Under the pieces are notes generated by a model. It had not been told where the DNA came from and did not search any database. It was given only the letters and a program-made list of their open reading frames with translations. The position numbers and the translations under genes are program-made. Shown here one piece after another: positions 1 through 64,000 of a stretch of DNA of 64,000 bases. Every line of letters starts with the position of its first letter. Position 1 is the first letter of the stretch. The stretch comes from Thermoplasmatota archaeon. GTDB lineage: Archaea > Thermoplasmatota > Penumbrarchaeia > Penumbrarchaeales > Penumbrarchaeaceae. The stretch spans positions 25,494-89,493 of the forward strand of contig JAWOCK010000113.1 in the NCBI GenBank assembly GCA_046483845.1, written 5' to 3'.

Positions 1-1963
1 AGGCCGCCACCACCATGGCGATCACAAGGCAGATGATGAAGAACATGTAGAGCAGCCCCATTGCGGAGCCGAAGGTCTCGTCCATTGCCTTTATTATATC
101 ATCCTGGATGGTCACCCGGGAGACCGCCTCCATATTCTCCACTTCTTCTTGGACCTGTTCTGTGTCATCCTTGTCGAAGAGCTTGATGAAGGCACCGGTG
201 GCCATGTTCTCGTCGACAAGCGAAGAAGCTGTACTTCGGTCCAGATAGACCGCCTGCATAAGTATGTCATAGACAATGCCTCCGACCTCGGTCTCCAGCT
301 CCCTGGACCCCACTGTTATGGTGATGTGGTCACCGACAGATACCCCGATCTCGCTCGCCAGCTTGTTGGTGATCACGGACCTGGACAGGTCCAGCTCCCC
401 TGATTCAAGCTGGAAATCCCTTGTCTCCAGCATCCTGTCAGATGCCACAACCACCGTGTTCTCCGAACCACCTCCGCCAGAGATCTGTCCTGCCAGATAG
501 GCGAACGGGATCACGTATCGGGTCTCCTCCATCTCGAACATGGAGGAAACGTTCTCATTGGGCAGGGGGCTCGCGAGGTCCGCCCTTATGTCCCAGGTAT
601 CCTGCTCCGCCTGGTCCTGCATGTAGCCCCATGCGGATTCAGAGAGAACGATCCAGGACCCTGCGATGCCTATCGACATTCCCACCACAAATACGGTCAA
701 TGCGGTCCTTGCGGGGTTCCTGAAGGTGTTCCTGATGCCCATCAATCTCATCTTGGAGATTACGGATATCGAACTGCCGACGGTCAATATTCTGGTCTTC
801 GGTCTATGGTCCATTGCCTCCCGGACGGACCTTCTCGTAATGAAGAAGATGGGGATGCCCACTGATAACATAACACTGCCGTAGGAGAAGAGGAGACCCC
901 ATACGAACGGCATCGGGGCCAGGGGATACGCGACGCGTATGTCGCCTATCAGGGTCATGGTATAGGACATGATCCCCATGGTAAAGAGGAAGGAAAGGAG
1001 TATACCGACAAGCGACCCGATGGTGGCGAGTACGAACCCGAAGTGGAGATATGCAATTGTGATCCTGGGCCTTGAATAACCAAGTGACATGAGGACCCCG
1101 ATATATCTCGAATCGTTCATGACGATCCTGTAGAAGGTCATGAAGATGGAAATGATGCCCACCAGCATGAAGATCACGGAGAACAGAGGGAACATGTTCC
1201 TCATCTTACCCGCCCCGATGTCCATGAAGACGACGCTGGGGTGATCCTCCTGATAGATTATCTCCGATACAGGGAGCCGCCCCAATGAGCTGACCACGTC
1301 TTCCCTCGCTCCATCATGGACCCTGATCAGTATGTTATTTACGCCCATACCGGTCCTTTCCTGCATCTGTCCGAGGTCCATATAGAGAACGACGAAATTG
1401 CCCGGAAGGGGAAGGGAAGAATCCGCTACCGGGGAAGCGAATATATATTCCGCGGTCTGAACGGTGCCGGTGGCGGTGACGTTTATGTCGGTGCCCGTGG
1501 TGGAGAAGTGAAGGGACCCCCCTTTTTCCGCCCCTATGTGCTCCATGCCGGATACAACGACACCCTGTCCCGTGGAAGAGAAGATCTCCCCCTCCTTCAC
1601 AAGGAGCTTGGATATGTCCTCTCTTTCGGGGTTCCGGATGCCGATGATGACGGCAGGATATTTCTCCCCGCCATGATGATAGATACCGTCGAGCTTCAAC
1701 CTGAGCGAATGTGTGTCGACCCCTTCTATCCCCGATATGACCTCCTCCGCCTCACCCTCATCGACCTGTTCGGAGAGGGTGACGAAGATATCCGGGAAAT
1801 TGGTCTCATCGATGAAGGTCTCCATGGAATGGTCGAATATCACCGCCGAGTACAACCCCGTGACGAGCATGGCCATGGCCAAAGACACAACCATGGAAAT
1901 GGCAAAGATCCTCCATTTCATCCTGAAAAGCTTTCTCACCACGCTCTTGTTTATAGATCTCAG
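1..1963 (-). CDS. ABC transporter permease, FtsX/MacB-like (runs off the left edge)
   Basis: Minus-strand frame not in the ORF track, read by hand: LRSINKSVVRKLFRMKWRIFAISMVVSLAMAMLVTG..., with several hydrophobic segments and a 'YIGVLMSLGY' FtsX-type motif. Directly downstream of a LolD-like ATPase. Start is CTG 1963, GTG 1942 or ATG 1921. Confidence 0.8.
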   Translation of the reverse strand, partial: MRSINKSVVRKLFRMKWRIFAISMVVSLAMAMLVTGLYSAVIFDHSMETFIDETNFPDIFVTLSEQVDEGEAEEVISGIEGVDTHSLRLKLDGIYHHGGEKYPAVIIGIRNPEREDISKLLVKEGEIFSSTGQGVVVSGMEHIGAEKGGSLHFSTTGTDINVTATGTVQTAEYIFASPVADSSLPLPGNFVVLYMDLGQMQERTGMGVNNILIRVHDGAREDVVSSLGRLPVSEIIYQEDHPSVVFMDIGAGKMRNMFPLFSVIFMLVGIISIFMTFYRIVMNDSRYIGVLMSLGYSRPRITIAYLHFGFVLATIGSLVGILLSFLFTMGIMSYTMTLIGDIRVAYPLAPMPFVWGLLFSYGSVMLSVGIPIFFITRRSVREAMDHRPKTRILTVGSSISVISKMRLMGIRNTFRNPARTALTVFVVGMSIGIAGSWIVLSESAWGYMQDQAEQDTWDIRADLASPLPNENVSSMFEMEETRYVIPFAYLAGQISGGGGSENTVVVASDRMLETRDFQLESGELDLSRSVITNKLASEIGVSVGDHITITVGSRELETEVGGIVYDILMQAVYLDRSTASSLVDENMATGAFIKLFDKDDTEQVQEEVENMEAVSRVTIQDDIIKAMDETFGSAMGLLYMFFIICLVIAMVVAA

Positions 1964-1974
1964 GCTCTCACCAC

Positions 1975-2652
1975 CTATGAGCCCTCGTGGAGCTTTCCTT
2001 GTCTGAGCACCAGCGTTCTGTCCATGTACCTCTTCAATCTTGTATTGTGGGAGACTATGAGGAAAGTGATACCCAGTTCATGTTGGAGCTCCTTCATTAT
2101 CTCCATGATGGAGCGCTCCCTTTCCTCGTCAAGGTTCCCGGTGGGCTCGTCCGCAAGCACCAGCACGGGCTCCTTGGCAAGGGCGCGTGCAACTGCCACC
2201 CTCTGCTGCTGCCCTCCTGAGAGCTCCTGGGGATAGCTGTTCGCCTTGTCCATCAAACCCACCATCTCGAGGTACTTCCTGGCCCTCTCCTTCATCTCCT
2301 TGCGATCCTTGACTACGCTCTCCAGTCCCAGTTCGACGTTCTCCAGCGCCGTCAGGGTCGGGATCAGGTTGTAGAACTGGAAGATGAAACCGATCCTCTC
2401 CCTTCTGAACCTGTTAAGACCCTTCTTGTCAAGCCCGGTGAGCTCCATACCGTTGACAGAAAGAAGACCGGAGTCGGGTCCGTCTATCCCTCCCAGAAGG
2501 TTAAGCAAAGTGGTCTTGCCGCTCCCTGACGGGCCCATGACCATTACCATCTCCCCTTTCTTCAGTGAGAGGTCCATTCCGTAAAGGACCTCTGTTCTCT
2601 CACCACCTGTCACATAGCTCTTGTTAAGGTCATTTATCTTGACCAAGGTCAT
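1975..2652 (-). CDS. ABC transporter ATP-binding protein (LolD/MacB-like)
   Basis: Walker A GPSGSGKT, GFIFQFYNL, signature LSGGQQQR, Walker B LADEPTGNLD, H-loop SHN. Confidence 0.95.
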   Translation of the reverse strand: MTLVKINDLNKSYVTGGERTEVLYGMDLSLKKGEMVMVMGPSGSGKTTLLNLLGGIDGPDSGLLSVNGMELTGLDKKGLNRFRRERIGFIFQFYNLIPTLTALENVELGLESVVKDRKEMKERARKYLEMVGLMDKANSYPQELSGGQQQRVAVARALAKEPVLVLADEPTGNLDEERERSIMEIMKELQHELGITFLIVSHNTRLKRYMDRTLVLRQGKLHEGS

Positions 2653-2745
2653 TCGATCACCTCGGGAGTATCAGCATACAAGTAGTTCTGCCCATTGCCG
2701 TACATGTAGGGTTCTTTTTATATGTTTATCATATAATGAGGGAGC

Positions 2746-3390
2746 ATGAGAAAAGCAGTGGTCGAGATCGTACCTAACAGATTGGTAAAGGGAATGTGGG
2801 GGAGCTTCTTCGATACGGTGGACCATCTGGAAGGCAGGGAGATCCTTCAGCTCAATTTCGAAAAGGGGGTCAAACTGGTAATAGTGGACATCATCACCAG
2901 GGAAGGATACACCATCGATGATGTGAAACTGCCGTCCGCCACCAAAATAATCAATCTTCTGAAAAGGGAAGGGAACCGATATACCGTCCTTCTAAAGGCG
3001 GTTGTCCTCGGTAAGCCCCTCGGGAATTTCATGAAGCTCTTCGATCTGGATCTGATCTATGACCTACCGTATTACGCAGACAGGGAGCATTTCAAATTGA
3101 GCTGCATCGGCGAAAGCGGGTCGATCAAGAAGCTGGTCACGATGTTGGGACTGCTCGGTGAAGTGAGGACGGTGAGCTTCACGAAAGCCACCTTCAACGT
3201 ACTCAACGTGCTCACCGAAAAGCAGAAAGAGATAATGATAGAGGCCAACAGGCTCGGGTATTACAGGTATCCGAGAAAGGTAAATGCCGGACAGCTGTCG
3301 GAGAGGCTCGGGATAAGCAAGGCCACAACTGTGGAGCATCTCAGGAAGGCCGAGATGAGGATCATCTCCGATCTCCTCGAAGGTTATTGA
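2746..3390 (+). CDS. Transcriptional regulator with C-terminal Bat-type (HTH_10) domain
   Basis: C-terminal LTEKQ...GYYRYPRK...LSERLGISKATTVEHLRKAE motif; divergent from the ABC operon. Confidence 0.85.
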   Translation: MRKAVVEIVPNRLVKGMWGSFFDTVDHLEGREILQLNFEKGVKLVIVDIITREGYTIDDVKLPSATKIINLLKREGNRYTVLLKAVVLGKPLGNFMKLFDLDLIYDLPYYADREHFKLSCIGESGSIKKLVTMLGLLGEVRTVSFTKATFNVLNVLTEKQKEIMIEANRLGYYRYPRKVNAGQLSERLGISKATTVEHLRKAEMRIISDLLEGY

Positions 3391-3471
3391 CAAAGCCACC
3401 GTAAGGAACACCCATGATGGGGCCTCACATCCTTTATCGGCTCGCTCTTTCGGCGTATCACCGCGTGATCC

Positions 3472-3831
3472 TCACAGTGAACATTCTTTGCAGTCCAGCT
3501 TCTCGCAGACCGTACTCTCCACCTTCCACTTCAGGGCCCAGCCCTTGAAACCTTTGATCACATCCACAAGGTCCAAACCGCTTTCGGTAAGTTCGTACTC
3601 GACCTTGATCGGGACCCTGGATGCGTCAACTCTCTTGGTTATGAGTCCCTCAGCTTCCAGCTCCTTCAGACGATTTGAGAGGACCTTGGGAGTGATATCG
3701 GAGAGTCCCGACTTGATCCGTGAGTATCTCTTCGGCCCCCCTCCGTCCCTGTACATCTCCAGTATTATGACCATGGACCATTTCTTCGCTATGAGGTCTA
3801 TGGTCCGGTAGACCGTGCATTGATCGTGCAT
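3472..3831 (-). CDS. HxlR/DUF24-family winged-helix regulator
   Basis: N-terminal Cys, KKWSMVII, ITPKVLSNRLKELE, VPIKVEYELTESG; divergent from hcp. Confidence 0.9.
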   Translation of the reverse strand: MHDQCTVYRTIDLIAKKWSMVIILEMYRDGGGPKRYSRIKSGLSDITPKVLSNRLKELEAEGLITKRVDASRVPIKVEYELTESGLDLVDVIKGFKGWALKWKVESTVCEKLDCKECSL

Positions 3832-3914
3832 GGTTTCCTGCGAGATACTCTACAATTCATATAGTTTGCTATCCTTAGGCTACCTTGTAGATAATAGATA
3901 CAAAGGTGAATATG

Positions 3915-5534
3915 ATGTTCTGCGATCAATGCCAGGAAACGCTCAGGAATGAAGGATGCACGCAGAGGGGCGTCTGCGGAAAGACCGATGAGGTGGCCAG
4001 GCTCCAGGATCTGATGATCCACGCTCTCAGGGGGGTATCCTACTTCCAGGTCCTGAAGAGGGAAGAAGGAAAACCAGACGGGGAGGCCAATGAGATAATG
4101 ATGGAGGCCCTGTTCTCGACCATAACCAACGCCAATTTCGACAGCAACAGGATGATAGGTTACATCGAGGGTTCCTTGAGCATAAGGGACAGGTTGAGGA
4201 GGGAACTGGAGGAGGAGGGTCGTGTTTTCGATGATCTTCCCGACCACGCGCAATGGACCTACGAGAACGGGGAAAAAGCAGCGTCGATAGGCCATCTTTC
4301 CATCGAGGACGAGGACATCAGGTCCCTCTCGCTTCTCCTTCTCTACGGCATTAAAGGGATCGCCGCCTATCTGCACCATGCTTTCATTCTGGGCCTTGCC
4401 GATGAGGATATCTTCGAGTTCATGAACAAAGGGCTTCTCGCTTACAGGGACCCCGATGCCGACACGGGAGCCCTTCTCGACATGGTCATGGAATGCGGGG
4501 GGATGGGGGTCAGGACCATGAAGCTCCTGGATGAAGCCAATACCTCGAATTACGGCGTCCCGTCCCCGCACAAGGTGAACCTGGGGGTGAGGGATCGGCC
4601 GGGGATACTCATCTCCGGACACGATCTGAAGGACCTCGAGGAGCTACTGGAGCAGACAAAGGGGACCGGGATCGACGTGTACACCCACGGCGAGATGCTC
4701 CCTGCACACTATTATCCCTTTTTCGAGAAGTACGACAACCTGGTGGGAAATTACGGGGGCTCCTGGTGGTACCAGATCAAGGACTTCGAAACCTTCAACG
4801 GCCCCGTCCTGCTGACGACCAACTGCCTTGTTCCCCCCCTTGAAGGCTACAGGGAAAGGGTCTACACCACCAGCATAGTGGGATATGAAGGATTACAGCA
4901 CATACCCGATAGAGCACCGGAAGAGGTGAAGGATTTCTCCGGGATCATAGAACATGCCAAAAGGTGCGATCCTCCAAAAGAGATCGAAACGGGTGAGATC
5001 GTCGGAGGTTTCAACCACAGGACATTGTGGGGGCTAAAGGACAAGGTCCTCGATGCCGTACAGAAGGGCAGGATCAATAAGTTCTTCGTGATGGCAGGGT
5101 GCGACGGCAGGCACAAGACCAGGGAATACTACACGGAGTTCGCCCGGTCCCTGCCGAAGGAGGCGGTGATCCTGACCGCGGGATGTGCCAAGTACAGGTA
5201 CAACAAACTGATAACCGACGAAATAGACGGCATACCCAGGGTCATCGATGCGGGCCAGTGCAACGATTCATTCTCACTGGTCTCGTTCGCACTCAAACTG
5301 GCAGAACACCTTGATGTGGATGTGAACGATCTGCCCATCGAGTACAATATCGCATGGTACGAACAGAAAGCTGTCCTTGTACTGCTCTCTCTGCTCCACC
5401 TGGGGGTCAAGGATATCCGTCTGGGACCCACCCTTCCCGCCTTTGTTTCCCCGAACATACTAAGTGTTCTCGTGGACAAGTTCCGGATCGGCCCCAATAA
5501 AACGGTCGAGGAGGACCTTGCGGAGATGGTCTGA
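3915..5534 (+). CDS. hcp: Hybrid cluster protein / hydroxylamine reductase
   Basis: MFCDQCQET..GCT..GVCGK, SGHDL, YTHGEMLPAH, GCDG, DAGQCND, WYEQKA; RBS AGGTGA at 3904-3909 favours ATG 3915 (or 3912). Confidence 0.97.
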   Translation: MFCDQCQETLRNEGCTQRGVCGKTDEVARLQDLMIHALRGVSYFQVLKREEGKPDGEANEIMMEALFSTITNANFDSNRMIGYIEGSLSIRDRLRRELEEEGRVFDDLPDHAQWTYENGEKAASIGHLSIEDEDIRSLSLLLLYGIKGIAAYLHHAFILGLADEDIFEFMNKGLLAYRDPDADTGALLDMVMECGGMGVRTMKLLDEANTSNYGVPSPHKVNLGVRDRPGILISGHDLKDLEELLEQTKGTGIDVYTHGEMLPAHYYPFFEKYDNLVGNYGGSWWYQIKDFETFNGPVLLTTNCLVPPLEGYRERVYTTSIVGYEGLQHIPDRAPEEVKDFSGIIEHAKRCDPPKEIETGEIVGGFNHRTLWGLKDKVLDAVQKGRINKFFVMAGCDGRHKTREYYTEFARSLPKEAVILTAGCAKYRYNKLITDEIDGIPRVIDAGQCNDSFSLVSFALKLAEHLDVDVNDLPIEYNIAWYEQKAVLVLLSLLHLGVKDIRLGPTLPAFVSPNILSVLVDKFRIGPNKTVEEDLAEMV

Positions 5535-5701
5535 AAGAAGATGGATCAAAAGGATGTCCCCGTGAAGGAGACCCGAGGCCCTGTCCAGGATATTATGAAC
5601 CAACCGACAGGAAAAGGCTACCTAAAGTGAGGTGATCACCCGACAAAATTCATATGTGATGAGTTTTATATTTCCCCCGTATAACAATTCGGGGGACCCT
5701 T

Positions 5702-8700
5702 ATGAGATATGATGTGAAGGTTATTGCAATAGTTGTCCTGATGTTGACCACCGCTTTCTATGTGGGGGCGTCATCCGGAAAAGGTCATCCAGGCGGGGAT
5801 GATGAAATTCCCCGAAAGATAGAGCATATCCTCCAGGGAGGATTGGAGCTCGGCGTCCGCGACGTAAGCGACAGCGAGCTGGCCCTCCTCATGGAGAAAG
5901 AGGGGGTAAGTGACGGAAGAGGCGCTCCGCCGCCCATGATAGGCGGCATGGGAACAGGGCTCACACCTCCGACATATGAAGGTTGGAGAGCTGTGCAACG
6001 GGATACAGGATTGATCGATGGTGTCTCCTTCGCAGCTCCCACCGCACTCAACACGTCCAAGGACCACAGTGCCTCCATTCATTTTCCACCCATCGGCAAT
6101 CAGGGTGGAGAGGGATCATGTGTGAGCTGGTCCATAGGATACTACACCAAGACCTATCAGGAAGCCACGGAGCATAACTGGAACCTCTCCGGTGCAGGAT
6201 ACACCGGTTCATGGCCGGGTTATCCCACACCCAGCTTTCAGGACAGGATCATGAGTCCCGATTTCCTCTATCATCAGGTGAACGACGGACAGAAGACAGG
6301 TGGAAGCTATTACCACGACAACGTCAACGTCTGCAAGAGGACCGGGATATGCACATGGAAGAAGATGCCCACCAGCGACAGCGATTACACGAGCTGGCCC
6401 TCGGAGGACGCATGGCGCCAGGCACCGTTGTACAGGACCCGGAACACCACGTACTATATGTGGGTGAACTCGAACAGCGGCATCACCAGCCTGAAGACAT
6501 GGATAGACGGCGGCAATCTTGCCACCATCTCCATCGATGCCGGGAAGTACAGCTCCCTTTCATCAACCACCGGAGGTGACCTCTGGACCAATGCGACCAA
6601 CTGTGTGGAGACCAGGAACCATGCAAATACGATAGTCGGGTACGACGATAATTTCGGACCCTACAGCGAAGGCGGCACCAGCAGGACCGGTGCATTCAAG
6701 GTGGCGAACTCATGGGGAACCGGCTGGACCGGGGACAGCGATTCGGACGGAATGTACTGGATCTCCTACAGGGCGATGAGGGACAGGGTCAACTATGTGT
6801 TCATGATGACCGACCGGACCGCCTATGACCCGGAGATCATCGGTGTTTTCAACATTTCCCACAACTACAGGAGCGATTGCGAGATAACCCTCGGTGTGGG
6901 CAATACATCCAACCCCACCGACTCCAAGAGGTTCGACGATTACTGGTTTGACGGAGGGAGTTATCCCTATCCCAACAACCTGATGGTGCTGGATATGACC
7001 GATTTTTCCTCTTCGCTCAATGATTATTACCAGAAGAACTACTTCTTGGGTGTCAAGGATTCCGGCACTACCACTACCGGGAGCATACTGCAGTTCACGG
7101 TGGAGTATTACGACGATTATGCAAACGGAAGCAAACTCCTCTCCGCCACCTCGACCGATCCCACGGTGTCCACCGTTCAGGGGAGCACCGTGTACGCGGA
7201 GGTCGTTCTCAAAGACACCGAGTATCCTGTATTGATATCGGATAATACCCCCTCGGCTGCCACCACGGGGGACCCCCTCAACTTCAGCGCCGAGATCACG
7301 GACAACCGGGAGGTCTACGGAGTATGGCTGGAGTACTGGATCGGCAGCGGCCCTCACACCAATACCTCCTGCAGCAGAGGGACCGGTGATTCGTGGTACC
7401 TGAACACCACCGCCCCCCATTCTCTAGATACCCTTTACTATATCTTCCACTTCAACGATACCACCGGTTTCTGGAACAGGACCGCCCAGAGCACCATTTC
7501 TGTCACCGACAACGATGTGCCGGTGTTCAACACCTCCGCACTGCCGGCATCCACAACCACGGGGGATATGCTGAACATCACCATCAACGTGACCGACAAC
7601 ATCCAGGTGGCCGATGTGACCATGGAGCACTGGAACGATGACGGAATACACTTGAACACGACCTTGGACCATATCGGAGGGGATCTGTACGGGACGATCA
7701 CCACCGCGGACCCGGAGGGGGCCCTGATGACTTTGAGGTTCAAGAGCCAGGACACATCCGGAAATCGGAACTCCACCGAGAACCTCACAATATCCATACT
7801 GGACAACGACCCACCATTTTTGGTCTCGGACCTCACCGAAGAGAACGGAACGACGGGGGACACCTTCACATTCTCTGTCCAGGTATGGGACAACATCGGG
7901 ACCAACGGCACATGGGTGGAATACTGGTACGGATCGGGCTCCCATACGAACTCCTCCATGGACCCGGTGGGGGGTGACATCTTCAGGCACAATATCACCA
8001 TGGAGAACACGCTGGAGAAACTCTCTTACAGGTTCCATGCGGTGGATACCTCGGACAACTGGAACACCTCCATGGAGAGAGAGGTCAACGTCTCTGACAA
8101 TGATCGGCCAATGTTAGGGACGGACCTTTCCGATGCGTTGGCAAATACGGGAGACAACTTCCGTTTCGCCCTGGAAGCGAGGGACAATGTAGGTCTCCGG
8201 GAGGTATACCTGAACTACAGCGTAAACGGGGTTTTCAGGGGAAACATCTCCTGCTTCCAGGCGATACCGGATGAATGGTACGCCGTGGCAGAGCTTCCAT
8301 CGGACCGGATCGGAACCCTCTCCTACCACTTCTCCGCTGTGGACGGGTCAGATAACTGGAACCGTACAGGGGCATTGAACAGGACCATCTACGACAACGA
8401 CGAGCCAAGGATAATTGAGGACCTTTCCGATACGTCGGCCAATACGGGTGGATGCTTCAGTTTCCTTCTGAACGTCTCGGAGAACATAGGCCTGTTGAAC
8501 GTATCGGTGGAGTACTGGTTCGGGGAAGGTGCCCACATCCATCTGGAACTGGTGGAAGAAGAGACCGGGTTGTGGGGAGGGAACATCACGGTTCCCTTCA
8601 GATCACTGGATGAGCTGAACTATATCTTCAGGGTCGAGGACCAAGCAGGCCTCTCGAACGCAACCGAACCGGTGACGGTCAGGGTCCATGACAATATGGA

Positions 8701-9832
8701 TCCCGTGATCGTCGAATACCCGGAAGGTCTGCTCCCCACCACGGGGGACGAGCTCGAGGTGGAGGTCCGGGTGACAGACAATATAGGTATAGACCTTGTC
8801 CTGATGAACTACAGCTTCGGCGGACAGAAGAACCTGACCCTGGAAATGGAGTTCTCCAAGAACATGAGCTTGGGTGCCGTGATCCGTGTACCGCACATGT
8901 CCGGGGAGCTTAGCATGACCTTCCTGGTCATTGATACTTCCAACAACAGCTTCATTTCAGAGCGCTGGAACTTCCCGGTCAGGGACAACGATCCCCCCTC
9001 CCTGCAGGATTTCAACGACACCGATATCATGCTTGGGGATGCTTTCAGTGCAAATGCCTCTTCATGTTCGGACAACATCAAAATCGCATCGTACAATTGG
9101 ACGGTGACCGGACCGGAGAACATGGACCTCAACGGTTCCTCCATCGAGATACTGCCGACCAAGGCCGGTAACTACACCGTTACCCTGAACGTTACCGACG
9201 AAAGCGGAAACCACAACACCACCACCTTCTGTCTTACGGTATCCGAGCCACCAGGTCCTTCCCTGGAGTTCCGGTTGGAGGTATTGGACGATAACCAAAC
9301 GGTCGGGGAGAACATAACCATCAGTATACTTCTTAGGAACACAGGGGATATGTACACCAACGTCACCTTCGAACTCAACAGCGACGACGAAGGTCTGGAA
9401 GAGTTCGAGGCCTTTGACATCGTCCTTCCACCTGGTTTTATTTTCAACCAGACCCTGGAGGTCCCTTCCTATGCATTGTCCGCAGGCCACCACCGGATAG
9501 AGGTGATGATGTACAACGAGACCATGGACATCCACATCACAAGGATACTGGAATTCACCATCTGGGATCCCGACAATGATGTTCCAATGGACGATGATAT
9601 CGATGACGACGATTCTTCCGATGATGACACAACAATCGACGATGATGATACCGGAGGCAGCCAAGGAAATGATGACGGGACCGGAAAGGTGACCGATTGG
9701 CTCACGAACAACTACATCTTCGTGATAGCGGCGGCAATGGGAATAGTTCTGCTCGCTGTCCTTCTGCTGTTCATGAGGAGGAGGAAGTCTGCCCCGGCAG
9801 AAGGGGAATGGGAAGCGGTATGGGAAGAGTAG
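5702..9832 (+). CDS. Secreted, membrane-anchored papain-family (C1A) cysteine peptidase with six ~98-aa Ig-like repeats and a PKD-like domain
   Basis: Signal peptide; catalytic QGGEGSCVSW, NHANTIVGY, KVANSWG; D-N-D-x-P-bounded repeats; Asp-rich linker, TM helix and RRRK tail. Confidence 0.88.
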   Translation: MRYDVKVIAIVVLMLTTAFYVGASSGKGHPGGDDEIPRKIEHILQGGLELGVRDVSDSELALLMEKEGVSDGRGAPPPMIGGMGTGLTPPTYEGWRAVQRDTGLIDGVSFAAPTALNTSKDHSASIHFPPIGNQGGEGSCVSWSIGYYTKTYQEATEHNWNLSGAGYTGSWPGYPTPSFQDRIMSPDFLYHQVNDGQKTGGSYYHDNVNVCKRTGICTWKKMPTSDSDYTSWPSEDAWRQAPLYRTRNTTYYMWVNSNSGITSLKTWIDGGNLATISIDAGKYSSLSSTTGGDLWTNATNCVETRNHANTIVGYDDNFGPYSEGGTSRTGAFKVANSWGTGWTGDSDSDGMYWISYRAMRDRVNYVFMMTDRTAYDPEIIGVFNISHNYRSDCEITLGVGNTSNPTDSKRFDDYWFDGGSYPYPNNLMVLDMTDFSSSLNDYYQKNYFLGVKDSGTTTTGSILQFTVEYYDDYANGSKLLSATSTDPTVSTVQGSTVYAEVVLKDTEYPVLISDNTPSAATTGDPLNFSAEITDNREVYGVWLEYWIGSGPHTNTSCSRGTGDSWYLNTTAPHSLDTLYYIFHFNDTTGFWNRTAQSTISVTDNDVPVFNTSALPASTTTGDMLNITINVTDNIQVADVTMEHWNDDGIHLNTTLDHIGGDLYGTITTADPEGALMTLRFKSQDTSGNRNSTENLTISILDNDPPFLVSDLTEENGTTGDTFTFSVQVWDNIGTNGTWVEYWYGSGSHTNSSMDPVGGDIFRHNITMENTLEKLSYRFHAVDTSDNWNTSMEREVNVSDNDRPMLGTDLSDALANTGDNFRFALEARDNVGLREVYLNYSVNGVFRGNISCFQAIPDEWYAVAELPSDRIGTLSYHFSAVDGSDNWNRTGALNRTIYDNDEPRIIEDLSDTSANTGGCFSFLLNVSENIGLLNVSVEYWFGEGAHIHLELVEEETGLWGGNITVPFRSLDELNYIFRVEDQAGLSNATEPVTVRVHDNMDPVIVEYPEGLLPTTGDELEVEVRVTDNIGIDLVLMNYSFGGQKNLTLEMEFSKNMSLGAVIRVPHMSGELSMTFLVIDTSNNSFISERWNFPVRDNDPPSLQDFNDTDIMLGDAFSANASSCSDNIKIASYNWTVTGPENMDLNGSSIEILPTKAGNYTVTLNVTDESGNHNTTTFCLTVSEPPGPSLEFRLEVLDDNQTVGENITISILLRNTGDMYTNVTFELNSDDEGLEEFEAFDIVLPPGFIFNQTLEVPSYALSAGHHRIEVMMYNETMDIHITRILEFTIWDPDNDVPMDDDIDDDDSSDDDTTIDDDDTGGSQGNDDGTGKVTDWLTNNYIFVIAAAMGIVLLAVLLLFMRRRKSAPAEGEWEAVWEE

Positions 9833-9902
9833 GGTCGCTGGTTTTTAATAGATGGCCCGCATTGGAGTGCTACGAAATGCAGTTTCGTAGCACGGTGATG
9901 CC

Positions 9903-10550
9903 ATGGCGGGACCTCTTGATCTAAAAGAACAGATAGACCTCCTCAAGGGGCTGGACATCGGAGAACGGGACAGGAAGGTCATGGAGAAGGCCTCCAGGTT
10001 CCACGGCCACATCTGCCCCGGTCTTGCAACGGGGGTGGCGGCCTCCCTGGAATTCCTTGATGACAGAGAAAGAGCTTCCGACGAGGAGCTGGTGGCCGTC
10101 GTGGAGAACGATGCCTGCGGGGTCGACGGCATCCAGGCAGTGCTCGGGTGCACCTTCGGGAAAGGCAACCTGATATTTTGGGACCACGGCAAATCCGTCT
10201 ATACCTTCTATTCGAGGGAGAGCGGAACAGGAAAGAGATACTCGGTCCGGGACCTGCCAGAAGGCGATCCTGATGAAAAGGGTCTGATATCCAGGGTCAG
10301 GTCCGAAGAGGCCACCCCGGAAGAAGAGGAAAGGTTCAGGAGGTTATGGGTCAAAAAGGCCGGGGAGATACTCAGGAACAGGAGGGTGCTCTTCGAAGTG
10401 GAGGAGGCGGAGGAGGAGGTTCCCGAAAAGGCGAGGCTCTTCGATTCCTTCATCTGCCCCCGATGCGGGGAGAGGACGGGGTCACACAGGGCCGTGGAGA
10501 TCGATGATGAGCGGTACTGCATACCATGCTCGGAGAAGGTGGTCCAATGA
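9903..10550 (+). CDS. FmdE-family protein with C-terminal zinc finger
   Basis: FHGHICPGL, ENDACGVDGIQ, GCTFGKGNL, CPRCGE...CIPC. Confidence 0.9.
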   Translation: MAGPLDLKEQIDLLKGLDIGERDRKVMEKASRFHGHICPGLATGVAASLEFLDDRERASDEELVAVVENDACGVDGIQAVLGCTFGKGNLIFWDHGKSVYTFYSRESGTGKRYSVRDLPEGDPDEKGLISRVRSEEATPEEEERFRRLWVKKAGEILRNRRVLFEVEEAEEEVPEKARLFDSFICPRCGERTGSHRAVEIDDERYCIPCSEKVVQ

Positions 10551-11614
10551 GACCGGGAGCCCTTGCTCTGCTTCTTCTACTGCTTGTTCCCCCGGTACTT
10601 GTTCCGGGCTGTATCGATGATGAGAGCGGACCGACCAGGACGATCATCGATATGCTGGGACGGGAAGTGAAGGTTCCGGTGGAGATAGAGAGCGTGGTGG
10701 GTGTGGAGGCGGGTGCCCTCAGGCTCCTGGTCTATATGGACCACACGGACAAGGTGGTGGGGATAGAAGAGCACGAAAAGAGCAGCGGGGCCGGAGGGAA
10801 TGCCAAACCGTACATATTCGCAAATCCCGAACTTCTCGAGCTCCCCTCCATCGGCCCCATGCACGGAGGGGACGCGGAGCTGATCGTTTCCCGGGGCCCC
10901 GATGTCATATTCTGGACATATACGGATACCTCCAGGGCCGATGATCTTCAGGAGAAATGCGGCATTCCCGTTATCGCACTGGACTACGGCGACCTGAACG
11001 AGAACAGGGAAACGCTCTTCGACGCATTGCATCTGATAGGGGAGATCATGGGCAATGAGGAGAGGGCCCTGGAGGTCCAGGAGTTCTTCGAGGAGAGGAT
11101 CCGAGAGCTGGACGATATGACCAGGGAATTAAAACCCCGGCCGAGGTGCTACGTCGGCGGTATCGGCCACCGTGGGGCCCACGGACTGCTCTCAACGGAG
11201 CCGTCCTACTCTTCTTTGAAATTCATAAACCAGAACAACGTGGCATCGTCCTTGGGAATGGAGCATGCCTTCATCGACAAGGAGAAGATCATTGAATGGG
11301 ATCCCGAGGTCCTGCTGATAGACGAAGGGGGACTCTCCATTGCCGAAAAAGATCTGAAAAGCGGCATATACGACACGGTGGAGGCGGTCTCGGAGGGAAG
11401 GATATACTGTCTGCTTCCCTACAACTGGTACACCACCAATTACGGTACCGTGCTGGGAAATTCCTACTACATTGCCTCATTACTGTTTTCGGAAGAGATA
11501 GGTGAGATCGACCCCGTGGAGGAGACCGGGGACATCTACGAGTTCCTGGTGGGGAAAAGGGTCTACGAAGAGATGGCAGAGGAGTTCGGAGGTTTCAAGG
11601 AGCTGGAAATTTGA
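10547..11614 (+). CDS. Iron-siderophore/cobalamin-type ABC transporter substrate-binding lipoprotein
   Basis: ATG 10547 overlaps the upstream stop (ATGA); lipobox-like VPGC; DMLGREVKVP; EKIIEWDPEV. Confidence 0.88.
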   Translation: MRPGALALLLLLLVPPVLVPGCIDDESGPTRTIIDMLGREVKVPVEIESVVGVEAGALRLLVYMDHTDKVVGIEEHEKSSGAGGNAKPYIFANPELLELPSIGPMHGGDAELIVSRGPDVIFWTYTDTSRADDLQEKCGIPVIALDYGDLNENRETLFDALHLIGEIMGNEERALEVQEFFEERIRELDDMTRELKPRPRCYVGGIGHRGAHGLLSTEPSYSSLKFINQNNVASSLGMEHAFIDKEKIIEWDPEVLLIDEGGLSIAEKDLKSGIYDTVEAVSEGRIYCLLPYNWYTTNYGTVLGNSYYIASLLFSEEIGEIDPVEETGDIYEFLVGKRVYEEMAEEFGGFKELEI

Positions 11615-12684
11615 AGGGCGCACCGGGCGAGGACCCAATGGAGGCCTACAGGAAAGGGATCATCCTGAAGTGGGTCTTCCTGGCGGTCTGCGGGGTTCTT
11701 CTTCTGGTGCTCATCACCGCCGCCCTTTCCATAGGATCCTCCGATCTGTCCATGATGGATTCCTTCAGGGCACTCCTGGGAATGGGTGAGAAGGAGACCT
11801 TGACCATAGTCTGGAGGATACGCCTCCCCAGGGTGATCACCGCGATCATCGCAGGGGCGGGACTCGCGGCTGCGGGGGCCGCCATGCAGACGGTGCTGAG
11901 AAACCCCATCGGCTCACCCGTGACGCTGGGAATATCCCAGGCCGCCGCTTTCGGTGCGGCCTTTGCGGTTGTCATTCTCGGTGCGGGCAGCGTGGGAAGC
12001 GGAACAGTTGATGCCGTGATCAACGAGAACATATATCTGGTCTCGGTATGCGCCTTCATCGCCACCATGGGCTCCACGTCAATAATAGTCCTTTTGGCCA
12101 GGTTCAAAAGGGCTTCCCCGGAATCCATGATACTGGCGGGGGTTGCCATGGGATCTCTTGCAACCGCAGGGACCACCGCAATGGAATATTTCGCGGACGA
12201 TGTGGAGCTGTCGTCCATCATCTTCTGGACCTTCGGCGACATGGGAAGGACCGGCTGGGACGAGGTCTTCATCATGTTCGGGGTGGTCGCTCTCGCCATG
12301 GTATACTTCATCTTCAGTGGCTGGAGCTACAATGCGCTGGATGCAGGGGACGATACCGCGAGGAGCCTCGGAATAAACACCGAGAGGCTCAGGCTCCTGG
12401 GCCTGGGAGCGGCGTCTCTGGTCACGGCCGTGATCATCTCCTTCGTCGGGATAATCGGATTTGTCGGGCTGGTGATCCCGCATATCGTAAGGAAGATAAT
12501 AGGAACGGACCAGAGGTTCCTGATTCCCACCTCCGCAATTGCAGGTGCCGTGCTGCTGCTTCTCTCGGACACGGTGGCAAGGACCGTTATCTCTCCCGTT
12601 GTACTCCCTGTGGGCATCCTGACGTCGTTCCTAGGAGCGCCTCTGTTCCTGTATCTGGTCATAAGGGGGAAGGAGCATTGGTAA
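11611..12684 (+). CDS. FecCD/BtuC-family ABC permease
   Basis: IRLPRV, MQTVLRNPIGSP, LGISQAA, GIIGFVGLVIPHI, PVGILTSFLGAP. Confidence 0.93.
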   Translation: MKGAPGEDPMEAYRKGIILKWVFLAVCGVLLLVLITAALSIGSSDLSMMDSFRALLGMGEKETLTIVWRIRLPRVITAIIAGAGLAAAGAAMQTVLRNPIGSPVTLGISQAAAFGAAFAVVILGAGSVGSGTVDAVINENIYLVSVCAFIATMGSTSIIVLLARFKRASPESMILAGVAMGSLATAGTTAMEYFADDVELSSIIFWTFGDMGRTGWDEVFIMFGVVALAMVYFIFSGWSYNALDAGDDTARSLGINTERLRLLGLGAASLVTAVIISFVGIIGFVGLVIPHIVRKIIGTDQRFLIPTSAIAGAVLLLLSDTVARTVISPVVLPVGILTSFLGAPLFLYLVIRGKEHW

Positions 12685-13442
12685 AGCTTGAGGTGGAAGG
12701 GGTCGATTTCTCCTACAACGGAAAGGAGGTCCTGTCCGATATGAGCCTGCGCCTTGGCGGAGGTGATCTGGTGGGGCTGGTGGGCCCCAACGGTTCCGGA
12801 AAGTCCACCCTTCTCAAGATACTCGACAGCATACTCACGCCCGGAAGAGGGCGGGTCCTTCTCGAGGGCAGGCCGATGTCCGACCTGAAAGGCAAGGACA
12901 TTGCCAAGAGGATAGGTTATGTGCCCCAGTCCACCGTCACCCTGTTCCCCAAGACCGTCTTCGATACGATCCTGATGGGCCGGATCCCCTACGGCTCCTG
13001 GGCTCCGACCAGGAAGGACCTGACAATTGTGAAGGATGTACTTGTCGATCTGGGACTGGAAACCCTCTCCGGCAGGACCCTGAACTCCCTTTCCGGCGGG
13101 CAGAAGCAGAAGGTAATGATCGGAAGGTCCCTGGCCCAGGAGTCCGATATACTTCTCCTGGACGAACCCACTTCATCACTGGACCTGGCCAACCAGATAG
13201 ATGTCATGGACCTTATCAAGGGTGAGACCTCCAAGGGAAAACTGGCGGTCATGGCGGTCCACGATCTGAACCTGGCACTCAGATACTGCGACAGATTCGT
13301 TCTTCTGAAGGCTGGCAGGATCGTTGCAAGCGGAGATTCGGACAGGCTCTCCAGGGAGGTCCTGGAAGAGGTCTACGATATAAAGGCCAGAGTGATGGGG
13401 AGCGGCAGGGAAAAGGTATTCGTGCCCATTTCAAGAAGATAG
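12678..13442 (+). CDS. FecE/BtuD-family ABC ATP-binding protein
   Basis: GPNGSGKST, LSGGQKQK, LLDEPTSSLD, HDLNLA; start placed at TTG 12678 after GGAGC, not 12048. Confidence 0.92.
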   Translation: MVKLEVEGVDFSYNGKEVLSDMSLRLGGGDLVGLVGPNGSGKSTLLKILDSILTPGRGRVLLEGRPMSDLKGKDIAKRIGYVPQSTVTLFPKTVFDTILMGRIPYGSWAPTRKDLTIVKDVLVDLGLETLSGRTLNSLSGGQKQKVMIGRSLAQESDILLLDEPTSSLDLANQIDVMDLIKGETSKGKLAVMAVHDLNLALRYCDRFVLLKAGRIVASGDSDRLSREVLEEVYDIKARVMGSGREKVFVPISRR

Positions 13443-14273
13443 TTATCCTCTATCCTGACCCTGGATGATGTTATTGCATATCCTGATGAACGAATCGGCC
13501 GTTGGGGACCCCTTCTCGTCCATAACTATCGGATCACCCGAGTCCCCTCCCTTGACAATGGTGGGATCTATGGGGACGCTTCCCAGGAAGGGAATGGAGA
13601 GCTCATCGGCGGCTTTTTCTCCGCCCCCTTTGTCAAAGAGGTCTATGGCTTCACCACAGTGAGGGCAGAGCATGCCGCTCATATTCTCCACGATCCCGAT
13701 GATATCCATCTTGAGGGACCTGGCAAATGAGATGGACCTCCTGGAATCCAGCAGTGCCACCTCCTGTGGTGTCGATACTATGATCGCCCCCGACCCCGGG
13801 AGCATCTGGGCTATGTTCAGGGCCTCATCCCCGGTCCCGGGAGGCAGGTCTATTATCAGGTAATCGAGCTCCCCCCAGTTCACCTTGCCCAGGAACTCGC
13901 TTATGGCATTTATCTTCAGGGGGCCCCTCCAGATGACAGGGGCGTTCTGGTCCTCCATCAGGAACGACAACGAAAAGACCTTGAGTCCTCTCTTTCCCTC
14001 TATGGGAACTATCTTCTCTTCCTGCATCATCGCTCCTGATCCCTCCAGACCCAGCATCTTTGCCACGTTGGGTCCGTGAAGGTCAGCATCAAGGAGTCCC
14101 ACCTTCTTGCCCTTGTCTATCAGGGCCATGGAGAGGTTCACCGCCACCGTGGTCTTGCCGACCCCTCCCTTTCCGCTCATGACGGAGATCATGTTGTCCA
14201 CTTTCTGGAGGTTATCCTTTATGTTCATCTGCATCTGCTGCATGGGGTTCACTGCAGGTCCCTGTTCTTTCAT
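13443..14273 (-). CDS. mrp: Mrp/NBP35 (ApbC) Fe-S cluster carrier ATPase
   Basis: SGKGGVGKTT, DADLHGPN, WRGP, DLPPGTGD, ENMS..CPHC. Confidence 0.93.
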   Translation of the reverse strand: MKEQGPAVNPMQQMQMNIKDNLQKVDNMISVMSGKGGVGKTTVAVNLSMALIDKGKKVGLLDADLHGPNVAKMLGLEGSGAMMQEEKIVPIEGKRGLKVFSLSFLMEDQNAPVIWRGPLKINAISEFLGKVNWGELDYLIIDLPPGTGDEALNIAQMLPGSGAIIVSTPQEVALLDSRRSISFARSLKMDIIGIVENMSGMLCPHCGEAIDLFDKGGGEKAADELSIPFLGSVPIDPTIVKGGDSGDPIVMDEKGSPTADSFIRICNNIIQGQDRG

Positions 14274-14315
14274 GGGATGTCACCTTTGCCCTTGTAAAGT
14301 GGGATGCTACTTCAA

Positions 14316-14621
14316 TTATTCCCCTAGATCTTTCAGTCTGGCCTTGATGTTCTCGATCTCGTTCTCCAGCTGGTCGAGTACTGTCTTGAGCTCCTCCTTC
14401 TCTTCCTCCTTCGTGAGGGGAGGTGCTTCTTCGATGGCACGATCATCTGCTGGTACATATTGTCGGAAACCTCTTCCGAAGCCTCTTCCGAAGCCTCTTC
14501 CGAAGCCCCTGCCCCTCATGGGGAAGTATCTCCTCCTTGCTGGAGCTCCGCTGCAGTCTCCGAGACCGCGTCCTGTCATTGGTCCTTCTCCCCATGGTCC
14601 TGTTCTGTCTCCTCCTGGCAT
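14316..14621 (-). CDS. DUF5320-like small protein (GRGF repeats, C-terminal coiled coil)
   Basis: MPGGDRTGPWGEGPMTGRGLGDC N-terminus. Confidence 0.8.
   Translation of the reverse strand: MPGGDRTGPWGEGPMTGRGLGDCSGAPARRRYFPMRGRGFGRGFGRGFGRGFRQYVPADDRAIEEAPPLTKEEEKEELKTVLDQLENEIENIKARLKDLGE
14470..14505. repeat. 12-bp tandem repeat x3 (CCTCTTCCGAAG) encoding GRGF
   Basis: Seen directly; lies inside the DUF5320-like gene. Confidence 0.9.
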
Positions 14622-14950
14622 TTTTCTTCCTCCTTTTGTTTGTTAGGATGGTCACGGTGGACACCGTTCACGATCTGTATGGCACACCCCTCTGTCAGTG
14701 CGTAAGCCACCTTCTTCCTTGCAGTGGTGATGTCGTTCCAGAAACTTCTCCTGGAGATGCCCATCCTGGCGGCCGCCTGCTCCTGGGTCAATCCCTCCAG
14801 ATCGGAGAGCCTGATTGCCTCCACCTCTGCATAGGAAAGCTCCACGAGCTCCAGCTCCCTCATGGGCACACCTGCGGGTTTGAAGTACCTTACCTCTGGT
14901 ATGTGCTCTACGCTTCTCGGGGACCTGTGTCTGCCGTGTCTCCATCTCAT
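14576..14950 (-). CDS. DUF134-family DNA-binding protein
   Basis: YFKPAGVP, EVEAIRLSDLEGLTQEQAAARMGISR, ARKKVAYAL. Confidence 0.88.
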   Translation of the reverse strand: MRWRHGRHRSPRSVEHIPEVRYFKPAGVPMRELELVELSYAEVEAIRLSDLEGLTQEQAAARMGISRRSFWNDITTARKKVAYALTEGCAIQIVNGVHRDHPNKQKEEEKCQEETEQDHGEKDQ

Positions 14951-15053
14951 GTACTACTCAAATATGGATAAGTATATAAGCTTATTGCACATTTGAGAAT
15001 TAGAATGATATATCATGATCCGATTTAGCATAAAAGAACAGGGAGTTGACCTT

Positions 15054-16013
15054 ATGGAGGACAAAGAAGAAAAAGAGCACCAACTGGTGTTCGGTCCGGT
15101 ACCGTCCAGGAGATTGGGGTCCAGTCTGGGCATCAACAATATCCCGCCCAAGAACTGCACCTACTCATGCATCTACTGCCAGGTGGGGGCCACAACCAGC
15201 ATGGACCTGCACAGAAGGGAGTTCTTCGAGACCGAGAGGATAGTGAAGGAGGTGGAAGAGAGGCTCGATAGTATCAGGGAGAAGGGTGAGAGGGTTGATT
15301 ACGCCACCTTCGTCCCGGACGGGGAACCGACCCTGGACCGGAACCTTGGAAGGTCCGTAGAAGGTGTTTCGGAACTGAATATCGATACCGCCGTCATCTC
15401 CAACGGCTCCCTTCTGTGGATGGAAGATGTCCGCGAGGAACTTCTCAACGCGGACCTGGTCTCGGTGAAGGTGGATTCGGTGGACCCCGGTCTGTGGAGG
15501 AAGGTGAATCGGCCCAATGCAAGGCTGGACCTGACCAGGATCCTTGACGGGATTGGCAGGTTCGCCGATGTCTTCGAAGGGAGGCTGCTCACCGAGACCA
15601 TGCTGGTCCGGGACGTAAACGACGGTGAAGGGGATCTGTCCCAGGTGGCCGAATTCCTATCGGGTATCGGTCCCGATACCGCCTATATATCAATTCCGAC
15701 ACGTCCGCCCATGGAGAACTGGGTCGAGTCCCCCCGCCACGAGGCCGTGCACAACGCATATTCCATCATGAAGGAGAAAGTGGGTTCCGTGGGAATGCTT
15801 ACCGGCCCCGAGGGCAATTCGTTCCAGATCTACGGGGAGCTGAAGGACGAACTAGGGGGTATCACCTCGGTGCACCCCATCAGGGAATCCTCCATGAATG
15901 AGATCCTGAAGAAGTACGGAGGCTCCATGGAACTGGTGGAAGAAATGGTGGAGGAAGGGGTCATGGAAAGGAAGGTCCTGGAAGGGGAGACCTTCTACAC
16001 CAAGAGCAGATGA
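15054..16013 (+). CDS. Radical SAM protein (COG0731-like)
   Basis: FGPVPSRRLGSSLGIN, CTYSCIYC (CxxxCxxC), DGEPTL. Confidence 0.9.
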   Translation: MEDKEEKEHQLVFGPVPSRRLGSSLGINNIPPKNCTYSCIYCQVGATTSMDLHRREFFETERIVKEVEERLDSIREKGERVDYATFVPDGEPTLDRNLGRSVEGVSELNIDTAVISNGSLLWMEDVREELLNADLVSVKVDSVDPGLWRKVNRPNARLDLTRILDGIGRFADVFEGRLLTETMLVRDVNDGEGDLSQVAEFLSGIGPDTAYISIPTRPPMENWVESPRHEAVHNAYSIMKEKVGSVGMLTGPEGNSFQIYGELKDELGGITSVHPIRESSMNEILKKYGGSMELVEEMVEEGVMERKVLEGETFYTKSR

Positions 16014-16097
16014 GGCATAAAACATATCTCTGCGTTGAATGAGCCGGGGGTTCGGAAGGAGAGCTCCCCGAACAAAAACCGCACATCCTCAGCCGTT

Positions 16098-16235
16098 ATG
16101 GACAATGCAATAGGGTACAAGAAACTAATCGACACCTTTTAACACGAACAGGAAGCCAAGGATAAGAAGATCACAAAGAAGGACATCGAAGAAGCAATAC
16201 TTGAGGCACGATCTGAGGTCTGGTCCGATGAATAG
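16098..16235 (+). pseudogene. Antitoxin-like remnant with internal stop
   Basis: ATG 16098, TAA 16140-16142, then HEQEAKDKKITKKDIEEAILEARSEVWSDE*, which overlaps the start of a PIN fragment. Confidence 0.5.
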
Positions 16236-16341
16236 GATCCTGGTCGATACCAATATACTCATTTCCGCTATTGCATTCGACATAAATGAACTGGATGTTA
16301 TTTTGAAAGGGATAAAGAAAGAAGTTATTATTGAGATCTAG
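16228..16341 (+). pseudogene. Truncated PIN-domain toxin (37 aa)
   Basis: MNRILVDTNILISAIAF is a PIN N-terminal DTN motif; the frame ends where the convergent PIN gene ends. Confidence 0.7.
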
Positions 16342-16756
16342 TCAGATGTCATCTAATATTTTTATCAGATCTCCAGTGGAATACACATCAACTCCCATAA
16401 TGGATTTCAAAACCTTATCATTGGACCAGATACCTGCTTTGATATTCAAAGCCAAAGCTACATATTCAGCATCATCAGGATCTGGAGTTATCTTAATAGC
16501 TCTATCCCTGAAGGTTTTGAAATCGTCATATGGATAAAAAGAGATCCTTCGTTTCAGAATCTCCATGAACCTATCAAAATTCTTTTCTTGGTCGTTTAGA
16601 TTTATCAATAATCTCATCTTCGTGTTTTTCAAATTCTTCAAGAAGAAACTCAGGAGCATACAAATGGAAAATGTCCTTGAACAATAACTCTGCTGTCTTA
16701 TTGTCCTTTATGAGTGCTGCAAAAAGAACATTCGCATCGACTACGAGGTCCATCAC
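16342..16756 (-). pseudogene. PIN-domain (VapC-like) toxin split by a +1 frameshift
   Basis: First half MDLVVDANVLFAAL...KEF*; second half DRFMEIL...PDPDDAEYVALA...IWSND. Removing one T from GAA-TTT-TGA-TAG (16576-16579) restores one frame. Confidence 0.85.
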
Positions 16757-16980
16757 TCCATCTCCGAGTATCGCTTGTGAAGTGATCTGTTGACCTCTTT
16801 ACCAAGTCTGACGGCATCTTCTTCTGTCAGAGTACTATTCTTCTTGTATTCGATCAAGAACTTGAGATCCTCTATCTTCTCTCTGAATGCCTGCCTGGCT
16901 ACTTCAGACCAGTTGATCTCCGGAAATAGATCTATGTCGTTTTTCATCTCTTTTGGGACGGTTATCGTCATATTTACCAT
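16753..16980 (-). CDS. Ribbon-helix-helix-type antitoxin
   Basis: MVNMTITVPKEMK...FPEINWSEVARQA; ATGA overlap with the PIN gene. Confidence 0.82.
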   Translation of the reverse strand: MVNMTITVPKEMKNDIDLFPEINWSEVARQAFREKIEDLKFLIEYKKNSTLTEEDAVRLGKEVNRSLHKRYSEME

Positions 16981-16998
16981 GTGATTACCTAGTATAAC

Positions 16999-17012
16999 AT
17001 GTGTATACACAT
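16999..17012. promoter_or_regulatory. Perfect 14-bp palindrome ATGTGTATACACAT, probable antitoxin autorepression operator
   Basis: Begins 19 nt upstream of the antitoxin ATG; arms extend imperfectly (ATAAC...GTTAT). Confidence 0.55.
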
Positions 17013-17073
17013 AGTTATTCATTTCGGTGTTCAGTTCATTAATTTCCGAAAGGCCCTTTGCTTCCTTGCTGTA

Positions 17074-17403
17074 ATCGACATAGGTAAGTCCTCACGGACT
17101 GTCCCTGTCACACCACCGTGCGTACGGGACCGTACACGGCGGTTCAATATGATTATGCGAAACTACTTCGACCGAGTTCCTTCCGACGGTTTCGGGGGGT
17201 CTTCCACTGTTTCCATGAAAGACTACGAAGACGTCGCCTTATCCAACCATCCAGCTTTGCCAATATGGACGGAGTCTCACAGAAACCGAAATAACCATAC
17301 CGACTCACCTCACGATGATGCCCTTGCGGGTCGCTAATACTTCGCCTCCACCAGGCTGTATAGGGGACTTGCACCCCCAGGATACCAGACATGCCCGGCA
17401 CAC
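17074..17403 (-). mobile_element. Internally deleted group IIC intron (330 nt) with intact ends and a maturase fragment
   Basis: 5' GTGTGCCGGGCATG; domain V GAACCGCCGTGTACGGTCCCGTACGCACGGTGGTG with CGC triad (17111-17145); domain VI ending CCTATGTCGAT; domain X peptide GYFGFCETPSILAKLDGWIRRRLR..WKQWK (17153-17299); upstream hairpin at 17412-17430. Confidence 0.9.
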
Positions 17404-17482
17404 GAGCAATGAAAATTCCAAAGGAATTTTTATGATGTTTGAAAAATCCGGGGAAGGTCCGCTGTTCGAATGAAATGAGAAC

Positions 17483-17680
17483 AGTGGGCCGACCCGATCT
17501 TCCCTTCAGGAAGATTGGGGCCAGTATCAGCTGATATCAGCAGACCCCAGACCTTGTGAAAATCCAATTATGGATGCTTATCTGGTGATTTTCACGGTCC
17601 GGGTCGGATCAGCTATAGAACAAATATTACCCACTCACAAATATAATTTGAATACGATAATGTTAGTGGGCCGACCCGGA
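17483..17680 (-). repeat. Two extra copies of the tRNA-Val 3' end (17665-17680, 16 nt; 17483-17496, 14 nt) with structured spacers
   Basis: + strand AGTGGGCCGACCCG(GA) is identical to 17821-17836. Confidence 0.9.
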
Positions 17681-17822
17681 CCTTCGGCGAAAAATGATCA
17701 AAACAGGCTTTCAACCGTTTTTCGCCTGGTCATCAATGTGACATCAATAACATCGGGTCGGAAGAATATGATGAAAAAACGATTCCCACTTTCTACGATT
17801 ACAGAATAATTAGAATCGAAAG

Positions 17823-17896
17823 TGGGCCGACCCGGATTTGAACCGGGGACCTCCGCCTTGTAAGGGCGACGTCATAACCAGCTAGACCATCGGCCC
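17823..17896 (-). tRNA. tRNA-Val(UAC), CCA not encoded
   Basis: GGGCCGA acceptor stem, anticodon arm TCGCC-CTTACAA-GGCGG, T arm CCCGG-TTCAAAT-CCGGG, discriminator A. Confidence 0.96.
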
Positions 17897-18023
17897 GGTC
17901 TATTATTGGCTCACCCTTCATCGACATTTGACATAAAACCTTTTCCTTGGAGCTGTCCCGATATCAAAGAAAATTACAAAAGCGAATATCCGATACACCC
18001 TATACCAAAGGTGTGTGAGATCA

Positions 18024-18986
18024 ATGACGAGACCCATGAAGAACATCCTGGTCACAGGATCGGCGGGACAGATCGGCTCCGAGCTGGTCATGGTCCTCAG
18101 GGAGAATTACGGCAATGATAACGTGGTGGCGGGGACCAACAGAACACCGCCCTCTGAAAGGATCAGGGAAACCGGACCCGTGGAGGCATGCAACATAGTT
18201 GATAAGGAACAGCTATATTCGGTGGTGGACGAATACGATATCGATACCATCTACAACATGGCAGCGATCCTCTCCGGCGTTGGAGAGCAGAAACCGCTAC
18301 TCGCATGGAAGGTGAACATGGACGGCTTCCACAACGTTCTGGAATGCGCAAGGGAAAAGGAGCTGGTCAGGGTCATGAACCCCTCTTCGATAGCCGCGTT
18401 CGGTCCCGAGACACCGAAGATCGACACTCCTCAGGAAACGGTGCTCAAGCCCAGGACGATGTATGGTGTCACCAAGGTGGCCGGGGAGCTCCTTGGTGAT
18501 TACTACTTCAGGAAGTTCGGAGTCGACGTAAGGGGTGTTAGATATCCCGGCATCATCTCCTCGGAGACCCTTCCGGGAGGGGGCACCACTGATTACGCAG
18601 TGGCAATATTCTACGATGCAATAGAGAAGAAAAAGTACGAGTGCTTCGTCAACGAGGACACGGTCCTTCCCATGATGTACATGCCCGATGCATTGAAGGG
18701 ACTGATCGACCTCGCCGAGGCCCCTGTGGAGAACCTCAAACACCACTGCGACTTCAACCTGGCATCAATGTCCTTCTCGGTCAAGGAGCTGGCGGACGAG
18801 ATAAGGAAGCACATTCCCGAGCTGGAGGTCACCTACAAGCCAGACTTCAGGCAGGAGATCGCGGATTCGTGGCCCCAGTCCATTGACGACTCCGCTGCCA
18901 GGAAGGAATGGGATTGGAAACCATCATACGATCTCTCCTCGATGACCGAGGACATGATAGAGAAGCTTTCAGCAAGACTTCTCTGA
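18024..18986 (+). CDS. L-threonine 3-dehydrogenase-like extended SDR (NAD-dependent epimerase family)
   Basis: TGSAGQIG, AAILSGVGE, PSSIAAFG, YGVTK, PGGGTTDYA, PMMYMPD. Confidence 0.88.
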   Translation: MTRPMKNILVTGSAGQIGSELVMVLRENYGNDNVVAGTNRTPPSERIRETGPVEACNIVDKEQLYSVVDEYDIDTIYNMAAILSGVGEQKPLLAWKVNMDGFHNVLECAREKELVRVMNPSSIAAFGPETPKIDTPQETVLKPRTMYGVTKVAGELLGDYYFRKFGVDVRGVRYPGIISSETLPGGGTTDYAVAIFYDAIEKKKYECFVNEDTVLPMMYMPDALKGLIDLAEAPVENLKHHCDFNLASMSFSVKELADEIRKHIPELEVTYKPDFRQEIADSWPQSIDDSAARKEWDWKPSYDLSSMTEDMIEKLSARLL

Positions 18987-19006
18987 TCGGGATAGATGAA
19001 GTTCGG
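18906..19006 (+). repeat. 101-bp direct repeat, copy 1 (3' end of the SDR gene plus 20 nt)
   Basis: Aligns ungapped with 19724-19824; 8 differences counted by eye. Confidence 0.92.
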
Positions 19007-19012
19007 TACATA

Positions 19013-19447
19013 CTATTGAGACTTCAGAGCCTCGAGGTATTCAATACCCTCCCTGAGGTCGATCGCTTTGTCCACCTTTGAGATCAGTTCTTTATCCAAT
19101 GTTATCAGAGGTGCATCAACGGAGGCGGCGCTTGCCGCATGGACAGCATCGTAGAAGGTCAATTCCTTGCTTTCCGCTATTGACAGAGCGGATAGTAACA
19201 GCTTATTGTCCATAGGAATTCTCTCGAGATGAAGTCCAAGGAATTTGTTCAAGAATTTCTTTCCGGTCCTCCCTTCCCTCTTCGAGAACTGAACAATGCA
19301 ATTACCAACTTCACTGTAGACAAGTGGAGATACCGCAAGAGATACTCCCTCTTCCCTGCACATCTCCATGAAACGGATCGCATTCTCACTCTCGTCCTCA
19401 TCGTGAAGTACAGGAACCAGAGCAGAGGAATCCATGACCATTTTCAT
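19013..19447 (-). CDS. vapC: VapC-family PIN toxin
   Basis: VMDSSALV, SEVGN, LTFYDAVH, LITLD. Confidence 0.9.
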   Translation of the reverse strand: MKMVMDSSALVPVLHDEDESENAIRFMEMCREEGVSLAVSPLVYSEVGNCIVQFSKREGRTGKKFLNKFLGLHLERIPMDNKLLLSALSIAESKELTFYDAVHAASAASVDAPLITLDKELISKVDKAIDLREGIEYLEALKSQ

Positions 19448-19659
19448 CGTGAATCACGGTCCTTCCTTATCATTTCGGTCCCTGTTACACCGCTCCTCTT
19501 GAACCTGTTCTTCTTGAACCATTCAAGGGACCTCCTTGACTGCTCAAGCCTTAATTGCTCATCGAGTACCTTCGAAAGGAATTCACCTGGTTTGTATCCC
19601 AGCTTTCTGATCCTTTCTATGGTCTCGTCATCCACCCTGATCGATACGACAGTGCTCAT
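19444..19659 (-). CDS. vapB: VapB-like antitoxin
   Basis: MSTVVSIRVDDET...EMIRKDRDSR; ATGA overlap with vapC; start ATG 19659. Confidence 0.82.
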   Translation of the reverse strand: MSTVVSIRVDDETIERIRKLGYKPGEFLSKVLDEQLRLEQSRRSLEWFKKNRFKRSGVTGTEMIRKDRDSR

Positions 19660-19723
19660 GTAAACACCTTGTATACACCACATTGATAATATAATAAACT
19701 TTCTGGACATGCAATCACTCCTC

Positions 19724-19824
19724 GAATGGGGTTGGGAGCCGTCATACGATCTCTCCTCGATGACCGAGGACATGATAGAGAGGCTTTCAGCAAGACTTCC
19801 CTGATCGAGATAGATAAAGTTCGG
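19724..19824 (+). repeat. 101-bp direct repeat, copy 2 (orphan SDR 3'-end fragment)
   Basis: Encodes EWGWEPSYDLSSMTEDMIERLSARLP*, against EWDWKPSYDLSSMTEDMIEKLSARLL* in the gene. Confidence 0.92.
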
Positions 19825-20125
19825 CTAAAAGGTTGTTCAGAAGTGTCTATCCCAAAACGGACTGCACCTGTATGACCAATAAACAGTCCTTCGTCCGTGG
19901 GATATCAACGAGAGTCATTACATCATTCTACAGCAGCGTACATATAGATACACAGTGGTCGATATTATCTTATGTTTTTTATGTCAAATAACTTTACTAT
20001 TTGGCTGGTATTAGAAAAGATTTAACAACCAATATGCTCTTACTGTCAATACAACATCCATAGGAATTGAAAAATGGGAGGACATGTGTTCTCGATCATT
20101 AAGTATGAATAGATACCAATAAAAA

Positions 20126-23100
20126 GTGATCCAGTTGAGGAAAAACAAGCGTGCTCGACTTGCGCAAACAGCACTCGAGCGAATAAAAGCCCATGAGCAT
20201 CTCTGCCTCATCTACGAGAGCCAGGAGGAATGGAAAGAGGCCATCATACCCTTCATCAGGATGGGGATCGAGCGTGATCAGAAATGCATCTACATAGTTG
20301 GTGAACATACCGCAGAAGAGCTCATATCTCACCTGGATGAGGGGGGGATAGATACTGATCAAGTAATAAAATCAGGCCAGCTCGTGATCCTGAACGGGGA
20401 CGATCCATCCACCAAGGACGATCCTGAGCTGATGATATCCCTTCTCAGGAAGGAAACGGACAAGGCCCTGACCGAGGGTTATACTGCCTTAAGGGTCACA
20501 GATGAGATGACATGGATCACAGAAGAAAGCGAAGGATCTAACAAATTATTCGAATACGAGAAAGAACTGAACCGGGATATCATTCCTTTCCATCCCTGTA
20601 CGGCGATATGCCAATACAATAGAAACAGGTTCGATCCGGAGGTCATCAGGGAAGTGATCATGACACATCCCAAGATCCTTCTCGGAGAGGACATATACGA
20701 CAATTTCTACTACATACCACCGGAAAATTTTCCAGGTCAGCCAAAAGCCGAGATCGAGGTTGGGAAATGGCTGAACATCGTCGAGAGGGAAAGGGCACTG
20801 AACGAGAGATACAGGCTGTTCCTCGAGGGCACAACGGATATGGCCTACCTCAAGGACGATCAGTTCAGACATATGATGGCGAACGGGGCACTGCTCAAAT
20901 TCTTCGGAAAGGATCTGGACCAGGTCATAGGCAGGACCGATCTCGATCTCCTCCCCCCCGACGCGGCCCGAAACTGCCGCTTCAGCGACAAGGAAGCCCT
21001 CGAAAAACAAAAGAAGATCAGAACACAAGAGGAGATCGACGGTCGATATTACGAGACGATCAAGTTCCCCGTGAACATAGGAAAGGACAGGCTCGGGGTC
21101 GGGGGATTGATACGAGATATCACCGACCATAAGCGGGCCGAGGAGGCTCTGCGCCGCGAGCATGATCTTCGTCAGCGTTATCTTGATACCACCCATACCA
21201 TCATGGTCGCCCTGAACGCAGAAGGCCGCATCACCATGATCAACCGTGCGGGTTGTGAACTGCTTGGTTACACCGAGGAAGAACTCATGGGAAAAGAATG
21301 GTTTGAGAACTTCCTCCCCAAACCAGAGGGGATGAAAAAGGATTACCCGATATTCCAGCGCATCATGGCTGGCGACCTGGCTTCCAACGAATATGTTGAA
21401 AACAGCGTCATCTGCAAGGACGGAACACTGCGCCGGATCGGATGGCACAATACACTTCTAAAGGACGATGATGGCGAGATTGTCGGTACCTTGGGTTTTG
21501 GCGAAGATATCACGGACCGCAAGCGGGCCCAGGAGGAACTGATCGCTTCTGAGACACGTTACCGCAGGCTCTTCGAATCCGCCAAGGATGGCATTCTGAT
21601 CCTCGATGCATCCAGCGGGGAGATATTGGATGTGAACCCTTTCATGACCGATATGCTTGGTTATTCTTATGAAGAGTTCACGGGAAAGCATCTGTGGGAG
21701 ATCGGGGTCTTCCAGAATATATTCGAGAATAAGGAGAAATTCCTGGAACTGAAAGAAAGAGGATATGTAAGATACAGCCATCTGCCTCTCGAAACGTCGG
21801 ATGGTAAAGGTATAGACGTAGAGTTCGTCAGCAATGTCTATGATGTGGATCGTTCCAAGGTCATCCAGTGCAATATCCGTGACATAACAGAACGGAAAAA
21901 GATGGAAAAGGAACTGGAGAACACCCTTTCCGAACTATCCGCCATACATCAGAACGCTCCCATCATCATGATGTTGGTCGATAATGAGAGAAAGGTGAAA
22001 AAGGTAAACAAAGCTGCAGCCGAGTTTGCCAAAAGATCACCTGAGGACATGATCGGATTGGTCGGGGGCGAGGCGCTGATGTGCCTGAACTCCCTGGATG
22101 ATCCCGAGGGGTGCGGTTTCGGGCCCCGATGCAAAGAGTGCCGCGTCAGGAATGCGGTCCTTGATACATTCGAGGATCGAAAGAACCGGACTGACATCGA
22201 GGCATGGCTTCCTTTCCCCATGGAAGAGGGCAGTGAGGAGAGATGTCTTGAGGTGTCCACTTCATTCTTGACATTGGATGGCCAGAAACGAGTTCTCTTA
22301 TGTGCTCATGACATAACAGACAAGAAGGAGGCCAATGAGGCTCTAAAAGCCAGCGAAGAGAGATTCAGACTGCTGGCCGAGAACACACTTGATCTGATAT
22401 GGCAGATGGATATGAACCTTCGGTTCACGTACGTCAATCCCGCCTCTGAATCATTGTTCGGTTACACTCCGGAAGAGTTCATCGGAACACACCTATCCGA
22501 TCACTGCGACACTTCGGAATTTGCCCGGGTGACAGAGATAATATTGGAAGGTCTGCAGAGCCCGGAGGAAGACGAGGGAACAGTGGTCGAGACGGTATTT
22601 CACCACAAGGATGGGAGACGCATCCCATCGGAGGTCCACGGGAAATTACTTCTTGATGAGCAAGGGCGCCCTGCTGCAATCCAAGGGACCACCAGAGATA
22701 TCTCTGATAGAAGATCAAAGGAAGATGAGATCAATGACCTCAACTCGTTCCTTCTTTCCATCCGGTATGTCAACCAGACCATTGTTAAGGAGTCGGATTT
22801 CGATAGGATCCTATCGGAGACCTGTAGGATCCTGACCAGGATCAAGGGATACATGGATGTTGCCATCGGATTCAGGGAGGAAAAAACCGGTTATATGGAA
22901 TCGAGGGCCCATATTGGTATGCATGAGAGAAAGCCATGGAGATATGTTCCCGAAAAGGATGGAGATACACCTCCATGTATCAAAGAGGTGATCCAAACCG
23001 GGTCGACCGTGATACTCGAACCATCAGACACCCTATGCTCGGAATGCGGATATTGCTCTCACAACATGGATCACAGATCGATCCACGTTCCCATCAGGAA

Positions 23101-24331
23101 CTTCGAAGGAGAACCCCAGGGCATCATCTCCGCCTACGTGGAATCCGGGAGGAAGCTCCATGACCAGGAGATGCCTCTATTCGAAGAGATAGCGGACGAT
23201 CTTTTCTTCGCTCACGAAAAGATCACATCCGAGAAAGAACTGATCCAGAGCGAGAAGAAATATCGAACCTTGATAGAGACAACCTCCGAAGGCTACTGGT
23301 TAGTGGATGAGGAGGGTATGACCCTTGAGGTCAATGATGCACTGTGCTCCATGCTGGGATATGACAAAGATGATATTATCGGTAAAAGCCCCTTGGATTT
23401 CATGGATGATGATAACAAAGAGATCTACCGGAAGATGTTCCGCAAAAGATCGGATTCAAAGGACAGGACCTATAATATCCAGCTCATATCCAAAAAGGGA
23501 GATGTCCGCGATGTCATGGTCAGTGCTACAACGTTTGAGGATTCGAAAGGCAGTCCCTCGGGCGTCTTCGCATTGATCACTGATATCTCTAAGCTGAAGC
23601 GTATCAATGACGAACTTGAAAGAGAGAAGAAAAAATCGGATACCTTCCTGGACCTGATCAGTCATGATATCGGGAACATACATCAGGGAATTCTCTTATC
23701 ACTATCCCTATTGGATATCGATCCGATATCCGATAAAATGAAACAGAGATCATTAGCCAACATTCGCAATCTCGCCAACAGATCGATGCATCTGGTCAAG
23801 AACGTGATAATCCTGACAAAGCTGGATTCCATGGACAAGGAACTGGGCGAGATCGATGTGCTGGAAATGATGGACAATGCCATTGAATCCTGTCGATCCG
23901 CGTTCCCGAAAAAGAAGATCCGATACGATACCGTTTTCGATCATGCACCGGTGTTGATCAAAGCGGAACCGGTGGTGGGTGAGGTGTTCTTCAATCTTTT
24001 CCACAACAGCATCAAGGTGCAACAGGACAAGGAACCCAGGATCGAGACCGAGGTCATAGTGGACAAAGAACACTCATGTGTGAGGATCCGTATCTCGGAT
24101 TGGGGACCGGGCATATCCGATGATCTGAAGGAGAAGTTGCTATATCGCACCCGGGCCCCTGACAAGAAGATGCATTCCGGAATAGGATTGTCGTTGGTGA
24201 GAGAACTGATGAACCGTTATCATGGCAGGGTCAGGATCCTGAACAGATCGAAGGATGAGCCCGACTCCGGAACCTGTTTCGAACTGACCTTCCCACTACC
24301 CGAAGAGATCGATCCTGTTCGTCAGGACTGA
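20126..24331 (+). CDS. Soluble sensor histidine kinase: MEDS, multiple PAS, GAF, PAS, HisKA/HATPase
   Basis: HLCLIYES and ICQYNRNRF (MEDS); repeated DIT.RK PAS ends; ISHDIGN H-box; NLFHNSIK, DWGPGI, GIGLSLV. Confidence 0.92.
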   Translation: MIQLRKNKRARLAQTALERIKAHEHLCLIYESQEEWKEAIIPFIRMGIERDQKCIYIVGEHTAEELISHLDEGGIDTDQVIKSGQLVILNGDDPSTKDDPELMISLLRKETDKALTEGYTALRVTDEMTWITEESEGSNKLFEYEKELNRDIIPFHPCTAICQYNRNRFDPEVIREVIMTHPKILLGEDIYDNFYYIPPENFPGQPKAEIEVGKWLNIVERERALNERYRLFLEGTTDMAYLKDDQFRHMMANGALLKFFGKDLDQVIGRTDLDLLPPDAARNCRFSDKEALEKQKKIRTQEEIDGRYYETIKFPVNIGKDRLGVGGLIRDITDHKRAEEALRREHDLRQRYLDTTHTIMVALNAEGRITMINRAGCELLGYTEEELMGKEWFENFLPKPEGMKKDYPIFQRIMAGDLASNEYVENSVICKDGTLRRIGWHNTLLKDDDGEIVGTLGFGEDITDRKRAQEELIASETRYRRLFESAKDGILILDASSGEILDVNPFMTDMLGYSYEEFTGKHLWEIGVFQNIFENKEKFLELKERGYVRYSHLPLETSDGKGIDVEFVSNVYDVDRSKVIQCNIRDITERKKMEKELENTLSELSAIHQNAPIIMMLVDNERKVKKVNKAAAEFAKRSPEDMIGLVGGEALMCLNSLDDPEGCGFGPRCKECRVRNAVLDTFEDRKNRTDIEAWLPFPMEEGSEERCLEVSTSFLTLDGQKRVLLCAHDITDKKEANEALKASEERFRLLAENTLDLIWQMDMNLRFTYVNPASESLFGYTPEEFIGTHLSDHCDTSEFARVTEIILEGLQSPEEDEGTVVETVFHHKDGRRIPSEVHGKLLLDEQGRPAAIQGTTRDISDRRSKEDEINDLNSFLLSIRYVNQTIVKESDFDRILSETCRILTRIKGYMDVAIGFREEKTGYMESRAHIGMHERKPWRYVPEKDGDTPPCIKEVIQTGSTVILEPSDTLCSECGYCSHNMDHRSIHVPIRNFEGEPQGIISAYVESGRKLHDQEMPLFEEIADDLFFAHEKITSEKELIQSEKKYRTLIETTSEGYWLVDEEGMTLEVNDALCSMLGYDKDDIIGKSPLDFMDDDNKEIYRKMFRKRSDSKDRTYNIQLISKKGDVRDVMVSATTFEDSKGSPSGVFALITDISKLKRINDELEREKKKSDTFLDLISHDIGNIHQGILLSLSLLDIDPISDKMKQRSLANIRNLANRSMHLVKNVIILTKLDSMDKELGEIDVLEMMDNAIESCRSAFPKKKIRYDTVFDHAPVLIKAEPVVGEVFFNLFHNSIKVQQDKEPRIETEVIVDKEHSCVRIRISDWGPGISDDLKEKLLYRTRAPDKKMHSGIGLSLVRELMNRYHGRVRILNRSKDEPDSGTCFELTFPLPEEIDPVRQD

Positions 24332-24336
24332 TGATG

Positions 24337-25380
24337 TCACAGGATCAAGGTAGCCAGGAACATCATAAGTACGAAGGCCCCCACACCAAGGAACATGGGA
24401 ATGGGGAGCCCGGGCAGGATCCCGCTGCTGTCCTTTCTGGTCAGACGATAGATCGTGTATGCGAACCCGATGAGTATCGCCACGACCACGGGAACGAAGA
24501 AGAAGGGGAGCATCCACCAGCCCTCGGTCCTCACGTAATCTGCGGAATAGAACATGGAGTGGGCCCCAAGGACGGAATAGAATACCAGGTCGCCTATCCC
24601 GAGCTGCCACGAACCTGCATCGTAGGTGAGGTTGTCGAAGGGGAACTCGTCGGAGTCATCACCCAGGGGATCCCATCTAGCCATGAGCCGGCCGTTCATA
24701 TCGAGCTCCACCATCTCCTTTATAGGGCCCTTGAAAACGGCATAGATGTCCCAGAGGGCAAGTCCTATCAGCAACGGTAGAACGGTCCACGTCGGAAGTA
24801 TCACCGCCATGAAGGCCCCCATCAGAGAGGATATGACGATCAGCGAACCGTTCCTCTCCTTTCTTGTGAAACCCCGGGACAGGACCATGGAGACCACGAC
24901 GTAGCCCACAAGAAGGCCTGCGATCATGAAACCCAGCAGGGACCCCATGGAATAGAGTTCCGGGATGGTGTAGAGCTCGAACTCCACAGGCTCCTTGACC
25001 CAGATGACGGACCAGACACGTTCGTATACTATCTCATTGAGCTTGTAGAGGAAGAAGGCGAGTATCACGCCTGTGGCGAAGGTGAGCATGCCCCTGAACA
25101 TCCTCTTCAACGTCCTTCTCTTGCCTTTCTTGATGATGTAGAGGATACCGAAACTGCCGACGATGGCAGGGACCAGGAACAGAAGAACATTGCCCAGACC
25201 AGCCGTTGCCTGCCCTGCCGTGCCTGACTCCTCCTCGGCGACGAACACCGCGGCCTCCACCTGGGTGGCCGAAAGCGTTGCGAAGAACGCCAGGGTGCTG
25301 GCCGCCATGATCACGATGAGTACGGGGAGAAAGAATAGAAACGCCCTCTTGGTGAGCTTACCCAGGTCCCTCATTTCCAT
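24337..25380 (-). CDS. Presenilin-family (GxGD) intramembrane aspartyl protease
   Basis: Polytopic; ALWDIYAVF, LGIGDL, PGLP (PAL-like); start probably ATG 25380 or 25374. Confidence 0.88.
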   Translation of the reverse strand: MEMRDLGKLTKRAFLFFLPVLIVIMAASTLAFFATLSATQVEAAVFVAEEESGTAGQATAGLGNVLLFLVPAIVGSFGILYIIKKGKRRTLKRMFRGMLTFATGVILAFFLYKLNEIVYERVWSVIWVKEPVEFELYTIPELYSMGSLLGFMIAGLLVGYVVVSMVLSRGFTRKERNGSLIVISSLMGAFMAVILPTWTVLPLLIGLALWDIYAVFKGPIKEMVELDMNGRLMARWDPLGDDSDEFPFDNLTYDAGSWQLGIGDLVFYSVLGAHSMFYSADYVRTEGWWMLPFFFVPVVVAILIGFAYTIYRLTRKDSSGILPGLPIPMFLGVGAFVLMMFLATLIL

Positions 25381-25579
25381 GCAGCCGGTAATCGACTTCT
25401 CCGAATTAAAGCTCACCCCTGTTGTTTTTTTGGAACCTGTGGAAATTTTTCCAACACATGGTTGAATTCTATTCAAATGAAGGCTCATGAGGGTTTTTTT
25501 CCAAAATCTTTTCATATCGAAGTGGTCGAGCAGGATATCCGGGTAGACGATAGGGGATCCATATCCTTAACCCTCGGAT

Positions 25580-26533
25580 TCATCCGAGCAGCTGATCCTT
25601 GAAATATACTATCTCACCCGGGGTCTCGCCGATCCTGAACGCCCTGATCCCACCGGACCTGAATATCATGTAGTTGCCCTTGAAACCGATGACATCTCCC
25701 CTGATAACGTGTCCCCTGTAGAGTCTCGGAGCCGATTCCAGAGGCTCCTCCAGAGGATATGAAAGAGGTATGGGTGCAGCATCATATCGATCGGGGGAGC
25801 TCGAGACCTTGACCCCATCTGGCACCGACTTCCGAATGATCGGCCATTCGGACCTCAGTTCCGACCGGATCCTCAGCAGGGTCTCGGACTGGTCCATCGG
25901 CCTCATCGGCACCGACCAGCCCTTCAATTTCACAAAAGAACCGAGTGCCTGAGGGATGCCGAGCTTTTCCGAGAGCATGTTCTCCATCACCCTGGCCGAG
26001 TATCTGTCGCCCAGAACCAGCAGGGGAAAGATAAGGTCTGCACCCTGCTCTCTTCCCCTTTTCTCGACCCTGCAAAGCTGGGTCATCCCCACTTTGCGGC
26101 GTCCCCTGAACGAGGTCACATAGACCACATGATCTGCCTTGCAGAACTTTGCCCCGCAGGAGTCTTCATTGCAGTGGGGCTCAAAGATGCATCGGGGGTC
26201 CGGTATATCGAAGGACATGCATTCGGGACACTGGGGGAATTGACCGACCCTTGCGGTGTACGGGCAGGGAACGTGCTCCCCATCCGGGAACCTGCCTACG
26301 CAGTACCTGTCCAGAGATCTCCTGAAATGGTACTTTCCTATTTCCGACGGCCCAAGCTCGATAGGCTCATCGGCAGGGAACAGATCATCACCTTTCCTTT
26401 TCAGGGGGAGAAGGCTCCATCCGGGTCGATCACCCACCCAGGTATGGCCGAGAACATGATAGGGGATGTCGAATCGCGAACCATCCAGTGTATGGTCCCT
26501 CGGACCGATGAACGGGATCGGAGGATAGGGCAT
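25580..26533 (-). CDS. DUF2797-like Cys-rich hypothetical protein
   Basis: RYCVG, CPY, QCPEC, HVVYV...KVGMT, REQGAD, GFKGNY. Confidence 0.7.
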   Translation of the reverse strand: MPYPPIPFIGPRDHTLDGSRFDIPYHVLGHTWVGDRPGWSLLPLKRKGDDLFPADEPIELGPSEIGKYHFRRSLDRYCVGRFPDGEHVPCPYTARVGQFPQCPECMSFDIPDPRCIFEPHCNEDSCGAKFCKADHVVYVTSFRGRRKVGMTQLCRVEKRGREQGADLIFPLLVLGDRYSARVMENMLSEKLGIPQALGSFVKLKGWSVPMRPMDQSETLLRIRSELRSEWPIIRKSVPDGVKVSSSPDRYDAAPIPLSYPLEEPLESAPRLYRGHVIRGDVIGFKGNYMIFRSGGIRAFRIGETPGEIVYFKDQLLG

Positions 26534-26596
26534 CAGCAAATTAAAGTAGGGTTCCCTTTATATGCCTAACGTTCGATAGACCGAAGGTTCGGGTTG

Positions 26597-28012
26597 ATGG
26601 CAATGGACAGCAAGGAAAGACTGGAACTGGTGCTCCGGGGAGCAGAGGAGATCGTCACCGAAAAGGAGATAAAAGAGCTTCTGGAGACCGGGGAGGACCT
26701 ACGAGCCTACGTTGGATACGAGCCTTCCGGTTTCGTGCATATCGGTTGGTTCATAATCACCATGAAGATAGACGACCTGATAAAGGCGGGATTCAAGGTG
26801 GACGTGCTGCTGGCCGACTGGCACGCTTTCATAAACGACAAGTTCGACGGGGACCTGGAGAAGATAAAGGCATGCGGGGACTATTTCATAGACTGCTATC
26901 GGGCCTTCGGACTGGGCGATGCCATTGACAGTGGAAAGGTCAGCTTCAAATGGGCCAGCGAGATGGCTGATTCCGCGGATTACTGGGAAAAGGTGCTCAG
27001 GATCGCCAAATCGGCCTCTCTTTCCAGGATAAAGAGGGCCATGACGGTCATGGGCAGGAAGGAGGATGAGGGCGATCTGGATTCATCGAAGTTCCTCTAT
27101 CCCTCTATGCAGGCAGCCGACATATTCGACCTCGGCGTGGACCTGGCCATCGGAGGTATGGACCAGAGACATGCACATATGCTGGCAAGGGATGCCGCGG
27201 AGAAGTTGGGTTGGAGGAAGCCCACCGCCCTTCATACGCCACTTCTTTCCAGCCTCTCCAAGGGAGGAAGGATGGAGATGATAACCGGCCCCACAGGGGG
27301 TCTGGACCATGATGCCCTGGCCAACAACATCGAGAAGGACCTCCAGCATCTGATAGACAACGAGAGTCTGAGCCCCGAGACCAGGGAGATCCTCTTCGGC
27401 CTGCAGAAGATGGACAGGAAGAAGAGGCACAAGGCCATCGAGGTACTTATAGCAGGGAAGAGGAGGGTGGGGGGAAAGACGCCGATCCTGTCGGCCCTCA
27501 GCAGGGAGGACAACAACGGTAACCTGGCATTCGAGACCGACGAGCTGCACAAGCTCAACAGACAGCTCAATATAGCAAGACGGGAGCTCTTTGCCTATCT
27601 TGGACTCCAGGACCAGGAGGATATCTCAAAACAAAAGATGTCCAAATCAGATCCCGATTCCGGCATATATCTGCATGATGAAGAGGACGACATAAGGAGA
27701 AAGATCAAGAAGGCATGGTGTCCGGAAGGGGTCCCGGACAATCCGGTGATGGAAATATGCAAGACGATAATATTTCCCAAGAAGGGCGAACTCCATATCA
27801 AGAGGCCGGAGAAATGGGGCGGGGACCTCCACTTCGAGAGCTACCAGGAGCTCAGGGCCCGCTTCACAAAGAAACAGCTCCACCCGGCCGACCTGAAGAA
27901 AGAGGTCGCTGCCCAGATGGTGGAGATACTGAAACCATTCAGGGACTACTTCAAGGAGAACCCCAAGACCCTCAACATCATTAAAGAGCGGGCAGGGCCC
28001 ATTTCAAAGTAG
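26597..28012 (+). CDS. tyrS: Tyrosine--tRNA ligase (archaeal type) with a large insertion
   Basis: YVGYEPSG-HIGW, LADWHA, YPSMQAADIF, GGMDQRHAHMLARD, KMSKS, LHPADLK. Confidence 0.96.
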   Translation: MAMDSKERLELVLRGAEEIVTEKEIKELLETGEDLRAYVGYEPSGFVHIGWFIITMKIDDLIKAGFKVDVLLADWHAFINDKFDGDLEKIKACGDYFIDCYRAFGLGDAIDSGKVSFKWASEMADSADYWEKVLRIAKSASLSRIKRAMTVMGRKEDEGDLDSSKFLYPSMQAADIFDLGVDLAIGGMDQRHAHMLARDAAEKLGWRKPTALHTPLLSSLSKGGRMEMITGPTGGLDHDALANNIEKDLQHLIDNESLSPETREILFGLQKMDRKKRHKAIEVLIAGKRRVGGKTPILSALSREDNNGNLAFETDELHKLNRQLNIARRELFAYLGLQDQEDISKQKMSKSDPDSGIYLHDEEDDIRRKIKKAWCPEGVPDNPVMEICKTIIFPKKGELHIKRPEKWGGDLHFESYQELRARFTKKQLHPADLKKEVAAQMVEILKPFRDYFKENPKTLNIIKERAGPISK

Positions 28013-28088
28013 GTCCGAGGACCGTCATCTATTCATATAAAGAGAAATATCCCAATTAAAACCCCCGGAAAAGGACGGTCCGTTCACC

Positions 28089-28736
28089 ATGGCTGGCGAT
28101 ATAGTAGAAGGGATTAATCCGACAAGAATGGAACTTCTCTCCATAAGAAAGAAAAGGGTGCTTGCGGAGAAGGGACACAAGCTTCTGGGGGAGAAGAGGG
28201 ACGCACTGGTGGTCCAGTTCTTCGATGTGCTGAAGAAGAGGGAAAAGCTGAAAAATAGCGTTGTATCGGCATTCGGGGAAGCGGGCTCTTCCTTGGAGGA
28301 CGCCATGGCAAAGATGGGCTACGAGAGCGTCAAGGCCATGGCCAGAGGCATCGCACCATACCAGTCCCCGAACATAACCAGCCTGAACATCATGGGGGTC
28401 AAGGTCCCGGTGGTCGATACGGAAGCCATCGAGGATACCACCCTTCCCTGGGGACTGGGCAGCACACCGCACTCACTGGACGAATCCGCCAGGAAGTACG
28501 GGGAAGCCCTGGAGAAGATAATGCTCCTGGCAGAGGCTGAAGGCTCCATGGAGAGGCTTGCCGTGGAGATAGAGAAGACCAAAAGGAGGGTCAACGCACT
28601 GGAACATATATTCATACCCAGGTTGAGGAACACGGAGAGATACATCACCATGCAACTACAGGAACGGGAGAGGGAGGACTTCTTCCGGAGGAAGAGGATC
28701 AAGGCTTTGATGGAGAACAAGGAAGAGAGCACCTGA
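28089..28736 (+). CDS. atpD: A/V-type ATP synthase subunit D
   Basis: INPTRMELL, GHKLL.EKRDAL, NIMGVKVP, EIEKTKRRVNALE, EREDFFR. Confidence 0.95.
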   Translation: MAGDIVEGINPTRMELLSIRKKRVLAEKGHKLLGEKRDALVVQFFDVLKKREKLKNSVVSAFGEAGSSLEDAMAKMGYESVKAMARGIAPYQSPNITSLNIMGVKVPVVDTEAIEDTTLPWGLGSTPHSLDESARKYGEALEKIMLLAEAEGSMERLAVEIEKTKRRVNALEHIFIPRLRNTERYITMQLQEREREDFFRRKRIKALMENKEEST

Positions 28737-28746
28737 GGTTGAACAC

Positions 28747-30888
28747 ATGGGCAGGGTACGGAGGTCTGCATACCGACAACCCGTGACCCCAAAGGGTCTC
28801 GAGGCCATCGAGAAGGGCACGCTCGAGTGGTTCGATACCGAGATGTACGGGAACCTCAACACGGAGGTCCTGGAGGAATACCTGGACCACAAGAACAGGA
28901 CCGCCAGTTTCGAAAGGTCTCATTTCAGCTGGAAGAAATTGATGCTCGTACTGATCGTGGTGGGCCTCCCCTTCACTCTGATCTCGCAGTACATAGCTCT
29001 GAAGATCGGTCTGGTGACCGGGGGAGCCTTCTATGTATCCTACCTCGTGGGTATGGCCCTGAGGTGGAAACCCACCCAGGTCAACATAGCGTCCGGTTCG
29101 GCCACAGCCACCGACAGGACCGTAACGGGTTTCGTTTTCACCTTCCCCGCCATATATCTACTTGCCTATTCCAAGCAGTACTTCATGTCCAACGGAGAGC
29201 CTTTGATCGATCCGATGATGATCGGGGACACCAACATCGTTCCGCTTGCAATGGTGGCAAGCCTCTTCGCTTCTCTCATGGGAATGATGTACTTCATCAT
29301 CTTCAGGAGGCTGTGGCAGGTAGAGGATCCTCTTCCGACACCGGGGTTCCAGGCATTCGTGAAGCTCCTGGACATCTCCAGCCATCTCTCCGGTGGGACC
29401 GCGCAGCAAGCAAGGAGATCCATAACCTTGGTCCTCAAATCCGCCGGGGCCATGTTCGCTTTTGCTTTCCTAAGGGATTTTCCCATATTAAGATCGGGAG
29501 GGGCAAAAGTAGCCGTTCTGGACAAGCTCGCTTCCATCATAAACCTGGACAATGTCTACACCCACGGCAGGCTGCACATCCCGTACTCATGGTCCAAGTA
29601 CACACATCTGTCCTATGAGCTCATGGGGATCAACTTCGCAATAGGCTGGTTCCTCAAGTTGAGGGCGTCCTTCATAGTTGCGGGAGGTTCCTTCGTCTCG
29701 TGGTTCTTCATCATACCACTGGCCGTCCTGCTGGATGTTCCCATATATATCCCGTACCTTGAGAAGTTCGGCGGGACCGGATATATATCGACCCACGTGC
29801 TTCCCATAGATCCCTCCAGCGAGCTTTTCGAGTACATACCGTATTTGGCTCCTTCATTCGGTGCGGCACAGGGAATAGCCAAAATAATCGCCATCGGGGC
29901 AATACTGGGGGGTGGGATCACCGCCCTGGCAAAGATGCTCCCCACCTTCAGGACCGTATTGATGGACATTACCAGGACCAAGGAAGGGGAAAAGAAGGAA
30001 TGGGTACCCGGCAAAGGCTGGTACGAATGGCCGACCCAGCACATAGGCATAGTCGTGGTCGTGGCCTTCGTCACCATAGGATGCGCTTTCTGGCTCTTCG
30101 GTGGGTTCCCCATCATACCTTCCTTTATCTTTTCGCTCCTCCTTGTTGTACTCACCTTCATGCTCGGGGCCATAGCGGTCAAGATCTCCGGCGAGGTGGG
30201 AACAACACCGGTATCGGGCACTTCCTTCCTCACACTGCTCCTTCTCTTCGGGGTCTTCTCCCTGATCCAGCTCCTGATCCCGAGCTCCTTCGGCTCCACG
30301 GGCCAGATGATCCTCATGGCACTGGTGGGGACCACGGTCTTCGGATCTGCAATATCACTTTCATCGGAGATCATGTGGGACTTCAAGGCCGGTCTCTACG
30401 CGGGAACCAGGCCCATGCACCTGATCAAGGGAGAAACCGTGGCCATAATCATCGGGACCCCGGCGGCCGCCCTTGCCGCAGCGTTCTTCTCCACCATGCT
30501 CGCCAACGGAACCCTGGCCCTCGAGGCTCCCCAGGCTCATGCTTTCGCTGTCTTCGTCCAGATCCTTGCAGGGGGCAAGGTCATGTTCACCCTCTTCTTC
30601 CTGGGCATCTTCATCGGCTTCACCGTTGAAATGCTCACCGGAATGGGTACTGCTTTTGGTCTGGGGATGTACCTTCCTTTACAGTATACATTGATGTTCA
30701 TAACGGGGGGCGCAGCCAGGGAGATCTGGGAAAAGAGATGGCTGAGCAGAAAGGCAAAGGAGAACAACTGGGGCGAAGAAAAGAAGACACTGAAGCTGCT
30801 GGATAGTTACATGCTCATGACCGGGCTCTACATAGCCGAGGCAGCCATCGGCATAATCCTTGCCGTATACGTCGTCATTTCCGGGTGA
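28747..30888 (+). CDS. OPT/YSL-family oligopeptide transporter
   Basis: YIALKIGL, FVFTFPA, TPVSG, DFKAG, APQA, GLGMYLP; many TM segments. Confidence 0.88.
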   Translation: MGRVRRSAYRQPVTPKGLEAIEKGTLEWFDTEMYGNLNTEVLEEYLDHKNRTASFERSHFSWKKLMLVLIVVGLPFTLISQYIALKIGLVTGGAFYVSYLVGMALRWKPTQVNIASGSATATDRTVTGFVFTFPAIYLLAYSKQYFMSNGEPLIDPMMIGDTNIVPLAMVASLFASLMGMMYFIIFRRLWQVEDPLPTPGFQAFVKLLDISSHLSGGTAQQARRSITLVLKSAGAMFAFAFLRDFPILRSGGAKVAVLDKLASIINLDNVYTHGRLHIPYSWSKYTHLSYELMGINFAIGWFLKLRASFIVAGGSFVSWFFIIPLAVLLDVPIYIPYLEKFGGTGYISTHVLPIDPSSELFEYIPYLAPSFGAAQGIAKIIAIGAILGGGITALAKMLPTFRTVLMDITRTKEGEKKEWVPGKGWYEWPTQHIGIVVVVAFVTIGCAFWLFGGFPIIPSFIFSLLLVVLTFMLGAIAVKISGEVGTTPVSGTSFLTLLLLFGVFSLIQLLIPSSFGSTGQMILMALVGTTVFGSAISLSSEIMWDFKAGLYAGTRPMHLIKGETVAIIIGTPAAALAAAFFSTMLANGTLALEAPQAHAFAVFVQILAGGKVMFTLFFLGIFIGFTVEMLTGMGTAFGLGMYLPLQYTLMFITGGAAREIWEKRWLSRKAKENNWGEEKKTLKLLDSYMLMTGLYIAEAAIGIILAVYVVISG

Positions 30889-30930
30889 TCCCCGAGCAAA
30901 TACCAAATACAAGAGCAATAATTCCAAGGC

Positions 30931-32001
30931 ATGGACAAGAAGAGAAAGGGCAGGATATTCAAACTGCTGATCCTTTTATTCTTCTTCGTCCTGGGTTGCA
31001 TCATAGTAATATCGGCCGGAGGAGACATCCTTGAGGAGATCAGGGGGCTCGATCCCTGGTTCCTGGGTCTTGCCATTACCTGTTACCTGGGCCTTCACCT
31101 GGCCTGGGGGATCAAGTTCTTCTTGCTGGTGAGAAGGAAGGTGAAGAGGGCATATTTCCCGTATGTACTGCTGGCGAACATGGCCGGCAACTTCATCAAC
31201 ATTACCACGCCCAGCGGAAGGATGGCGGGAGAGCCCGTCAGGGCGAGCACCATAGCTTCCCGTTACGGTGTCAGATTTTCCACTGTCTTTGCGGCCGCCA
31301 TGATGGACAAGGCCTCCCTCACCATAGCACTTCTGATCCTTCTCATACCCATGTCCATCTATGCCTCCGTCACCTTCAACCTGCCTCCGGCACTCCAGTA
31401 TATGACCATCGGGTTCGTTCTGTTCTGGCTCGTGATAGGTACCGCGTCCTACGTTATCTTCCGCAACCTGAAGGAGAGGAGGTCCATGAAGATGGGATCG
31501 TTCGTTCACAGGATCTCCAGGTTCTTCCTGGGAAAGAGGTCCAAGGACAAGGATTATTTCATCCGGAAGGCAAAGAGCGGTATCAGGGAGTTCAAGGAAT
31601 CCTTTGGATTCCTTGCAAAGAGCCCGATCTACATGGTCGTTGATGTCTTCCTGGGACTGTTGACCTACGGTTTCCGGTTCGCTGCAGCTTACATGTTCTT
31701 CCAGGCAGCGGGACACGACGTCGATCTGCTGCCCGTCGCCACGGTGGTGATGATAGCGTTCTCCATCGGTCTGATCTCCCAGATGCCTGGAATGATAGGT
31801 GTTGCCGAATCCACCATGTGGGGTCTTTACCTTGCGGTAGGGATCAGGCCAACTCTGGCCATAACCATATCCGTACTGACCCAGATGAACTCCTACATAT
31901 TCGAGATCGGGCTAGGTTATGTGGCGATGGTCGTCTTGAACATACTGCTATCCAGGTACAGGGCAAGAAAGAGGAGAGCATCAGCCCCTCAGGTCGCTTG
32001 A
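30931..32001 (+). CDS. UPF0104 / lysylphosphatidylglycerol-synthase-TM (flippase-like) membrane protein
   Basis: GNFINITTPSGRMAGEPVRA, PGMIGVAE. Confidence 0.85.
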   Translation: MDKKRKGRIFKLLILLFFFVLGCIIVISAGGDILEEIRGLDPWFLGLAITCYLGLHLAWGIKFFLLVRRKVKRAYFPYVLLANMAGNFINITTPSGRMAGEPVRASTIASRYGVRFSTVFAAAMMDKASLTIALLILLIPMSIYASVTFNLPPALQYMTIGFVLFWLVIGTASYVIFRNLKERRSMKMGSFVHRISRFFLGKRSKDKDYFIRKAKSGIREFKESFGFLAKSPIYMVVDVFLGLLTYGFRFAAAYMFFQAAGHDVDLLPVATVVMIAFSIGLISQMPGMIGVAESTMWGLYLAVGIRPTLAITISVLTQMNSYIFEIGLGYVAMVVLNILLSRYRARKRRASAPQVA

Positions 32002-32349
32002 GGTCCTGTCGATGACATCCATCATCTCCCCGTACCACTCATCCACCATCTCCCTGAGGATCTCCTGGACCTTTTCAGGGGACAGCGCCCGGTATGTGTG
32101 GAATATCCCACCGCCGCGGCGATTGTGGAGTTCCTTTTCAACGATGCCGCTGGAGACAAGATTTGTGAGGCTCCTGTATGCGGTGGACCTGTCCCTGGAG
32201 ATCCGCTCGCCTATCTCCTGGGGTGTTCCGGCTCCGCTGTCAACGAGCTCCTTGTAGACGTTAACGTCAAGTGGTGAGAGGTCGAAGAAGCATCTCAATG
32301 CGTTATCACAGTTGGCCCCTGCGCCCCTTGGAAATTCAAGCTTTGTCAT
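31981..32349 (-). CDS. TrmB-like HTH transcriptional regulator
   Basis: CFFDLSPLD..VY, RDRSTAYRSL..LV..GIV, GG..HTY. Confidence 0.82.
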   Translation of the reverse strand: MTKLEFPRGAGANCDNALRCFFDLSPLDVNVYKELVDSGAGTPQEIGERISRDRSTAYRSLTNLVSSGIVEKELHNRRGGGIFHTYRALSPEKVQEILREMVDEWYGEMMDVIDRTSSDLRG

Positions 32350-32460
32350 AAAGGTCCTCCGGGATCTCTTTTCACAATTTGTGGAAGAAGATCAAGGACA
32401 CCAAATAGTTTTCGCCTGTTCGCTATCTCTGCACAAACGTTTAATACACTGGATGCATGG

Positions 32461-32811
32461 ATGATGATGTTGGTCAAGATGACAGGTACCGATGACAGGA
32501 TAGTGGACCTCAGCGAGGATGGATTCGACGGTTTTGTCAAGGAGAACAAGGTGGTCCTGGTGGATCTCTGGGCAGGGTGGTGCATGCCCTGCACCATGCA
32601 GGGCAAGATGATAGAGCAGAAACTGGACCAAATGCCCGCCGGGGCAAAGGTGGCAAAGGTCAACGTCGACGAGAACCCCGGCATAGCAAGGAAGTTCAAT
32701 GTCAGGGGCATACCCCAGATGTACCTTCTGGTAAACGGAGAGACCGTCAAGGGCTGGACCGGGGTAACCCCCGCGGAGGTCATCTTCTCCGAGATGGAAA
32801 AGCACCTCTAG
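32461..32811 (+). CDS. trxA: Thioredoxin
   Basis: VDLWAGWCMPC, KVNVDENP, VRGIP; start may be ATG 32479. Confidence 0.9.
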   Translation: MMMLVKMTGTDDRIVDLSEDGFDGFVKENKVVLVDLWAGWCMPCTMQGKMIEQKLDQMPAGAKVAKVNVDENPGIARKFNVRGIPQMYLLVNGETVKGWTGVTPAEVIFSEMEKHL

Positions 32812-33926
32812 ATCTCCAGCACCGAACAGTCCCTGAGGTATGGTGAGTTGAGATCGGTCATCTCGCCCACGCTCCTGTCCGGTATCGGAAGGAGCCTTGC
32901 CGAAAGAGGCTTTCTCCACTTGTGAGAAAGAGATGACATGTCCAGTATGGCGCTTGCCAGTTTAGGGACCGGAGTGCTGCCCGGAACGGGGACCGCGTCG
33001 AGACCTGTCCCGCAGACGGATGAGTAAAGAAGAAGGTTCTGGACGCCGTAGGAGCCTTTATCCGCTCCGCGTCCCAGCCCTTCGTCCTCCAGCACCGGAA
33101 GCATCAGTCCCGAATAACCGCACCGGGGAGCCTCTACATTATCTATGGCCCTGGTCAGTTCCGAGCAGGCCGAGAGCGTACCCGTGGTGCCAAAAGGGGA
33201 CCCGATCATGTTCTCCACGGCGAGAGCGATAGAACAGGCGGGCTCGAGGGCGGGGGCAAGTGACAGGTCAATACCCTTGAAATGGGGTGTTCCTTCCAGT
33301 TCCCTGATGATGTGCTCGCTATCGTTCTGGAGCAGATGGGTGAGCATCTTTCCGGATTCATTGAGACTGCTGGCCCTTTCCGACGACCTCATGACCAGAT
33401 CGCCGTTCTCGAGGGCAGCAGTGATCGATGGCGGGCCCCGAGAATGATAGGCAGCGGGAAAGAACGGTATATCCTGGGGACAACATGCTATGGACGCGAA
33501 CATGAAGTTCTTGGAACCGTCCCTTGCGATCCTCGATATGTCCCTCACGGCCCTGGCTGCCGCCAGTGAGTTTTCGGGTAGAACCCCCTCTCCGGTGGCA
33601 ACAACGGCGGAGCAGCAGGTCCGGGAGCTTTTCTCTATCATCTCCGGGACCATGCCTATCTGCTGCGGGTCCCTGCATGGCCCCACGGAGACGAAATCGA
33701 TGCCGTTCATCCCTGCAAGGTCCTCAAGATCGAGCACCAGTGACAGTAATCCGTCACCTTGTACGGACCTCCACAGATCCGTGCTCACCCTTAATGTCTG
33801 GACCTCCACACCGGCCCTCTCCAGTATCTCCCTGTCCCTGTGAAGGACCATGGAGATCTCCTGGAAGGTCCCTTTTGTGAATATTTCCCCCGGACCGATT
33901 CCCGCTGTCAGGGACCTTACTCTCAT
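32808..33926 (-). CDS. DUF711 (UPF0210) family protein
   Basis: VQTLRVS, IPFFPAAYH, GIDLSLAP, GYSGLMLPVLED, SVCGTGLDAVP. Confidence 0.85.
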   Translation of the reverse strand: MRVRSLTAGIGPGEIFTKGTFQEISMVLHRDREILERAGVEVQTLRVSTDLWRSVQGDGLLSLVLDLEDLAGMNGIDFVSVGPCRDPQQIGMVPEMIEKSSRTCCSAVVATGEGVLPENSLAAARAVRDISRIARDGSKNFMFASIACCPQDIPFFPAAYHSRGPPSITAALENGDLVMRSSERASSLNESGKMLTHLLQNDSEHIIRELEGTPHFKGIDLSLAPALEPACSIALAVENMIGSPFGTTGTLSACSELTRAIDNVEAPRCGYSGLMLPVLEDEGLGRGADKGSYGVQNLLLYSSVCGTGLDAVPVPGSTPVPKLASAILDMSSLSHKWRKPLSARLLPIPDRSVGEMTDLNSPYLRDCSVLEI

Positions 33927-33975
33927 AAGGAGGGAATGGAAAAGGTTCGACTAAAGCATTTTCGATAAAAGGCGT

Positions 33976-34464
33976 TCAATATTCCCAGATGGAGACCGTG
34001 GAGCCATGATCGATATTGTTTGAGAAGGAGAGTCCTTTGTTCATCTCTATGACGTATCTGCATTCCTCCTCACTGGAATATATCTCAAGCTGGTCCTCCG
34101 GGACCCCGTCCCCGGGATCCGCCTGCTCCACCTTGATGACATTGAAATCAATATCGACAAAGACTATGTCCAGGGGAATTGAGGTGTTCTTCATCCATAT
34201 GTCCACCACCCGGGGGACCTCATAATAGAACAGCATACCCCTGTCCCTGGGGAGCTCCTTTCGGTCCATCAGACCCTTCTCCCTCTCCTCCCTGGTATCG
34301 GCTATCTCACAGTCGATGGAGAGCACCAGCTGATCATCCGTGTAGAAGTTGACCTGTGCCAGCCCGCTCTTGTCCTCCGTCTCATCATCTCCGAGACAGG
34401 CGGAAAGAGGGGATATGAGAATTATCAGAACGAAGGCCGATCTTGTATCCATCCTGCTCACCAT
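33976..34464 (-). CDS. DUF192-family exported protein
   Basis: EIADT..ERE.GLMDR, GMLF, WMKNTSIPLDIVF, YVIEMNKG; start uncertain (34464 or 34452). Confidence 0.88.
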   Translation of the reverse strand: MVSRMDTRSAFVLIILISPLSACLGDDETEDKSGLAQVNFYTDDQLVLSIDCEIADTREEREKGLMDRKELPRDRGMLFYYEVPRVVDIWMKNTSIPLDIVFVDIDFNVIKVEQADPGDGVPEDQLEIYSSEEECRYVIEMNKGLSFSNNIDHGSTVSIWEY

Positions 34465-34617
34465 GACGGTTTTTGGTCTCTTTTTCAACATATTCAGGAG
34501 GGGATATATAATGATGTTTCCTGCTCATTTCAACCTTTATCCTAAAGATAATAAAGACCGTCAGATGAAATGATCGGCGTACCGGTCAGAGCGGGAGGCC
34601 TGTCGGAAGAGGGAGAG

Positions 34618-34639
34618 GGGGGATGTTCGTACATCCCCC
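34618..34639 (-). terminator. GC-rich hairpin just downstream of fprA
   Basis: GGGGGATGT-tcgt-ACATCCCCC; followed by a pyrimidine run but no clear U tract. Confidence 0.4.
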
Positions 34640-34651
34640 GACATTTAGCTT

Positions 34652-35848
34652 TCAGCAGGAGAGCTGTTTTATCTCCTCGGCCATTTTCCTTGCCAACTCG
34701 TCCAACTGTTCAAGCTGTTCTTCCGTTGCGGCACCCATGGCCTCCACCACGGGGTCCAACTTCCTGCAGAAGGAACTCTCCGCGAACTCGTTGAGCCCCT
34801 TCACACCACCGCCGCCCCAGCCGCAGGAACCGAACACACCTATCACATGGTTCTTGATCCTGGACTTGGAGAGGAAGTGTACGAAAGCGTCCACAGGAGG
34901 GAATATCCCTGTATTGTACGTGGGGGTCCCGATCACGAGTCCCCTGTACTTCCAGGCCTCGTTCACGAGGTATGACATATGGGTCTTCGAAGCATCCAGG
35001 ACGCGGATCTTCTCCACACCTTCCTCCGCCAACGTCCGTGCTATCCTGTCTGCCATCTTCTTGGTATTGCCGTACATGGAGCCGTAGATGATCACAACAC
35101 CTTCTTCTGCATCCATTGATGAGAGCCTGTCATAATAATCGATGATATATCCCGGGTCCTCTCTCCAGATCGGACCGTGGGTAGGGCAGACGATATCGAT
35201 ATCCAGACCGGAAAGCTTCCTCAGGGCTGCCTGGACCATGGGGGAATATTTCGCCACGATATTGGTGTAGTACCTGCTGATCTCGTCCTCGAAGAACTCC
35301 AGGTTGAGCTCATCATCGAAGATACCTCCATCCAATGTGCCGAAACCTCCGAAAGCGTCCCCCGAGAAGAGTATCCTGTCCTTGGTATCGTAGGTCATCA
35401 TGGTCTCCGGCCAGTGGACCATTGGGGTCATATGGAACCTGAGCTTCCTGGAACCGAGGTCTATCTCATCTTCGTCATCGATGACATGCACGTTCTTGGT
35501 GATACCATAGAAGTTCTCGAGGAACTTCGCGGTCTTCCTGTTCCCGACGATCTTGATGTCGGGAAAGACATCCAGGAGTGCTGTAATAGAGCCCGAATGA
35601 TCGGGTTCCATGTGGTTGATGACAAGGTAGTCTATCCTGTCCCCTGCAAGCTTCTTTATCTTGTCGAGATACGGAGAGGTCACCGTGAACTTCACCGTAT
35701 CGATCAGGGCTATCCTCTCATCCTTTATGACATAAGCATTGTATGAAACCCCATGAGGCAGGGGCCACAGGGACTCAAAGAGATGGGTCTCCCTATCATT
35801 GATCCCGACCCAGTAGACGTCTTCATTTATTGGAATGGGCTTGTCCAT
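34652..35848 (-). CDS. fprA: Flavodiiron protein (FprA, O2/NO reductase)
   Basis: NHMEPDHSG, HWPETM, SGDAFG, PTHGPIW, flavodoxin motif YGSMYGNT. Confidence 0.95.
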   Translation of the reverse strand: MDKPIPINEDVYWVGINDRETHLFESLWPLPHGVSYNAYVIKDERIALIDTVKFTVTSPYLDKIKKLAGDRIDYLVINHMEPDHSGSITALLDVFPDIKIVGNRKTAKFLENFYGITKNVHVIDDEDEIDLGSRKLRFHMTPMVHWPETMMTYDTKDRILFSGDAFGGFGTLDGGIFDDELNLEFFEDEISRYYTNIVAKYSPMVQAALRKLSGLDIDIVCPTHGPIWREDPGYIIDYYDRLSSMDAEEGVVIIYGSMYGNTKKMADRIARTLAEEGVEKIRVLDASKTHMSYLVNEAWKYRGLVIGTPTYNTGIFPPVDAFVHFLSKSRIKNHVIGVFGSCGWGGGGVKGLNEFAESSFCRKLDPVVEAMGAATEEQLEQLDELARKMAEEIKQLSC

Positions 35849-36053
35849 TTTCAGCTCTCCTTCTGGTTATGGGAGAAAAATATTCATATTTAAGGATTGA
35901 GCATTCATTGTATGTTCGAAGATGCTGCAGACCAAAGACGGAAGTCTCTCTTTTGTATCGGTTGTTATCGACTATAAGATCATACGGACCACCCCGTAGC
36001 GGAAATCCTTAATAACAAGGATTTCATTGAGCGCCAAAAAGAGGCGGTTCCAA

Positions 36054-36224
36054 ATGCTTCAAAAAGAAAATAGGTGCACTTCCTGCGGAGTTCCCATAGA
36101 GGCTCCCAAATCCGTCAAGTTCAGATGCCCCAAATGCTTCGAGGCCGATATAATCAGATGCGGCCAGTGCAGGGACCAATCTGCAAAGTATATATGTCCT
36201 GGCTGCGGTTTCCAGGGACCTTGA
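36054..36224 (+). CDS. Small Zn-ribbon protein (DUF1610/HVO_2753-like)
   Basis: Four CxxC pairs ending CPGCGFQGP; conserved position upstream of aEF-1beta. Confidence 0.88.
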   Translation: MLQKENRCTSCGVPIEAPKSVKFRCPKCFEADIIRCGQCRDQSAKYICPGCGFQGP

Positions 36225-36236
36225 GGGGTGAACATA

Positions 36237-36503
36237 ATGGGAGATGTCCTCATAAGGTACAAGATAATGCCCACCGGTCCGGACGTGGACCTGGAAGAGG
36301 TGTCCGAAAAGTTCGCGAACTACGTTCCGGACCACGGGCGTGTTTCCAGCTCCGAGGTCAAACCCGCGTTCTTCGGGCTGAAAATGCTCGAATGGGGTGT
36401 TGTCCTGGACGACAAGAAGGGTGGAGGAGAGGAGCTCGAGAAGAAGCTCAACGAGACAGAGGGCGTCCAGTCAGTGGAGGTCCTGGAGATGGGACTTCTG
36501 TAG
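36237..36503 (+). CDS. ef1b: Translation elongation factor aEF-1beta
   Basis: MGDVLIRYKIMP, PAFFGLK, EGVQSVEV. Confidence 0.92.
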   Translation: MGDVLIRYKIMPTGPDVDLEEVSEKFANYVPDHGRVSSSEVKPAFFGLKMLEWGVVLDDKKGGGEELEKKLNETEGVQSVEVLEMGLL

Positions 36504-36510
36504 GTAGAAC

Positions 36511-36870
36511 ATGTTCGTGAAAGGCAAGGTACCTGTGAACCCCACGGAGGACCCGGAGAAGGTCCGGACCTGTATAACCAATATATTCCCGGATGCGGAA
36601 CCGGTCCGTTGTGATCATCTACTTGAATTTACAACGGACTCATTGGATGCCTTCGTGAACAAGGTCACCGACCAAAAGATCAGGAATACATCGATCATGG
36701 TACTGGAGTCCGGCCTGCACGACGACAGCACCGTTTTTTCCCTGAATAAGCAGGCCTGTGCCGTAGAGCGGGTCAACTTCACCGACCAGGGAACCCTGGG
36801 TGTTGTGAGAATAGAGGTGAAAGAGGGTGCCAAGGAACTAATTGATATGCTGGATCCGGACCCTGAATAG
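36511..36870 (+). CDS. UPF0201-family putative RNA-binding protein
   Basis: VNPTEDPEKV, QKIRNT, LNKQAC, GTLG. Confidence 0.8.
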   Translation: MFVKGKVPVNPTEDPEKVRTCITNIFPDAEPVRCDHLLEFTTDSLDAFVNKVTDQKIRNTSIMVLESGLHDDSTVFSLNKQACAVERVNFTDQGTLGVVRIEVKEGAKELIDMLDPDPE

Positions 36871-36920
36871 GACAGGATTGTTCAACACCTCTTATATACC
36901 TTCGAGAACGATCTTACCCC

Positions 36921-38645
36921 ATGGAGTACTGGAAGTGCCCTGCCCGTATACCCCTGCTGTTGATTCCAGCGGCAGTCATATTCCTGCTGTTTGTGGTCTC
37001 CTCTGACGGGGGAGCCGTATCCACGGCAGTCATTGATATCGAGCAGGATTCCATCCGGATCGATGTTTCCGGAAGATCCCACGCTGTGGAGAGCGTCGAT
37101 GTAACGGTCAGGTCCACCTCCGCGCGAAATGTCATCCTTGATGTGTCCTACGATCTTGTGGCTCCTCCCACATGGTCAGTGGACGGTCCCGGGAAGCTCT
37201 TCATGGAGCCGCTCTCCAGGAAAAATTTCCAGGTGGACATCATAGTTCCTCCCGGGGAGCTCGCGGAACTCGAAGGAGAGATGACCATATCGGCTTCGGT
37301 GGAAGGGGATCCCGGGATGGATGTGGGCTCGGATTCCGTATCCATACGAATAAAGGAGTTCCGCAGGATCGTTCCCCTTGTGGATGACGATTATATATCG
37401 GACCTTCCCCCGCAGGGGGAGCTCGAACTCAAGATGGAGAACCTGGGCAACGTGGAGACCCGTTTCCTTCTCCTTGAGATGAACGGACCGAATACAATGC
37501 CCGGTGCGGGTGATGGCATGGTACTGGCTCCTGGTGAGATAGGTGCCTTCACCCTTGAATATTCACTTGATGAGACCGCCGGGGAGCAGACAATGGAGCT
37601 TTCCTCCTATCTTTCGGATGGGACCGTTCAGGAGAATTTTCTCTCCCTGAGGTTCATAAGGGACGGGGATCTCTTCCATCTCTTGTTCAGAAATGGCCCT
37701 TTCCTTATCATCTCACCGACCATCGACCCCGATGATGATCGGATATCCGTCTTTTCATTGGATGGTGATCTTGAAAATATCGGTCTCGAGATCGTGGACG
37801 GGCCCCCGGAAGCCTACATTGAGATGGGGGCCGGACCGGACCTCGAGAATCTGGACAGAAAGGAGATCTCCTTCCGGGCCGGGGGTTTTACCGGGGCGGA
37901 GGTCCTGAAGGTCCGTGCCTATGGTTTCAGCAAAGATGGCAGGGTATATTCCAATACCATTTTCGTTACGGTCAGGTCGTCGGGCGGGTCCGGGGCCCCT
38001 TTTATATCCACCCGAGCTGCAGTTGCCGGGGGAAGCACCGTAGCGGCCGTGACACTGACGGCGGGCACGGCAGCCTATCTCTACTCCGCTTCGGAGGTCT
38101 TCCGCTACAAGTGGCTTCTACTTGCCCTCGTTCCTCTTTATTCCATGACCAAAGGGGAGAAAATACTGGACCATTTCTTCCGCGGGCGGCTCTTCGAGCA
38201 CATCAGGGAGAATCCCGGTGTGACGTTCACTGCCTTGAAGGAACATTTCGATGTTAACAACGGGACCCTGACATACCACCTGCACAGGCTCGAGAGGGAG
38301 GAGTTGATAACCTACCGCAATCTCGGCAAGTACAAGATGTTCTACGCTGAGGGTATGAGGATCCGTGGATGCGAGGTGGTGATATCACCCTTGGATAGGG
38401 AGATGCTGGGTATGATCTCGGATAATCCTGGAATGACGACAAAACAGGTGATCACCTCAATGAAGGGGATAAGGTCCCAGCGGACGATCTCAAGGCATAT
38501 CAAACAGCTGGAGAGAAAAGGATTCCTCGTTGTTGAAAGAACCCACGGAGCACGTAGACTGTTCGTCTCCGAGGATATGGAAAGGGTCCTGATGCCGCAT
38601 CGAGGGGTCATGGAGGCAGTGGATGTCATAGGGAGCAGGGGATAA
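36921..38645 (+). CDS. Membrane-tethered regulator: extracellular Ig-like region, TM segment, cytoplasmic tandem winged-helix domains
   Basis: Signal peptide; NLGNVET Ig-like motif; PLYS...LDHFFRGRLFEHIRENPG...NGTLTYHLHRLERE; second wHTH SQRTISRHIKQLE. Confidence 0.78.
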   Translation: MEYWKCPARIPLLLIPAAVIFLLFVVSSDGGAVSTAVIDIEQDSIRIDVSGRSHAVESVDVTVRSTSARNVILDVSYDLVAPPTWSVDGPGKLFMEPLSRKNFQVDIIVPPGELAELEGEMTISASVEGDPGMDVGSDSVSIRIKEFRRIVPLVDDDYISDLPPQGELELKMENLGNVETRFLLLEMNGPNTMPGAGDGMVLAPGEIGAFTLEYSLDETAGEQTMELSSYLSDGTVQENFLSLRFIRDGDLFHLLFRNGPFLIISPTIDPDDDRISVFSLDGDLENIGLEIVDGPPEAYIEMGAGPDLENLDRKEISFRAGGFTGAEVLKVRAYGFSKDGRVYSNTIFVTVRSSGGSGAPFISTRAAVAGGSTVAAVTLTAGTAAYLYSASEVFRYKWLLLALVPLYSMTKGEKILDHFFRGRLFEHIRENPGVTFTALKEHFDVNNGTLTYHLHRLEREELITYRNLGKYKMFYAEGMRIRGCEVVISPLDREMLGMISDNPGMTTKQVITSMKGIRSQRTISRHIKQLERKGFLVVERTHGARRLFVSEDMERVLMPHRGVMEAVDVIGSRG

Positions 38646-38683
38646 AGCCAGGACCAAAACGTTCCATCTGTTTTCATGATAAC

Positions 38684-38691
38684 TTTAAATA
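38684..38691 (+). promoter_or_regulatory. TATA box of tRNA-Asn
   Basis: TTTAAATA about 35-40 nt upstream of the mature 5' end. Confidence 0.55.
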
Positions 38692-38724
38692 ACATTTCAT
38701 TATATTCCCGGCTACCCAAACGAC

Positions 38725-38801
38725 GCCGCAGTAGCTTAGCAGGTTAGAGCGTACGGCTGTTAACCGTAAGGTCGTCGGTTCGAATCCGCCCTGCGGCGCC
38801 A
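38725..38801 (+). tRNA. tRNA-Asn(GUU), CCA encoded
   Basis: GCCGCAG/CTGCGGC acceptor stem, anticodon arm TACGG-CTGTTAA-CCGTA, T loop TTCGAAT, G discriminator. Confidence 0.96.
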
Positions 38802-39090
38802 ATAATTATTTTACCATCAAGCCAGGGCGGTCGAACTTGTTCCTGGATGTTTAAGAAGAGATTATCTTAAAAACTTAACATCCAGGCCAGATAAGAACGG
38901 AGTTCTTATTAAGGCGAATCCGCCCTGCGGCGCCATGTTTCTAATTTTCTTCTCATTAAATGAAATATATGGCCCGGAGGGTGGATTCGAACTTGTTCCT
39001 TGATGGAAAGTACACAATATCCAAAGCTTTTCATCAAGGCCAGCAAAATCTTGAAAAGATTTTGCGAGGCGAATCCGCCCTGCGGCGCCA
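38802..39090 (+). repeat. Two extra exact 21-nt copies of the tRNA-Asn 3' end (38915-38935, 39070-39090) with structured spacers
   Basis: CGAATCCGCCCTGCGGCGCCA is identical to 38781-38801; periods are 134 and 155 nt. Confidence 0.95.
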
Positions 39091-39152
39091 TGCTTCCGAT
39101 TATCAGCTACCGGATCCGATCATCCTATCTTGAGGATGCCGGGTCCCGGACA

Positions 39153-39809
39153 TCATGATACGGCTTTCTTTATCAGCTCGACTATCATCTTCTCAGGGGC
39201 CGCGCCCTCCTGATGGTGCTCATCGTTGACGACGGTCCTCGGGACCCCCATCACCCTGTACTTCTGCGCCATCTCGGGGAACTCGGATGCCTCTATCATG
39301 TCGGAGGTGACCTTGTCCGATACCATTGCCATATGATGTGCCAGTACCACCGAGCGTGGACAGTAAGGACACGTAGGTGTCACAAAGACCTGAATGTGCA
39401 CATCCTTCTCGAGACCCTTAAGGAATTCCTTGCCCTCATCGGACAGTCCGTCCTCCCCGGAAGATACGGAAAGGATAGAATCCAGAAGTGAGGTGAACTC
39501 GTATCCTGCGGGAATACCGAAGAACCTTACCCCCGTGTACTTGTGGTCGTCCTTGGTCCCCTTCATGATCAGGACCGCCGGAGCCTTGTCTACCCCATAC
39601 TTCTGTGATACCTCGTCCATCTTCTCCAGGTCCACCTCCTCGAAGGTAAGCTTGTCGGTCAATTCGGATATCTCATTCACGATCGCAAGGGTCTCGTTGC
39701 AGGAGAGACATCCCTTCTCGGACGTGAACACGAGTACATGCACCGGGTCCGTCATCGCTCCTACTGCCACTTTCACCTGTTCTCTGGTCTCATTGTTCAT
39801 TAGCTCCAT
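39153..39809 (-). CDS. Protein disulfide oxidoreductase (two thioredoxin folds)
   Basis: CLSC and CPYC sites, FFGIPAGYEFTSL, MGVPRTVVN; RBS AGGTGA at 39815-39820. Confidence 0.92.
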   Translation of the reverse strand: MELMNNETREQVKVAVGAMTDPVHVLVFTSEKGCLSCNETLAIVNEISELTDKLTFEEVDLEKMDEVSQKYGVDKAPAVLIMKGTKDDHKYTGVRFFGIPAGYEFTSLLDSILSVSSGEDGLSDEGKEFLKGLEKDVHIQVFVTPTCPYCPRSVVLAHHMAMVSDKVTSDMIEASEFPEMAQKYRVMGVPRTVVNDEHHQEGAAPEKMIVELIKKAVS

Positions 39810-39869
39810 TGAAGTCACCTTATCCAACAGAGCTTATACGTTCACCTTTTTAACGTTTGTGCATAATAC

Positions 39870-40361
39870 TTACATTTCCGCTTCCTGGTCCTCTTCCCTG
39901 GTCCAGATATCATCGGGAAGTTCATCGTAGAGCTCTTCCTCATCTATACATCCCGGGCCCCTGTGGACATTGCACGCCGATTCTACATCAATACCATCCG
40001 TAAGGTCTGCAATGAACTGTTTTTTCAATGTCCAGTAATTGATGCGCCATTCCCTTCCGTCGTAGAGTGTGGTCTCTTCCCGCTCGGTCTTTAGTATGCC
40101 CAGGTCCTCAAGCATGTAGAAAATGTCCCTGTCATCGGTCTTCAACATATTATCTATTATCCGCTCCCCGTAGCCAAAGAAGTTCAGCACATGCTCTGCC
40201 ATCTCCTCTGCCACGTTGTTCTCGATGGAGCCCTCGTCGTTCTTCCTGAGGAACGAGCGCTGGATGGCGGCCGCCAGTACATATCGGGAGATCACATCCT
40301 CCCGGGCGCCGGGAAATCTCAATCTCCCTTTACCTCCAACGGCATCTTCTATTATCACCAT
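39870..40361 (-). CDS. DUF6015-like protein (typical of Thermoplasmatota)
   Basis: VLNFFGY.ERIIDN.L..DDRDIFYMLED.GIL..EREETTLYDGREWRI.YW. Confidence 0.75.
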   Translation of the reverse strand: MVIIEDAVGGKGRLRFPGAREDVISRYVLAAAIQRSFLRKNDEGSIENNVAEEMAEHVLNFFGYGERIIDNMLKTDDRDIFYMLEDLGILKTEREETTLYDGREWRINYWTLKKQFIADLTDGIDVESACNVHRGPGCIDEEELYDELPDDIWTREEDQEAEM

Positions 40362-40519
40362 ATGGATTCTTTTCCTTGTCGATGTAGATTGGTTACTGTA
40401 CTATATCGCATTAGGACTAATTTAAATCTACCCCACACACAACATGTAGAAATGGTCCACCGTTAGCCGTGTAAAGTTTAAATGCGGTTATGAGGTTACC
40501 CACGGGAGGTTGGGTGCCT

Positions 40520-41716
40520 ATGGCGGTCACTGTCTTAAGCGAGGGTCGGGTCAGGATCATTGTTATCACTGTCTCTCTTCTGGGAATGGCAGCTCTTCTG
40601 GTGGTCGGTTCCCTCTCCGATGTGCCCAGGATCGATATAGGCGAAGCGGAGGACTACAACGGTGAACGGGTCTCAGTAAAAGGGCAGGTAGTAGGTATCG
40701 ACCCCATGGAAGGGGGCGCCATGTCGATGCTCATCTACGACCTTGGAGAAATGCTGAAAGCATACGTGGAGGATGAACTCGATGTCGAACTGATAGGAGA
40801 CGTGGTCCTTGTCACCGGGGAGGTGTTCGTCAGCGGAGGGGAGCCGACGATCACCGTTCAGTCCTCGGATTCCATACAGGTGGAAGAGAGCAGGGAAAGC
40901 TCCATTATCTCAAAGGACCCACGTCCGGGAGACTTCGTCTGGACAAGGGGGGTCGTCATCAGCTCGAGCTATGCTGGGTCAAAGATGGACATACTCAGAA
41001 TATCTCCGATAAAAGAGAGAGGAAGTGACGGTCGGCCCCTGGAAATACGGGCGATGGACTGCGACAGGGACACGAGGACAGGGGATGTGGTGAACATAAC
41101 GGGTCTTGTTTCGGATGATGGTAGCATACTATGCTTCGGGGACCCCTCGATATTCGTTCTGTCGAGGGGGGTCCCGACATCGCTGAGCCTGAATACCCTA
41201 CTGAGCGAGATGGAGGAGGGTTCGGTCCCTGCCGTTCTGGACCCGGTGAACGTGCAGGGCTACCTGAAATATGAACCCACGAACTGGTCCTTCTACATCT
41301 CAGATGTGCCAGAAGGATCCTCCGTATCGGTGAAGGTCTCCGTGACCTCAGAGGGCCTGCACAAAGGGGACCTCGTATCCCTGACGAACTGCTCATTGAT
41401 CTGGGAGGGCAAAGCCATGCGCTTCCACCTGAAACCCGAAGGTGTAAAGCTGCTTAGGAGCTATGGAAAATGGACCATAGGATTGGGAGATCTGCCCTAC
41501 GGCCTATCAGAATTCGAGGATGTGTTGGTGTCCATCAACGGTCATATAGAGAGTATCAACGGTACAAGGTACATCACTGATGATACCGGTTATCTGGAGC
41601 TCAGGGGTTTCGAAGATGAAATAGCATCGACCCCCCTGAACCTGGTGGGTCGGGTGAGGTACGACAGGAGCTGGAACAGTTATTACCTCGAGGAAAGAGA
41701 AGAGGTGGTGGATTGA
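40520..41716 (+). CDS. Membrane-anchored protein with tandem OB-fold-like domains
   Basis: N-terminal TM; repeated V.V.G.V...GD.V.V.G patterns; coupled to the next gene. Confidence 0.6.
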   Translation: MAVTVLSEGRVRIIVITVSLLGMAALLVVGSLSDVPRIDIGEAEDYNGERVSVKGQVVGIDPMEGGAMSMLIYDLGEMLKAYVEDELDVELIGDVVLVTGEVFVSGGEPTITVQSSDSIQVEESRESSIISKDPRPGDFVWTRGVVISSSYAGSKMDILRISPIKERGSDGRPLEIRAMDCDRDTRTGDVVNITGLVSDDGSILCFGDPSIFVLSRGVPTSLSLNTLLSEMEEGSVPAVLDPVNVQGYLKYEPTNWSFYISDVPEGSSVSVKVSVTSEGLHKGDLVSLTNCSLIWEGKAMRFHLKPEGVKLLRSYGKWTIGLGDLPYGLSEFEDVLVSINGHIESINGTRYITDDTGYLELRGFEDEIASTPLNLVGRVRYDRSWNSYYLEEREEVVD

Positions 41717-43071
41717 TAGATATCCTTCTGCTTCTGGTCTGCGCCTCCCTGATAGGGACCGGTCTGGGTGTCATCACCGGTCTCATACCGGGACTTCATG
41801 TCAATAACGTGGCCATAGTAATGCTCTCCCTGAGCCCTCTGGCGGCATCACTTCTGAGCGACATACTGGGTATGTCCTCACTGCTGACCTTCCTGCTGGT
41901 TGCATCTTCCATTGTGGCAACATCCATGGCACATACGTTCCTGGACTTCATACCATCCACTTTCCTAGGTGCCCCGGAAGCTGAAACCGCACTGTCAGTT
42001 CTTCCCGCCCACGGCATGCTCCTGGAAGGTCAGGGGTACAAAGCGATCTTCTACTCGGCCTTCGGCTCGTTCGGAGCGGTCATAGCTGGATGCATTCTGC
42101 TTCTACCTTACAAGCTGGTTGTGAACGAGCCCCTGAACGGATACGAGCTTCTGAAGGAAGTGATCGGTTTCGTTCTGGTGGGTGTGGTGGTTCTGATGCT
42201 GGTCACCGAAACGAAGAAGGTCCGCTACATACCGATCAGGGAAAAGAGAGGCAGTATAGGATGGAGCGAGGGTGCGTTTTCAAGAACGCTCGGTGTTCTC
42301 TCTGCTTTCGTTCTGTTCCTGGTGGCCGGCATACTTGGCCTTATCATACTTGACCTGCCTGTCAGTTCCCCTTTCGGGCTTCCTTCCACCGTCCTGTTCC
42401 CGGCACTGTCCGGTCTATTCGGGACATCGACACTGCTCGAATCGCTGAGAGGCGGGGCCACGGTTCCTAAACAGAGCATAGATACCCCCGAGATAGATCT
42501 GAAGGATGCGGCATCCTCGATCACAACAGGAGGGATAGCAGGGTCAGTGGTCGGTTTCCTGCCGGGAATGAGCGGTGGGGTGGCAACCGTGATAGCCATG
42601 ATATTTCGGAAGGACCCCAAACCAAGCTCGGTAATAATGACACTTTCCGCAATAAACACCGCCAATTCCTTTTTCGTGCTGGCGGCGTTGTTCTTGATCC
42701 TCAGACCGAGGTCAGGTGCCGCTATAGTAGTGGATGAACTGATAGTGGTCAATGCCTGGAACTCGGCACTGCCTCCAATGGAGCTGACCCTTCTGATGCT
42801 GTCCGCTCTCATCGCATCATCCCTGGGCTTCTTCCTGACACTTCTTCTGGGAAGGAAACTCGCCAACATACTTCCCAGGCTGCCCTACAGCAAACTTGCA
42901 ATGGGGATAATATTTCTGATAACGGTGATGGTATTCCTCTTCACCGGTCCAACGGGCATCCTGGTGCTCGTCGTATCGACATCCATCGGCATGATCGCAC
43001 CGCTCACTGGTCTGAGAAGATCGCATGCAATGGGCGTATTGCTGCTCCCCGTGCTCATGATGATCTGGTGA
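41713..43071 (+). CDS. TctA-like (DUF112) tripartite tricarboxylate transporter permease
   Basis: TGLIPGLHVN, HTFLDFIPSTFLGAP, LSVLPAH, GFLPG, RRSHAMG. Confidence 0.88.
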   Translation: MIDILLLLVCASLIGTGLGVITGLIPGLHVNNVAIVMLSLSPLAASLLSDILGMSSLLTFLLVASSIVATSMAHTFLDFIPSTFLGAPEAETALSVLPAHGMLLEGQGYKAIFYSAFGSFGAVIAGCILLLPYKLVVNEPLNGYELLKEVIGFVLVGVVVLMLVTETKKVRYIPIREKRGSIGWSEGAFSRTLGVLSAFVLFLVAGILGLIILDLPVSSPFGLPSTVLFPALSGLFGTSTLLESLRGGATVPKQSIDTPEIDLKDAASSITTGGIAGSVVGFLPGMSGGVATVIAMIFRKDPKPSSVIMTLSAINTANSFFVLAALFLILRPRSGAAIVVDELIVVNAWNSALPPMELTLLMLSALIASSLGFFLTLLLGRKLANILPRLPYSKLAMGIIFLITVMVFLFTGPTGILVLVVSTSIGMIAPLTGLRRSHAMGVLLLPVLMMIW

Positions 43072-43149
43072 GGTCCTCCATTATCCTCCTGGCGTGGCCC
43101 CCCTCCAATATCTCATTCGGAGGTGACCTTAGTACCGGAATGGAACAAT

Positions 43150-46100
43150 TCATCCGGTCATATCGGCGTAACATTCCTTTGCATGGTTCAGGGCATCGAT
43201 GTATTTTCTATCCATGACCATCTTCTGGACCTTTGCGATATTCCTCTTGTAAGGTTCGGTATCGATGCCTTTGGAATTTAGCCGGGTTATCTCCGTCTTT
43301 ATCTTGGGGATCAGGATGAAGAGCTCGCTCCTTGCCTTCTCGGGGGTTATTTCGCTCCCTGCCTTCTCAATGGTATGCTCATCCTCTTCATCTTTCTTCA
43401 CGAGGGTGTCCCGCCCCCTCTCCCTGACCTCTATTGAAAGTGGTCTGGGTTCGTCCTCCTTCTCCGCGATGGTATCCACCATCTCCTTCTTCAGCTGCTC
43501 CGGTCTACGGGTGAGCAGTTTGCTTATTCTCGATTCGAGTTCACTGATCCTTTCCTTTGCTTCGTCCAGCTTCTTGTCATCTATAAGGCCCCTGATATCG
43601 GACACATCCTCATCCATATCGCCGATGTCCACCCCGTTCTTCACCAGTCTCGACAATCTCCCTTCCTGGGCCAGAAGACGCCCTCTGAGCTGGTCCAGCC
43701 TTGATCTGATCTGACGCCTGGTCTTCAACTCGGCGTCGATCTCCTCGAGCTTTGCATCCACCAGTTCAAGGGCTTTCTCGACGTCGCCCGCATCCAGCAG
43801 AACCTTCGCCTTTGCCGATGAAGCCTTGAAGGATGATACATTGATCCTGAGGGGTCTGGCCTCCTTTATCCGCTTGCCCAGTGCCTCCAGGTTCACATGG
43901 GCCTTCTTTTGCATCAGCTTCTTGGATATCTTGTCCCTGAACCCGGTAAGGAGGTCCATGGCCTCCCTGTATCTTTCCTCGTCCGCCAATCCATAGGCCT
44001 GATCCATGATGTCCTTCGTGTCGCCCGGGTCTATGTCAAAACTGTTGCATTCGTTGACGATATCGCGTATCTCCTTCTCTATGAAGGAGAATGTACGCTT
44101 TGTCATCATATCCTCGATCTCCACCTGTACCTCAACGAGTAGATCCAGTGCTCCGGAATAGTCCCCCTGCCCTCTGAGGTCCTCAGCCCGGGAGAGCTTT
44201 TGCTTTGGGTCGGTCACATCCACAAGAAGACCTTCTGCCTCCGTTATGGTCTCTTTTATCTTGTTGAACTTGTCCTCAAGGACATCTTTCAATTTCAGCT
44301 GAAAGATGAGGGTCTCCAGCTCATCCGCTTCCATGATGGCCTCTTCGAACCGCCTGTCCATATAAAGTGATTTTAGCTTATCAAGTCTGTTTTCCAGTCC
44401 GTTCACATCCTCTCCCTTCTCTCTGAGTTCATTGAGTGAGTTGATGATCCTTATGAGTATCTTCTGATATTTCAATTTCATTTCCTCGACCCTCAGGTAG
44501 GAGAGCTTTGCTTCGATCTCCTTCATGTGCTCTGCAACAACCTGGGGATCATCACTGTCCAGTGCGTTCCAGGCCTCCGTGAGGGGGTCGTTCAGAGGAG
44601 TGACGTCAAGTCCCGCTTTCTTGTATTCCTCCACCTTCGCCTCATACCTTTTCAATTTCTCCCTGGTCTCTTCCCTGTCCTTCTTCCTGCGGAGGTTCTC
44701 GAATGCGGCAGAGGCCCTCTCCATCAGTTCCGAGGCTTCTTCCACAGTACCTTCCTGCAGTTTGATGTCCGCCTTCTCTATTATCCTTAGAACGGGACCC
44801 GTGTCCATGATGGATGAATATTTGGATGCGATCTCCCTTTGTTCCCTGATCCTTCTTTCAAGTTCCTCCACTCGTTTCTCATCGAGCTCTGCTACCAGGG
44901 TCGTTGCATGGTCAAGAAGGTCTCCCACCATCTCCAGAGAGCGATCGATGTCCGACCGGGATGCTTCCAGGACCTTCTGTTTCTGGCTGAGAAACTCTCG
45001 ATAATCTCCACTATCTTCCCCTCTGGTCTCCATAACCCTCTCAAGCATCGGCTCTATGGAGACAAGAATGGACTCCAGCTTCTTGGTCTTCATGGCTTTC
45101 TCGTGGTCGTCCATCATCTTCTCCATCTCATCAAGGGTCCCGGAGGCCATGATGAACTCCCCTTTTTCGACAGCTTCTCTCGCTATCTTAAGGTTATTCT
45201 GATAAGGTTCAATGTAGACCTCTTCTTCCATATCGGACAGCCTGACACCCAGTTCCTTCATCCGCTTCTCGAGGGACGCCTTTGCTTCATGCTTCAGCTC
45301 TTCGAAACCGGACCTCAGTTCCTCTTCTATTCGAGAAAGGTTCGAGATCCTCTCTTTCAAGGACGGGAGGTCGGCCTCTTCCGATCCGGACAGTTGTTGG
45401 TCGACCTTGGCCGGTACATCTCCTATCTCCTCCCCTTTATCGAAAGCAACGTGGACATCTATCATCATCTGTATCGATTCAGACAGCGTGTCGATAAGAC
45501 TCCTCCGAAGATCGAGGAGATATTCCTCTGCCCAGTTTTTGACCAAAGGAAAGTACTCATCGAAGGTTGCTGCATCCCTCTCCGAGAAGGACCTCTCGAG
45601 TACATCCATGTGGGATGATATTCCCGAGATATCTCCCTCCAGATCCCGGATCTCATCAAGATATGAACTGATCATCTTCAGATCGGAGGATCTCTTCTCC
45701 TCGTCGAACCCCGGCTCGGAGTCCTCCTTTTCGGTGCCCTTACCCTGCTCCTCGTCGCTCGGAACACTTTCCTCAGGATATACCTCACCCTCTTCTGAGG
45801 AAGGCTCCGCACTGCTTTTCTTTGCAGCGGATGTCTCATCGGTTCCCTGTTCCGATCCCTTCCGATCTTTTTGCACCTCTGCGGTTATTTCCTCTTCAGA
45901 CCGCTCCCTATCCTGATCGGTGTCGGCCACGGGCCCCTCTTCCTCTCTCTTTTCCTTATGAACACCCTTCTCCCCTTCCTCTGCGGATTCCTGCTTCTTC
46001 TCCCTCTTTCCTTCCTTCTTCAATACGATCTTCTTTCTGATCTTCTTCTTGGAGAGCTTCTCCTCCATCTTGTCCAGATACAGCTCCAGCTTATCAATGC

Positions 46101-46260
46101 CTGACCTTATCTTATCCTCAGGGGCTTCATCGACCTTCCTATCGAGATCATCGATGATCGATCGGACCTTGGAAAGGTCAAGGCCGCCATCCTCCAGGGA
46201 TCTGACCCTCTCCCGGCCTTTGCTCAATCTATCCTTGATCGATCCTATTTCAGAGCCCAT
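43150..46260 (-). CDS. Large helical/coiled-coil protein of unknown function
   Basis: 1036-aa Glu/Lys/Leu-rich ORF with recurring G.DV...L..A...L..GD motifs; no ATPase or TM motif seen. Confidence 0.75.
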   Translation of the reverse strand: MGSEIGSIKDRLSKGRERVRSLEDGGLDLSKVRSIIDDLDRKVDEAPEDKIRSGIDKLELYLDKMEEKLSKKKIRKKIVLKKEGKREKKQESAEEGEKGVHKEKREEEGPVADTDQDRERSEEEITAEVQKDRKGSEQGTDETSAAKKSSAEPSSEEGEVYPEESVPSDEEQGKGTEKEDSEPGFDEEKRSSDLKMISSYLDEIRDLEGDISGISSHMDVLERSFSERDAATFDEYFPLVKNWAEEYLLDLRRSLIDTLSESIQMMIDVHVAFDKGEEIGDVPAKVDQQLSGSEEADLPSLKERISNLSRIEEELRSGFEELKHEAKASLEKRMKELGVRLSDMEEEVYIEPYQNNLKIAREAVEKGEFIMASGTLDEMEKMMDDHEKAMKTKKLESILVSIEPMLERVMETRGEDSGDYREFLSQKQKVLEASRSDIDRSLEMVGDLLDHATTLVAELDEKRVEELERRIREQREIASKYSSIMDTGPVLRIIEKADIKLQEGTVEEASELMERASAAFENLRRKKDREETREKLKRYEAKVEEYKKAGLDVTPLNDPLTEAWNALDSDDPQVVAEHMKEIEAKLSYLRVEEMKLKYQKILIRIINSLNELREKGEDVNGLENRLDKLKSLYMDRRFEEAIMEADELETLIFQLKLKDVLEDKFNKIKETITEAEGLLVDVTDPKQKLSRAEDLRGQGDYSGALDLLVEVQVEIEDMMTKRTFSFIEKEIRDIVNECNSFDIDPGDTKDIMDQAYGLADEERYREAMDLLTGFRDKISKKLMQKKAHVNLEALGKRIKEARPLRINVSSFKASSAKAKVLLDAGDVEKALELVDAKLEEIDAELKTRRQIRSRLDQLRGRLLAQEGRLSRLVKNGVDIGDMDEDVSDIRGLIDDKKLDEAKERISELESRISKLLTRRPEQLKKEMVDTIAEKEDEPRPLSIEVRERGRDTLVKKDEEDEHTIEKAGSEITPEKARSELFILIPKIKTEITRLNSKGIDTEPYKRNIAKVQKMVMDRKYIDALNHAKECYADMTG

Positions 46261-46375
46261 TTATTTTACACCTCGACAAGCTTTCAGAATGATTTCCAAT
46301 TATCTTCTCTGCCTTCCGAAATATGGCTCACTGGTATATAAAATATCGATTACACCTTCACATATGGATATGGCC

Positions 46376-49123
46376 TCATTCCTCGGTTCCATCGTCCTCA
46401 TCCCAGTTCACCTTGACATTGGGTGACAGATCGTTCCCGGATGAGGCGGTTTCCCGGTCCGACTCCGGCGGTGTCATGAAGGATTCCAACTTGGGAGCAC
46501 CATAGACCTTCTCGAAATCACCGGAGTTCTTTTCCTTTTCATCATCCCTCTCGAAGAGTCCTCTTCCATCCCTGTTCATGCTCTCCACATATTGGAGGAA
46601 CTCCTCTTCTTCCTTCTTCTTCTCCTTTATCTGTCTCTTCATCAGAACCATGGCCAGTGCCATCACGACCAAGAAGGCGATTATCAACCCCACAACCACC
46701 CCGATGACAGTGGTGGTGCCCAGGTCCGAAAAGGGCGTGCTTCCGCTTCCGGAAGTGGTGTTCCTGGTGCTGATATCACCTATCACCAGTGCACCGGAAC
46801 CGGCCGTGTCGCTCATTATATAACGTTCCACAAGTCCTTTGCTCTCGCTGTAGGGGACAATATGCTCGGTTACCGCGAACAGGGTGAAGTCGTCACCGTC
46901 CATGGGAAGGGGTAGCCCGGCCGATTTCAATTCCTGGAGCGGAACCACCCAAATGAGCGTATGCTTGTTGTGGATAACGCCGCTACTTCCATTGTGAATG
47001 GAGGGGTCTCCGACATACTGTCTGAAAACATATGGCTCTTCGGCCGGAGCCCTGGATGATATGTTGTCCCAGCCAGAGACGTTCTTGAGATCCACGAAGG
47101 GCTCCTCATAACCGGAGGGAAGAACATAAATGTAGTAATGGAAGCTCCCGTCTATCTGGACGGAATCCCTCACCCTGAGGCTTATATGGAGATCGTTACC
47201 CCTCCTCTCGCTCTTCAGGGAGACTATGTCCACACCCGGCTCCTTGACCTTGGATACCTTGAACTTGCGCTCTCCGTCGGGATCGGACTGTCTCCATTCC
47301 TCCTTGAACCTGACCACATCACCTGAGACATCATCGAAGAACATCTCAACGTTGTCCTTGGCGATATCCTCGGGCTTTTCCAGATATATCTTGATCGATG
47401 TGCTCTTTTCCAGAAGGCCGTCGGATATGGTCAGTTCCACCGTCCTGTTACCGTAAATACCCTCTCCGTAGATATGTGAGGATATCTCACCCTCGTCCGT
47501 CTTGTCGTCTCCCCAATCCCAGTAAAAGAACAGCTCATCACCGTCAACGTCCGGGCCCGATACGGCCTTCAGTACAATTTCCTGTCCGGGAAGGATGCTG
47601 GATATGTTGCCCTCCACAACGATTATCTCGGGATCGGGTGGAGGATCGTTCACGGGTTGGATATCCAGATTGATATCCACTACCACCGTATCCCTACCGT
47701 CGGTCATGGAAAGAGAGAACCAAAAATTACCAACATCACTCTGGACCGCGTCAATGGTAACGGTCCCGTTGGAGGGATCAACAGATAGGAAGTCATAGGT
47801 CTCGTTGGAGGAGAAATGAATGTTCTCAAGGGGATCATCATCATCGAAGTATGTTATCTCGTACGATTTGGGGATATCCTCCAGGGCGAACATGTTGAAA
47901 ATGCCCCCATCGTAATCAGCATCCCCGATCCTTGTAATATACGGGATATCGTTCACGGAGTGGACCAGTATCTCCACCGAATCCGTGACATTCCCGTCTC
48001 TGTCGCTGCACATGAAGGTGAGTACCTCGGATCCATGCCAGTTTTTTTCCGGGATAACCTCCACCTCCACATAGACCAGATCATCCATGAGCTGCCGATC
48101 GATGACGGTATAGTTGAACTGGACCTCCAGGTGCTCCGGCTCGTTGACCAACTTGAACTCAACCGGATCGCTGTTGGGTTCCCGGAAATGCTGGGAGAGG
48201 TTGATCGGGGGGTACAGCGGGGTGTCCTCATTTGTCTCCATCAGGTCCCATTCGTCCTGGGGATCTATCTCGGGTCTTGTAAGGTATGACCATATCACCA
48301 TCTCCACGTAATATGTCTTCTTGGTGTTGGGCCTATCATCGTTGGAGAGCAGCAGGTATGCCCTGAGGATGATCTTCAGTTCATCCGCCTCTCCGTTCTC
48401 CACCACGAACCGATCATCGGATCCCAGCTTCTCCAAGGGGGTCATGTTATCGTCTAGGACCTGAAGATGGAACGGGAGCCCCTCCAGGAAGCTCATACTT
48501 ACCTCCATGGCCCTGTAACCGGGGATCGTGATATGCCAATAATCGACGAGGTCACCCCTGGGATCGAGTGAATCAGCTATGTTCACCGAACTGGTGATCC
48601 CCGTTCCGGGAGGAACGTTGTTCCTGTCGTGAAGGTCACTGTTATCGACACCGGTCTCTCCGCCGAGATATATGCCGTAAGAGCAGCTTTGCCCCAGGGT
48701 AAGGGCAAACACTTCGATGAAGAAACCTCCATCCCTGGGCACGATGAATTCGATCTCATCGAGCATTCCATCGGAGGTGACGGCCCCGAGCTCAAGCCTG
48801 TTCGGTTCGTAGACCACTGCCTTTACAGCCGATCCATTGTTCTTCTGAAGACCTATTCTAATTAACTGGGTGTTCCTCTGGTCGTTCTCATTATCGCCTT
48901 CAAGGCCCATGAGGACGTAGAAATCATGTGTATCGGTAGGGTCCAGCGAACCTTCCCATGGCTCAACCCTTACATGGATCTCATCGGCTGTCTCGAAGGA
49001 GTCGTTATCAAAGGAATCCCTGCTCGGCTCCGAGGAAGAGAACCGGACCGTGAAAGTGGTCATGATGAGAAGGGCGGTTATCGCAATGATGACACGTTTG
49101 GAATTCGGCCGAGATCCGATCAT
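46376..49123 (-). CDS. Cell-surface protein with PPC-like, cadherin/Ig-like and PKD domains and a C-terminal TM anchor
   Basis: Signal peptide; DTHDFY and DLVDYW; VNDIP and VNDPP; PKD motif WDWGDD; TM followed by KRQIKEKKK. Confidence 0.8.
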   Translation of the reverse strand: MIGSRPNSKRVIIAITALLIMTTFTVRFSSSEPSRDSFDNDSFETADEIHVRVEPWEGSLDPTDTHDFYVLMGLEGDNENDQRNTQLIRIGLQKNNGSAVKAVVYEPNRLELGAVTSDGMLDEIEFIVPRDGGFFIEVFALTLGQSCSYGIYLGGETGVDNSDLHDRNNVPPGTGITSSVNIADSLDPRGDLVDYWHITIPGYRAMEVSMSFLEGLPFHLQVLDDNMTPLEKLGSDDRFVVENGEADELKIILRAYLLLSNDDRPNTKKTYYVEMVIWSYLTRPEIDPQDEWDLMETNEDTPLYPPINLSQHFREPNSDPVEFKLVNEPEHLEVQFNYTVIDRQLMDDLVYVEVEVIPEKNWHGSEVLTFMCSDRDGNVTDSVEILVHSVNDIPYITRIGDADYDGGIFNMFALEDIPKSYEITYFDDDDPLENIHFSSNETYDFLSVDPSNGTVTIDAVQSDVGNFWFSLSMTDGRDTVVVDINLDIQPVNDPPPDPEIIVVEGNISSILPGQEIVLKAVSGPDVDGDELFFYWDWGDDKTDEGEISSHIYGEGIYGNRTVELTISDGLLEKSTSIKIYLEKPEDIAKDNVEMFFDDVSGDVVRFKEEWRQSDPDGERKFKVSKVKEPGVDIVSLKSERRGNDLHISLRVRDSVQIDGSFHYYIYVLPSGYEEPFVDLKNVSGWDNISSRAPAEEPYVFRQYVGDPSIHNGSSGVIHNKHTLIWVVPLQELKSAGLPLPMDGDDFTLFAVTEHIVPYSESKGLVERYIMSDTAGSGALVIGDISTRNTTSGSGSTPFSDLGTTTVIGVVVGLIIAFLVVMALAMVLMKRQIKEKKKEEEEFLQYVESMNRDGRGLFERDDEKEKNSGDFEKVYGAPKLESFMTPPESDRETASSGNDLSPNVKVNWDEDDGTEE

Positions 49124-49172
49124 GGTATCGCCCAGCTATGGTAATCCCTGCACTGGTATTAAAAGTATGATG

Positions 49173-49209
49173 AAAAAAAGATTAAAGGGCACCTTCAAAG
49201 AAGGTGCCC
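49173..49209 (-). terminator. Hairpin plus U-tract terminator
   Basis: GGGCACCTTC-3nt-GAAGGTGCCC followed on the minus strand by TTTAATCTTTTTTT. Confidence 0.75.
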
Positions 49210-49232
49210 GTTTGGTTCCTCAATGACCCGTT

Positions 49233-51347
49233 TCACTGTTGCTGCTCTTCGGGTGGCTTAGGTGGTGCGGGTGCCTCGGGCTGTGCGGGAGGCTGAGGAG
49301 GTGCCTGTCCCTCCGGTTGAGGAGGTGCGGGTGCCTCGGGCTGTGCGGGAGGCTGCTGAGGCACTTGTCCTTCCGGCTGGGGCTGCTCCATTCCGGGCTG
49401 CTCCATACCTTCCATGCCTTCGGGAGGCTGCTCGGGGGCAGGCTGCTCCATTCCGGGCTGCTCCATACCCTCCATTATGGGTTGCTCCTCCATGCCTTCC
49501 TATCCTTCCAGTCCACCCTCCTCGGGCAGACCGGTGTCGAGCTGCTCCTCTTCATCTCCCTTCTTTCCCTTCATCACTATGACAACAATGATTATTATCA
49601 CAGCAAGAAGGACCAGAACTATGATTATCACGATGAGTATCGGGAAACCGTCGCCATCATCATCGTCATCATCATCGTCATCGTCGACAGCAGGTTCGTT
49701 TATGGTTATGGTTATCGAGTCCGATGCGGTCTCGCCCATCTCGTCGGTTATAAGGACGGAGAACTCGTATTCACCGGCAGCAAGAGTCCCGGCGGTCACT
49801 GTGACGGTCTCTCCGGTGACGTTCCACTCACTATCAGCAAGTGTCCAGAGTATCTCGGCCACGTTATCCTCTGCATCGGTGTAGTTCACCATCATGGTAA
49901 GGTCATCCGTGGTCAGTATCGTGGTGCTATCAACCTCTATATCGGAGATAACAGGTACGGTGTTGGAAAATGTGACGTTCACCCAGAAGTAGAGCTCCTC
50001 GGACGTTGCCCCGTCATCATCCTCGACCAGGACGGACACGTTGTAAACCCCCGCATCGGACCAGTTGTAGAGGAAATAGTCCATATTCCAACCGGTCACG
50101 GATATGCCGTCGATGTACCACATGACGGTAAGGTTCTCCATCTCATCATCTATGTCATCATAGGTGACGGATACATTGATGTCTTCGCCTGTCTCAATGT
50201 CGAGCTGCTCACCCAGACCGACACCTGCGAGTTCCATGGTGGGTGCATCGTTGACGGCCTCAAAGGTCATGTAGAGCCAGACCATATCATGATTGAGCTC
50301 ATCGCTTACGGTCATTGTGGCCCAGAAAGCACCGTTCACATCCGGGTCGGGAATTACCGTGAAGTTCTCGGGTATGGTCTCGTTGGTCTCGTTCAGCTGG
50401 TTCTCATATGAGTACGGATCGAGCAGATCGTCCATTGCGAACTCGTAGGTGAGATTCACCATTTCGGTATCCACATCCATGGCGTTGACCATGAACATCA
50501 TTTCCATGTCCTCTTCACCCGTGAGATTGATGACCTCTCTCCATTCGCTCATATTCCCTTCTATCTCATCTACCCAGGTGTAGTTCCACATCTCAGCGAT
50601 CAGTGGAGCGTCATTGTAGGTGATCGACTCGATGACAGGTGGATCGTCCACCTCATCCACGGTAACCATGATCATCTGCTCGATCATCTCCCCATAGGAA
50701 TGAGTGGCGGTGAGCTGGAACTCCTGGTCGCCGGACCATTCCGCAGGAGGAGTGATGTTCCAGACAGTGGCGTTCACCGGATCCGGCTCGATGGTCCATC
50801 CCTCGGACTCGAGCTCGGTCTCATTGGTTATTTCCACCGTCATGCCCTCCGGACTGAAATTGTCCCTGAGGTCCAACATGGTCGTTTCGTCCTCAAGCAG
50901 CATGACCGCTCCGGTTCCGCTGTAGGAGGGCATCTCGTGGACTGTAAGTGTTCCTTCAAGATACCTCTCGTCGCTGTCGGTATCGTTCACGACAGTGACG
51001 TTCCATACGTGTTCGCCCGAGGGTACATCTATCATCGTATAATGATAGAAGTCATAGGTTTCATTGTACATCATGTCCTCGGGTGTTCCCTCATTTATTA
51101 TTATCTGCACGGTATAATCCGCAGAACCGTTCAGAGCACTCCATCCCGTGAGGTTGAAATAGACCTCGTCACCCTCATAGGTTTCCACATCATCTTCAGT
51201 TCCGTAATTGTCCGTTACTGTAACTGTCAGTTCAGCGGGAAGATGATCGTCTGCACCTACGAACATCAAACCGCTAAAAGCCACAGTCGCTAGCACCATG
51301 GCAATAGTTAGAGCCATGGCTCTTTTTCCCATCATATTCATTATCAT
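49233..51347 (-). CDS. Acidic cell-surface Ig-like protein with TM anchor and Pro/Gln/Glu-rich tail, interrupted by an in-frame TAG at 49500-49502
   Basis: ORFs 49500-51347 and 49233-49493 share a frame: ...GGLEG*EGMEEQP...; signal peptide, VDDPP/VNDAP motifs, poly-Asp, TM. Confidence 0.78.
49264..49469. repeat. Duplicated ~30-bp blocks at 60-bp period encoding QPPAQPEAPAP and GMEQPGMEQP
   Basis: GGTGCGGGTGCCTCGGGCTGTGCGGGAGGCTG twice; GGCTGCTCCATTCCGGGCTGCTCCATACC twice. Confidence 0.85.
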
Positions 51348-51835
51348 TCACCACCTATTTTCGTTCCTTAATTCACTTCTGTTTTTGTCCAGAGTGAACT
51401 AGTCCCCTTTAAGCTCACCCTAACGGTGAAAAATATTTAACACTTATATAATGGTTACTGGTGATTTTATACTTATTGTCGAAGGTCAAAGAAGATATCA
51501 TCCCTCTCCGGTGTATTTCCATGGTGTTCGCGGTTTTTCTTATTGGACGTATTTTTTCCCATATATCCAGCTGTTTGGAATGGTCACATAGTATATCATA
51601 TTCACAGAGACCACACTTTTCAAGGAGCTGCCTTGATGCATGGAGGGGCATCTACCAAGGGTCGGGTCCGTCCTTCGAACATCGTGATGGGATATGGAAT
51701 GAACGGATATATATAGGAGTATTCATTTTGCCGATTGACCGATGGTTCCAATTACTGGTCCGGACAAAGTGTGAACAATTAATAGGTAACTGGAACATCT
51801 GTCACTAAAAGAGGAGCTCTTCAGGGGTGCACCAG

Positions 51836-53185
51836 ATGACAGATGAGATGCTCAGGAAAAGGACCAAGTTCGCAGCTGATATCGACGAAGAGGATTACAA
51901 TACCGAACTGACCCTCTGTGGATGGGTACAGTACACCAGGAATCTCGGCAAGATGGCGTTCGTGCATCTCAGGGACAGATCGGGGATCGCCCAGATAACC
52001 GCACTATCCAAGACCATGGATAAGGAACTCTTCGATCTCATAGTCTCGGTTCCCAGGGAATCCGCGATCGCTGTAAGGGGGATAATCAAACAATCCCCGC
52101 AGGCCAAGGCCGGTTGGGAGATAATACCATACAAGGTGGAGGTCCTGGGCGAGGCAAAGACACCTCTTCCGCTGGGGGTGGTGGACAAGGTAAATGCGGA
52201 ACTGGACACCAGGCTGGATAACAGGTTCATGGACCTCAGGAAGCCGGAGAACCAGGCCATATTCAAGATACGCTCCACCATACTCGCTGCCGCCAGGGAG
52301 GTTTTCCTTGAAGAGGACTTCATCGAGATACATACCCCGAAGATCGTTGCAACAGCCACCGAGGGCGGGACCGCACTCTTCGAGATGCGCTACTTTGAAA
52401 AGAAAGCGTATCTGAACCAATCACCCCAGCTGTTCAAACAGACAATGATGGCCACAGGGCTCGACAGGGTGTTCGAGATCGGACCGGCATTCAGGGCTGA
52501 AGAGCACGATACCAGGAGACATCTCAACGAGTATACGTCCATCGATATGGAAATGGCCTTTGCAGACCTGGATGACAGCCTGGACATACTTGAAACGCTC
52601 GTCCAGAGGGTCTATTCAAATGTACTCAACAACAATTTCATTGACCTGGAGACATTGAATCAGACCATCGTAGCCCCGGAAAGACCGTTCCCTAGACTGA
52701 AATACAGCTGCGTGATAGATAAGCTCCAGAAGGCGGGTCTGGAGATATTGGACGAGAAGAATGGCAATCGAAGGGTCATAGAATGGGGAGACGACATTCC
52801 ACTTGAGGGTTTCAGGGAGATCGCAAAGGACAGGCCTTCCCTATATTTCGTCACGGAATGGCCCATGAAGCTCAAACCTTTTTACATACATCCACACCCG
52901 GACGACCCCGAGGTCTCACTCAGTTTCGACCTGAACTGCGGGGAGAAGGAACTGGTCTCCGGAGGACAGAGGGTCCACGAACCGGAGGTCCTCAAAGAGC
53001 TCTTGAAAAAGAAAGGGCTCGATCCGGCAAAGTTCGGTTTCTATACCATGGCCTTCGATTATGGTATGCCGCCCCATGCTGGATGGGGGCTCGGTGCTGA
53101 CAGATTGACGATGATCATCACCGGAGCATTGAACGTCCGGGAGACCGTTCTGTTCCCGAGGGACAGACACAGGCTCGTTCCGTGA
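51836..53185 (+). CDS. aspS: Aspartate--tRNA ligase (archaeal type)
   Basis: [60 protein letters not shown]. Confidence 0.96.
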
Positions 53186-53344
53186 TATTACAGGATCTTG
53201 CAGCCCGGCCGTACATCTTCAACACCGGCACCTCGCCTCCCAATTGATCGATCCTTATTTTGAACGAACAGGTCTGAACAGAATGACAGAAGCATTTCAG
53301 ACCATTCTTGTACCTTGTGCTATATGTCATTTACATAAATGTAC

Positions 53345-53374
53345 AAAAAAAAAGGGGAACCAGTAAGGCTCCCC
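53345..53374 (-). terminator. Hairpin plus U9 terminator
   Basis: Minus strand GGGGAGCC-ttact-GGTTCCCC-TTTTTTTTT, 25 nt after the stop at 53400. Confidence 0.8.
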
Positions 53375-53399
53375 ACATATCTGGATCCCCATATGTTCT

Positions 53400-56300
53400 T
53401 CAGGAGATCTTCTTTCCGCCCTTGAGCAGAAGTGCAACTCCCACCAGCACCACTATGGCAAGGAGGATGATGAGCATGGTGGAGACTATCGGATAGTCGT
53501 TCACCAGCTCCTTCACAACGAAGGAACCCTCCACATCAACAGTGGTCTTCACGTAGTTGTTGTCACCTTCTCCGCCCCGGGTGAACTGGTCGTGGCTCTC
53601 TATGATGGTGTTCTCCGGATCTATCTCGACCCTCACCTCGTGCTCTCCCGCCTCTGCGACCCATGAGAATATCACGGTCTTTACATCGTCCGTGTCATTC
53701 TTGATAGAGCGCAGGGTGGAGACCTTCTTCTCGACGCCATCGATCAGTAGCTGGACATCCACGTTCTCTGCAGGTATGTCACCGGAGTTCGTTACTTTCA
53801 CCATGATGGTGAGCACATCACCGACCATCGCATCGGCACTGTCGGAAGTGCCTCCGGAGAACTCGATACCTCCGACGAACTCGAGATCGGGTGTCAGGAC
53901 GGTAAGTATGATCCTTGCCACATCATAGTCAGCAGGACCGATACCCTTGCCCGCCACCTCAATGGTGCTCTGACTGCTCTGGCCCGAGTCGAATGCAGGG
54001 GCCTTGAGGGTCAGATGGACCCATGCGGTCTGCCCCTTGTCCAGAACAAGGTCGAGTTCCCTTATCTCGGAGAGATCGATGCCCGACTCCGCAGCTGCGG
54101 TATAGTTCGGAGTATAATACACATCCGACCGCAGATTGGAGATCACGATGGGTTCCCTGAAGTCGTAAGGCCTTACGTTGGTGGTAAAGTCCGGGGTATT
54201 GGCCACAGCAACGAACTTACCTTCCCATCCATCATATAGGACATCCATTGCATCATTGGTATGGTCGTACCTCGCGCCGAGCTTGAGACTTATGGTCTCC
54301 AGACCGTTGCCGAGGTTGGACACTTTTATGACGAATGGGATTTCCTGATCGGGACGTATGTCCGCTGTCATGTTGTTATCGCCGTCTATGGTCTTGACCC
54401 TGAGGTCAAAGGTCTGGTTCACATTTACCCTTACATAGACAATGCTGGAGGATCCCTGGCCGGTGAGGTTCACTCCTACCACATAGGGTCCTGTCCTCGT
54501 CCCTTCGGGCACCTTGATGCGTCCCTGCAGGAAGATGTTCTCATCGTAGTCAATGGGAACCTCATACTTCTGGAAACCTTCCCTGTTGTAGAAGGTGAGG
54601 TTCCAGTCAAGGAGTATCTCATAGGCCGAAGGAATTATGAGGTCCTCCCCATTCCCGAGATTCTTTATCTGCATGGTGAACCAGACAGACTTGCCCGGAT
54701 CGACGCTTACCCGTTTATCAATAGCAACCGCATCGAAATCATGCACATGGTTCACTATGACGGTGCATGGCGCCGTAGCCCGGATGTTGGTAGCACCCTC
54801 TATCTTCCCCACCACGTTCAGGACCAGTTTGCTGTTGGCCCGTGCGTAACCGGGTGCCTTCACCCTGAGGGGTACGGATTTGGTCTGGCCCTGATAAACC
54901 GGTATCGGCTCCTCCGGATACTTGACATTCCATCCCGAGGTCTTCCCCTCTACATTGAGCAGGACATTTATGACATCCTTGTTGCCCAGGTTGGAGATGA
55001 GTAGATAGAACTCAACAGTGCCGTTGGGGTCCACGTATCTGGTGGACTCCTCTATCTTGAGCTGTAACTCGTGTTGCTCGCCAACTACCATTATGATTTC
55101 GTCCCTCTTCGTTATCTCCTCGATCTCCGAGGATCTGGATAGTTCAGACGTACCTTTCAACAGGATCGGGATCTGGGTGTCCTTGCTTGCCCCTATGGGA
55201 CACTCGACCTTTACTGTCAAGGTCTGACCGGTCACTCCTCCGAACTGGTCCGCCAGCGTTGGTGCTGTCAGAGAAACCGTAGCGTTCAACGTTCCCGTTT
55301 CTATGAAGTACCAGTTCCACCCGGCATCCCTTGGAGGTGTGCTCAGCGTCATCAGGTAGCTATCGTTGAGATTGCCCTTGTTGTTTATGGACATGGTGTA
55401 CAGTCCCTCACCTCCCGGATTGATCTTGTCCCATTTCTTGTCCTTGTAGTCCGAGAGTGGATCCGTATCCACCTGCTTCAGATAGAACAGATCGAAATCC
55501 ACGTTAAGGTCCAGGACCGTTAAGAGCGTAATGGTGTCCTCCGCAAACTCATCCCGCGATGAGTTCACCGTGACATTGATACGCGCCATCTCTCCGATGT
55601 CACCTTCCCAAGGCGCCTCGACATACAGGGTCAGGTCCGCGGTCTCCTCTGAGGCCAGTTTGACGAAGTCCGGGTCGGGATTTCCCTTGTATTCGGGGGT
55701 ATCCAGCCATGCCTTCCAGTCCTCGGGGACCGAATCCTGCTGGATCTTTACGTAGATCTTGTCCCTGTTCAGGACGGAGATGCCCTTACCAGTGTTCTCC
55801 ACTGTAAGATTGTAGGTTTCCTGCTGACCGGGCTGGACATACTTCACAACGGAATCTGATTGTCCGTGCTCGTCCACTGTAGGATAGATGTCCACACCGT
55901 ATGAGGTCTGAGGGTTGTAGAAACCAGTCCTGTTGAGATCGTTATGGAACTCGGGCCAGTCTGTCTGCCCCTTGACGCACCTGCCGCCAGCGGAGATGCA
56001 GTATACATGCCCTTCCTGGTCGCCGACGACCACCTCAAGGGAGCCGTCAAGGTCGATATCCCCGACCACCGGAGAAGAGATGCCTATGGGGTTTCCCGTA
56101 TCGTAGACCCAGAGGACATCCTGATTGGGTCCGTCCCCGGGATAAGATATACCTTCATCTATGCCGTCGGACGGATCCCCGTCGAAACAGAATATCTTGC
56201 CCGAATCGGACCCGATGATGATCTCCAGTTCATCATCATTATCTATGTTACATATTGCAGGTGACGACATACATCTCCCACCGGTATCGAATGACCACAT

Positions 56301-57632
56301 GAGATTGTGGAATTCCGTGTTGAGCACGTACATCTTTCCGTTGTCAGATCCGAAGACCACCTCGTAATCCAGGTGCTTTTCCTCCGGATCGTCCTTTGCC
56401 ACTTGCAGGTCGGCTATGGCCGGTGAGCTGAATATGGATGCCCTGGAGCTTCCGGTCGAGTACTCCCAGAGCTTCTTACCGCCCGGAGTATATACATAAA
56501 GCTTGCCTCCCCAACCGGTCCAGGTCCTCGGATATCCCTCGGAGGACCCTACGAATATCTCCTCCTCGGGTGAGCCGGTAACGTTTGCCACGGCAGTGGT
56601 CGCATAGGTCTGGTGGCCTGCAAGCATTCCGCTGGTGGTCTCATCATAGTTGGGCTTACCCTCGGAGTTCTCACCACGCCTGACCCATATCCTGAGTCCC
56701 CTGTCGTGGTTCCCGATTATGAGCTCGGTATCCCTCTCCTTGGAGGGATCCGGGTTGATCAATTCGGGACCATCGTAGAAGTCCCCATCCAGGTCGTGGG
56801 CGACAACGGAGCAGCCGATGAGCCCGCCCTCGCCTCCGGTGGGTACCTCTTCCCTGAAGATGGCCCCTCCATCGACCTCGAAGGCCTCGAGCCATCCCCT
56901 TCTCCCTTCATCGTCGGAAGCGAGAACGATCTCAAGGTCCTCCTTGTAACCTGTCCACTCACCCTCGAGATCGGTGATACAGGGCGTTGAGAAGTAATAT
57001 CCTGTGGTAAGTCCCTTTTTCCACTGTTTCTCACCGTCCGCACCGATACATAGGGCTCCGTCCTTGACCCCGATTATGATCTCGGGCGTGTCCCCCAGGT
57101 TCACGTCCGCGGCTATCACGGATGACATTATATGGGGAGGATCGAAATCCAGCCCGGATGTTCCGGACGTCTGGCCGAGATAATCGATCACATCATCGGA
57201 ATAGGGGTTCTGCCAGAAGTAGCTCCCATCCGGACCAAGGGCATAGACATAATCGCCTGCTGAAGCTATGACGACCTCCAGGTCACCATCATTGTTCAGG
57301 TCCACGATGGCAGGGGATGAGAGATACTCCCCCTCTGCCTCAAAAAGGGTGGTCTGCCATTCAAGCTGGCCTCCGCCCGACCTGGTTATGTAGTCGTCCC
57401 TCTGCGGCATACCCTGCTCATCTACGGGAGCCACCTCGGTCAGTTGACCGAACAGTTCCCTCTTATCGTTGAGCCATGTATCGAATTTCAGCTGGTCGAT
57501 ATCCAGATCGTCCACGTATCTGTATAATACATAACCCCCCATGCCCACAGCGACCATCATGAACAGAACACCAATGGTCAAAAGGAGCATCCGGGGATGT
57601 TTATTTTCCTGATCCATATGCTTTTCCTCCAT
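53400..57632 (-). CDS. Large surface protein: FG-GAP/PQQ-like beta-propeller, tandem NEW3-like Ig domains, CARDB, TM anchor
   Basis: Repeated SSPAI.DL..DG..E.V.GS; WPEFHND..RTG; V.N.GN..D repeats; VEIDPENTIIES; hydrophobic segments at both ends. Confidence 0.85.
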   Translation of the reverse strand: MEEKHMDQENKHPRMLLLTIGVLFMMVAVGMGGYVLYRYVDDLDIDQLKFDTWLNDKRELFGQLTEVAPVDEQGMPQRDDYITRSGGGQLEWQTTLFEAEGEYLSSPAIVDLNNDGDLEVVIASAGDYVYALGPDGSYFWQNPYSDDVIDYLGQTSGTSGLDFDPPHIMSSVIAADVNLGDTPEIIIGVKDGALCIGADGEKQWKKGLTTGYYFSTPCITDLEGEWTGYKEDLEIVLASDDEGRRGWLEAFEVDGGAIFREEVPTGGEGGLIGCSVVAHDLDGDFYDGPELINPDPSKERDTELIIGNHDRGLRIWVRRGENSEGKPNYDETTSGMLAGHQTYATTAVANVTGSPEEEIFVGSSEGYPRTWTGWGGKLYVYTPGGKKLWEYSTGSSRASIFSSPAIADLQVAKDDPEEKHLDYEVVFGSDNGKMYVLNTEFHNLMWSFDTGGRCMSSPAICNIDNDDELEIIIGSDSGKIFCFDGDPSDGIDEGISYPGDGPNQDVLWVYDTGNPIGISSPVVGDIDLDGSLEVVVGDQEGHVYCISAGGRCVKGQTDWPEFHNDLNRTGFYNPQTSYGVDIYPTVDEHGQSDSVVKYVQPGQQETYNLTVENTGKGISVLNRDKIYVKIQQDSVPEDWKAWLDTPEYKGNPDPDFVKLASEETADLTLYVEAPWEGDIGEMARINVTVNSSRDEFAEDTITLLTVLDLNVDFDLFYLKQVDTDPLSDYKDKKWDKINPGGEGLYTMSINNKGNLNDSYLMTLSTPPRDAGWNWYFIETGTLNATVSLTAPTLADQFGGVTGQTLTVKVECPIGASKDTQIPILLKGTSELSRSSEIEEITKRDEIIMVVGEQHELQLKIEESTRYVDPNGTVEFYLLISNLGNKDVINVLLNVEGKTSGWNVKYPEEPIPVYQGQTKSVPLRVKAPGYARANSKLVLNVVGKIEGATNIRATAPCTVIVNHVHDFDAVAIDKRVSVDPGKSVWFTMQIKNLGNGEDLIIPSAYEILLDWNLTFYNREGFQKYEVPIDYDENIFLQGRIKVPEGTRTGPYVVGVNLTGQGSSSIVYVRVNVNQTFDLRVKTIDGDNNMTADIRPDQEIPFVIKVSNLGNGLETISLKLGARYDHTNDAMDVLYDGWEGKFVAVANTPDFTTNVRPYDFREPIVISNLRSDVYYTPNYTAAAESGIDLSEIRELDLVLDKGQTAWVHLTLKAPAFDSGQSSQSTIEVAGKGIGPADYDVARIILTVLTPDLEFVGGIEFSGGTSDSADAMVGDVLTIMVKVTNSGDIPAENVDVQLLIDGVEKKVSTLRSIKNDTDDVKTVIFSWVAEAGEHEVRVEIDPENTIIESHDQFTRGGEGDNNYVKTTVDVEGSFVVKELVNDYPIVSTMLIILLAIVVLVGVALLLKGGKKIS

Positions 57633-57791
57633 TCGGAAATGTCAGTTTAACGTCTCCTACAGCTTTTCATCCGGGGTAATCATATATGTAGATTACTGTA
57701 CATCCATTGGAACGAAAAGTGTACCATGACTATACTTGGAAGGATGTAAAGCGGGCCGATTATAAAAGATTGACTGGTGATCCCATGATAT

Positions 57792-58361
57792 TCAGTACAT
57801 GTCCAGGGGGGGTCGCATATCGATCTCTTCCTTGATCAAAGGAATGATCTTGTAAGGAAGGATATTCTTGTTGATAGGTGTGACCTCCAGGATCCTGACA
57901 TCGTCCCTTCTCCTGATATCCTGAAGAAGGGGATTGCGTGATTTCTTGTGTAAGGTCAAAAGCAGTGGCTTGTCGGCTTCCAATGCGTCCTTTACTACCT
58001 CCACGAAATTGGGTGATTCCACTTCCAGTTTACCTACCTCGTCGATGACTATGACATCGGCATTGTCAAGTGAACGGGCAATGGCTCTCACTCCGATGTT
58101 GTCCAGGGTATCTATGTTAACACCATAATCGAGGAACCTCACTTCGGAAGGCGAATTCACATGGGCGAGGACGCCCTCTTCCTTGGTCAGGAGATCCTGG
58201 ACCATGAAACCTACCTTTTCATCATTCTCCTTGATGGAGTCCGTGATCATTCCGCCGACCTTGATCTCCTCCATCTCCAGCATCTCCACGACCTTTCTGA
58301 GGGCGTGGGTCTTACCGGCCCCCGGCAATCCGGTAATTCCAATCTTTATCTTCTTGGTCAC
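57792..58361 (-). CDS. Nucleoside-triphosphatase (THEP1/COG1618)
   Basis: ITGLPGAGKT, VGGMIT, YGVN, IDEVGKLE. Confidence 0.9.
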   Translation of the reverse strand: MTKKIKIGITGLPGAGKTHALRKVVEMLEMEEIKVGGMITDSIKENDEKVGFMVQDLLTKEEGVLAHVNSPSEVRFLDYGVNIDTLDNIGVRAIARSLDNADVIVIDEVGKLEVESPNFVEVVKDALEADKPLLLTLHKKSRNPLLQDIRRRDDVRILEVTPINKNILPYKIIPLIKEEIDMRPPLDMY

Positions 58362-58574
58362 TTTTCCTCACCAGCCGAAAGCAGAAGGCACCCCTTGGAA
58401 ACAACCCCGTAATGTTGACTATCCTAATTAATGTATGGGATAGGTTCCACCGCTCTCCATAGTTGCCATATAATACCATATTTTCATTAAGGAAAATCGG
58501 AAAAAATGTCTGGACCAACCCACTGCGAAAAGTATATAGGGAATACTCCCAATGCCTTAAACAGGTGAGACCAG

Positions 58575-58811
58575 ATGGTAATAGGCTTCATTCTAATCAG
58601 TACCGCCCCGGCAAAGGAGCATGATGTGTTCAAATCCTTGATGAACGTTCCGGAGATAGTTGAACTCCACCCTCTATTCGGAGAATATGATCTGATAGCC
58701 AAGATAGAGGCAAAGGACTTCAACACACTTGGTCAGATAGTTGTGGAGAAGGTCAGGTCGATCCCCGGTGTCATCGATACCAAGACCCTGACCGGAATAA
58801 AGTTCACATAG
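58575..58811 (+). CDS. Stand-alone Lrp/AsnC ligand-binding (RAM) domain protein
   Basis: GFILI, HPLFGEYDLIAKIE, IPGVIDTKTL; no HTH. Confidence 0.88.
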   Translation: MVIGFILISTAPAKEHDVFKSLMNVPEIVELHPLFGEYDLIAKIEAKDFNTLGQIVVEKVRSIPGVIDTKTLTGIKFT

Positions 58812-58827
58812 TTGATCGCCAGAGCGG

Positions 58828-59286
58828 ATGAAACAGATGACCCTCCAAGGTGCAAAGATAAGGAAACATGCTGTCCTGCTGATATTGCTCAGCCTTGCGC
58901 TTGTAGCCTGCTCATGCTCGGTCCAGGGAAGGACCACCGAAGAGAGGGAGGATGCCTACCACAACGATCCTTTCACATACCTTGTCTTTTCCTTCGTCAT
59001 GTCCTTTTCCACAATGGCGGTCCTGACAAGTCTTTTCACCTTCAAGTTCGGTCAGAAGAGGTCGAAGATGGTGGCTGTACCCATGCTGTTGATCGGTCTT
59101 CTGAACTGGGGAATATGGATCACATTCAACTTTGTATTGAAGGAGAGCTACCCGGATGATACCATATTCGGCATAATCCACTGGGTGGCCGCTCCTTTGC
59201 TCAAGCCCTTGATGGTGCTTCTAGGAGTTGTTCTAGGAGCCGGTCTGGCCATATTCATATTCCTAACGGTGATCGTAAGGTCCTGA
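58828..59286 (+). CDS. Small membrane protein of unknown function
   Basis: Four hydrophobic segments; FTFKFGQKRSK loop. Confidence 0.7.
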   Translation: MKQMTLQGAKIRKHAVLLILLSLALVACSCSVQGRTTEEREDAYHNDPFTYLVFSFVMSFSTMAVLTSLFTFKFGQKRSKMVAVPMLLIGLLNWGIWITFNFVLKESYPDDTIFGIIHWVAAPLLKPLMVLLGVVLGAGLAIFIFLTVIVRS

Positions 59287-61221
59287 TCAAATACCTTCCA
59301 GATTGCCGGCCGTGTCCATGTATTCGCCTATTACCTTGTAGGCGAGCTCCTTCGGGTCGGCAACTATGAGGTCTCCAGAACCTGCTCTTGCGATCTTTCT
59401 TGCGGAAGTCACGAACATATCGTCCTTTGGTTCAAGTAGGAATATCTGGAAGGTGAGGTTCTGCACTCTGTTGAATCTGGAAGCTTCCTCCAGGGTCAGC
59501 TCCATTGCTTTTTCAAGGTCCCCCGCAACTGCCTGTCCTTGATCGTCAACATATGCTTCCGGCAGGCCGTCCGTTATCATGAACAGCAGGTTCCTGTCAT
59601 ACCTGGAACCCTCTAGGAGCTTCCTTGCCATGGCCAGACCCTCCTGGTGGTTAGTGAACCCTCTTGGTTCCAGGCCCAGAACCTCCTTGAGGGACACCGG
59701 CGACGCCCTGGTGGACACCTGTATTATATCCACCTTGTTCCTGGGATTCTCCCTCTTCAATGCCTGGGTCAGAGCAAGTACGGACCTCTTTGCAGCTTCG
59801 AGCCTCATGTTCTCTTCCATAGAGCCGCTGACATCCACGAGCAGGACCCCGTGCAGTTCCGAGGTGGTGACCTCCCTGTTAACCACTATATCGGACCTCT
59901 CCATATGTCTGTCATCGGGGTGGTTCGTCCTGGCATTTACCATGGACTGAAGCATGTCCATTCTGGCCTCTTCACCGATCATCCTCATCCTTGCTTTCTC
60001 GTAAACGCCTGCATCGGATACGTGCCGGCCTCTTCTGTCCTTCACCCCTCCTTCCTTCTCCATTATCTCCGAGAAAATGAACTCGGAGAACTTCTCCACC
60101 AGTGCTTCGGTGATCTCCCATTGGGTCTCCGCATCGTCCAGAGCCCTCATGTCATCCCTCTTCTCCAGATAACCCATGAAAGCCAGCGATGACACAAGCT
60201 GGTCCTTCATCTCTTTTCTTGTCAGCTCGTCCACCCTGCGGGCTTCCTCCCGGACCTCACCTTCCATCTCCTTTTCCAGCTTCATCGCCTTCTCTCGCAA
60301 TCTCCTCTCTCTCTTTCTGGCCTCTGAGAGTGATGCTTTCTTCTTCTTCTTGAGCTCTTCAAGCTCCTCCTCTTTGGAAAGCGCCTGCTCCTTCACTTCC
60401 TTTCTCAGGACCTCTTTTGCCCTTTCCATGTACCAATCCTCGTCATAGGACCTCTTGAGCTGGATATAGCCTTCATCCCAGCCGTACCTGTCCGACAGTC
60501 GCTGGTTCACCGCCTTCTGCAGACCGCTGTCATCCTTCAATCTATCCTCCATTCTATCCTCCAAACGGGACAGCTCCCCCTCAATTACCGGAAACGGCAG
60601 GGATATGGCACCTTTCCGCTCCTTTTTCCGTTCCCTCGACACCTCTTTTCCGCTCTTCTTTTTGAAAAGTGAACATATCAAACGAAAGAACCTCATGATA
60701 AGAGAAGCCAATCGTATGAAAAAGTGCTTCACTGACCTCCAGATCCTTCTCAGCAGGCCGACCTTCTCAACATACTCCCTGGGCTCCGACCGCCCCTCCA
60801 GAATGGATACCAGCTCGCTTGCTAGTATCTCGCCCCTGATCTGTTCGGAGGAGAACCTTCTGAATTGGCCCTGGTCCTCGAGAAGACCATCGTGGGCCTT
60901 TGAACCGACGATCTCCGCCTTTTCGCTCAATCTCCTTATCTGCCGGTCCAGGTTCTCCCGTCTCTTGGACCTGACCTTCTCAATCTGTTGCTCTATCTTC
61001 TTCCTCACCTCCCTCATCCTCTCATCCACGGCACCGGAGGCTGGAGGGGGATCCAGGAAATCATCAATTCCTTTCAGCCCTTTGGTGGCTATGTTCTGGA
61101 TCAGTCCCCTCTTTTCCCTGCTGGTGAGCCTGAAAGGGCGATACACACCCCTGGAACAATCTGGAAGGACTATTCCTGCTCCCTTGATATGAGGGTATGG
61201 TATTTCTTCATTCTTGGCCAA
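59287..61221 (-). CDS. von Willebrand factor A domain protein with long coiled-coil N-terminus
   Basis: MIDAS motif DVSGSM, GFTNHQ, MITDGLP. Confidence 0.88.
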   Translation of the reverse strand: MAKNEEIPYPHIKGAGIVLPDCSRGVYRPFRLTSREKRGLIQNIATKGLKGIDDFLDPPPASGAVDERMREVRKKIEQQIEKVRSKRRENLDRQIRRLSEKAEIVGSKAHDGLLEDQGQFRRFSSEQIRGEILASELVSILEGRSEPREYVEKVGLLRRIWRSVKHFFIRLASLIMRFFRLICSLFKKKSGKEVSRERKKERKGAISLPFPVIEGELSRLEDRMEDRLKDDSGLQKAVNQRLSDRYGWDEGYIQLKRSYDEDWYMERAKEVLRKEVKEQALSKEEELEELKKKKKASLSEARKRERRLREKAMKLEKEMEGEVREEARRVDELTRKEMKDQLVSSLAFMGYLEKRDDMRALDDAETQWEITEALVEKFSEFIFSEIMEKEGGVKDRRGRHVSDAGVYEKARMRMIGEEARMDMLQSMVNARTNHPDDRHMERSDIVVNREVTTSELHGVLLVDVSGSMEENMRLEAAKRSVLALTQALKRENPRNKVDIIQVSTRASPVSLKEVLGLEPRGFTNHQEGLAMARKLLEGSRYDRNLLFMITDGLPEAYVDDQGQAVAGDLEKAMELTLEEASRFNRVQNLTFQIFLLEPKDDMFVTSARKIARAGSGDLIVADPKELAYKVIGEYMDTAGNLEGI

Positions 61222-61240
61222 CTGAGCTCAGACCTCCAGC

Positions 61241-62686
61241 TTATTCGGTACAACCGAAATCCTTCATTGTGTTCATGATCCGGACCACCCCGGAGATGAC
61301 CTCCTCATCCGAGGCGGGACCCTTCTTCGACTCTGTTTTGAGTATAAACTCCCTGAGCAGATCCCCGTCCCCTCCCTTGGGAACGGTGCCCGAGGACATG
61401 GACCGTGCAAGCTTTTCAGCCCTGGAAACGCTGGAATCCAGTTCCCTCTTGAAAAATGTACACCAATATATCCTGAAAGCCCTTTCCATGGCCAGGTCGA
61501 TGTTCTCTTCGAGGAACTCGGTGAGTATCTCCTCATTCCTCAAGAAGGAGTCTCCACCCCTTGCCCTTATTCTGCCGAAGAGTGCGTCCTTCACGCCCTT
61601 CTTGAAGTTTTCGAAGGATATCGAGGTCCCACCAGAGAGCTTGGAAAAGGCTACGGAGCGCGACACCGTATCCAGTATGGTACGGTTGGAGCCGATCTCG
61701 GAGAGCTCGGGAATGTCCACGGAGAGGTCCCTCCAGGCCTCGACGATGAAGACGCCGGCATGCATGTATATCTCGGGGAAGTGCATATCCAGGTCGGGCC
61801 TTCTGAAGGAGACATCGATGATGGACCTGTTCTTCAAATGGTCCTTTATGTAATCCACGTATATGTTCGACAGCCTGTCGTTCAGGGGCTCGTTGATGGC
61901 ATCGAGGTCCTTCAGGTTGGAGGTGGTAACGGCCACAAAACCTGCCGGAAAGGTCTCCCTCGATTTGGCAGGTGTTACTATACCTTCCTGGAGTGCCTGG
62001 AGCAGAACGTTCTGCGTTCCCAGAGGCAGTTTGCCGACCTCGTCCACGAGCAGTAATCCTCTATTGGCCTGGAGGAGCTTGCCGGGTTCAAGGATCAACG
62101 GACTGGTCGGGTCACCAAGTTCTTCAAGTTTATGCAGGTTGTAGACACCGGTCAGATTATCGGGGAATACCTCGGAAGAACCCTGAACCCTTGCAAGACC
62201 ATAACCTTCCTTGAGATTCATGATGGAAACCGGGACCTTTGCGGGGTCGACCTGGGACGGGTGGAAATCCTGTCCCTTGATGCCGAAACGCGCCTCGCAT
62301 GAAGGACAGCAGGGGGAAACGGAGAAATGAGCTTCATCCACTACCGACATCGGATCATCTTGTACAGGACATCCTTCGACCGAATACACCTCCTTTGGGA
62401 AAAGCTGCCAAAGCTCCTTTGCAAGGCTCGTCTTGCCCGTTCCCGATGGACCGAAGAGAAGTAGATGCGATCCCCCGATCAGCGAAGCTATCAGGCTCTC
62501 CATCGCCTTTCTGTCGACCACGGTCCTAGGAAAGAGGAGCGACAGGCTCTCATCCAGAGAATAGCCTTTGCCCCTGTACTCCTGGACCCTCTTCAGGATC
62601 TCCTTTGCCAGAGATTCCCTTGCTGATAATGGAACATAGCCTGAACCTTTGAGCTCGGCGGCGTTGGAATACACTTTTAATGCCAT
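61241..62686 (-). CDS. AAA+ ATPase, ChlI/MoxR-related
   Basis: GPSGTGKT, PGKLLQANRGLLLVDE, QNVLLQALQEG, PLNDRL. Confidence 0.88.
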   Translation of the reverse strand: MALKVYSNAAELKGSGYVPLSARESLAKEILKRVQEYRGKGYSLDESLSLLFPRTVVDRKAMESLIASLIGGSHLLLFGPSGTGKTSLAKELWQLFPKEVYSVEGCPVQDDPMSVVDEAHFSVSPCCPSCEARFGIKGQDFHPSQVDPAKVPVSIMNLKEGYGLARVQGSSEVFPDNLTGVYNLHKLEELGDPTSPLILEPGKLLQANRGLLLVDEVGKLPLGTQNVLLQALQEGIVTPAKSRETFPAGFVAVTTSNLKDLDAINEPLNDRLSNIYVDYIKDHLKNRSIIDVSFRRPDLDMHFPEIYMHAGVFIVEAWRDLSVDIPELSEIGSNRTILDTVSRSVAFSKLSGGTSISFENFKKGVKDALFGRIRARGGDSFLRNEEILTEFLEENIDLAMERAFRIYWCTFFKRELDSSVSRAEKLARSMSSGTVPKGGDGDLLREFILKTESKKGPASDEEVISGVVRIMNTMKDFGCTE

Positions 62687-62800
62687 CTTTACATCTCCTT
62701 GGGTCTCCGTCCTTCAATGACGTCGTTTTCGTATAGGGCAATCATTATAATAATTTAGTCAGTATGCGCAGGTCGTGAACCCGCATATTCAAAAGGTGGT

Positions 62801-63781
62801 ATGATGAAGGTTTTGATAACGCGCCGTATACCTCAGATCGGGATGGATATTCTGTCCGAATTCGCCGACCTCGATATATGGGAAGAGGATAGCGCCATAC
62901 CCAGGGATGAGTTCCTGGGGAGGTTGGTCGGCAAGGATGCGGTGATCTGCCTGCTCAGCGACAGGATGGACGCCGAAGCCATGGAGAGCGGAAGTGAACT
63001 GAAGGTGATTGGGAACTATGCGGTGGGTTATGATAATATCGACGTGGAGGAGGCGACCCGTAGGGGAATTCCGGTACTGAACACTCCGGGCGTGCTCACC
63101 GATGCCACGGCCGACCTGGCATTCGCTCTCATCCTCTCTGCTGCAAGAAGGATACCGGAGGGCGATAGGTATATCAGGGCAGGCAAGTTCAAGACCTGGG
63201 GGCCCAGGTTGATGCTTGGAAAGGACCTTTCGGGCATGACATTGGGAGTGATCGGTGCCGGAAAGATAGGAAGTGCTGTTCTTAGAAGGGCGCGCGGTTT
63301 CGGCATGGACCTTGCCTACAACAGCAGGACCAAAAATAAAGGCTTGGAAGAAGAGCTCGGGGCCAGGTTCCTCGAGAAGGACCGGATCCTAAGAGAGGCC
63401 GACATAATATCACTGAACTGTCCCCTGACGGAGGACACCTACCATTTGATCGGCGAAAGGGAGCTCTCCATGATGAAGGACGATGCCGTGCTGGTAAACA
63501 CATCCAGAGGGCCCGTGGTGGATGAGAAGGCACTTTATAGGGCTTTGAAGGAGGATCGGATCCACTCCGCCGGACTTGATGTCTTCGAAAATGAGCCGGA
63601 GGTCTTTCCACCCCTCATGGAGCTGGATAATGTGATAATGGTCCCGCATATCGGCTCCGCCACCGTGAGAACAAGGGACAAAATGGCGGAGATGGTGTCC
63701 AGGGGCATCACAGACGTCATCCAGGGAAGAATACCCCCGAACCTGGTGAACCCCGACACCATGAAGGAAAAGGGAGCATGA
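62801..63781 (+). CDS. gyaR: Glyoxylate reductase / D-2-hydroxyacid dehydrogenase
   Basis: AVGYDNID, NTPGVLTDATAD, GAGKIG, NTSRGPVVDE, GLDVFENEP, PHIGSAT. Confidence 0.9.
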   Translation: MMKVLITRRIPQIGMDILSEFADLDIWEEDSAIPRDEFLGRLVGKDAVICLLSDRMDAEAMESGSELKVIGNYAVGYDNIDVEEATRRGIPVLNTPGVLTDATADLAFALILSAARRIPEGDRYIRAGKFKTWGPRLMLGKDLSGMTLGVIGAGKIGSAVLRRARGFGMDLAYNSRTKNKGLEEELGARFLEKDRILREADIISLNCPLTEDTYHLIGERELSMMKDDAVLVNTSRGPVVDEKALYRALKEDRIHSAGLDVFENEPEVFPPLMELDNVIMVPHIGSATVRTRDKMAEMVSRGITDVIQGRIPPNLVNPDTMKEKGA

Positions 63782-63785
63782 TCCG

Positions 63786-64000
63786 TTGAAAGAAGAGGAC
63801 CTCCATCGGACGGGTTTCAACTTCGAGATAAAGGAGATGGACCTTGCAGGCAGGACAGGTGAGCTATCCCTCAACGGAAAGAAGGTGACCACTCCAGAAC
63901 TTATGCCGGTGGTGAACCCGAACAAATATCTGAAGGGGGAAGCGGTATCGCCCGGAGAGCTGAGGGACAGGTTCGGGTTCGGGATGATCATCACGAACTC
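63786..64000 (+). CDS. tgtA: Archaeosine tRNA-guanine transglycosylase, N-terminus (runs off the right edge)
   Basis: Read by hand from TTG 63786: FEIKEMDLAGRTG...TPELMPVVNPN...FGFGMIITNS. Confidence 0.85.
   Translation, partial: MKEEDLHRTGFNFEIKEMDLAGRTGELSLNGKKVTTPELMPVVNPNKYLKGEAVSPGELRDRFGFGMIITN

Follow-up and report, generated by a model that had tools for sequence, protein, structure and literature searches.

Folded tandem units ending in copies of the adjoining tRNA 3′ end in a Thermoplasmatota archaeon

Why should a tRNA gene be followed by further copies of its own 3′ end, spaced by DNA that can fold extensively? The question is raised by two loci in a window of 64,000 nucleotides from the genome of an uncultured Thermoplasmatota archaeon (GCA_046483845.1, contig JAWOCK010000113.1, positions 25,494 to 89,493), in which a tRNA-Val and a tRNA-Asn gene had each been described, in a reading made from the letters alone, as being followed by two units of 134–182 nt. 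Both pairs of units are present, and every unit closes with a stretch of its tRNA, copied from inside the T-loop through the 3′ end, which we refer to as X. The observation is confirmed and reaches far wider than first noted, and it provides a genome-wide counterpart of a peculiarity previously on record for a single Escherichia coli tRNA operon.

The arrays behind tRNA-Asn and tRNA-Val

Read on the tRNA strand, a unit consists, in order, of an AT-rich leader, an anti-T-arm (X′), two or more hairpins and X (Table 1). In type-A units X′ is GGGATTYGAACC, to which this genus adds the acceptor-strand complement, and in the predicted fold it pairs with X to close a three-way junction. This ground plan is common to the Asn and Val units, but their fold is not one and the same. 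The module GRCC(A)–hairpin–RAGGY that had been reported was recovered in all four window units and the ..GATG/CAT.. stem in three of them, and, as had been stated, neither an integrase nor a nuclease gene lies next to the arrays. An inverted copy of the cognate tRNA end is likewise found in all four, in degenerate form in Asn unit 1; its acceptor part, however, is not universal, as family f2 and several genera lack it and have only the inverted T-arm.

Table 1. Features of the two arrays, in window positions.
Feature	Position	Strand	Remarks
Asn array	38725–39090	+	
tRNA-Asn(GTT) gene	38725–38801	+	CCA encoded; ARAGORN; Rfam 68.4 bits; anchors array 2
Asn unit 1	38802–38935	+	134 nt; weak type-A member; hairpins A and B, terminal X
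Asn unit 1 X′	38822–38836	+	degenerate; inverted repeat I7
Asn unit 1 hairpin A	38842–38886	+	
Asn X copy 1	38915–38935	+	CGAATCC...GCCA, 21 nt identical to tRNA; begins inside T-loop; repeat D1
Asn unit 2	38936–39090	+	155 nt; clear type-A member; leader, X′, hairpins A and B, terminal X; inverted repeats I3, I5 and I9 detected
Asn unit 2 X′	38970–38992	+	with inverted T-arm
Asn unit 2 hairpin A	38998–39039	+	
Asn unit 2 hairpin B	39040–39069	+	
Asn X copy 2	39070–39090	+	tRNA-Asn 3′ end, 21 nt identical; repeat D1
Val array	17483–17896	−	
tRNA-Val(TAC) gene	17822–17896	−	ARAGORN; Rfam RF00005, 67.6 bits; anchors array 1
Val unit 1	17666–17821	−	156 nt; AT-rich leader hairpin, split X′, two hairpins, terminal X
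Val unit 1 X′	17754–17790	−	AGTGGG (17785–17790) + CCGACCCG (17754–17761); inverted repeat I3
Val X copy 1	17666–17680	−	tRNA-Val 3′ end TCCGGGTCGGCCCAC; direct repeat D1, 16 nt at 17665–17680, 16/16 as in tRNA (100% identical)
Val unit 2	17484–17665	−	182 nt; other subfamily than unit 1; three or four hairpins
Val unit 2 X′	17630–17635 + 17596–17607	−	latter 12 nt, 100% complementary; inverted repeat I2
Val X copy 2	17484–17498	−	slightly decayed; D1 repeat 17483–17498, 14/16 (88%)

The predicted fold of the Asn array has a z-score of −9.9 (none of 200 shuffles as stable) and that of the Val array one of −6.2 (none of 100). The closing helix of Asn unit 2 is predicted to pair the CCA too, giving a blunt end with no free 3′ tail, unlike a standard acceptor mimic. 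The proposal that a single fold is adapted to whichever tRNA it follows was not upheld: several unit families exist, with the Asn and Val units in different ones, and the model R1, for which type-A units from other places were used, detects the two Asn units (13.8 bits, E = 0.066 for unit 1; 51.4 bits, E = 2.5e-11 for unit 2, whose sequence was left out of the model) and no Val unit. Val unit 1 fits a Val-type pattern present in 11 of the 37 class genomes, and the 23-nt insert between the halves of its X′ is conserved in the Val-type matches; the Val type forms a conserved family of its own, distinct from type A. Elsewhere in this genome, homologues of Val unit 2 lie behind tRNA-Ile and tRNA-Val(GAC).

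Occurrence, covariation and turnover

Taking as a copy any match with at most 2 mismatches in 16 within 800 nt downstream of a tRNA, at least one tRNA-end copy follows 25 of the 41 ARAGORN tRNAs of the genome and none precedes any of the 41, which bears out the suggestion of a family tied to tRNA 3′ ends whose matching parts vary with the tRNA. Most tRNAs of this genome and its relatives carry one to three units of about 150 bases (range 110–200 nt), with up to three or four X copies. The main unit type was found in 25 of the 37 class genomes and the plan is retained in at least four families of the class, while a stricter form is restricted to Thermoplasmatota MAGs among 185,579 species genomes. 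A pattern blind to tRNAs gave 79 matches in 60 fetched loci, 62 of them with a same-strand tRNA upstream, and 55 of these 62 end in the last 12 nt of that tRNA with at most 1 mismatch; such unit counts pool related sequences and are not independent. Arrays without a tRNA body also occur (C5:16570–16930, C31:12440–12617 and C96:53015–53295). Neither ARAGORN nor the Rfam tRNA models call the units as tRNAs, and no Rfam family matches them at E of 1 or less (window positions 17000–39500). Together with the units at other tRNAs and in relatives and the strong covariation described below, this leaves absent every outcome that the sequence-only reading had named as refuting it.

Over 86 unit cores the mean fold z-score is −4.6, and 83 of them have two long hairpins, whose strands come in 75 and 71 distinct sequences; between non-cognate strands complementarity is only 46–51%. 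Among 69 distinct aligned units, cells are paired in 96.2% of cases as against 78.5% in shuffles, and the covariation score is 0.489 as against 0.155 shuffled (0/500 as high in both cases) and at most 0.113 with slid partners. All four Watson–Crick pair types occur at nearly every stem position, double-sided changes are seen in 9/9 modelled hairpin-A pairs, and the T-loop Y:R pair is CG in 34 cases, UA in 30 and UG in 3. The hairpins are maintained by compensatory substitutions.

Unit number changes through the gain and loss of blocks between X (plus leader) repeats. The genomes G019 and G020 differ by whole-unit indels, and one RNA-library contig joins 38911 to 39067, a skip of 155 nt that is exactly Asn unit 2. 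Cores behind different tRNAs of one genome have a mean identity of 0.64 (236 pairs), compared with 0.54 for cores at the same tRNA end in different genera (28 pairs), and in 15 same-genome pairs the cores are at least 0.80 identical while the X parts reach merely 0.37. Assembly contigs frequently break inside the arrays.

Strand preference and known counterparts

With stems defined from Watson–Crick pairs alone, wobble mismatches favour the tRNA-sense strand (25 G.U-type versus 5 A.C-type, p = 3e-4), as they do among 41 units of this genome (15 versus 2, p = 0.002). The sense fold is the more stable in all four window units, for example −66.0 versus −54.1 kcal/mol for Asn unit 2, −49.2 versus −42.5 for Val unit 1 (with 8 G.U pairs versus 1) and −61.1 versus −56.9 for Val unit 2; a cruder first test was nearly symmetric (sense more stable in 47/68 units; 138 versus 127 G.U pairs). 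The wobble bias is equally compatible with folded sense-strand DNA and with RNA. One RNA-library contig extends from inside tRNA-Asn through unit 1; the contigs carry no strand information, and the RNA signal across the Asn units could belong to a convergent, highly covered gene (39153–39827) as its antisense 3′ end.

The closest counterpart is the tyrT/tyrV locus of E. coli K-12, where three 178-nt units in tandem, in the same orientation as tRNA-Tyr, come directly after that gene. The last 19 nt of every unit repeat the tRNA 3′ end from a point inside the T-loop onward, and further in lies a perfect inverted copy of 10 nt (shuffling produced one of at least 10 nt in 3 of 1000 trials) that is predicted to pair with the terminal copy and close a multi-hairpin fold. 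The contrast that had been drawn with these repeats therefore falls away, and the plan is the same. RttR, an annotated 171-nt sRNA (the rtT RNA; Rfam family RtT), begins 7 nt downstream of the tRNA, and its last position coincides exactly with that of the X copy in unit 1. The E. coli units are confined to one operon and one tRNA, whereas the archaeal ones occur at 25 or more of 41 tRNAs and in most genomes of the order, fall into several families and invert the whole T-arm. The E. coli unit also overlaps a small annotated protein gene, tpr, with no such frame noted in the archaeal units. The E. coli locus reaches at most 9.1 bits against R1, on the wrong strand, with no similarity in sequence or model, and on these comparisons the two sets of repeats are not homologous.

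Other systems share single features. Integrase attachment-site duplications also place a direct repeat from T-loop to 3′ end downstream of an intact tRNA, but the units differ in their 110–200 nt spacing, conserved folded content, lack of cargo or integrase, presence in up to three or four copies at most tRNAs, and matched inverted copy. REP/BIME elements, IS200/IS605-derived PATEs and integron attC sites resemble the units as short imperfect palindromes that keep structure over sequence and are most similar within a genome, and in attC and IS200/IS605 one particular strand folds; unlike these, the units are anchored at tRNA 3′ ends with termini matched to the target, and they are accompanied by no detected Y1/HUH transposase and by one tyrosine recombinase. 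In plant tRNA–snoRNA genes, mascRNA and mitochondrial t-elements, a tRNA or tRNA-like helix lets tRNA-processing enzymes define small-RNA ends. The units would likewise tie a small RNA to a tRNA-like helix, but theirs pairs a copied end of the adjacent tRNA with the complement of that end, and can be blunt.

Origin and possible role of the units

We lean, with about as much doubt as confidence, to the reading that the units are RNA modules of the sense strand, located in the tRNA trailer, and that recombination at the copied tRNA ends has multiplied and exchanged them. Of the two mechanisms that had been offered, RNAs cut from the tRNA transcript fit better and a cassette acted on in trans fits less well, because of the sense wobble bias, the promoterless leaders and the failure to find a candidate enzyme. 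The units would be transcribed by read-through from the tRNA promoter and, once 3′ cleavage has released the tRNA, may persist as folded trailer RNAs, possibly recut at internal X copies like the end of RttR in E. coli. Recombination or slippage from X to X would lengthen and shorten arrays, and the invariant T-loop-derived anchors flanking the core could allow gene conversion to swap cores between arrays; the tRNA-specific ends would stay put, while selection for the closing helix would preserve their match. For the RNAs themselves we favour a role in cis in the folding or maturation of the adjoining tRNA precursor, since two partners are open to X′, either the 3′ half of the tRNA itself or the X that lies downstream. 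Recombination does not by itself account for the initial spread to some 30 different tRNAs, and the acceptor part of X is unpaired in several genera, which leaves the need for the tRNA's own end unexplained.

The main rival, possible but rather unlikely in our judgement, is that the units are mobile DNA cassettes, non-autonomous and MITE-like or attC-like, whose insertion, excision and shuffling at the T-loop-to-3′-end segment of tRNAs would be catalysed in trans, in which case the hairpins would be recombination-site structures in one-strand ssDNA and any transcription would be incidental. The point from which X matches the tRNA lies within the T-loop or at its end, as it does at the tRNA attachment sites of integrases. 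Whole units come and go between [X + leader] direct repeats, arrays without a tRNA body exist, near-identical cores lie behind different tRNAs of one genome while orthologous tRNAs of other genera carry other cores, and both the one-strand wobble bias, likewise expected from folded ssDNA recombination, and the frequent contig breaks fit as well. The candidate enzyme would have to be the single tyrosine recombinase of this 96.7%-complete genome, an Xer-type gene with a 274-aa frame, or an unrecognised one. The same genome yielded no Y1 transposase, Cas1, SSV-type integrase or serine recombinase, and nothing TnpB-like above cut-off; across these families the search turned up neither a transposase nor a dedicated integrase. 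Reverse transcriptase occurs in 5 of 23 f1 genomes and in neither of the two f2 genomes, which are full of units, and its presence does not track theirs. The unit pattern is found in 0 of 2.9 million viral contigs, and the units are without terminal inverted repeats plus a short target duplication. Moreover, if a non-cognate element crossed over in the T-loop, the tRNA would end up with a 3′ end not its own, and the opposite is observed.

It is improbable that the units are independent small-RNA genes, each a ‘mini tRNA-like gene’ outside the tRNA transcript with a promoter in its leader and a terminator after X. Such genes would account for the long T-run directly after every X in G022 and G030, two genomes of distant families in which much of the tRNA transcript should consequently terminate before the unit, for the A/T-rich boxes 15–25 nt before X′ in f2, G022 and G030, and for the solo arrays distant from tRNA genes. 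In this genome, however, a strict BRE/TATA motif precedes 14 of 38 tRNAs and occurs in 9% of shuffled leaders but in 0 of 41 unit leaders, and just 6 of 41 units have at least five consecutive T in the 20 nt that follow X.

Least probable of all, and strongly disfavoured by the covariation, is passive, unselected debris, either scars of larger elements that integrated in succession or decayed tandem tRNA duplicates made by slippage: integration classically leaves direct repeats of tRNA 3′ ends behind, and type-A X′ resembles, on the opposite strand, a tRNA variable loop plus T-arm, so that an origin from tRNA pieces is plausible, but the units are short and without cargo or integrase, every modelled pair shows compensatory change with all four pair types in nearly every stem position, the plan is kept across families, and the strand-specific wobble bias is not expected of neutral DNA.

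Architecture of the arrays and their units

Directly behind the tRNA-Val and the tRNA-Asn gene lie two tandem, co-oriented units each, every one of which closes with a copy of that tRNA's 3′ end, which we refer to as X (see the table below). This layout had been proposed in a sequence-only reading, together with inverted copies of the tRNA ends (X′), and was borne out when the tRNA-sense strands were read and a repeat finder was applied: every unit contains an X′, which is divided into two parts in the Val units and has become degenerate in the first Asn unit, and in predicted folds it pairs with the terminal X and closes the unit. The GRCC(A)-hairpin-RAGGY module described in the same reading is present in all four units and the ..GATG/CAT.. 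stem in three of the four. Both arrays fold more stably than dinucleotide shuffles (Asn z = −9.9, with 0/200 shuffles equally stable; Val z = −6.2, with 0/100). Besides the two tRNAs themselves, neither ARAGORN nor Rfam RF00005 calls a cloverleaf in the window, the units included, and the region 17000-39500 gives no Rfam match at E ≤ 1 except tRNA, which sets the units apart from the known Rfam families. No frame of at least 80 aa wholly inside either array was listed (units of 134-182 nt). The flanking genes are ordinary, coding for example for an epimerase, a sensor kinase, a HTH protein and a thioredoxin-like protein, in agreement with the earlier statement that no integrase or nuclease gene is adjacent. 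The Val array ends ~0.8 kb from a gene for a PIN-domain protein, and a gene for a MEDS/PAS/GAF histidine kinase lies ~2.2 kb beyond tRNA-Val on its other side; neither gene has an evident link to the units.

Features of the two arrays and of their surroundings (window coordinates)
Feature	Position	Strand	Found with	Detail
tRNA-Val(TAC)	17822-17896	−	ARAGORN, Rfam	
Val 3′-end copy, unit 1	17665-17680	−	repeat finder	16/16 bases; unit of 156 nt
Val 3′-end copy, unit 2	17483-17498	−	repeat finder	14/16 bases; unit of 182 nt
tRNA-Asn(GTT)	38725-38801	+	ARAGORN, Rfam	
Asn 3′-end copy, unit 1	ends at 38935	+		21 bases identical; unit of 134 nt
Asn 3′-end copy, unit 2	ends at 39090	+		21 bases identical; unit of 155 nt
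Hairpin module site	39040-39069			
PIN-domain protein gene	16342-16659	−		
Histidine kinase gene	20126-24331	+		1401 aa

On the tRNA strand a unit begins right behind the previous X with an AT-rich leader, often a hairpin, which is followed by X′, at least two hairpins and finally X, which matches the tRNA from a point within the T-loop, or from the T-loop's end, onwards. In the main unit type, which we refer to as type A, X′ holds the whole inverted T-arm (GGGATTYGAACC), and the anchors GGATTYGAACC and TCRAATCC are invariant. The inverted acceptor strand is lineage-specific, being present in the genus of the window's genome and in genus g6 and absent from the genomes G004, G014 and G036 and from family f2, all of which leave the acceptor part of X unpaired. 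Two genomes of distant families (G022 and G030) have an X that includes the complete T-arm, with a long T-run behind every X.

R1, a covariance model made from 46 type-A units found elsewhere, scores Asn unit 2 at 51.4 bits (E = 2.5e-11); Asn unit 1 is a weak match at 13.8 bits (E = 0.066), and the Val units give none. The latter belong to a separate family with a split X′, the pattern of which has 21 matches in 11 of the 37 class genomes (four genera of family f1; 0 control matches) and occurs in the window's genome behind Val, Ile and Pro tRNAs, whose 3′ ends are similar. The single fold envisaged at the outset thus holds as a common ground plan and fails as a single family, since R1 finds the Asn and not the Val units.

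The hairpin module can be written as CC-A-GCNAAATC...GATTTNGC-GA-GG, with a 1×2 internal loop, and corresponds to the GRCC(A)-hairpin-RAGGY module. Several unit families contain it, as do longer units (~230 nt) that lack X′, with sites behind many arrays of the window's own genome (contigs C4, C12, C21, C38, C70, C74, C88 and C105) in addition to the one in the table. Readings of the units as K-turn, C/D box, H/ACA or bulge-helix-bulge elements were rejected by eye because these motifs are not conserved between units. One further locus (L120, contig C84 of G030) carries a tRNA-Glu that apparently has a long intron, was not called by ARAGORN without an intron search, and is followed by two units in which the direct repeat consists of X plus the whole leader.

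Distribution among tRNA genes and genomes

The window's genome is an assembly of 120 contigs (2.85 Mb, 96.7% complete) with 41 tRNAs called by ARAGORN, two of which look spurious. The tRNA's own last 16 nt (≤ 2 mismatches) recurs one to three times within 800 nt downstream of 25 of the 41 tRNAs and, by the same criteria, upstream of none; the copies are spaced 112-185 nt apart, the sole exception being 390 nt at tRNA-Val GAC. Because unit starts are visible by eye at tRNAs that scored negative (Thr-GGT, both Gln, Glu-CTC, Pro-GGG and Ser-TGA), the true share of unit-bearing tRNAs lies above 25/41. Among the unit-free tRNAs are tRNA-His and tRNA-Phe, both of which appear to be directly adjoined by the downstream gene. 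With 14-nt probes, 41 units could be extracted behind 26 tRNAs, and when all of these were compared with the genome by BLAST, 52 merged regions resulted, roughly two thirds of which lie within ~450 nt downstream of a tRNA. The remaining regions lie mostly at contig ends, with four or five internal sites away from tRNAs, of which three have a tRNA-end copy at their start or beside them, and another, C4:1559, is a fragment with no more than leader plus X′; this search thus revealed no dispersal over many unrelated sites of the kind that marks MITE, PATE or REP elements. Arrays free of any tRNA body were observed at C5:16570-16930, C31:12440-12617 and C96:53015-53295, 2.8-7.5 kb from the nearest tRNA, with bare copies of Ala, Met or Ile tRNA 3′ ends at their start or on their flanks.

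The family proposed from the window likewise recurs in relatives. Downstream copies are found at 14 of 19 tRNA-Val loci of related genomes and upstream copies at none, and some of the negative loci are cut by contig ends, while one of them (L004) shows copies by eye. A pattern for the commonest type, which asks only for an inverted T-arm and, at a distance of 50-140 nt, a direct T-loop and names no tRNA, has 11 matches in the window's own genome and is present in 25 of the 37 class genomes, as against 0 matches in every class genome for a reversed-pattern control. By family it is found in f1 (19/23 genomes), f2 (2/2), f4 (1/1) and f8 (1/2), as a single and probably spurious match in f3 (1/1), and in no genome of f5, f6, f7 or f9. 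Around these matches 60 loci were fetched from 14 genomes: a same-strand tRNA lies upstream within the fetched stretch for 62 of 79 matches, the unit terminus equals that tRNA's own last 12 nt (≤ 1 mismatch) in 55 of these 62, and the first unit begins 15-76 nt after the tRNA.

Outside the class, the matches in a sample of 401 phylum genomes are, with one exception, single per genome and were rejected as units, since they look like antisense tRNA genes beside another tRNA. The exception is the genome G054, which, from another family of the phylum, has four unit-like type-A matches (contigs C1, C8 and C11), which suggests that the wider distribution is patchy. A stricter pattern applied to one genome per species (185,579 species) retrieved 31 stretches, all from metagenome-assembled genomes (MAGs) labelled Thermoplasmatota, Thermoplasmata or Thermoplasmatales, and in 2.9 million viral contigs it had 0 matches. 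For one window protein, the nearest named relative likewise belongs to a MAG labelled 'Thermoplasmatota archaeon' (87% identity).

Selection on the fold and on its strand

Two long hairpins (A and B) are present in 83 of 86 distinct type-A cores, with means of 15.0 and 11.7 bp, and the mean z of the 86 cores against shuffles is −4.6. They are built from 75 and 71 distinct strand sequences, with all four Watson-Crick pairs at nearly every stem position, and strands swapped between different type-A units are only 46-51% complementary. As MAFFT alone left the hairpins out of register, a covariance-model alignment was used (70 matches, 69 distinct rows), in which 96.2% of cells are paired versus 78.5% in column shuffles (0/500 as high). 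The covariation demanded of the proposed fold is strong: the score is 0.489 versus 0.155 in shuffles (again 0/500) and does not exceed 0.113 when the partners are slid along by 1-3 columns, and double-sided changes occur in nine of nine modelled hairpin-A pairs. The 69 rows were fitted to the model, which favours the model's own structure; the slid controls and the test of the 86 cores, which is independent of the model alignment, argue that the signal is real. In the closing helix the T-loop pair is C:G in 34 cases, U:A in 30 and U:G in three, so that X′ changes with the T-loop variant that the cognate tRNA carries.

Minimum-free-energy folds of the two strands, compared first, were nearly symmetric (sense more stable than antisense in 47 of 68), and this comparison was replaced by a sharper test in which stems were defined from Watson-Crick pairs only and isolated mismatches were then classified. 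These include 25 of G.U type and 5 of A.C type (p = 3e-4), and for the 41 units of the window's genome 15 versus 2 (p = 0.002), in both cases with related sequences pooled, so that the p-values overstate independence; the non-type-A units contribute 10 versus 2. In the window the sense fold is the more stable in all four units, with 22 versus 5 G.U pairs. Such sense-biased wobble mismatches point to selection of the fold on the tRNA-sense strand, either as RNA or as single-stranded DNA of that strand. A recurrent G-G mismatch (CTGG.../...GCAG) near the base of hairpin A, seen for example at L167 and L171, accounts for 32 of 98 isolated stem mismatches and may be a site of protein binding or tertiary contact.

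The BRE/TATA motif of the genome's tRNA promoters, found at 14 of 38 tRNAs and in 9% of shuffled leaders, is present in none of the 41 unit leaders, leaving promoters within the leaders unsupported, and only six of the 41 units have a run of five or more T at their start. The simplest source of a sense transcript would therefore be read-through from the tRNA promoter. A contig from an RNA library that extends from inside tRNA-Asn through unit 1 to the next gene agrees with this; such contigs give no strand, ends or level, and the gene beyond the Asn array is convergent and highly covered.

Precedents, turnover and explanations

The sole prior example of units ending in a tRNA's own 3′ end appears to be the tyrT/RttR operon of Escherichia coli. 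In strain K-12, tyrV is followed by three 178-nt units, each closing with a copy (19 nt, at +159, +337 and +515; 0 mismatches in 19) of the tRNA 3′ end from within the T-loop onwards. Every unit also contains 10 nt that exactly repeat, in inverted form, the junction between T-stem and acceptor (matches of ≥ 10 nt arise in 3/1000 shuffles); in the predicted fold this inverted copy is paired to the terminal one, closing a structure of several hairpins. The annotated sRNA RttR (171 nt) starts 7 nt behind the tRNA and ends exactly where unit 1 ends. The likeness to the archaeal units lies in the tandem co-oriented arrangement, the terminal tRNA-end copy and the pairing inverted copy; R1 does not recognise the tyrV locus (≤ 9.1 bits), and with this described RNA the units thus share a plan without detectable common ancestry. 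Whereas tyrT/RttR is one operon, the archaeal units follow the majority of tRNAs in a genome and recur in most genomes sampled from the order, with variants in other families of the class, and what is new relative to this precedent is the scale, the isotype matching, which includes the anti-T-arm, and the clear evidence of selection on the fold. Integrase att scars share the direct repeat of a tRNA 3′ segment but differ in having an integrated element (integrase, cargo or remnants) between the repeats, and the window units contain none. Full-text searches of the literature, at the level of listings and abstracts, turned up no account of such units in archaea.

The arrays turn over. An RNA-library contig (run X6, depth 69) joins 38911 to 39067 across 26 shared bases and lacks exactly Asn unit 2 (155 nt), which reflects either populations that differ in copy number or a loss of the unit from the RNA; both units are present in X3, a DNA run of a separate study. 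The loose end that X3 shows at 38781 is explained by a short contig with two possible placements, the RNA run X7 has no contig over 38771-39066, and the DNA run X1 gives short pieces only, at 90-95% likeness. The tRNA-Ser(GCT) arrays of two congeneric genomes differ by whole units, that of G020 having the form A-B-A (A being X plus a 33-nt leader) and ending in a decayed X′. In G019, near-identical cores stand behind Ile, Ser, Leu-TAG and Met tRNAs, whose ends differ strongly. Core identity between units of the same genome with different tRNA ends averages 0.64 (236 pairs), of which 15 pairs have cores at least 0.80 identical and X parts only 0.37 identical; between genera with the same tRNA end the mean is 0.54 (28 pairs), and 4% reach 0.80. 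Within a genome, cores are thus homogenised or spread, but each end remains specific to its tRNA, and the T-loop anchors mark the border between the two parts.

We hold, with moderate confidence, that the units are trailer modules of tRNA transcripts which fold as sense-strand RNA, and whose arrays and cores are reshaped by recombination. Arrays would grow and shrink through recombination or slippage between X copies, cores would be swapped between arrays by way of the common T-loop anchors and similar stems, and selection on the closing helix would keep X′ complementary to X. Such a plan, matched to each tRNA, kept by compensatory evolution on the tRNA-sense strand and quick to turn over, indicates that tRNA trailers can harbour a large structured family, one which neither the tRNA finder nor the Rfam models reported when the window was scanned. 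Its hundreds of natural variants offer a way to ask what the units do and how the cognate tRNA end is acquired.

Rather less probable, and the main alternative, is that the units are DNA cassettes, non-autonomous and recombining in the form of folded single-stranded DNA, which would account well for the turnover and for the boundary at the T-loop. However, no enzyme for this was found in the genome, and crossover with a non-cognate element would leave the tRNA with a foreign 3′ end, contrary to observation. The whole assembly has one tyrosine recombinase (a 274-aa frame), 0 matches to Y1 transposase (PF01797) and only a sub-cut-off match to TnpB (PF07282), and therefore no cognate transposase of the Y1/HUH or TnpB families. 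Neither the RNA-module nor the cassette reading explains how units first arrived at some thirty different tRNAs, or why units with an unpaired acceptor part should still use the end of their own tRNA.

It is unlikely, though conceivable, that the units constitute a host-level layer of tRNA biology peculiar to the class, in which cognate RNA modules of anti-T-arm and of T-arm plus acceptor strand act on their own tRNA. They might do so as a cis switch, X′ pairing with the 3′ half of the tRNA or with the decoy X and so gating folding and 3′ maturation, or as a reservoir of cognate 3′ segments for tRNA repair or trans-joining by an archaeal RNA ligase; if so, the rtT repeats of E. coli would be the lone bacterial example of the same principle.

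Several vehicles were rejected: casposon-like or CRISPR-like insertion, SSV-type integrase and serine recombinase because the whole assembly has 0 genes for Cas1 or for either recombinase, IS200/IS605 or TnpB on the Y1 and TnpB results, viruses or plasmids because none of the 2.9 million viral contigs carries the pattern, and reverse transcription, which came into view because X′ resembles a primer-binding site, because reverse transcriptase does not track the units, being scattered over 10 of the 37 class genomes (f1 5/23, f2 0/2) with a single gene in the window's genome (a 442-aa frame, C75:10576-11214, L161).

Unit-like sequence away from tRNAs, lying mostly at contig ends, points to assembly breaks inside arrays. 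The arrays seem to be a cause of such breaks and of missing tRNAs in these MAGs, and are of practical concern as a source of both broken contigs and unannotated 'intergenic' sequence. In the window's own genome, contigs C8, C18, C41, C42, C65, C70 and C103 begin or end inside unit-like sequence.

Follow-up and report, generated by a model that had tools for sequence, protein, structure and literature searches.

Directly behind a tRNA-Asn gene of a Thermoplasmatota archaeon lie two units, each of which closes with an exact copy of the 3' end of that gene. What are these units, and is their arrangement better explained by a function or by past recombination? The stretch of DNA that we analysed (64,000 nt, referred to as the window) spans positions 25,494-89,493 of the forward strand of contig JAWOCK010000113.1 in assembly GCA_046483845.1, and its source is placed by GTDB in the lineage Archaea; Thermoplasmatota; Penumbrarchaeia; Penumbrarchaeales; Penumbrarchaeaceae. 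An earlier account drawn from the letters of the locus (the sequence-only reading) had described it as a tRNA-Asn array, and its claims are taken up below along with the results that bear on them.

Organisation of the tRNA-Asn locus

Direct reading and inverted-repeat searches found each of the elements that the sequence-only reading had listed, exactly where it had placed them (Table 1). The units share a common layout, comprising a linker, a segment complementary to the tRNA end (IC), the hairpins B and C, and a direct copy (DC) which exactly repeats the last 16-21 nt of the tRNA. The window holds three exact matches to the 21-nt end of tRNA-Asn, at 38781, 38915 and 39070, with spacings of 134 and 155 nt. 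In shuffled windows the mean number of copies of the 21-mer was 0.01, and none of 100 shuffles reached three. The description as a tRNA-Asn array is loose, since ARAGORN and Rfam identified a single tRNA at the locus. Neither ARAGORN nor the Rfam tRNA model called a tRNA in the units, and there was none at E<=10 across 38600-39200.

Table 1. Features of the tRNA-Asn and tRNA-Val loci, in window positions.
Feature	Position	Strand	Basis
tRNA-Asn(GTT), CCA encoded	38725-38801	+	ARAGORN and Rfam tRNA model (68.4 bits)
Repeated segment, last 21 nt of tRNA-Asn, CGAATCCGCCCTGCGGCGCCA	38781-38801	+	Exact repeat count
Asn unit 1, whole	38802-38935	+	Direct reading of sequence
Linker 1, A/T-rich, ATAATTATTTTACCATCAA	38802-38820	+	Reading; resembles the L011 linker
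IC1, complementary segment of unit 1, GCCAGGGCGGTCGAAC; pairs with 38915-38932	38821-38836	+	Reading and fold
Unit 1 stem-loop B, 10-bp stem CCTGGATGTT/AACATCCAGG	38842-38886	+	Inverted-repeat search
Unit 1 hairpin C, ATAAGAAC-gga-GTTCTTAT	38891-38909	+	Reading and fold
DC1, direct copy of tRNA-Asn 3' end, 21/21 identical	38915-38935	+	Exact repeat
Asn unit 2, whole	38936-39090	+	Direct reading of sequence
Linker 2, T/A-rich	38936-38969	+	Direct-repeat search
IC2, complementary segment of unit 2, TGGCCCGGAGGGTGGATTCGAAC	38970-38992	+	Reading, inverted-repeat and fuzzy search
Unit 2 stem-loop B, 13-bp stem, 16-nt G-free loop	38998-39039	+	Inverted-repeat search
Unit 2 hairpin C, GCAAAATCTT-gaa-AAGATTTTGC	39043-39065	+	Inverted-repeat search
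DC2, direct copy of tRNA-Asn 3' end, 21/21 identical	39070-39090	+	Exact repeat
tRNA-Val(TAC), no CCA encoded	17822-17896	-	ARAGORN and Rfam
Val unit 1: split IC, two hairpins, tRNA-Val end copy	17665-17821	-	Repeat searches and fold
Val unit 2: split IC, internal hairpins, tRNA-Val end copy	17483-17664	-	Repeat searches and fold

In unit 1, direct reading places CAGGGCGGTCGAAC at 38823-38836, followed by TTGTT, and a CCA between stem B and hairpin C. The arms of its stem B (38842-38851 and 38877-38886) were 100% complementary in the inverted-repeat search. Unit 2 has an IC that is the reverse complement of the last 24 nt of tRNA-Asn with one gap and two mismatches, and the arms of its stem B (CCTTGATGGAAAG/CTTTTCATCAAGG) are 92% complementary, the sole exception being a G.T. 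The words TCGAACTTGTTCCTKGATG and ATCMAGGCCAG were common to both units in a repeat search, and the start of linker 2 resembles the sequence that follows DC2 (11/14 match). The stretch from the tRNA to the first unit contains runs of 4-7 T residues. Linkers of type 1 measure 18-19 nt, and no convincing promoter was found for the units.

Searches for genes and families pointed to non-coding sequence without mobile genes. Pfam analysis of 47 ORFs of the window gave no integrase, transposase, recombinase or other mobile-element gene, and the units had no similarity to any of 50,697 phage and 72,556 plasmid records. Mechanical ORFs exist in the units and none is shared; unit 1 of the window and the unit of a related locus, L005, are devoid of any ORF of at least 25 aa. 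The sole Rfam family detected was tRNA, both in a gathering scan of the window and in E-value scans of the two arrays (the second array is described below). We dropped weak Rfam matches to miRNA, snaR-A and C/D box families (9-21 bits), which lay far below the cut-offs. A covariance model (R1) built from five units and run with filters off over the window and five related loci (80,070 bases) recovered only its five training units at 81-127 bits and the unit of L011 at 22 bits (E 0.015), along with their antisense shadows and partial tRNAs. No further copy of the unit was detected in the window by this model, and no degenerate copies of the tRNA end were found farther downstream.

A second array behind tRNA-Val

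Both tRNA genes of the window, tRNA-Asn and tRNA-Val, are followed by units, each unit being modelled on the end of its own tRNA. Since tRNA-Val also carries analogous units, the Asn array is not a product of local chance. The tRNA-Val end and its copies are positioned at 17821, 17665 and 17483. The copy in Val unit 1 (17665-17680) is identical at 16/16 positions, and that in Val unit 2 (17483-17497) has one base missing. The Val ICs follow the pattern AGTGGG...TCCGACCCGGA, and in both an insert of 21-23 nt splits the segment, leaving AGTGGG (17785-17790) and TCCGACCCGA (17753-17762) in unit 1, and AGTGGG (17630-17635) and TCCGACCCGGACC (17596-17608) in unit 2. These ICs pair also with the discriminator and the trailer.

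The units had been described as ending in CCA. This is true of the Asn units only; in the Val units, which lie behind a gene that does not encode CCA, the repeat is ...GGCCCA followed by CT from the genomic trailer. As the Val copies carry these trailer bases and the gene is without CCA, the source of the copy must have been the gene or a precursor, and not mature tRNA.

The Val array lies in a stretch of low GC (0.434) that adjoins a split PIN toxin gene and a remnant of a group II intron maturase, the latter ~90 nt beyond the array.

Units at the same locus in related genomes

We scanned genomes with the exact 21-mer of the tRNA-Asn end, a search confined to relatives that share this 3' end; the genome of the window itself was not among the matches. 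Eleven loci were obtained, five from Thermoplasmatota MAGs and six bacterial, each retrieved with at most 2 kb of flank. The bacterial loci, all six of which contain one 21-mer and lack a tRNA, were judged unrelated and excluded. tRNA-Asn was present in 5/5 Thermoplasmatota loci, with differences from the window gene at 0-4 positions, and in all five an IC complementary to tRNA positions 53-72 was found 18-35 nt after the tRNA. In a fuzzy search these ICs had at most two substitutions over 15 nt, and background matches in the window begin at 3-4 substitutions. A bare tRNA-Asn with no IC behind it, that is, a fully empty site, was not found among the six genomes.

A full unit with IC, stem-loop B, hairpin C and DC was detected in four of the five relatives. 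The window has two units, L002, L005 and L007 have one each, L011 has one followed by a lone IC, and L008 has a lone IC only, giving, with the window, six full units and two lone ICs in six genomes. In the window, L005 and L007, possible remnants of lone ICs behind the final DC were noticed by eye. They were not recovered at <=4 substitutions, a setting at which the background amounted to 10-27 matches per shuffled window; the lone ICs that can be taken as valid are those of L008 and L011 only. The DC was constant in all six units, save that a 21-nt insert interrupts it in L002 and that L011 has lost agreement in the last two bases, its DC being without the final CA. The L011 unit is also ~90 nt longer, with extra internal sequence. 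In L005 the repeat continues for 25 nt past the tRNA, so that 46 nt in all are identical.

The genes around the units are syntenic, in the order wHTH gene, tRNA-Asn, units and a convergent thioredoxin-like gene, and the Asn units thus sit in a conserved intergenic region of the host that is without mobile-element genes. Identity to the window proteins was 37-50% for wHTH and 64-76% for the thioredoxin-like protein. Unit interiors were at the level of shuffled sequence (~0.5), with the exception of window unit 2 compared with L007, which reached 0.76 (shuffle mean 0.50, maximum 0.62). By reading, window unit 1 resembles the L011 unit in its linker and stem B, and window unit 2 resembles that of L007, with nearly the same stem-loop B. 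L007 is also closest to the window in its thioredoxin-like protein. Because unit similarity tracks host relatedness in this manner, the units appear to be inherited vertically with the host.

In L007 unit 1 is missing, the break falling precisely at the repeat, and in L011 most of unit 2 is absent. In L005, L002, L007 and the window the last DC is followed by another linker start, so that the arrays consist of n units plus a fraction of a unit. The window, L007 and L002 share a B loop of conserved length (16 nt) with conserved ends.

Fold, covariation and strand preference

On the + strand, the three-way junction proposed for the units was both the minimum free energy (MFE) and the centroid structure of the two window Asn units, and in the MFE fold of each it was closed by pairing of the DC with the IC, in agreement with the sequence-only reading. 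Predicted stability was -43.9 kcal/mol (z -3.9) for unit 1 and -64.4 kcal/mol (z -8.95) for unit 2. The IC/DC closing helix was present in the MFE folds of all six Asn units, whose z-scores were -3.9, -8.95, -5.2, -7.8, -6.3 and -6.7; in each case 0/200 shuffles folded as well.

Covariation was assessed in five units from four genomes, the longer L011 unit being excluded. The RNAalifold consensus contained 44 pairs, with 91.2% of cells paired. Double-sided changes were seen at 19/44 pairs, compared to 7.1 +/- 2.0 in shuffles, and 0/500 shuffles reached 19; controls with slid partners gave 2-6 double-changed pairs. This bears out the proposal that the hairpins are kept by compensatory change. 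The G-C to T-A compensatory change noticed earlier in stem 1 is real. L011, by reading, has an orthologous unit 1 stem B that contributes two further double compensations relative to window unit 1, and changes in hairpin C of window unit 2 are compensated in L007. Some hairpins may have been replaced outright and not changed stepwise. The three-way architecture is maintained by compensatory change among genomes whose neighbouring proteins are 37-76% identical.

The covarying pairs fall within stems B and C. In the closing helix, the acceptor part was only 79% paired and showed no covariation; this helix cannot covary on the DC side, because the DC is invariant. In palindromes, templated mutation from arm to arm in DNA is an established mechanism that could give rise to paired changes without selection.

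The tRNA-sense strand was predicted to be more stable than the antisense strand in 5/5 Asn units tested, with RNA parameters and DNA parameters alike, and in 2/2 Val units. The consensus held 12 G.U cells versus 5 A.C cells, several of which were inherited together. Such a strand bias suggests that it is the sense strand that folds, whether as RNA or as single-stranded DNA.

The complementary segment

Six of the eight Asn ICs start at tRNA position 1, with GCC..., and go on as the complement of the 3' strand of the T stem; their complementarity ends at position 72, leaving G73-CCA unpaired. Only those of window unit 2 and L007 extend toward the complement of CCA. An IC therefore equals the 5' strand of the acceptor stem joined to that of the T stem, and can be read as one strand of a tRNA minihelix as well as an inverted duplication. 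Set beside tRNA acceptor/T-arm minihelices and tRNA-like 3' ends, the closing helix is similar in stacking seven acceptor pairs on five T-stem pairs, with G73-CCA single-stranded in most Asn units. It differs in that two large hairpins stand in place of the T-loop, the acceptor part is often mismatched, and the Val units are without a free end; and no unit is called by ARAGORN or the Rfam tRNA model.

The inverted copy had also been likened to a tRNA primer-binding site, such that tRNA-Asn or tRNA-Val would anneal to the IC of a retroelement and prime reverse transcription. We consider this very improbable. The IC can indeed pair with 19-24 nt in the tRNA's 3' part, and the maturase remnant lies just past the Val array. 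Where G73-CCA is unpaired, as in 6/8 ICs, the tRNA's 3' end could not be extended, which makes a role in priming weak; the complement of CCA is reached in the other two Asn ICs only, and the Val repeat has genomic trailer bases in place of CCA. The one reverse transcriptase domain in the window is the maturase fragment near Val, with none near the Asn locus, and the DC masks the IC in every fold. The pattern of the six ICs fits a mimic of the tRNA end and speaks against a primer-binding site. The Val ICs, which are split and pair with discriminator and trailer, suit such a mimic less neatly.

Comparison with the RtT repeats of E. coli

Repeats that end in the tRNA-Tyr terminus have been known distal to tyrT of E. 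coli since the late 1970s. The literature on these repeats describes their purpose as still unsettled, and states that one repeat unit encodes the small RNA rttR and that rtT RNA is released from the tyrT transcript, takes part in its processing and may modulate the stringent response. In E. coli K-12, whose annotation lists tyrT, tyrV, rttR and tpr, we located four repeat copies directly after tyrT and tyrV, with a spacing of 178 bp after tyrV. By reading, each unit ends in AATCCTTCCCCCACCACCA, the 19-nt 3' end of tRNA-Tyr, and contains a 22-nt segment that is 86% complementary to the T-arm/acceptor region of the tRNA. The Rfam family RF00391 scored 133-137 bits on all four of these copies, and in its consensus the copy of the tRNA end pairs with an upstream segment to enclose internal hairpins, leaving the CCA tail unpaired.

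The archaeal units share with RtT a tandem arrangement directly 3' of a tRNA gene, with each unit ending in the 3'-terminal stretch of that gene; a copy that includes CCA (19 nt in E. coli, 21 nt in the Asn units) and begins inside the T-loop; a fold closed by the tRNA-end copy and an upstream complementary segment, with hairpins inside; a unit size of 130-178 nt; and a trailer start that recurs after the last unit. In contrast to RtT, which is enterobacterial, the present units are archaeal, follow two distinct tRNA genes within a single window of 64 kb, contain no conserved ORF of the tpr kind, and have a longer closing helix (up to 17-21 bp) that reaches tRNA position 1. Their folds also differ, with z-scores of -3.9 to -8.95, whereas the E. 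coli RtT unit folded no better than shuffles (z -0.92). Neither sequence nor model similarity to RF00391 was detected, as no match was obtained in the window at the gathering threshold (45 bits), at E<=10 in 38600-39200 or at E<=1 in 16900-17950. Because they fail the RtT model, the archaeal units are analogues of RtT and not members of the family, with the same layout and no homology.

We found no description of such units in archaea in the literature. A family with the RtT layout, unrelated to RtT, in an archaeal phylum, on two tRNA genes of one genome and with clear covariation suggests that the tRNA-end repeat arrangement is a recurrent solution and not an enterobacterial oddity. It would provide a second, independent system in which to address the role and processing of tRNA-end mimics and their origin through tRNA-gene duplication or integration. 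For annotators, it means that short repeats of tRNA ends are not always prophage scars.

Function and origin of the units

We lean, with a confidence that falls somewhat short of an even chance, towards the interpretation that the units are non-coding, RtT-like tRNA-trailer RNA modules, in arrays resized by recombination between the tRNA ends. It is ranked first on account of the selection on the sense-strand fold, the long residence at a host locus without mobile genes, and a precedent that has been studied experimentally. The units would be transcribed in the direction of the tRNA, either by read-through of weak T-runs or from a start in the A/T box of the linker. The closing helix, with G73-CCA free in most Asn units, would imitate the acceptor/T-arm minihelix, and the enzymes that process tRNA ends would cut each unit out as a stable RNA of ~115-125 nt, the route by which RtT RNA reportedly leaves the tyrT transcript. 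Pairing of IC and DC may prevent each extra tRNA end from forming wrong pairs with the genuine tRNA, and copy number would shift via recombination between the repeated tRNA ends. That the released RNA is a mimic of an uncharged tRNA end is speculation. Several observations count against a trailer RNA. T-runs such as those before the first unit should stop much of transcription in archaea, and the units have no convincing promoter. The acceptor part of the closing helix is incompletely paired and does not covary, and the Val ICs, split by ~22 nt and paired with discriminator and trailer, do not yield a mimic with a free end. The long repeat of L005, with its 25 nt of trailer, looks like DNA recombination and not RNA function. 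Templated mutation in palindromes may have contributed to the paired changes, and the precedent itself is qualified by the poor z-score of RtT and by the failure of the units to match its model.

The main rival, which we consider unlikely though well above the remaining ones, is that the units are miniature relics or non-autonomous mini-elements of site-specific integration into a tRNA gene. Each unit would be an attachment region, with the tRNA ends as sites of the attL/attR type, and the arrays would arise by tandem accretion and shrink by excision between repeats, as is known of CIME-type elements in bacteria. An insert bounded by direct repeats of the 3' part of a tRNA gene is the usual footprint of integration, after which, according to PMC9897764, the element has a complete tRNA copy at one end and a partial copy at the other. 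The L005 perfect repeat that takes in trailer sequence would fit such an event, as would the variation in content among orthologous loci of six genomes, from a lone IC to two units, and the mobile debris beside the Val array. The starting points of the repeats, C56 for Asn and T60 for Val, fall within the T-loop or at its end, a known integrase sublocation (Williams 2002). Tandem direct repeats of a tRNA 3' part and content that varies between related genomes are likewise features of attL/attR sites and CIMEs; the present inserts differ in being short (113-134 nt), gene-less and without an integrase nearby, and in combining a conserved, covarying fold with an inverted repeat copy, features not known from att remnants. 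No remnant of this kind was found described in the literature. Against integration stand the 47 window ORFs scanned, none of which is an integrase, transposase or other mobile gene, and the flanks of the related loci, which hold wHTH and thioredoxin-like genes. No more degenerate tRNA-end copies lie downstream, the phage and plasmid records gave no match, and the similarity of units follows host relatedness, pointing to vertical descent. Double-stranded att sites bound by protein predict neither covarying stems nor a strand bias, and a circle of 134-155 bp would probably be a poor substrate for recombination. The RNA and integration readings may both hold in sequence, with an origin by recombination followed by retention as RNA.

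Under a neutral origin, tandem duplication and unequal crossing-over around the tRNA 3' end would have produced the arrays, and templated mutation would maintain the hairpins, with no function involved. Arrays of n units plus a fraction are compatible with this, as is the established templating of mutations within palindromes. We regard it as improbable all the same, given that the architecture persists where interior similarity of the units is no higher than in shuffles and the proteins alongside share 37-76% identity, that the DC has stayed constant apart from the L002 insertion and the last two bases of L011, that the strand bias is present in 5/5 units, and that B-loop length and loop ends are conserved in three genomes. 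Still less probable, in our view, is that the units are recombination sites of folded single-stranded DNA, that is, mini-cassettes directed to tRNA genes. Here the IC/DC helix would imitate the duplex at the end of the tRNA gene, to be recombined into that gene by a structure-reading recombinase encoded elsewhere, and the units might be an archaeal, tRNA-targeted counterpart of the integron attC or the attP hairpin of CTX phage. Inverted arms ~77 nt apart with hairpins between them, covarying stems, and the better fold of one strand with DNA parameters in 5/5 units (compatible with this idea, not specific to it) would agree, and the array layout is what insertion of such a circle would be expected to leave. 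Set against this, the window ORFs include no recombinase near the units, and descent looks vertical. If true, a single-strand cassette would also explain how units come to be tailored to the 3' ends of different tRNAs.

Other candidate identities and minor observations

Two further identities for the units were rejected by reading. Casposons or MITEs do not fit, as the unit ends beside the repeats do not match one another in inverted orientation, and neither do guide RNAs of the C/D-box or H/ACA type, as there is no box D after the IC and no ACA tail. A mini-insertion shared between arrays was also considered, for the 21 nt inserted into the DC of L002 are similar to the Val IC1 insert (AATCGTTTT..CAT); the motif is not recurrent, and we treated the likeness as chance. 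Words resembling UGAUGA are present in stem B of some units.

Surroundings of the tRNA-Val units

The GC content of the window dropped to 0.434 between 16001 and 18000, compared with 0.49-0.58 in the rest of it, and this stretch contains the two repeat units that trail tRNA-Val, an intron remnant and a PIN pair. Since these features occur together at low GC, 16001-18000 has the appearance of a small region of DNA that is foreign or in decay.

Approximately 90 nt past the final tRNA-Val unit lies the remnant, where an 82-aa ORF matched the maturase-specific domain of group II introns (GIIM) with an E value of 1.6e-09 over positions 37-76 of the 80 in the profile. The reverse transcriptase part is absent from this ORF, and the region is probably a decayed intron. 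A small hairpin (AAAATTCC/GGAATTTT) immediately precedes the ORF, and by eye the stretch that follows the ORF resembles intron domain V/VI. A scan of 16900-17950 against Rfam returned no group II intron match at E<=1.

The PIN_2 toxin gene was recovered by Pfam as two overlapping ORFs, covering positions 1-55 and 37-122 of the profile, and this split implies a frameshift. The 89-aa ORF ahead of them showed no Pfam match, and could be the antitoxin.

An inverted-repeat search also identified a 22-nt stretch just beyond the last Val unit that is 77% complementary to tRNA-Val, across the variable region, the 5' strand of the T-stem and the T-loop. In the T-loop part it reads TTCGAA, the word found in tRNA-Asn, and not TTCAAA. 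This stretch may be an inverted fragment of another tRNA, or may have arisen by chance.

Coordinates of features around the tRNA-Val units and in locus L002
Feature	Location	Strand	Detail
PIN_2 toxin gene in two overlapping ORFs, with upstream 89-aa ORF	window 16342-17022	-	Pfam
PIN_2 ORF, profile 1-55	window 16574-16756	-	Pfam
PIN_2 ORF, profile 37-122	window 16342-16659	-	Pfam
89-aa ORF	window 16753-17022	-	
82-aa ORF, GIIM match	window 17153-17401	-	maturase match at about 17174-17296
Stretch complementary to tRNA-Val	window 17450-17471		inverted-repeat search
Insert in direct copy of tRNA-Asn end	L002 1841-1861	-	21 nt, AAATCGTTTTCATTCACGCCC
Small CxxC...CxxC ORF (MAGNIQCPNCGS...)	L002 about 1550-1690	-	sequence reading

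Loci sharing the tRNA-Asn 3' end

In L002, a locus from another Thermoplasmatota MAG, an insert that repeats CGCCC breaks the directly repeated tRNA-Asn end after CCGCCC. The insert is similar to the one in the window that divides Val unit 1's complementary segment, and the motif common to the two was not recurrent. A small CxxC...CxxC ORF, preceded on reading by an A/T-rich box, lies between the last unit of L002 and the thioredoxin-like gene. This ORF is absent from the window, and thus the content directly downstream of the array differs among genomes.

The exact 21-mer of the tRNA-Asn 3' end was also found once in each of six bacterial genomes (L001, L003, L004, L006, L009 and L010), more matches than a uniform-composition estimate predicts. 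None of these six loci carries any tRNA, and the bacterial 21-mer may be a conserved coding motif of GC-rich genomes.

For two of the five Thermoplasmatota MAGs, no more than about 160 nt separate the array from a contig end: in L005 the array occupies 164-393 and the contig ends at locus position 1, and in L007 the tRNA is at 120 and the contig starts at position 1. One possible cause is that assembly broke where the site is repeated or polymorphic.
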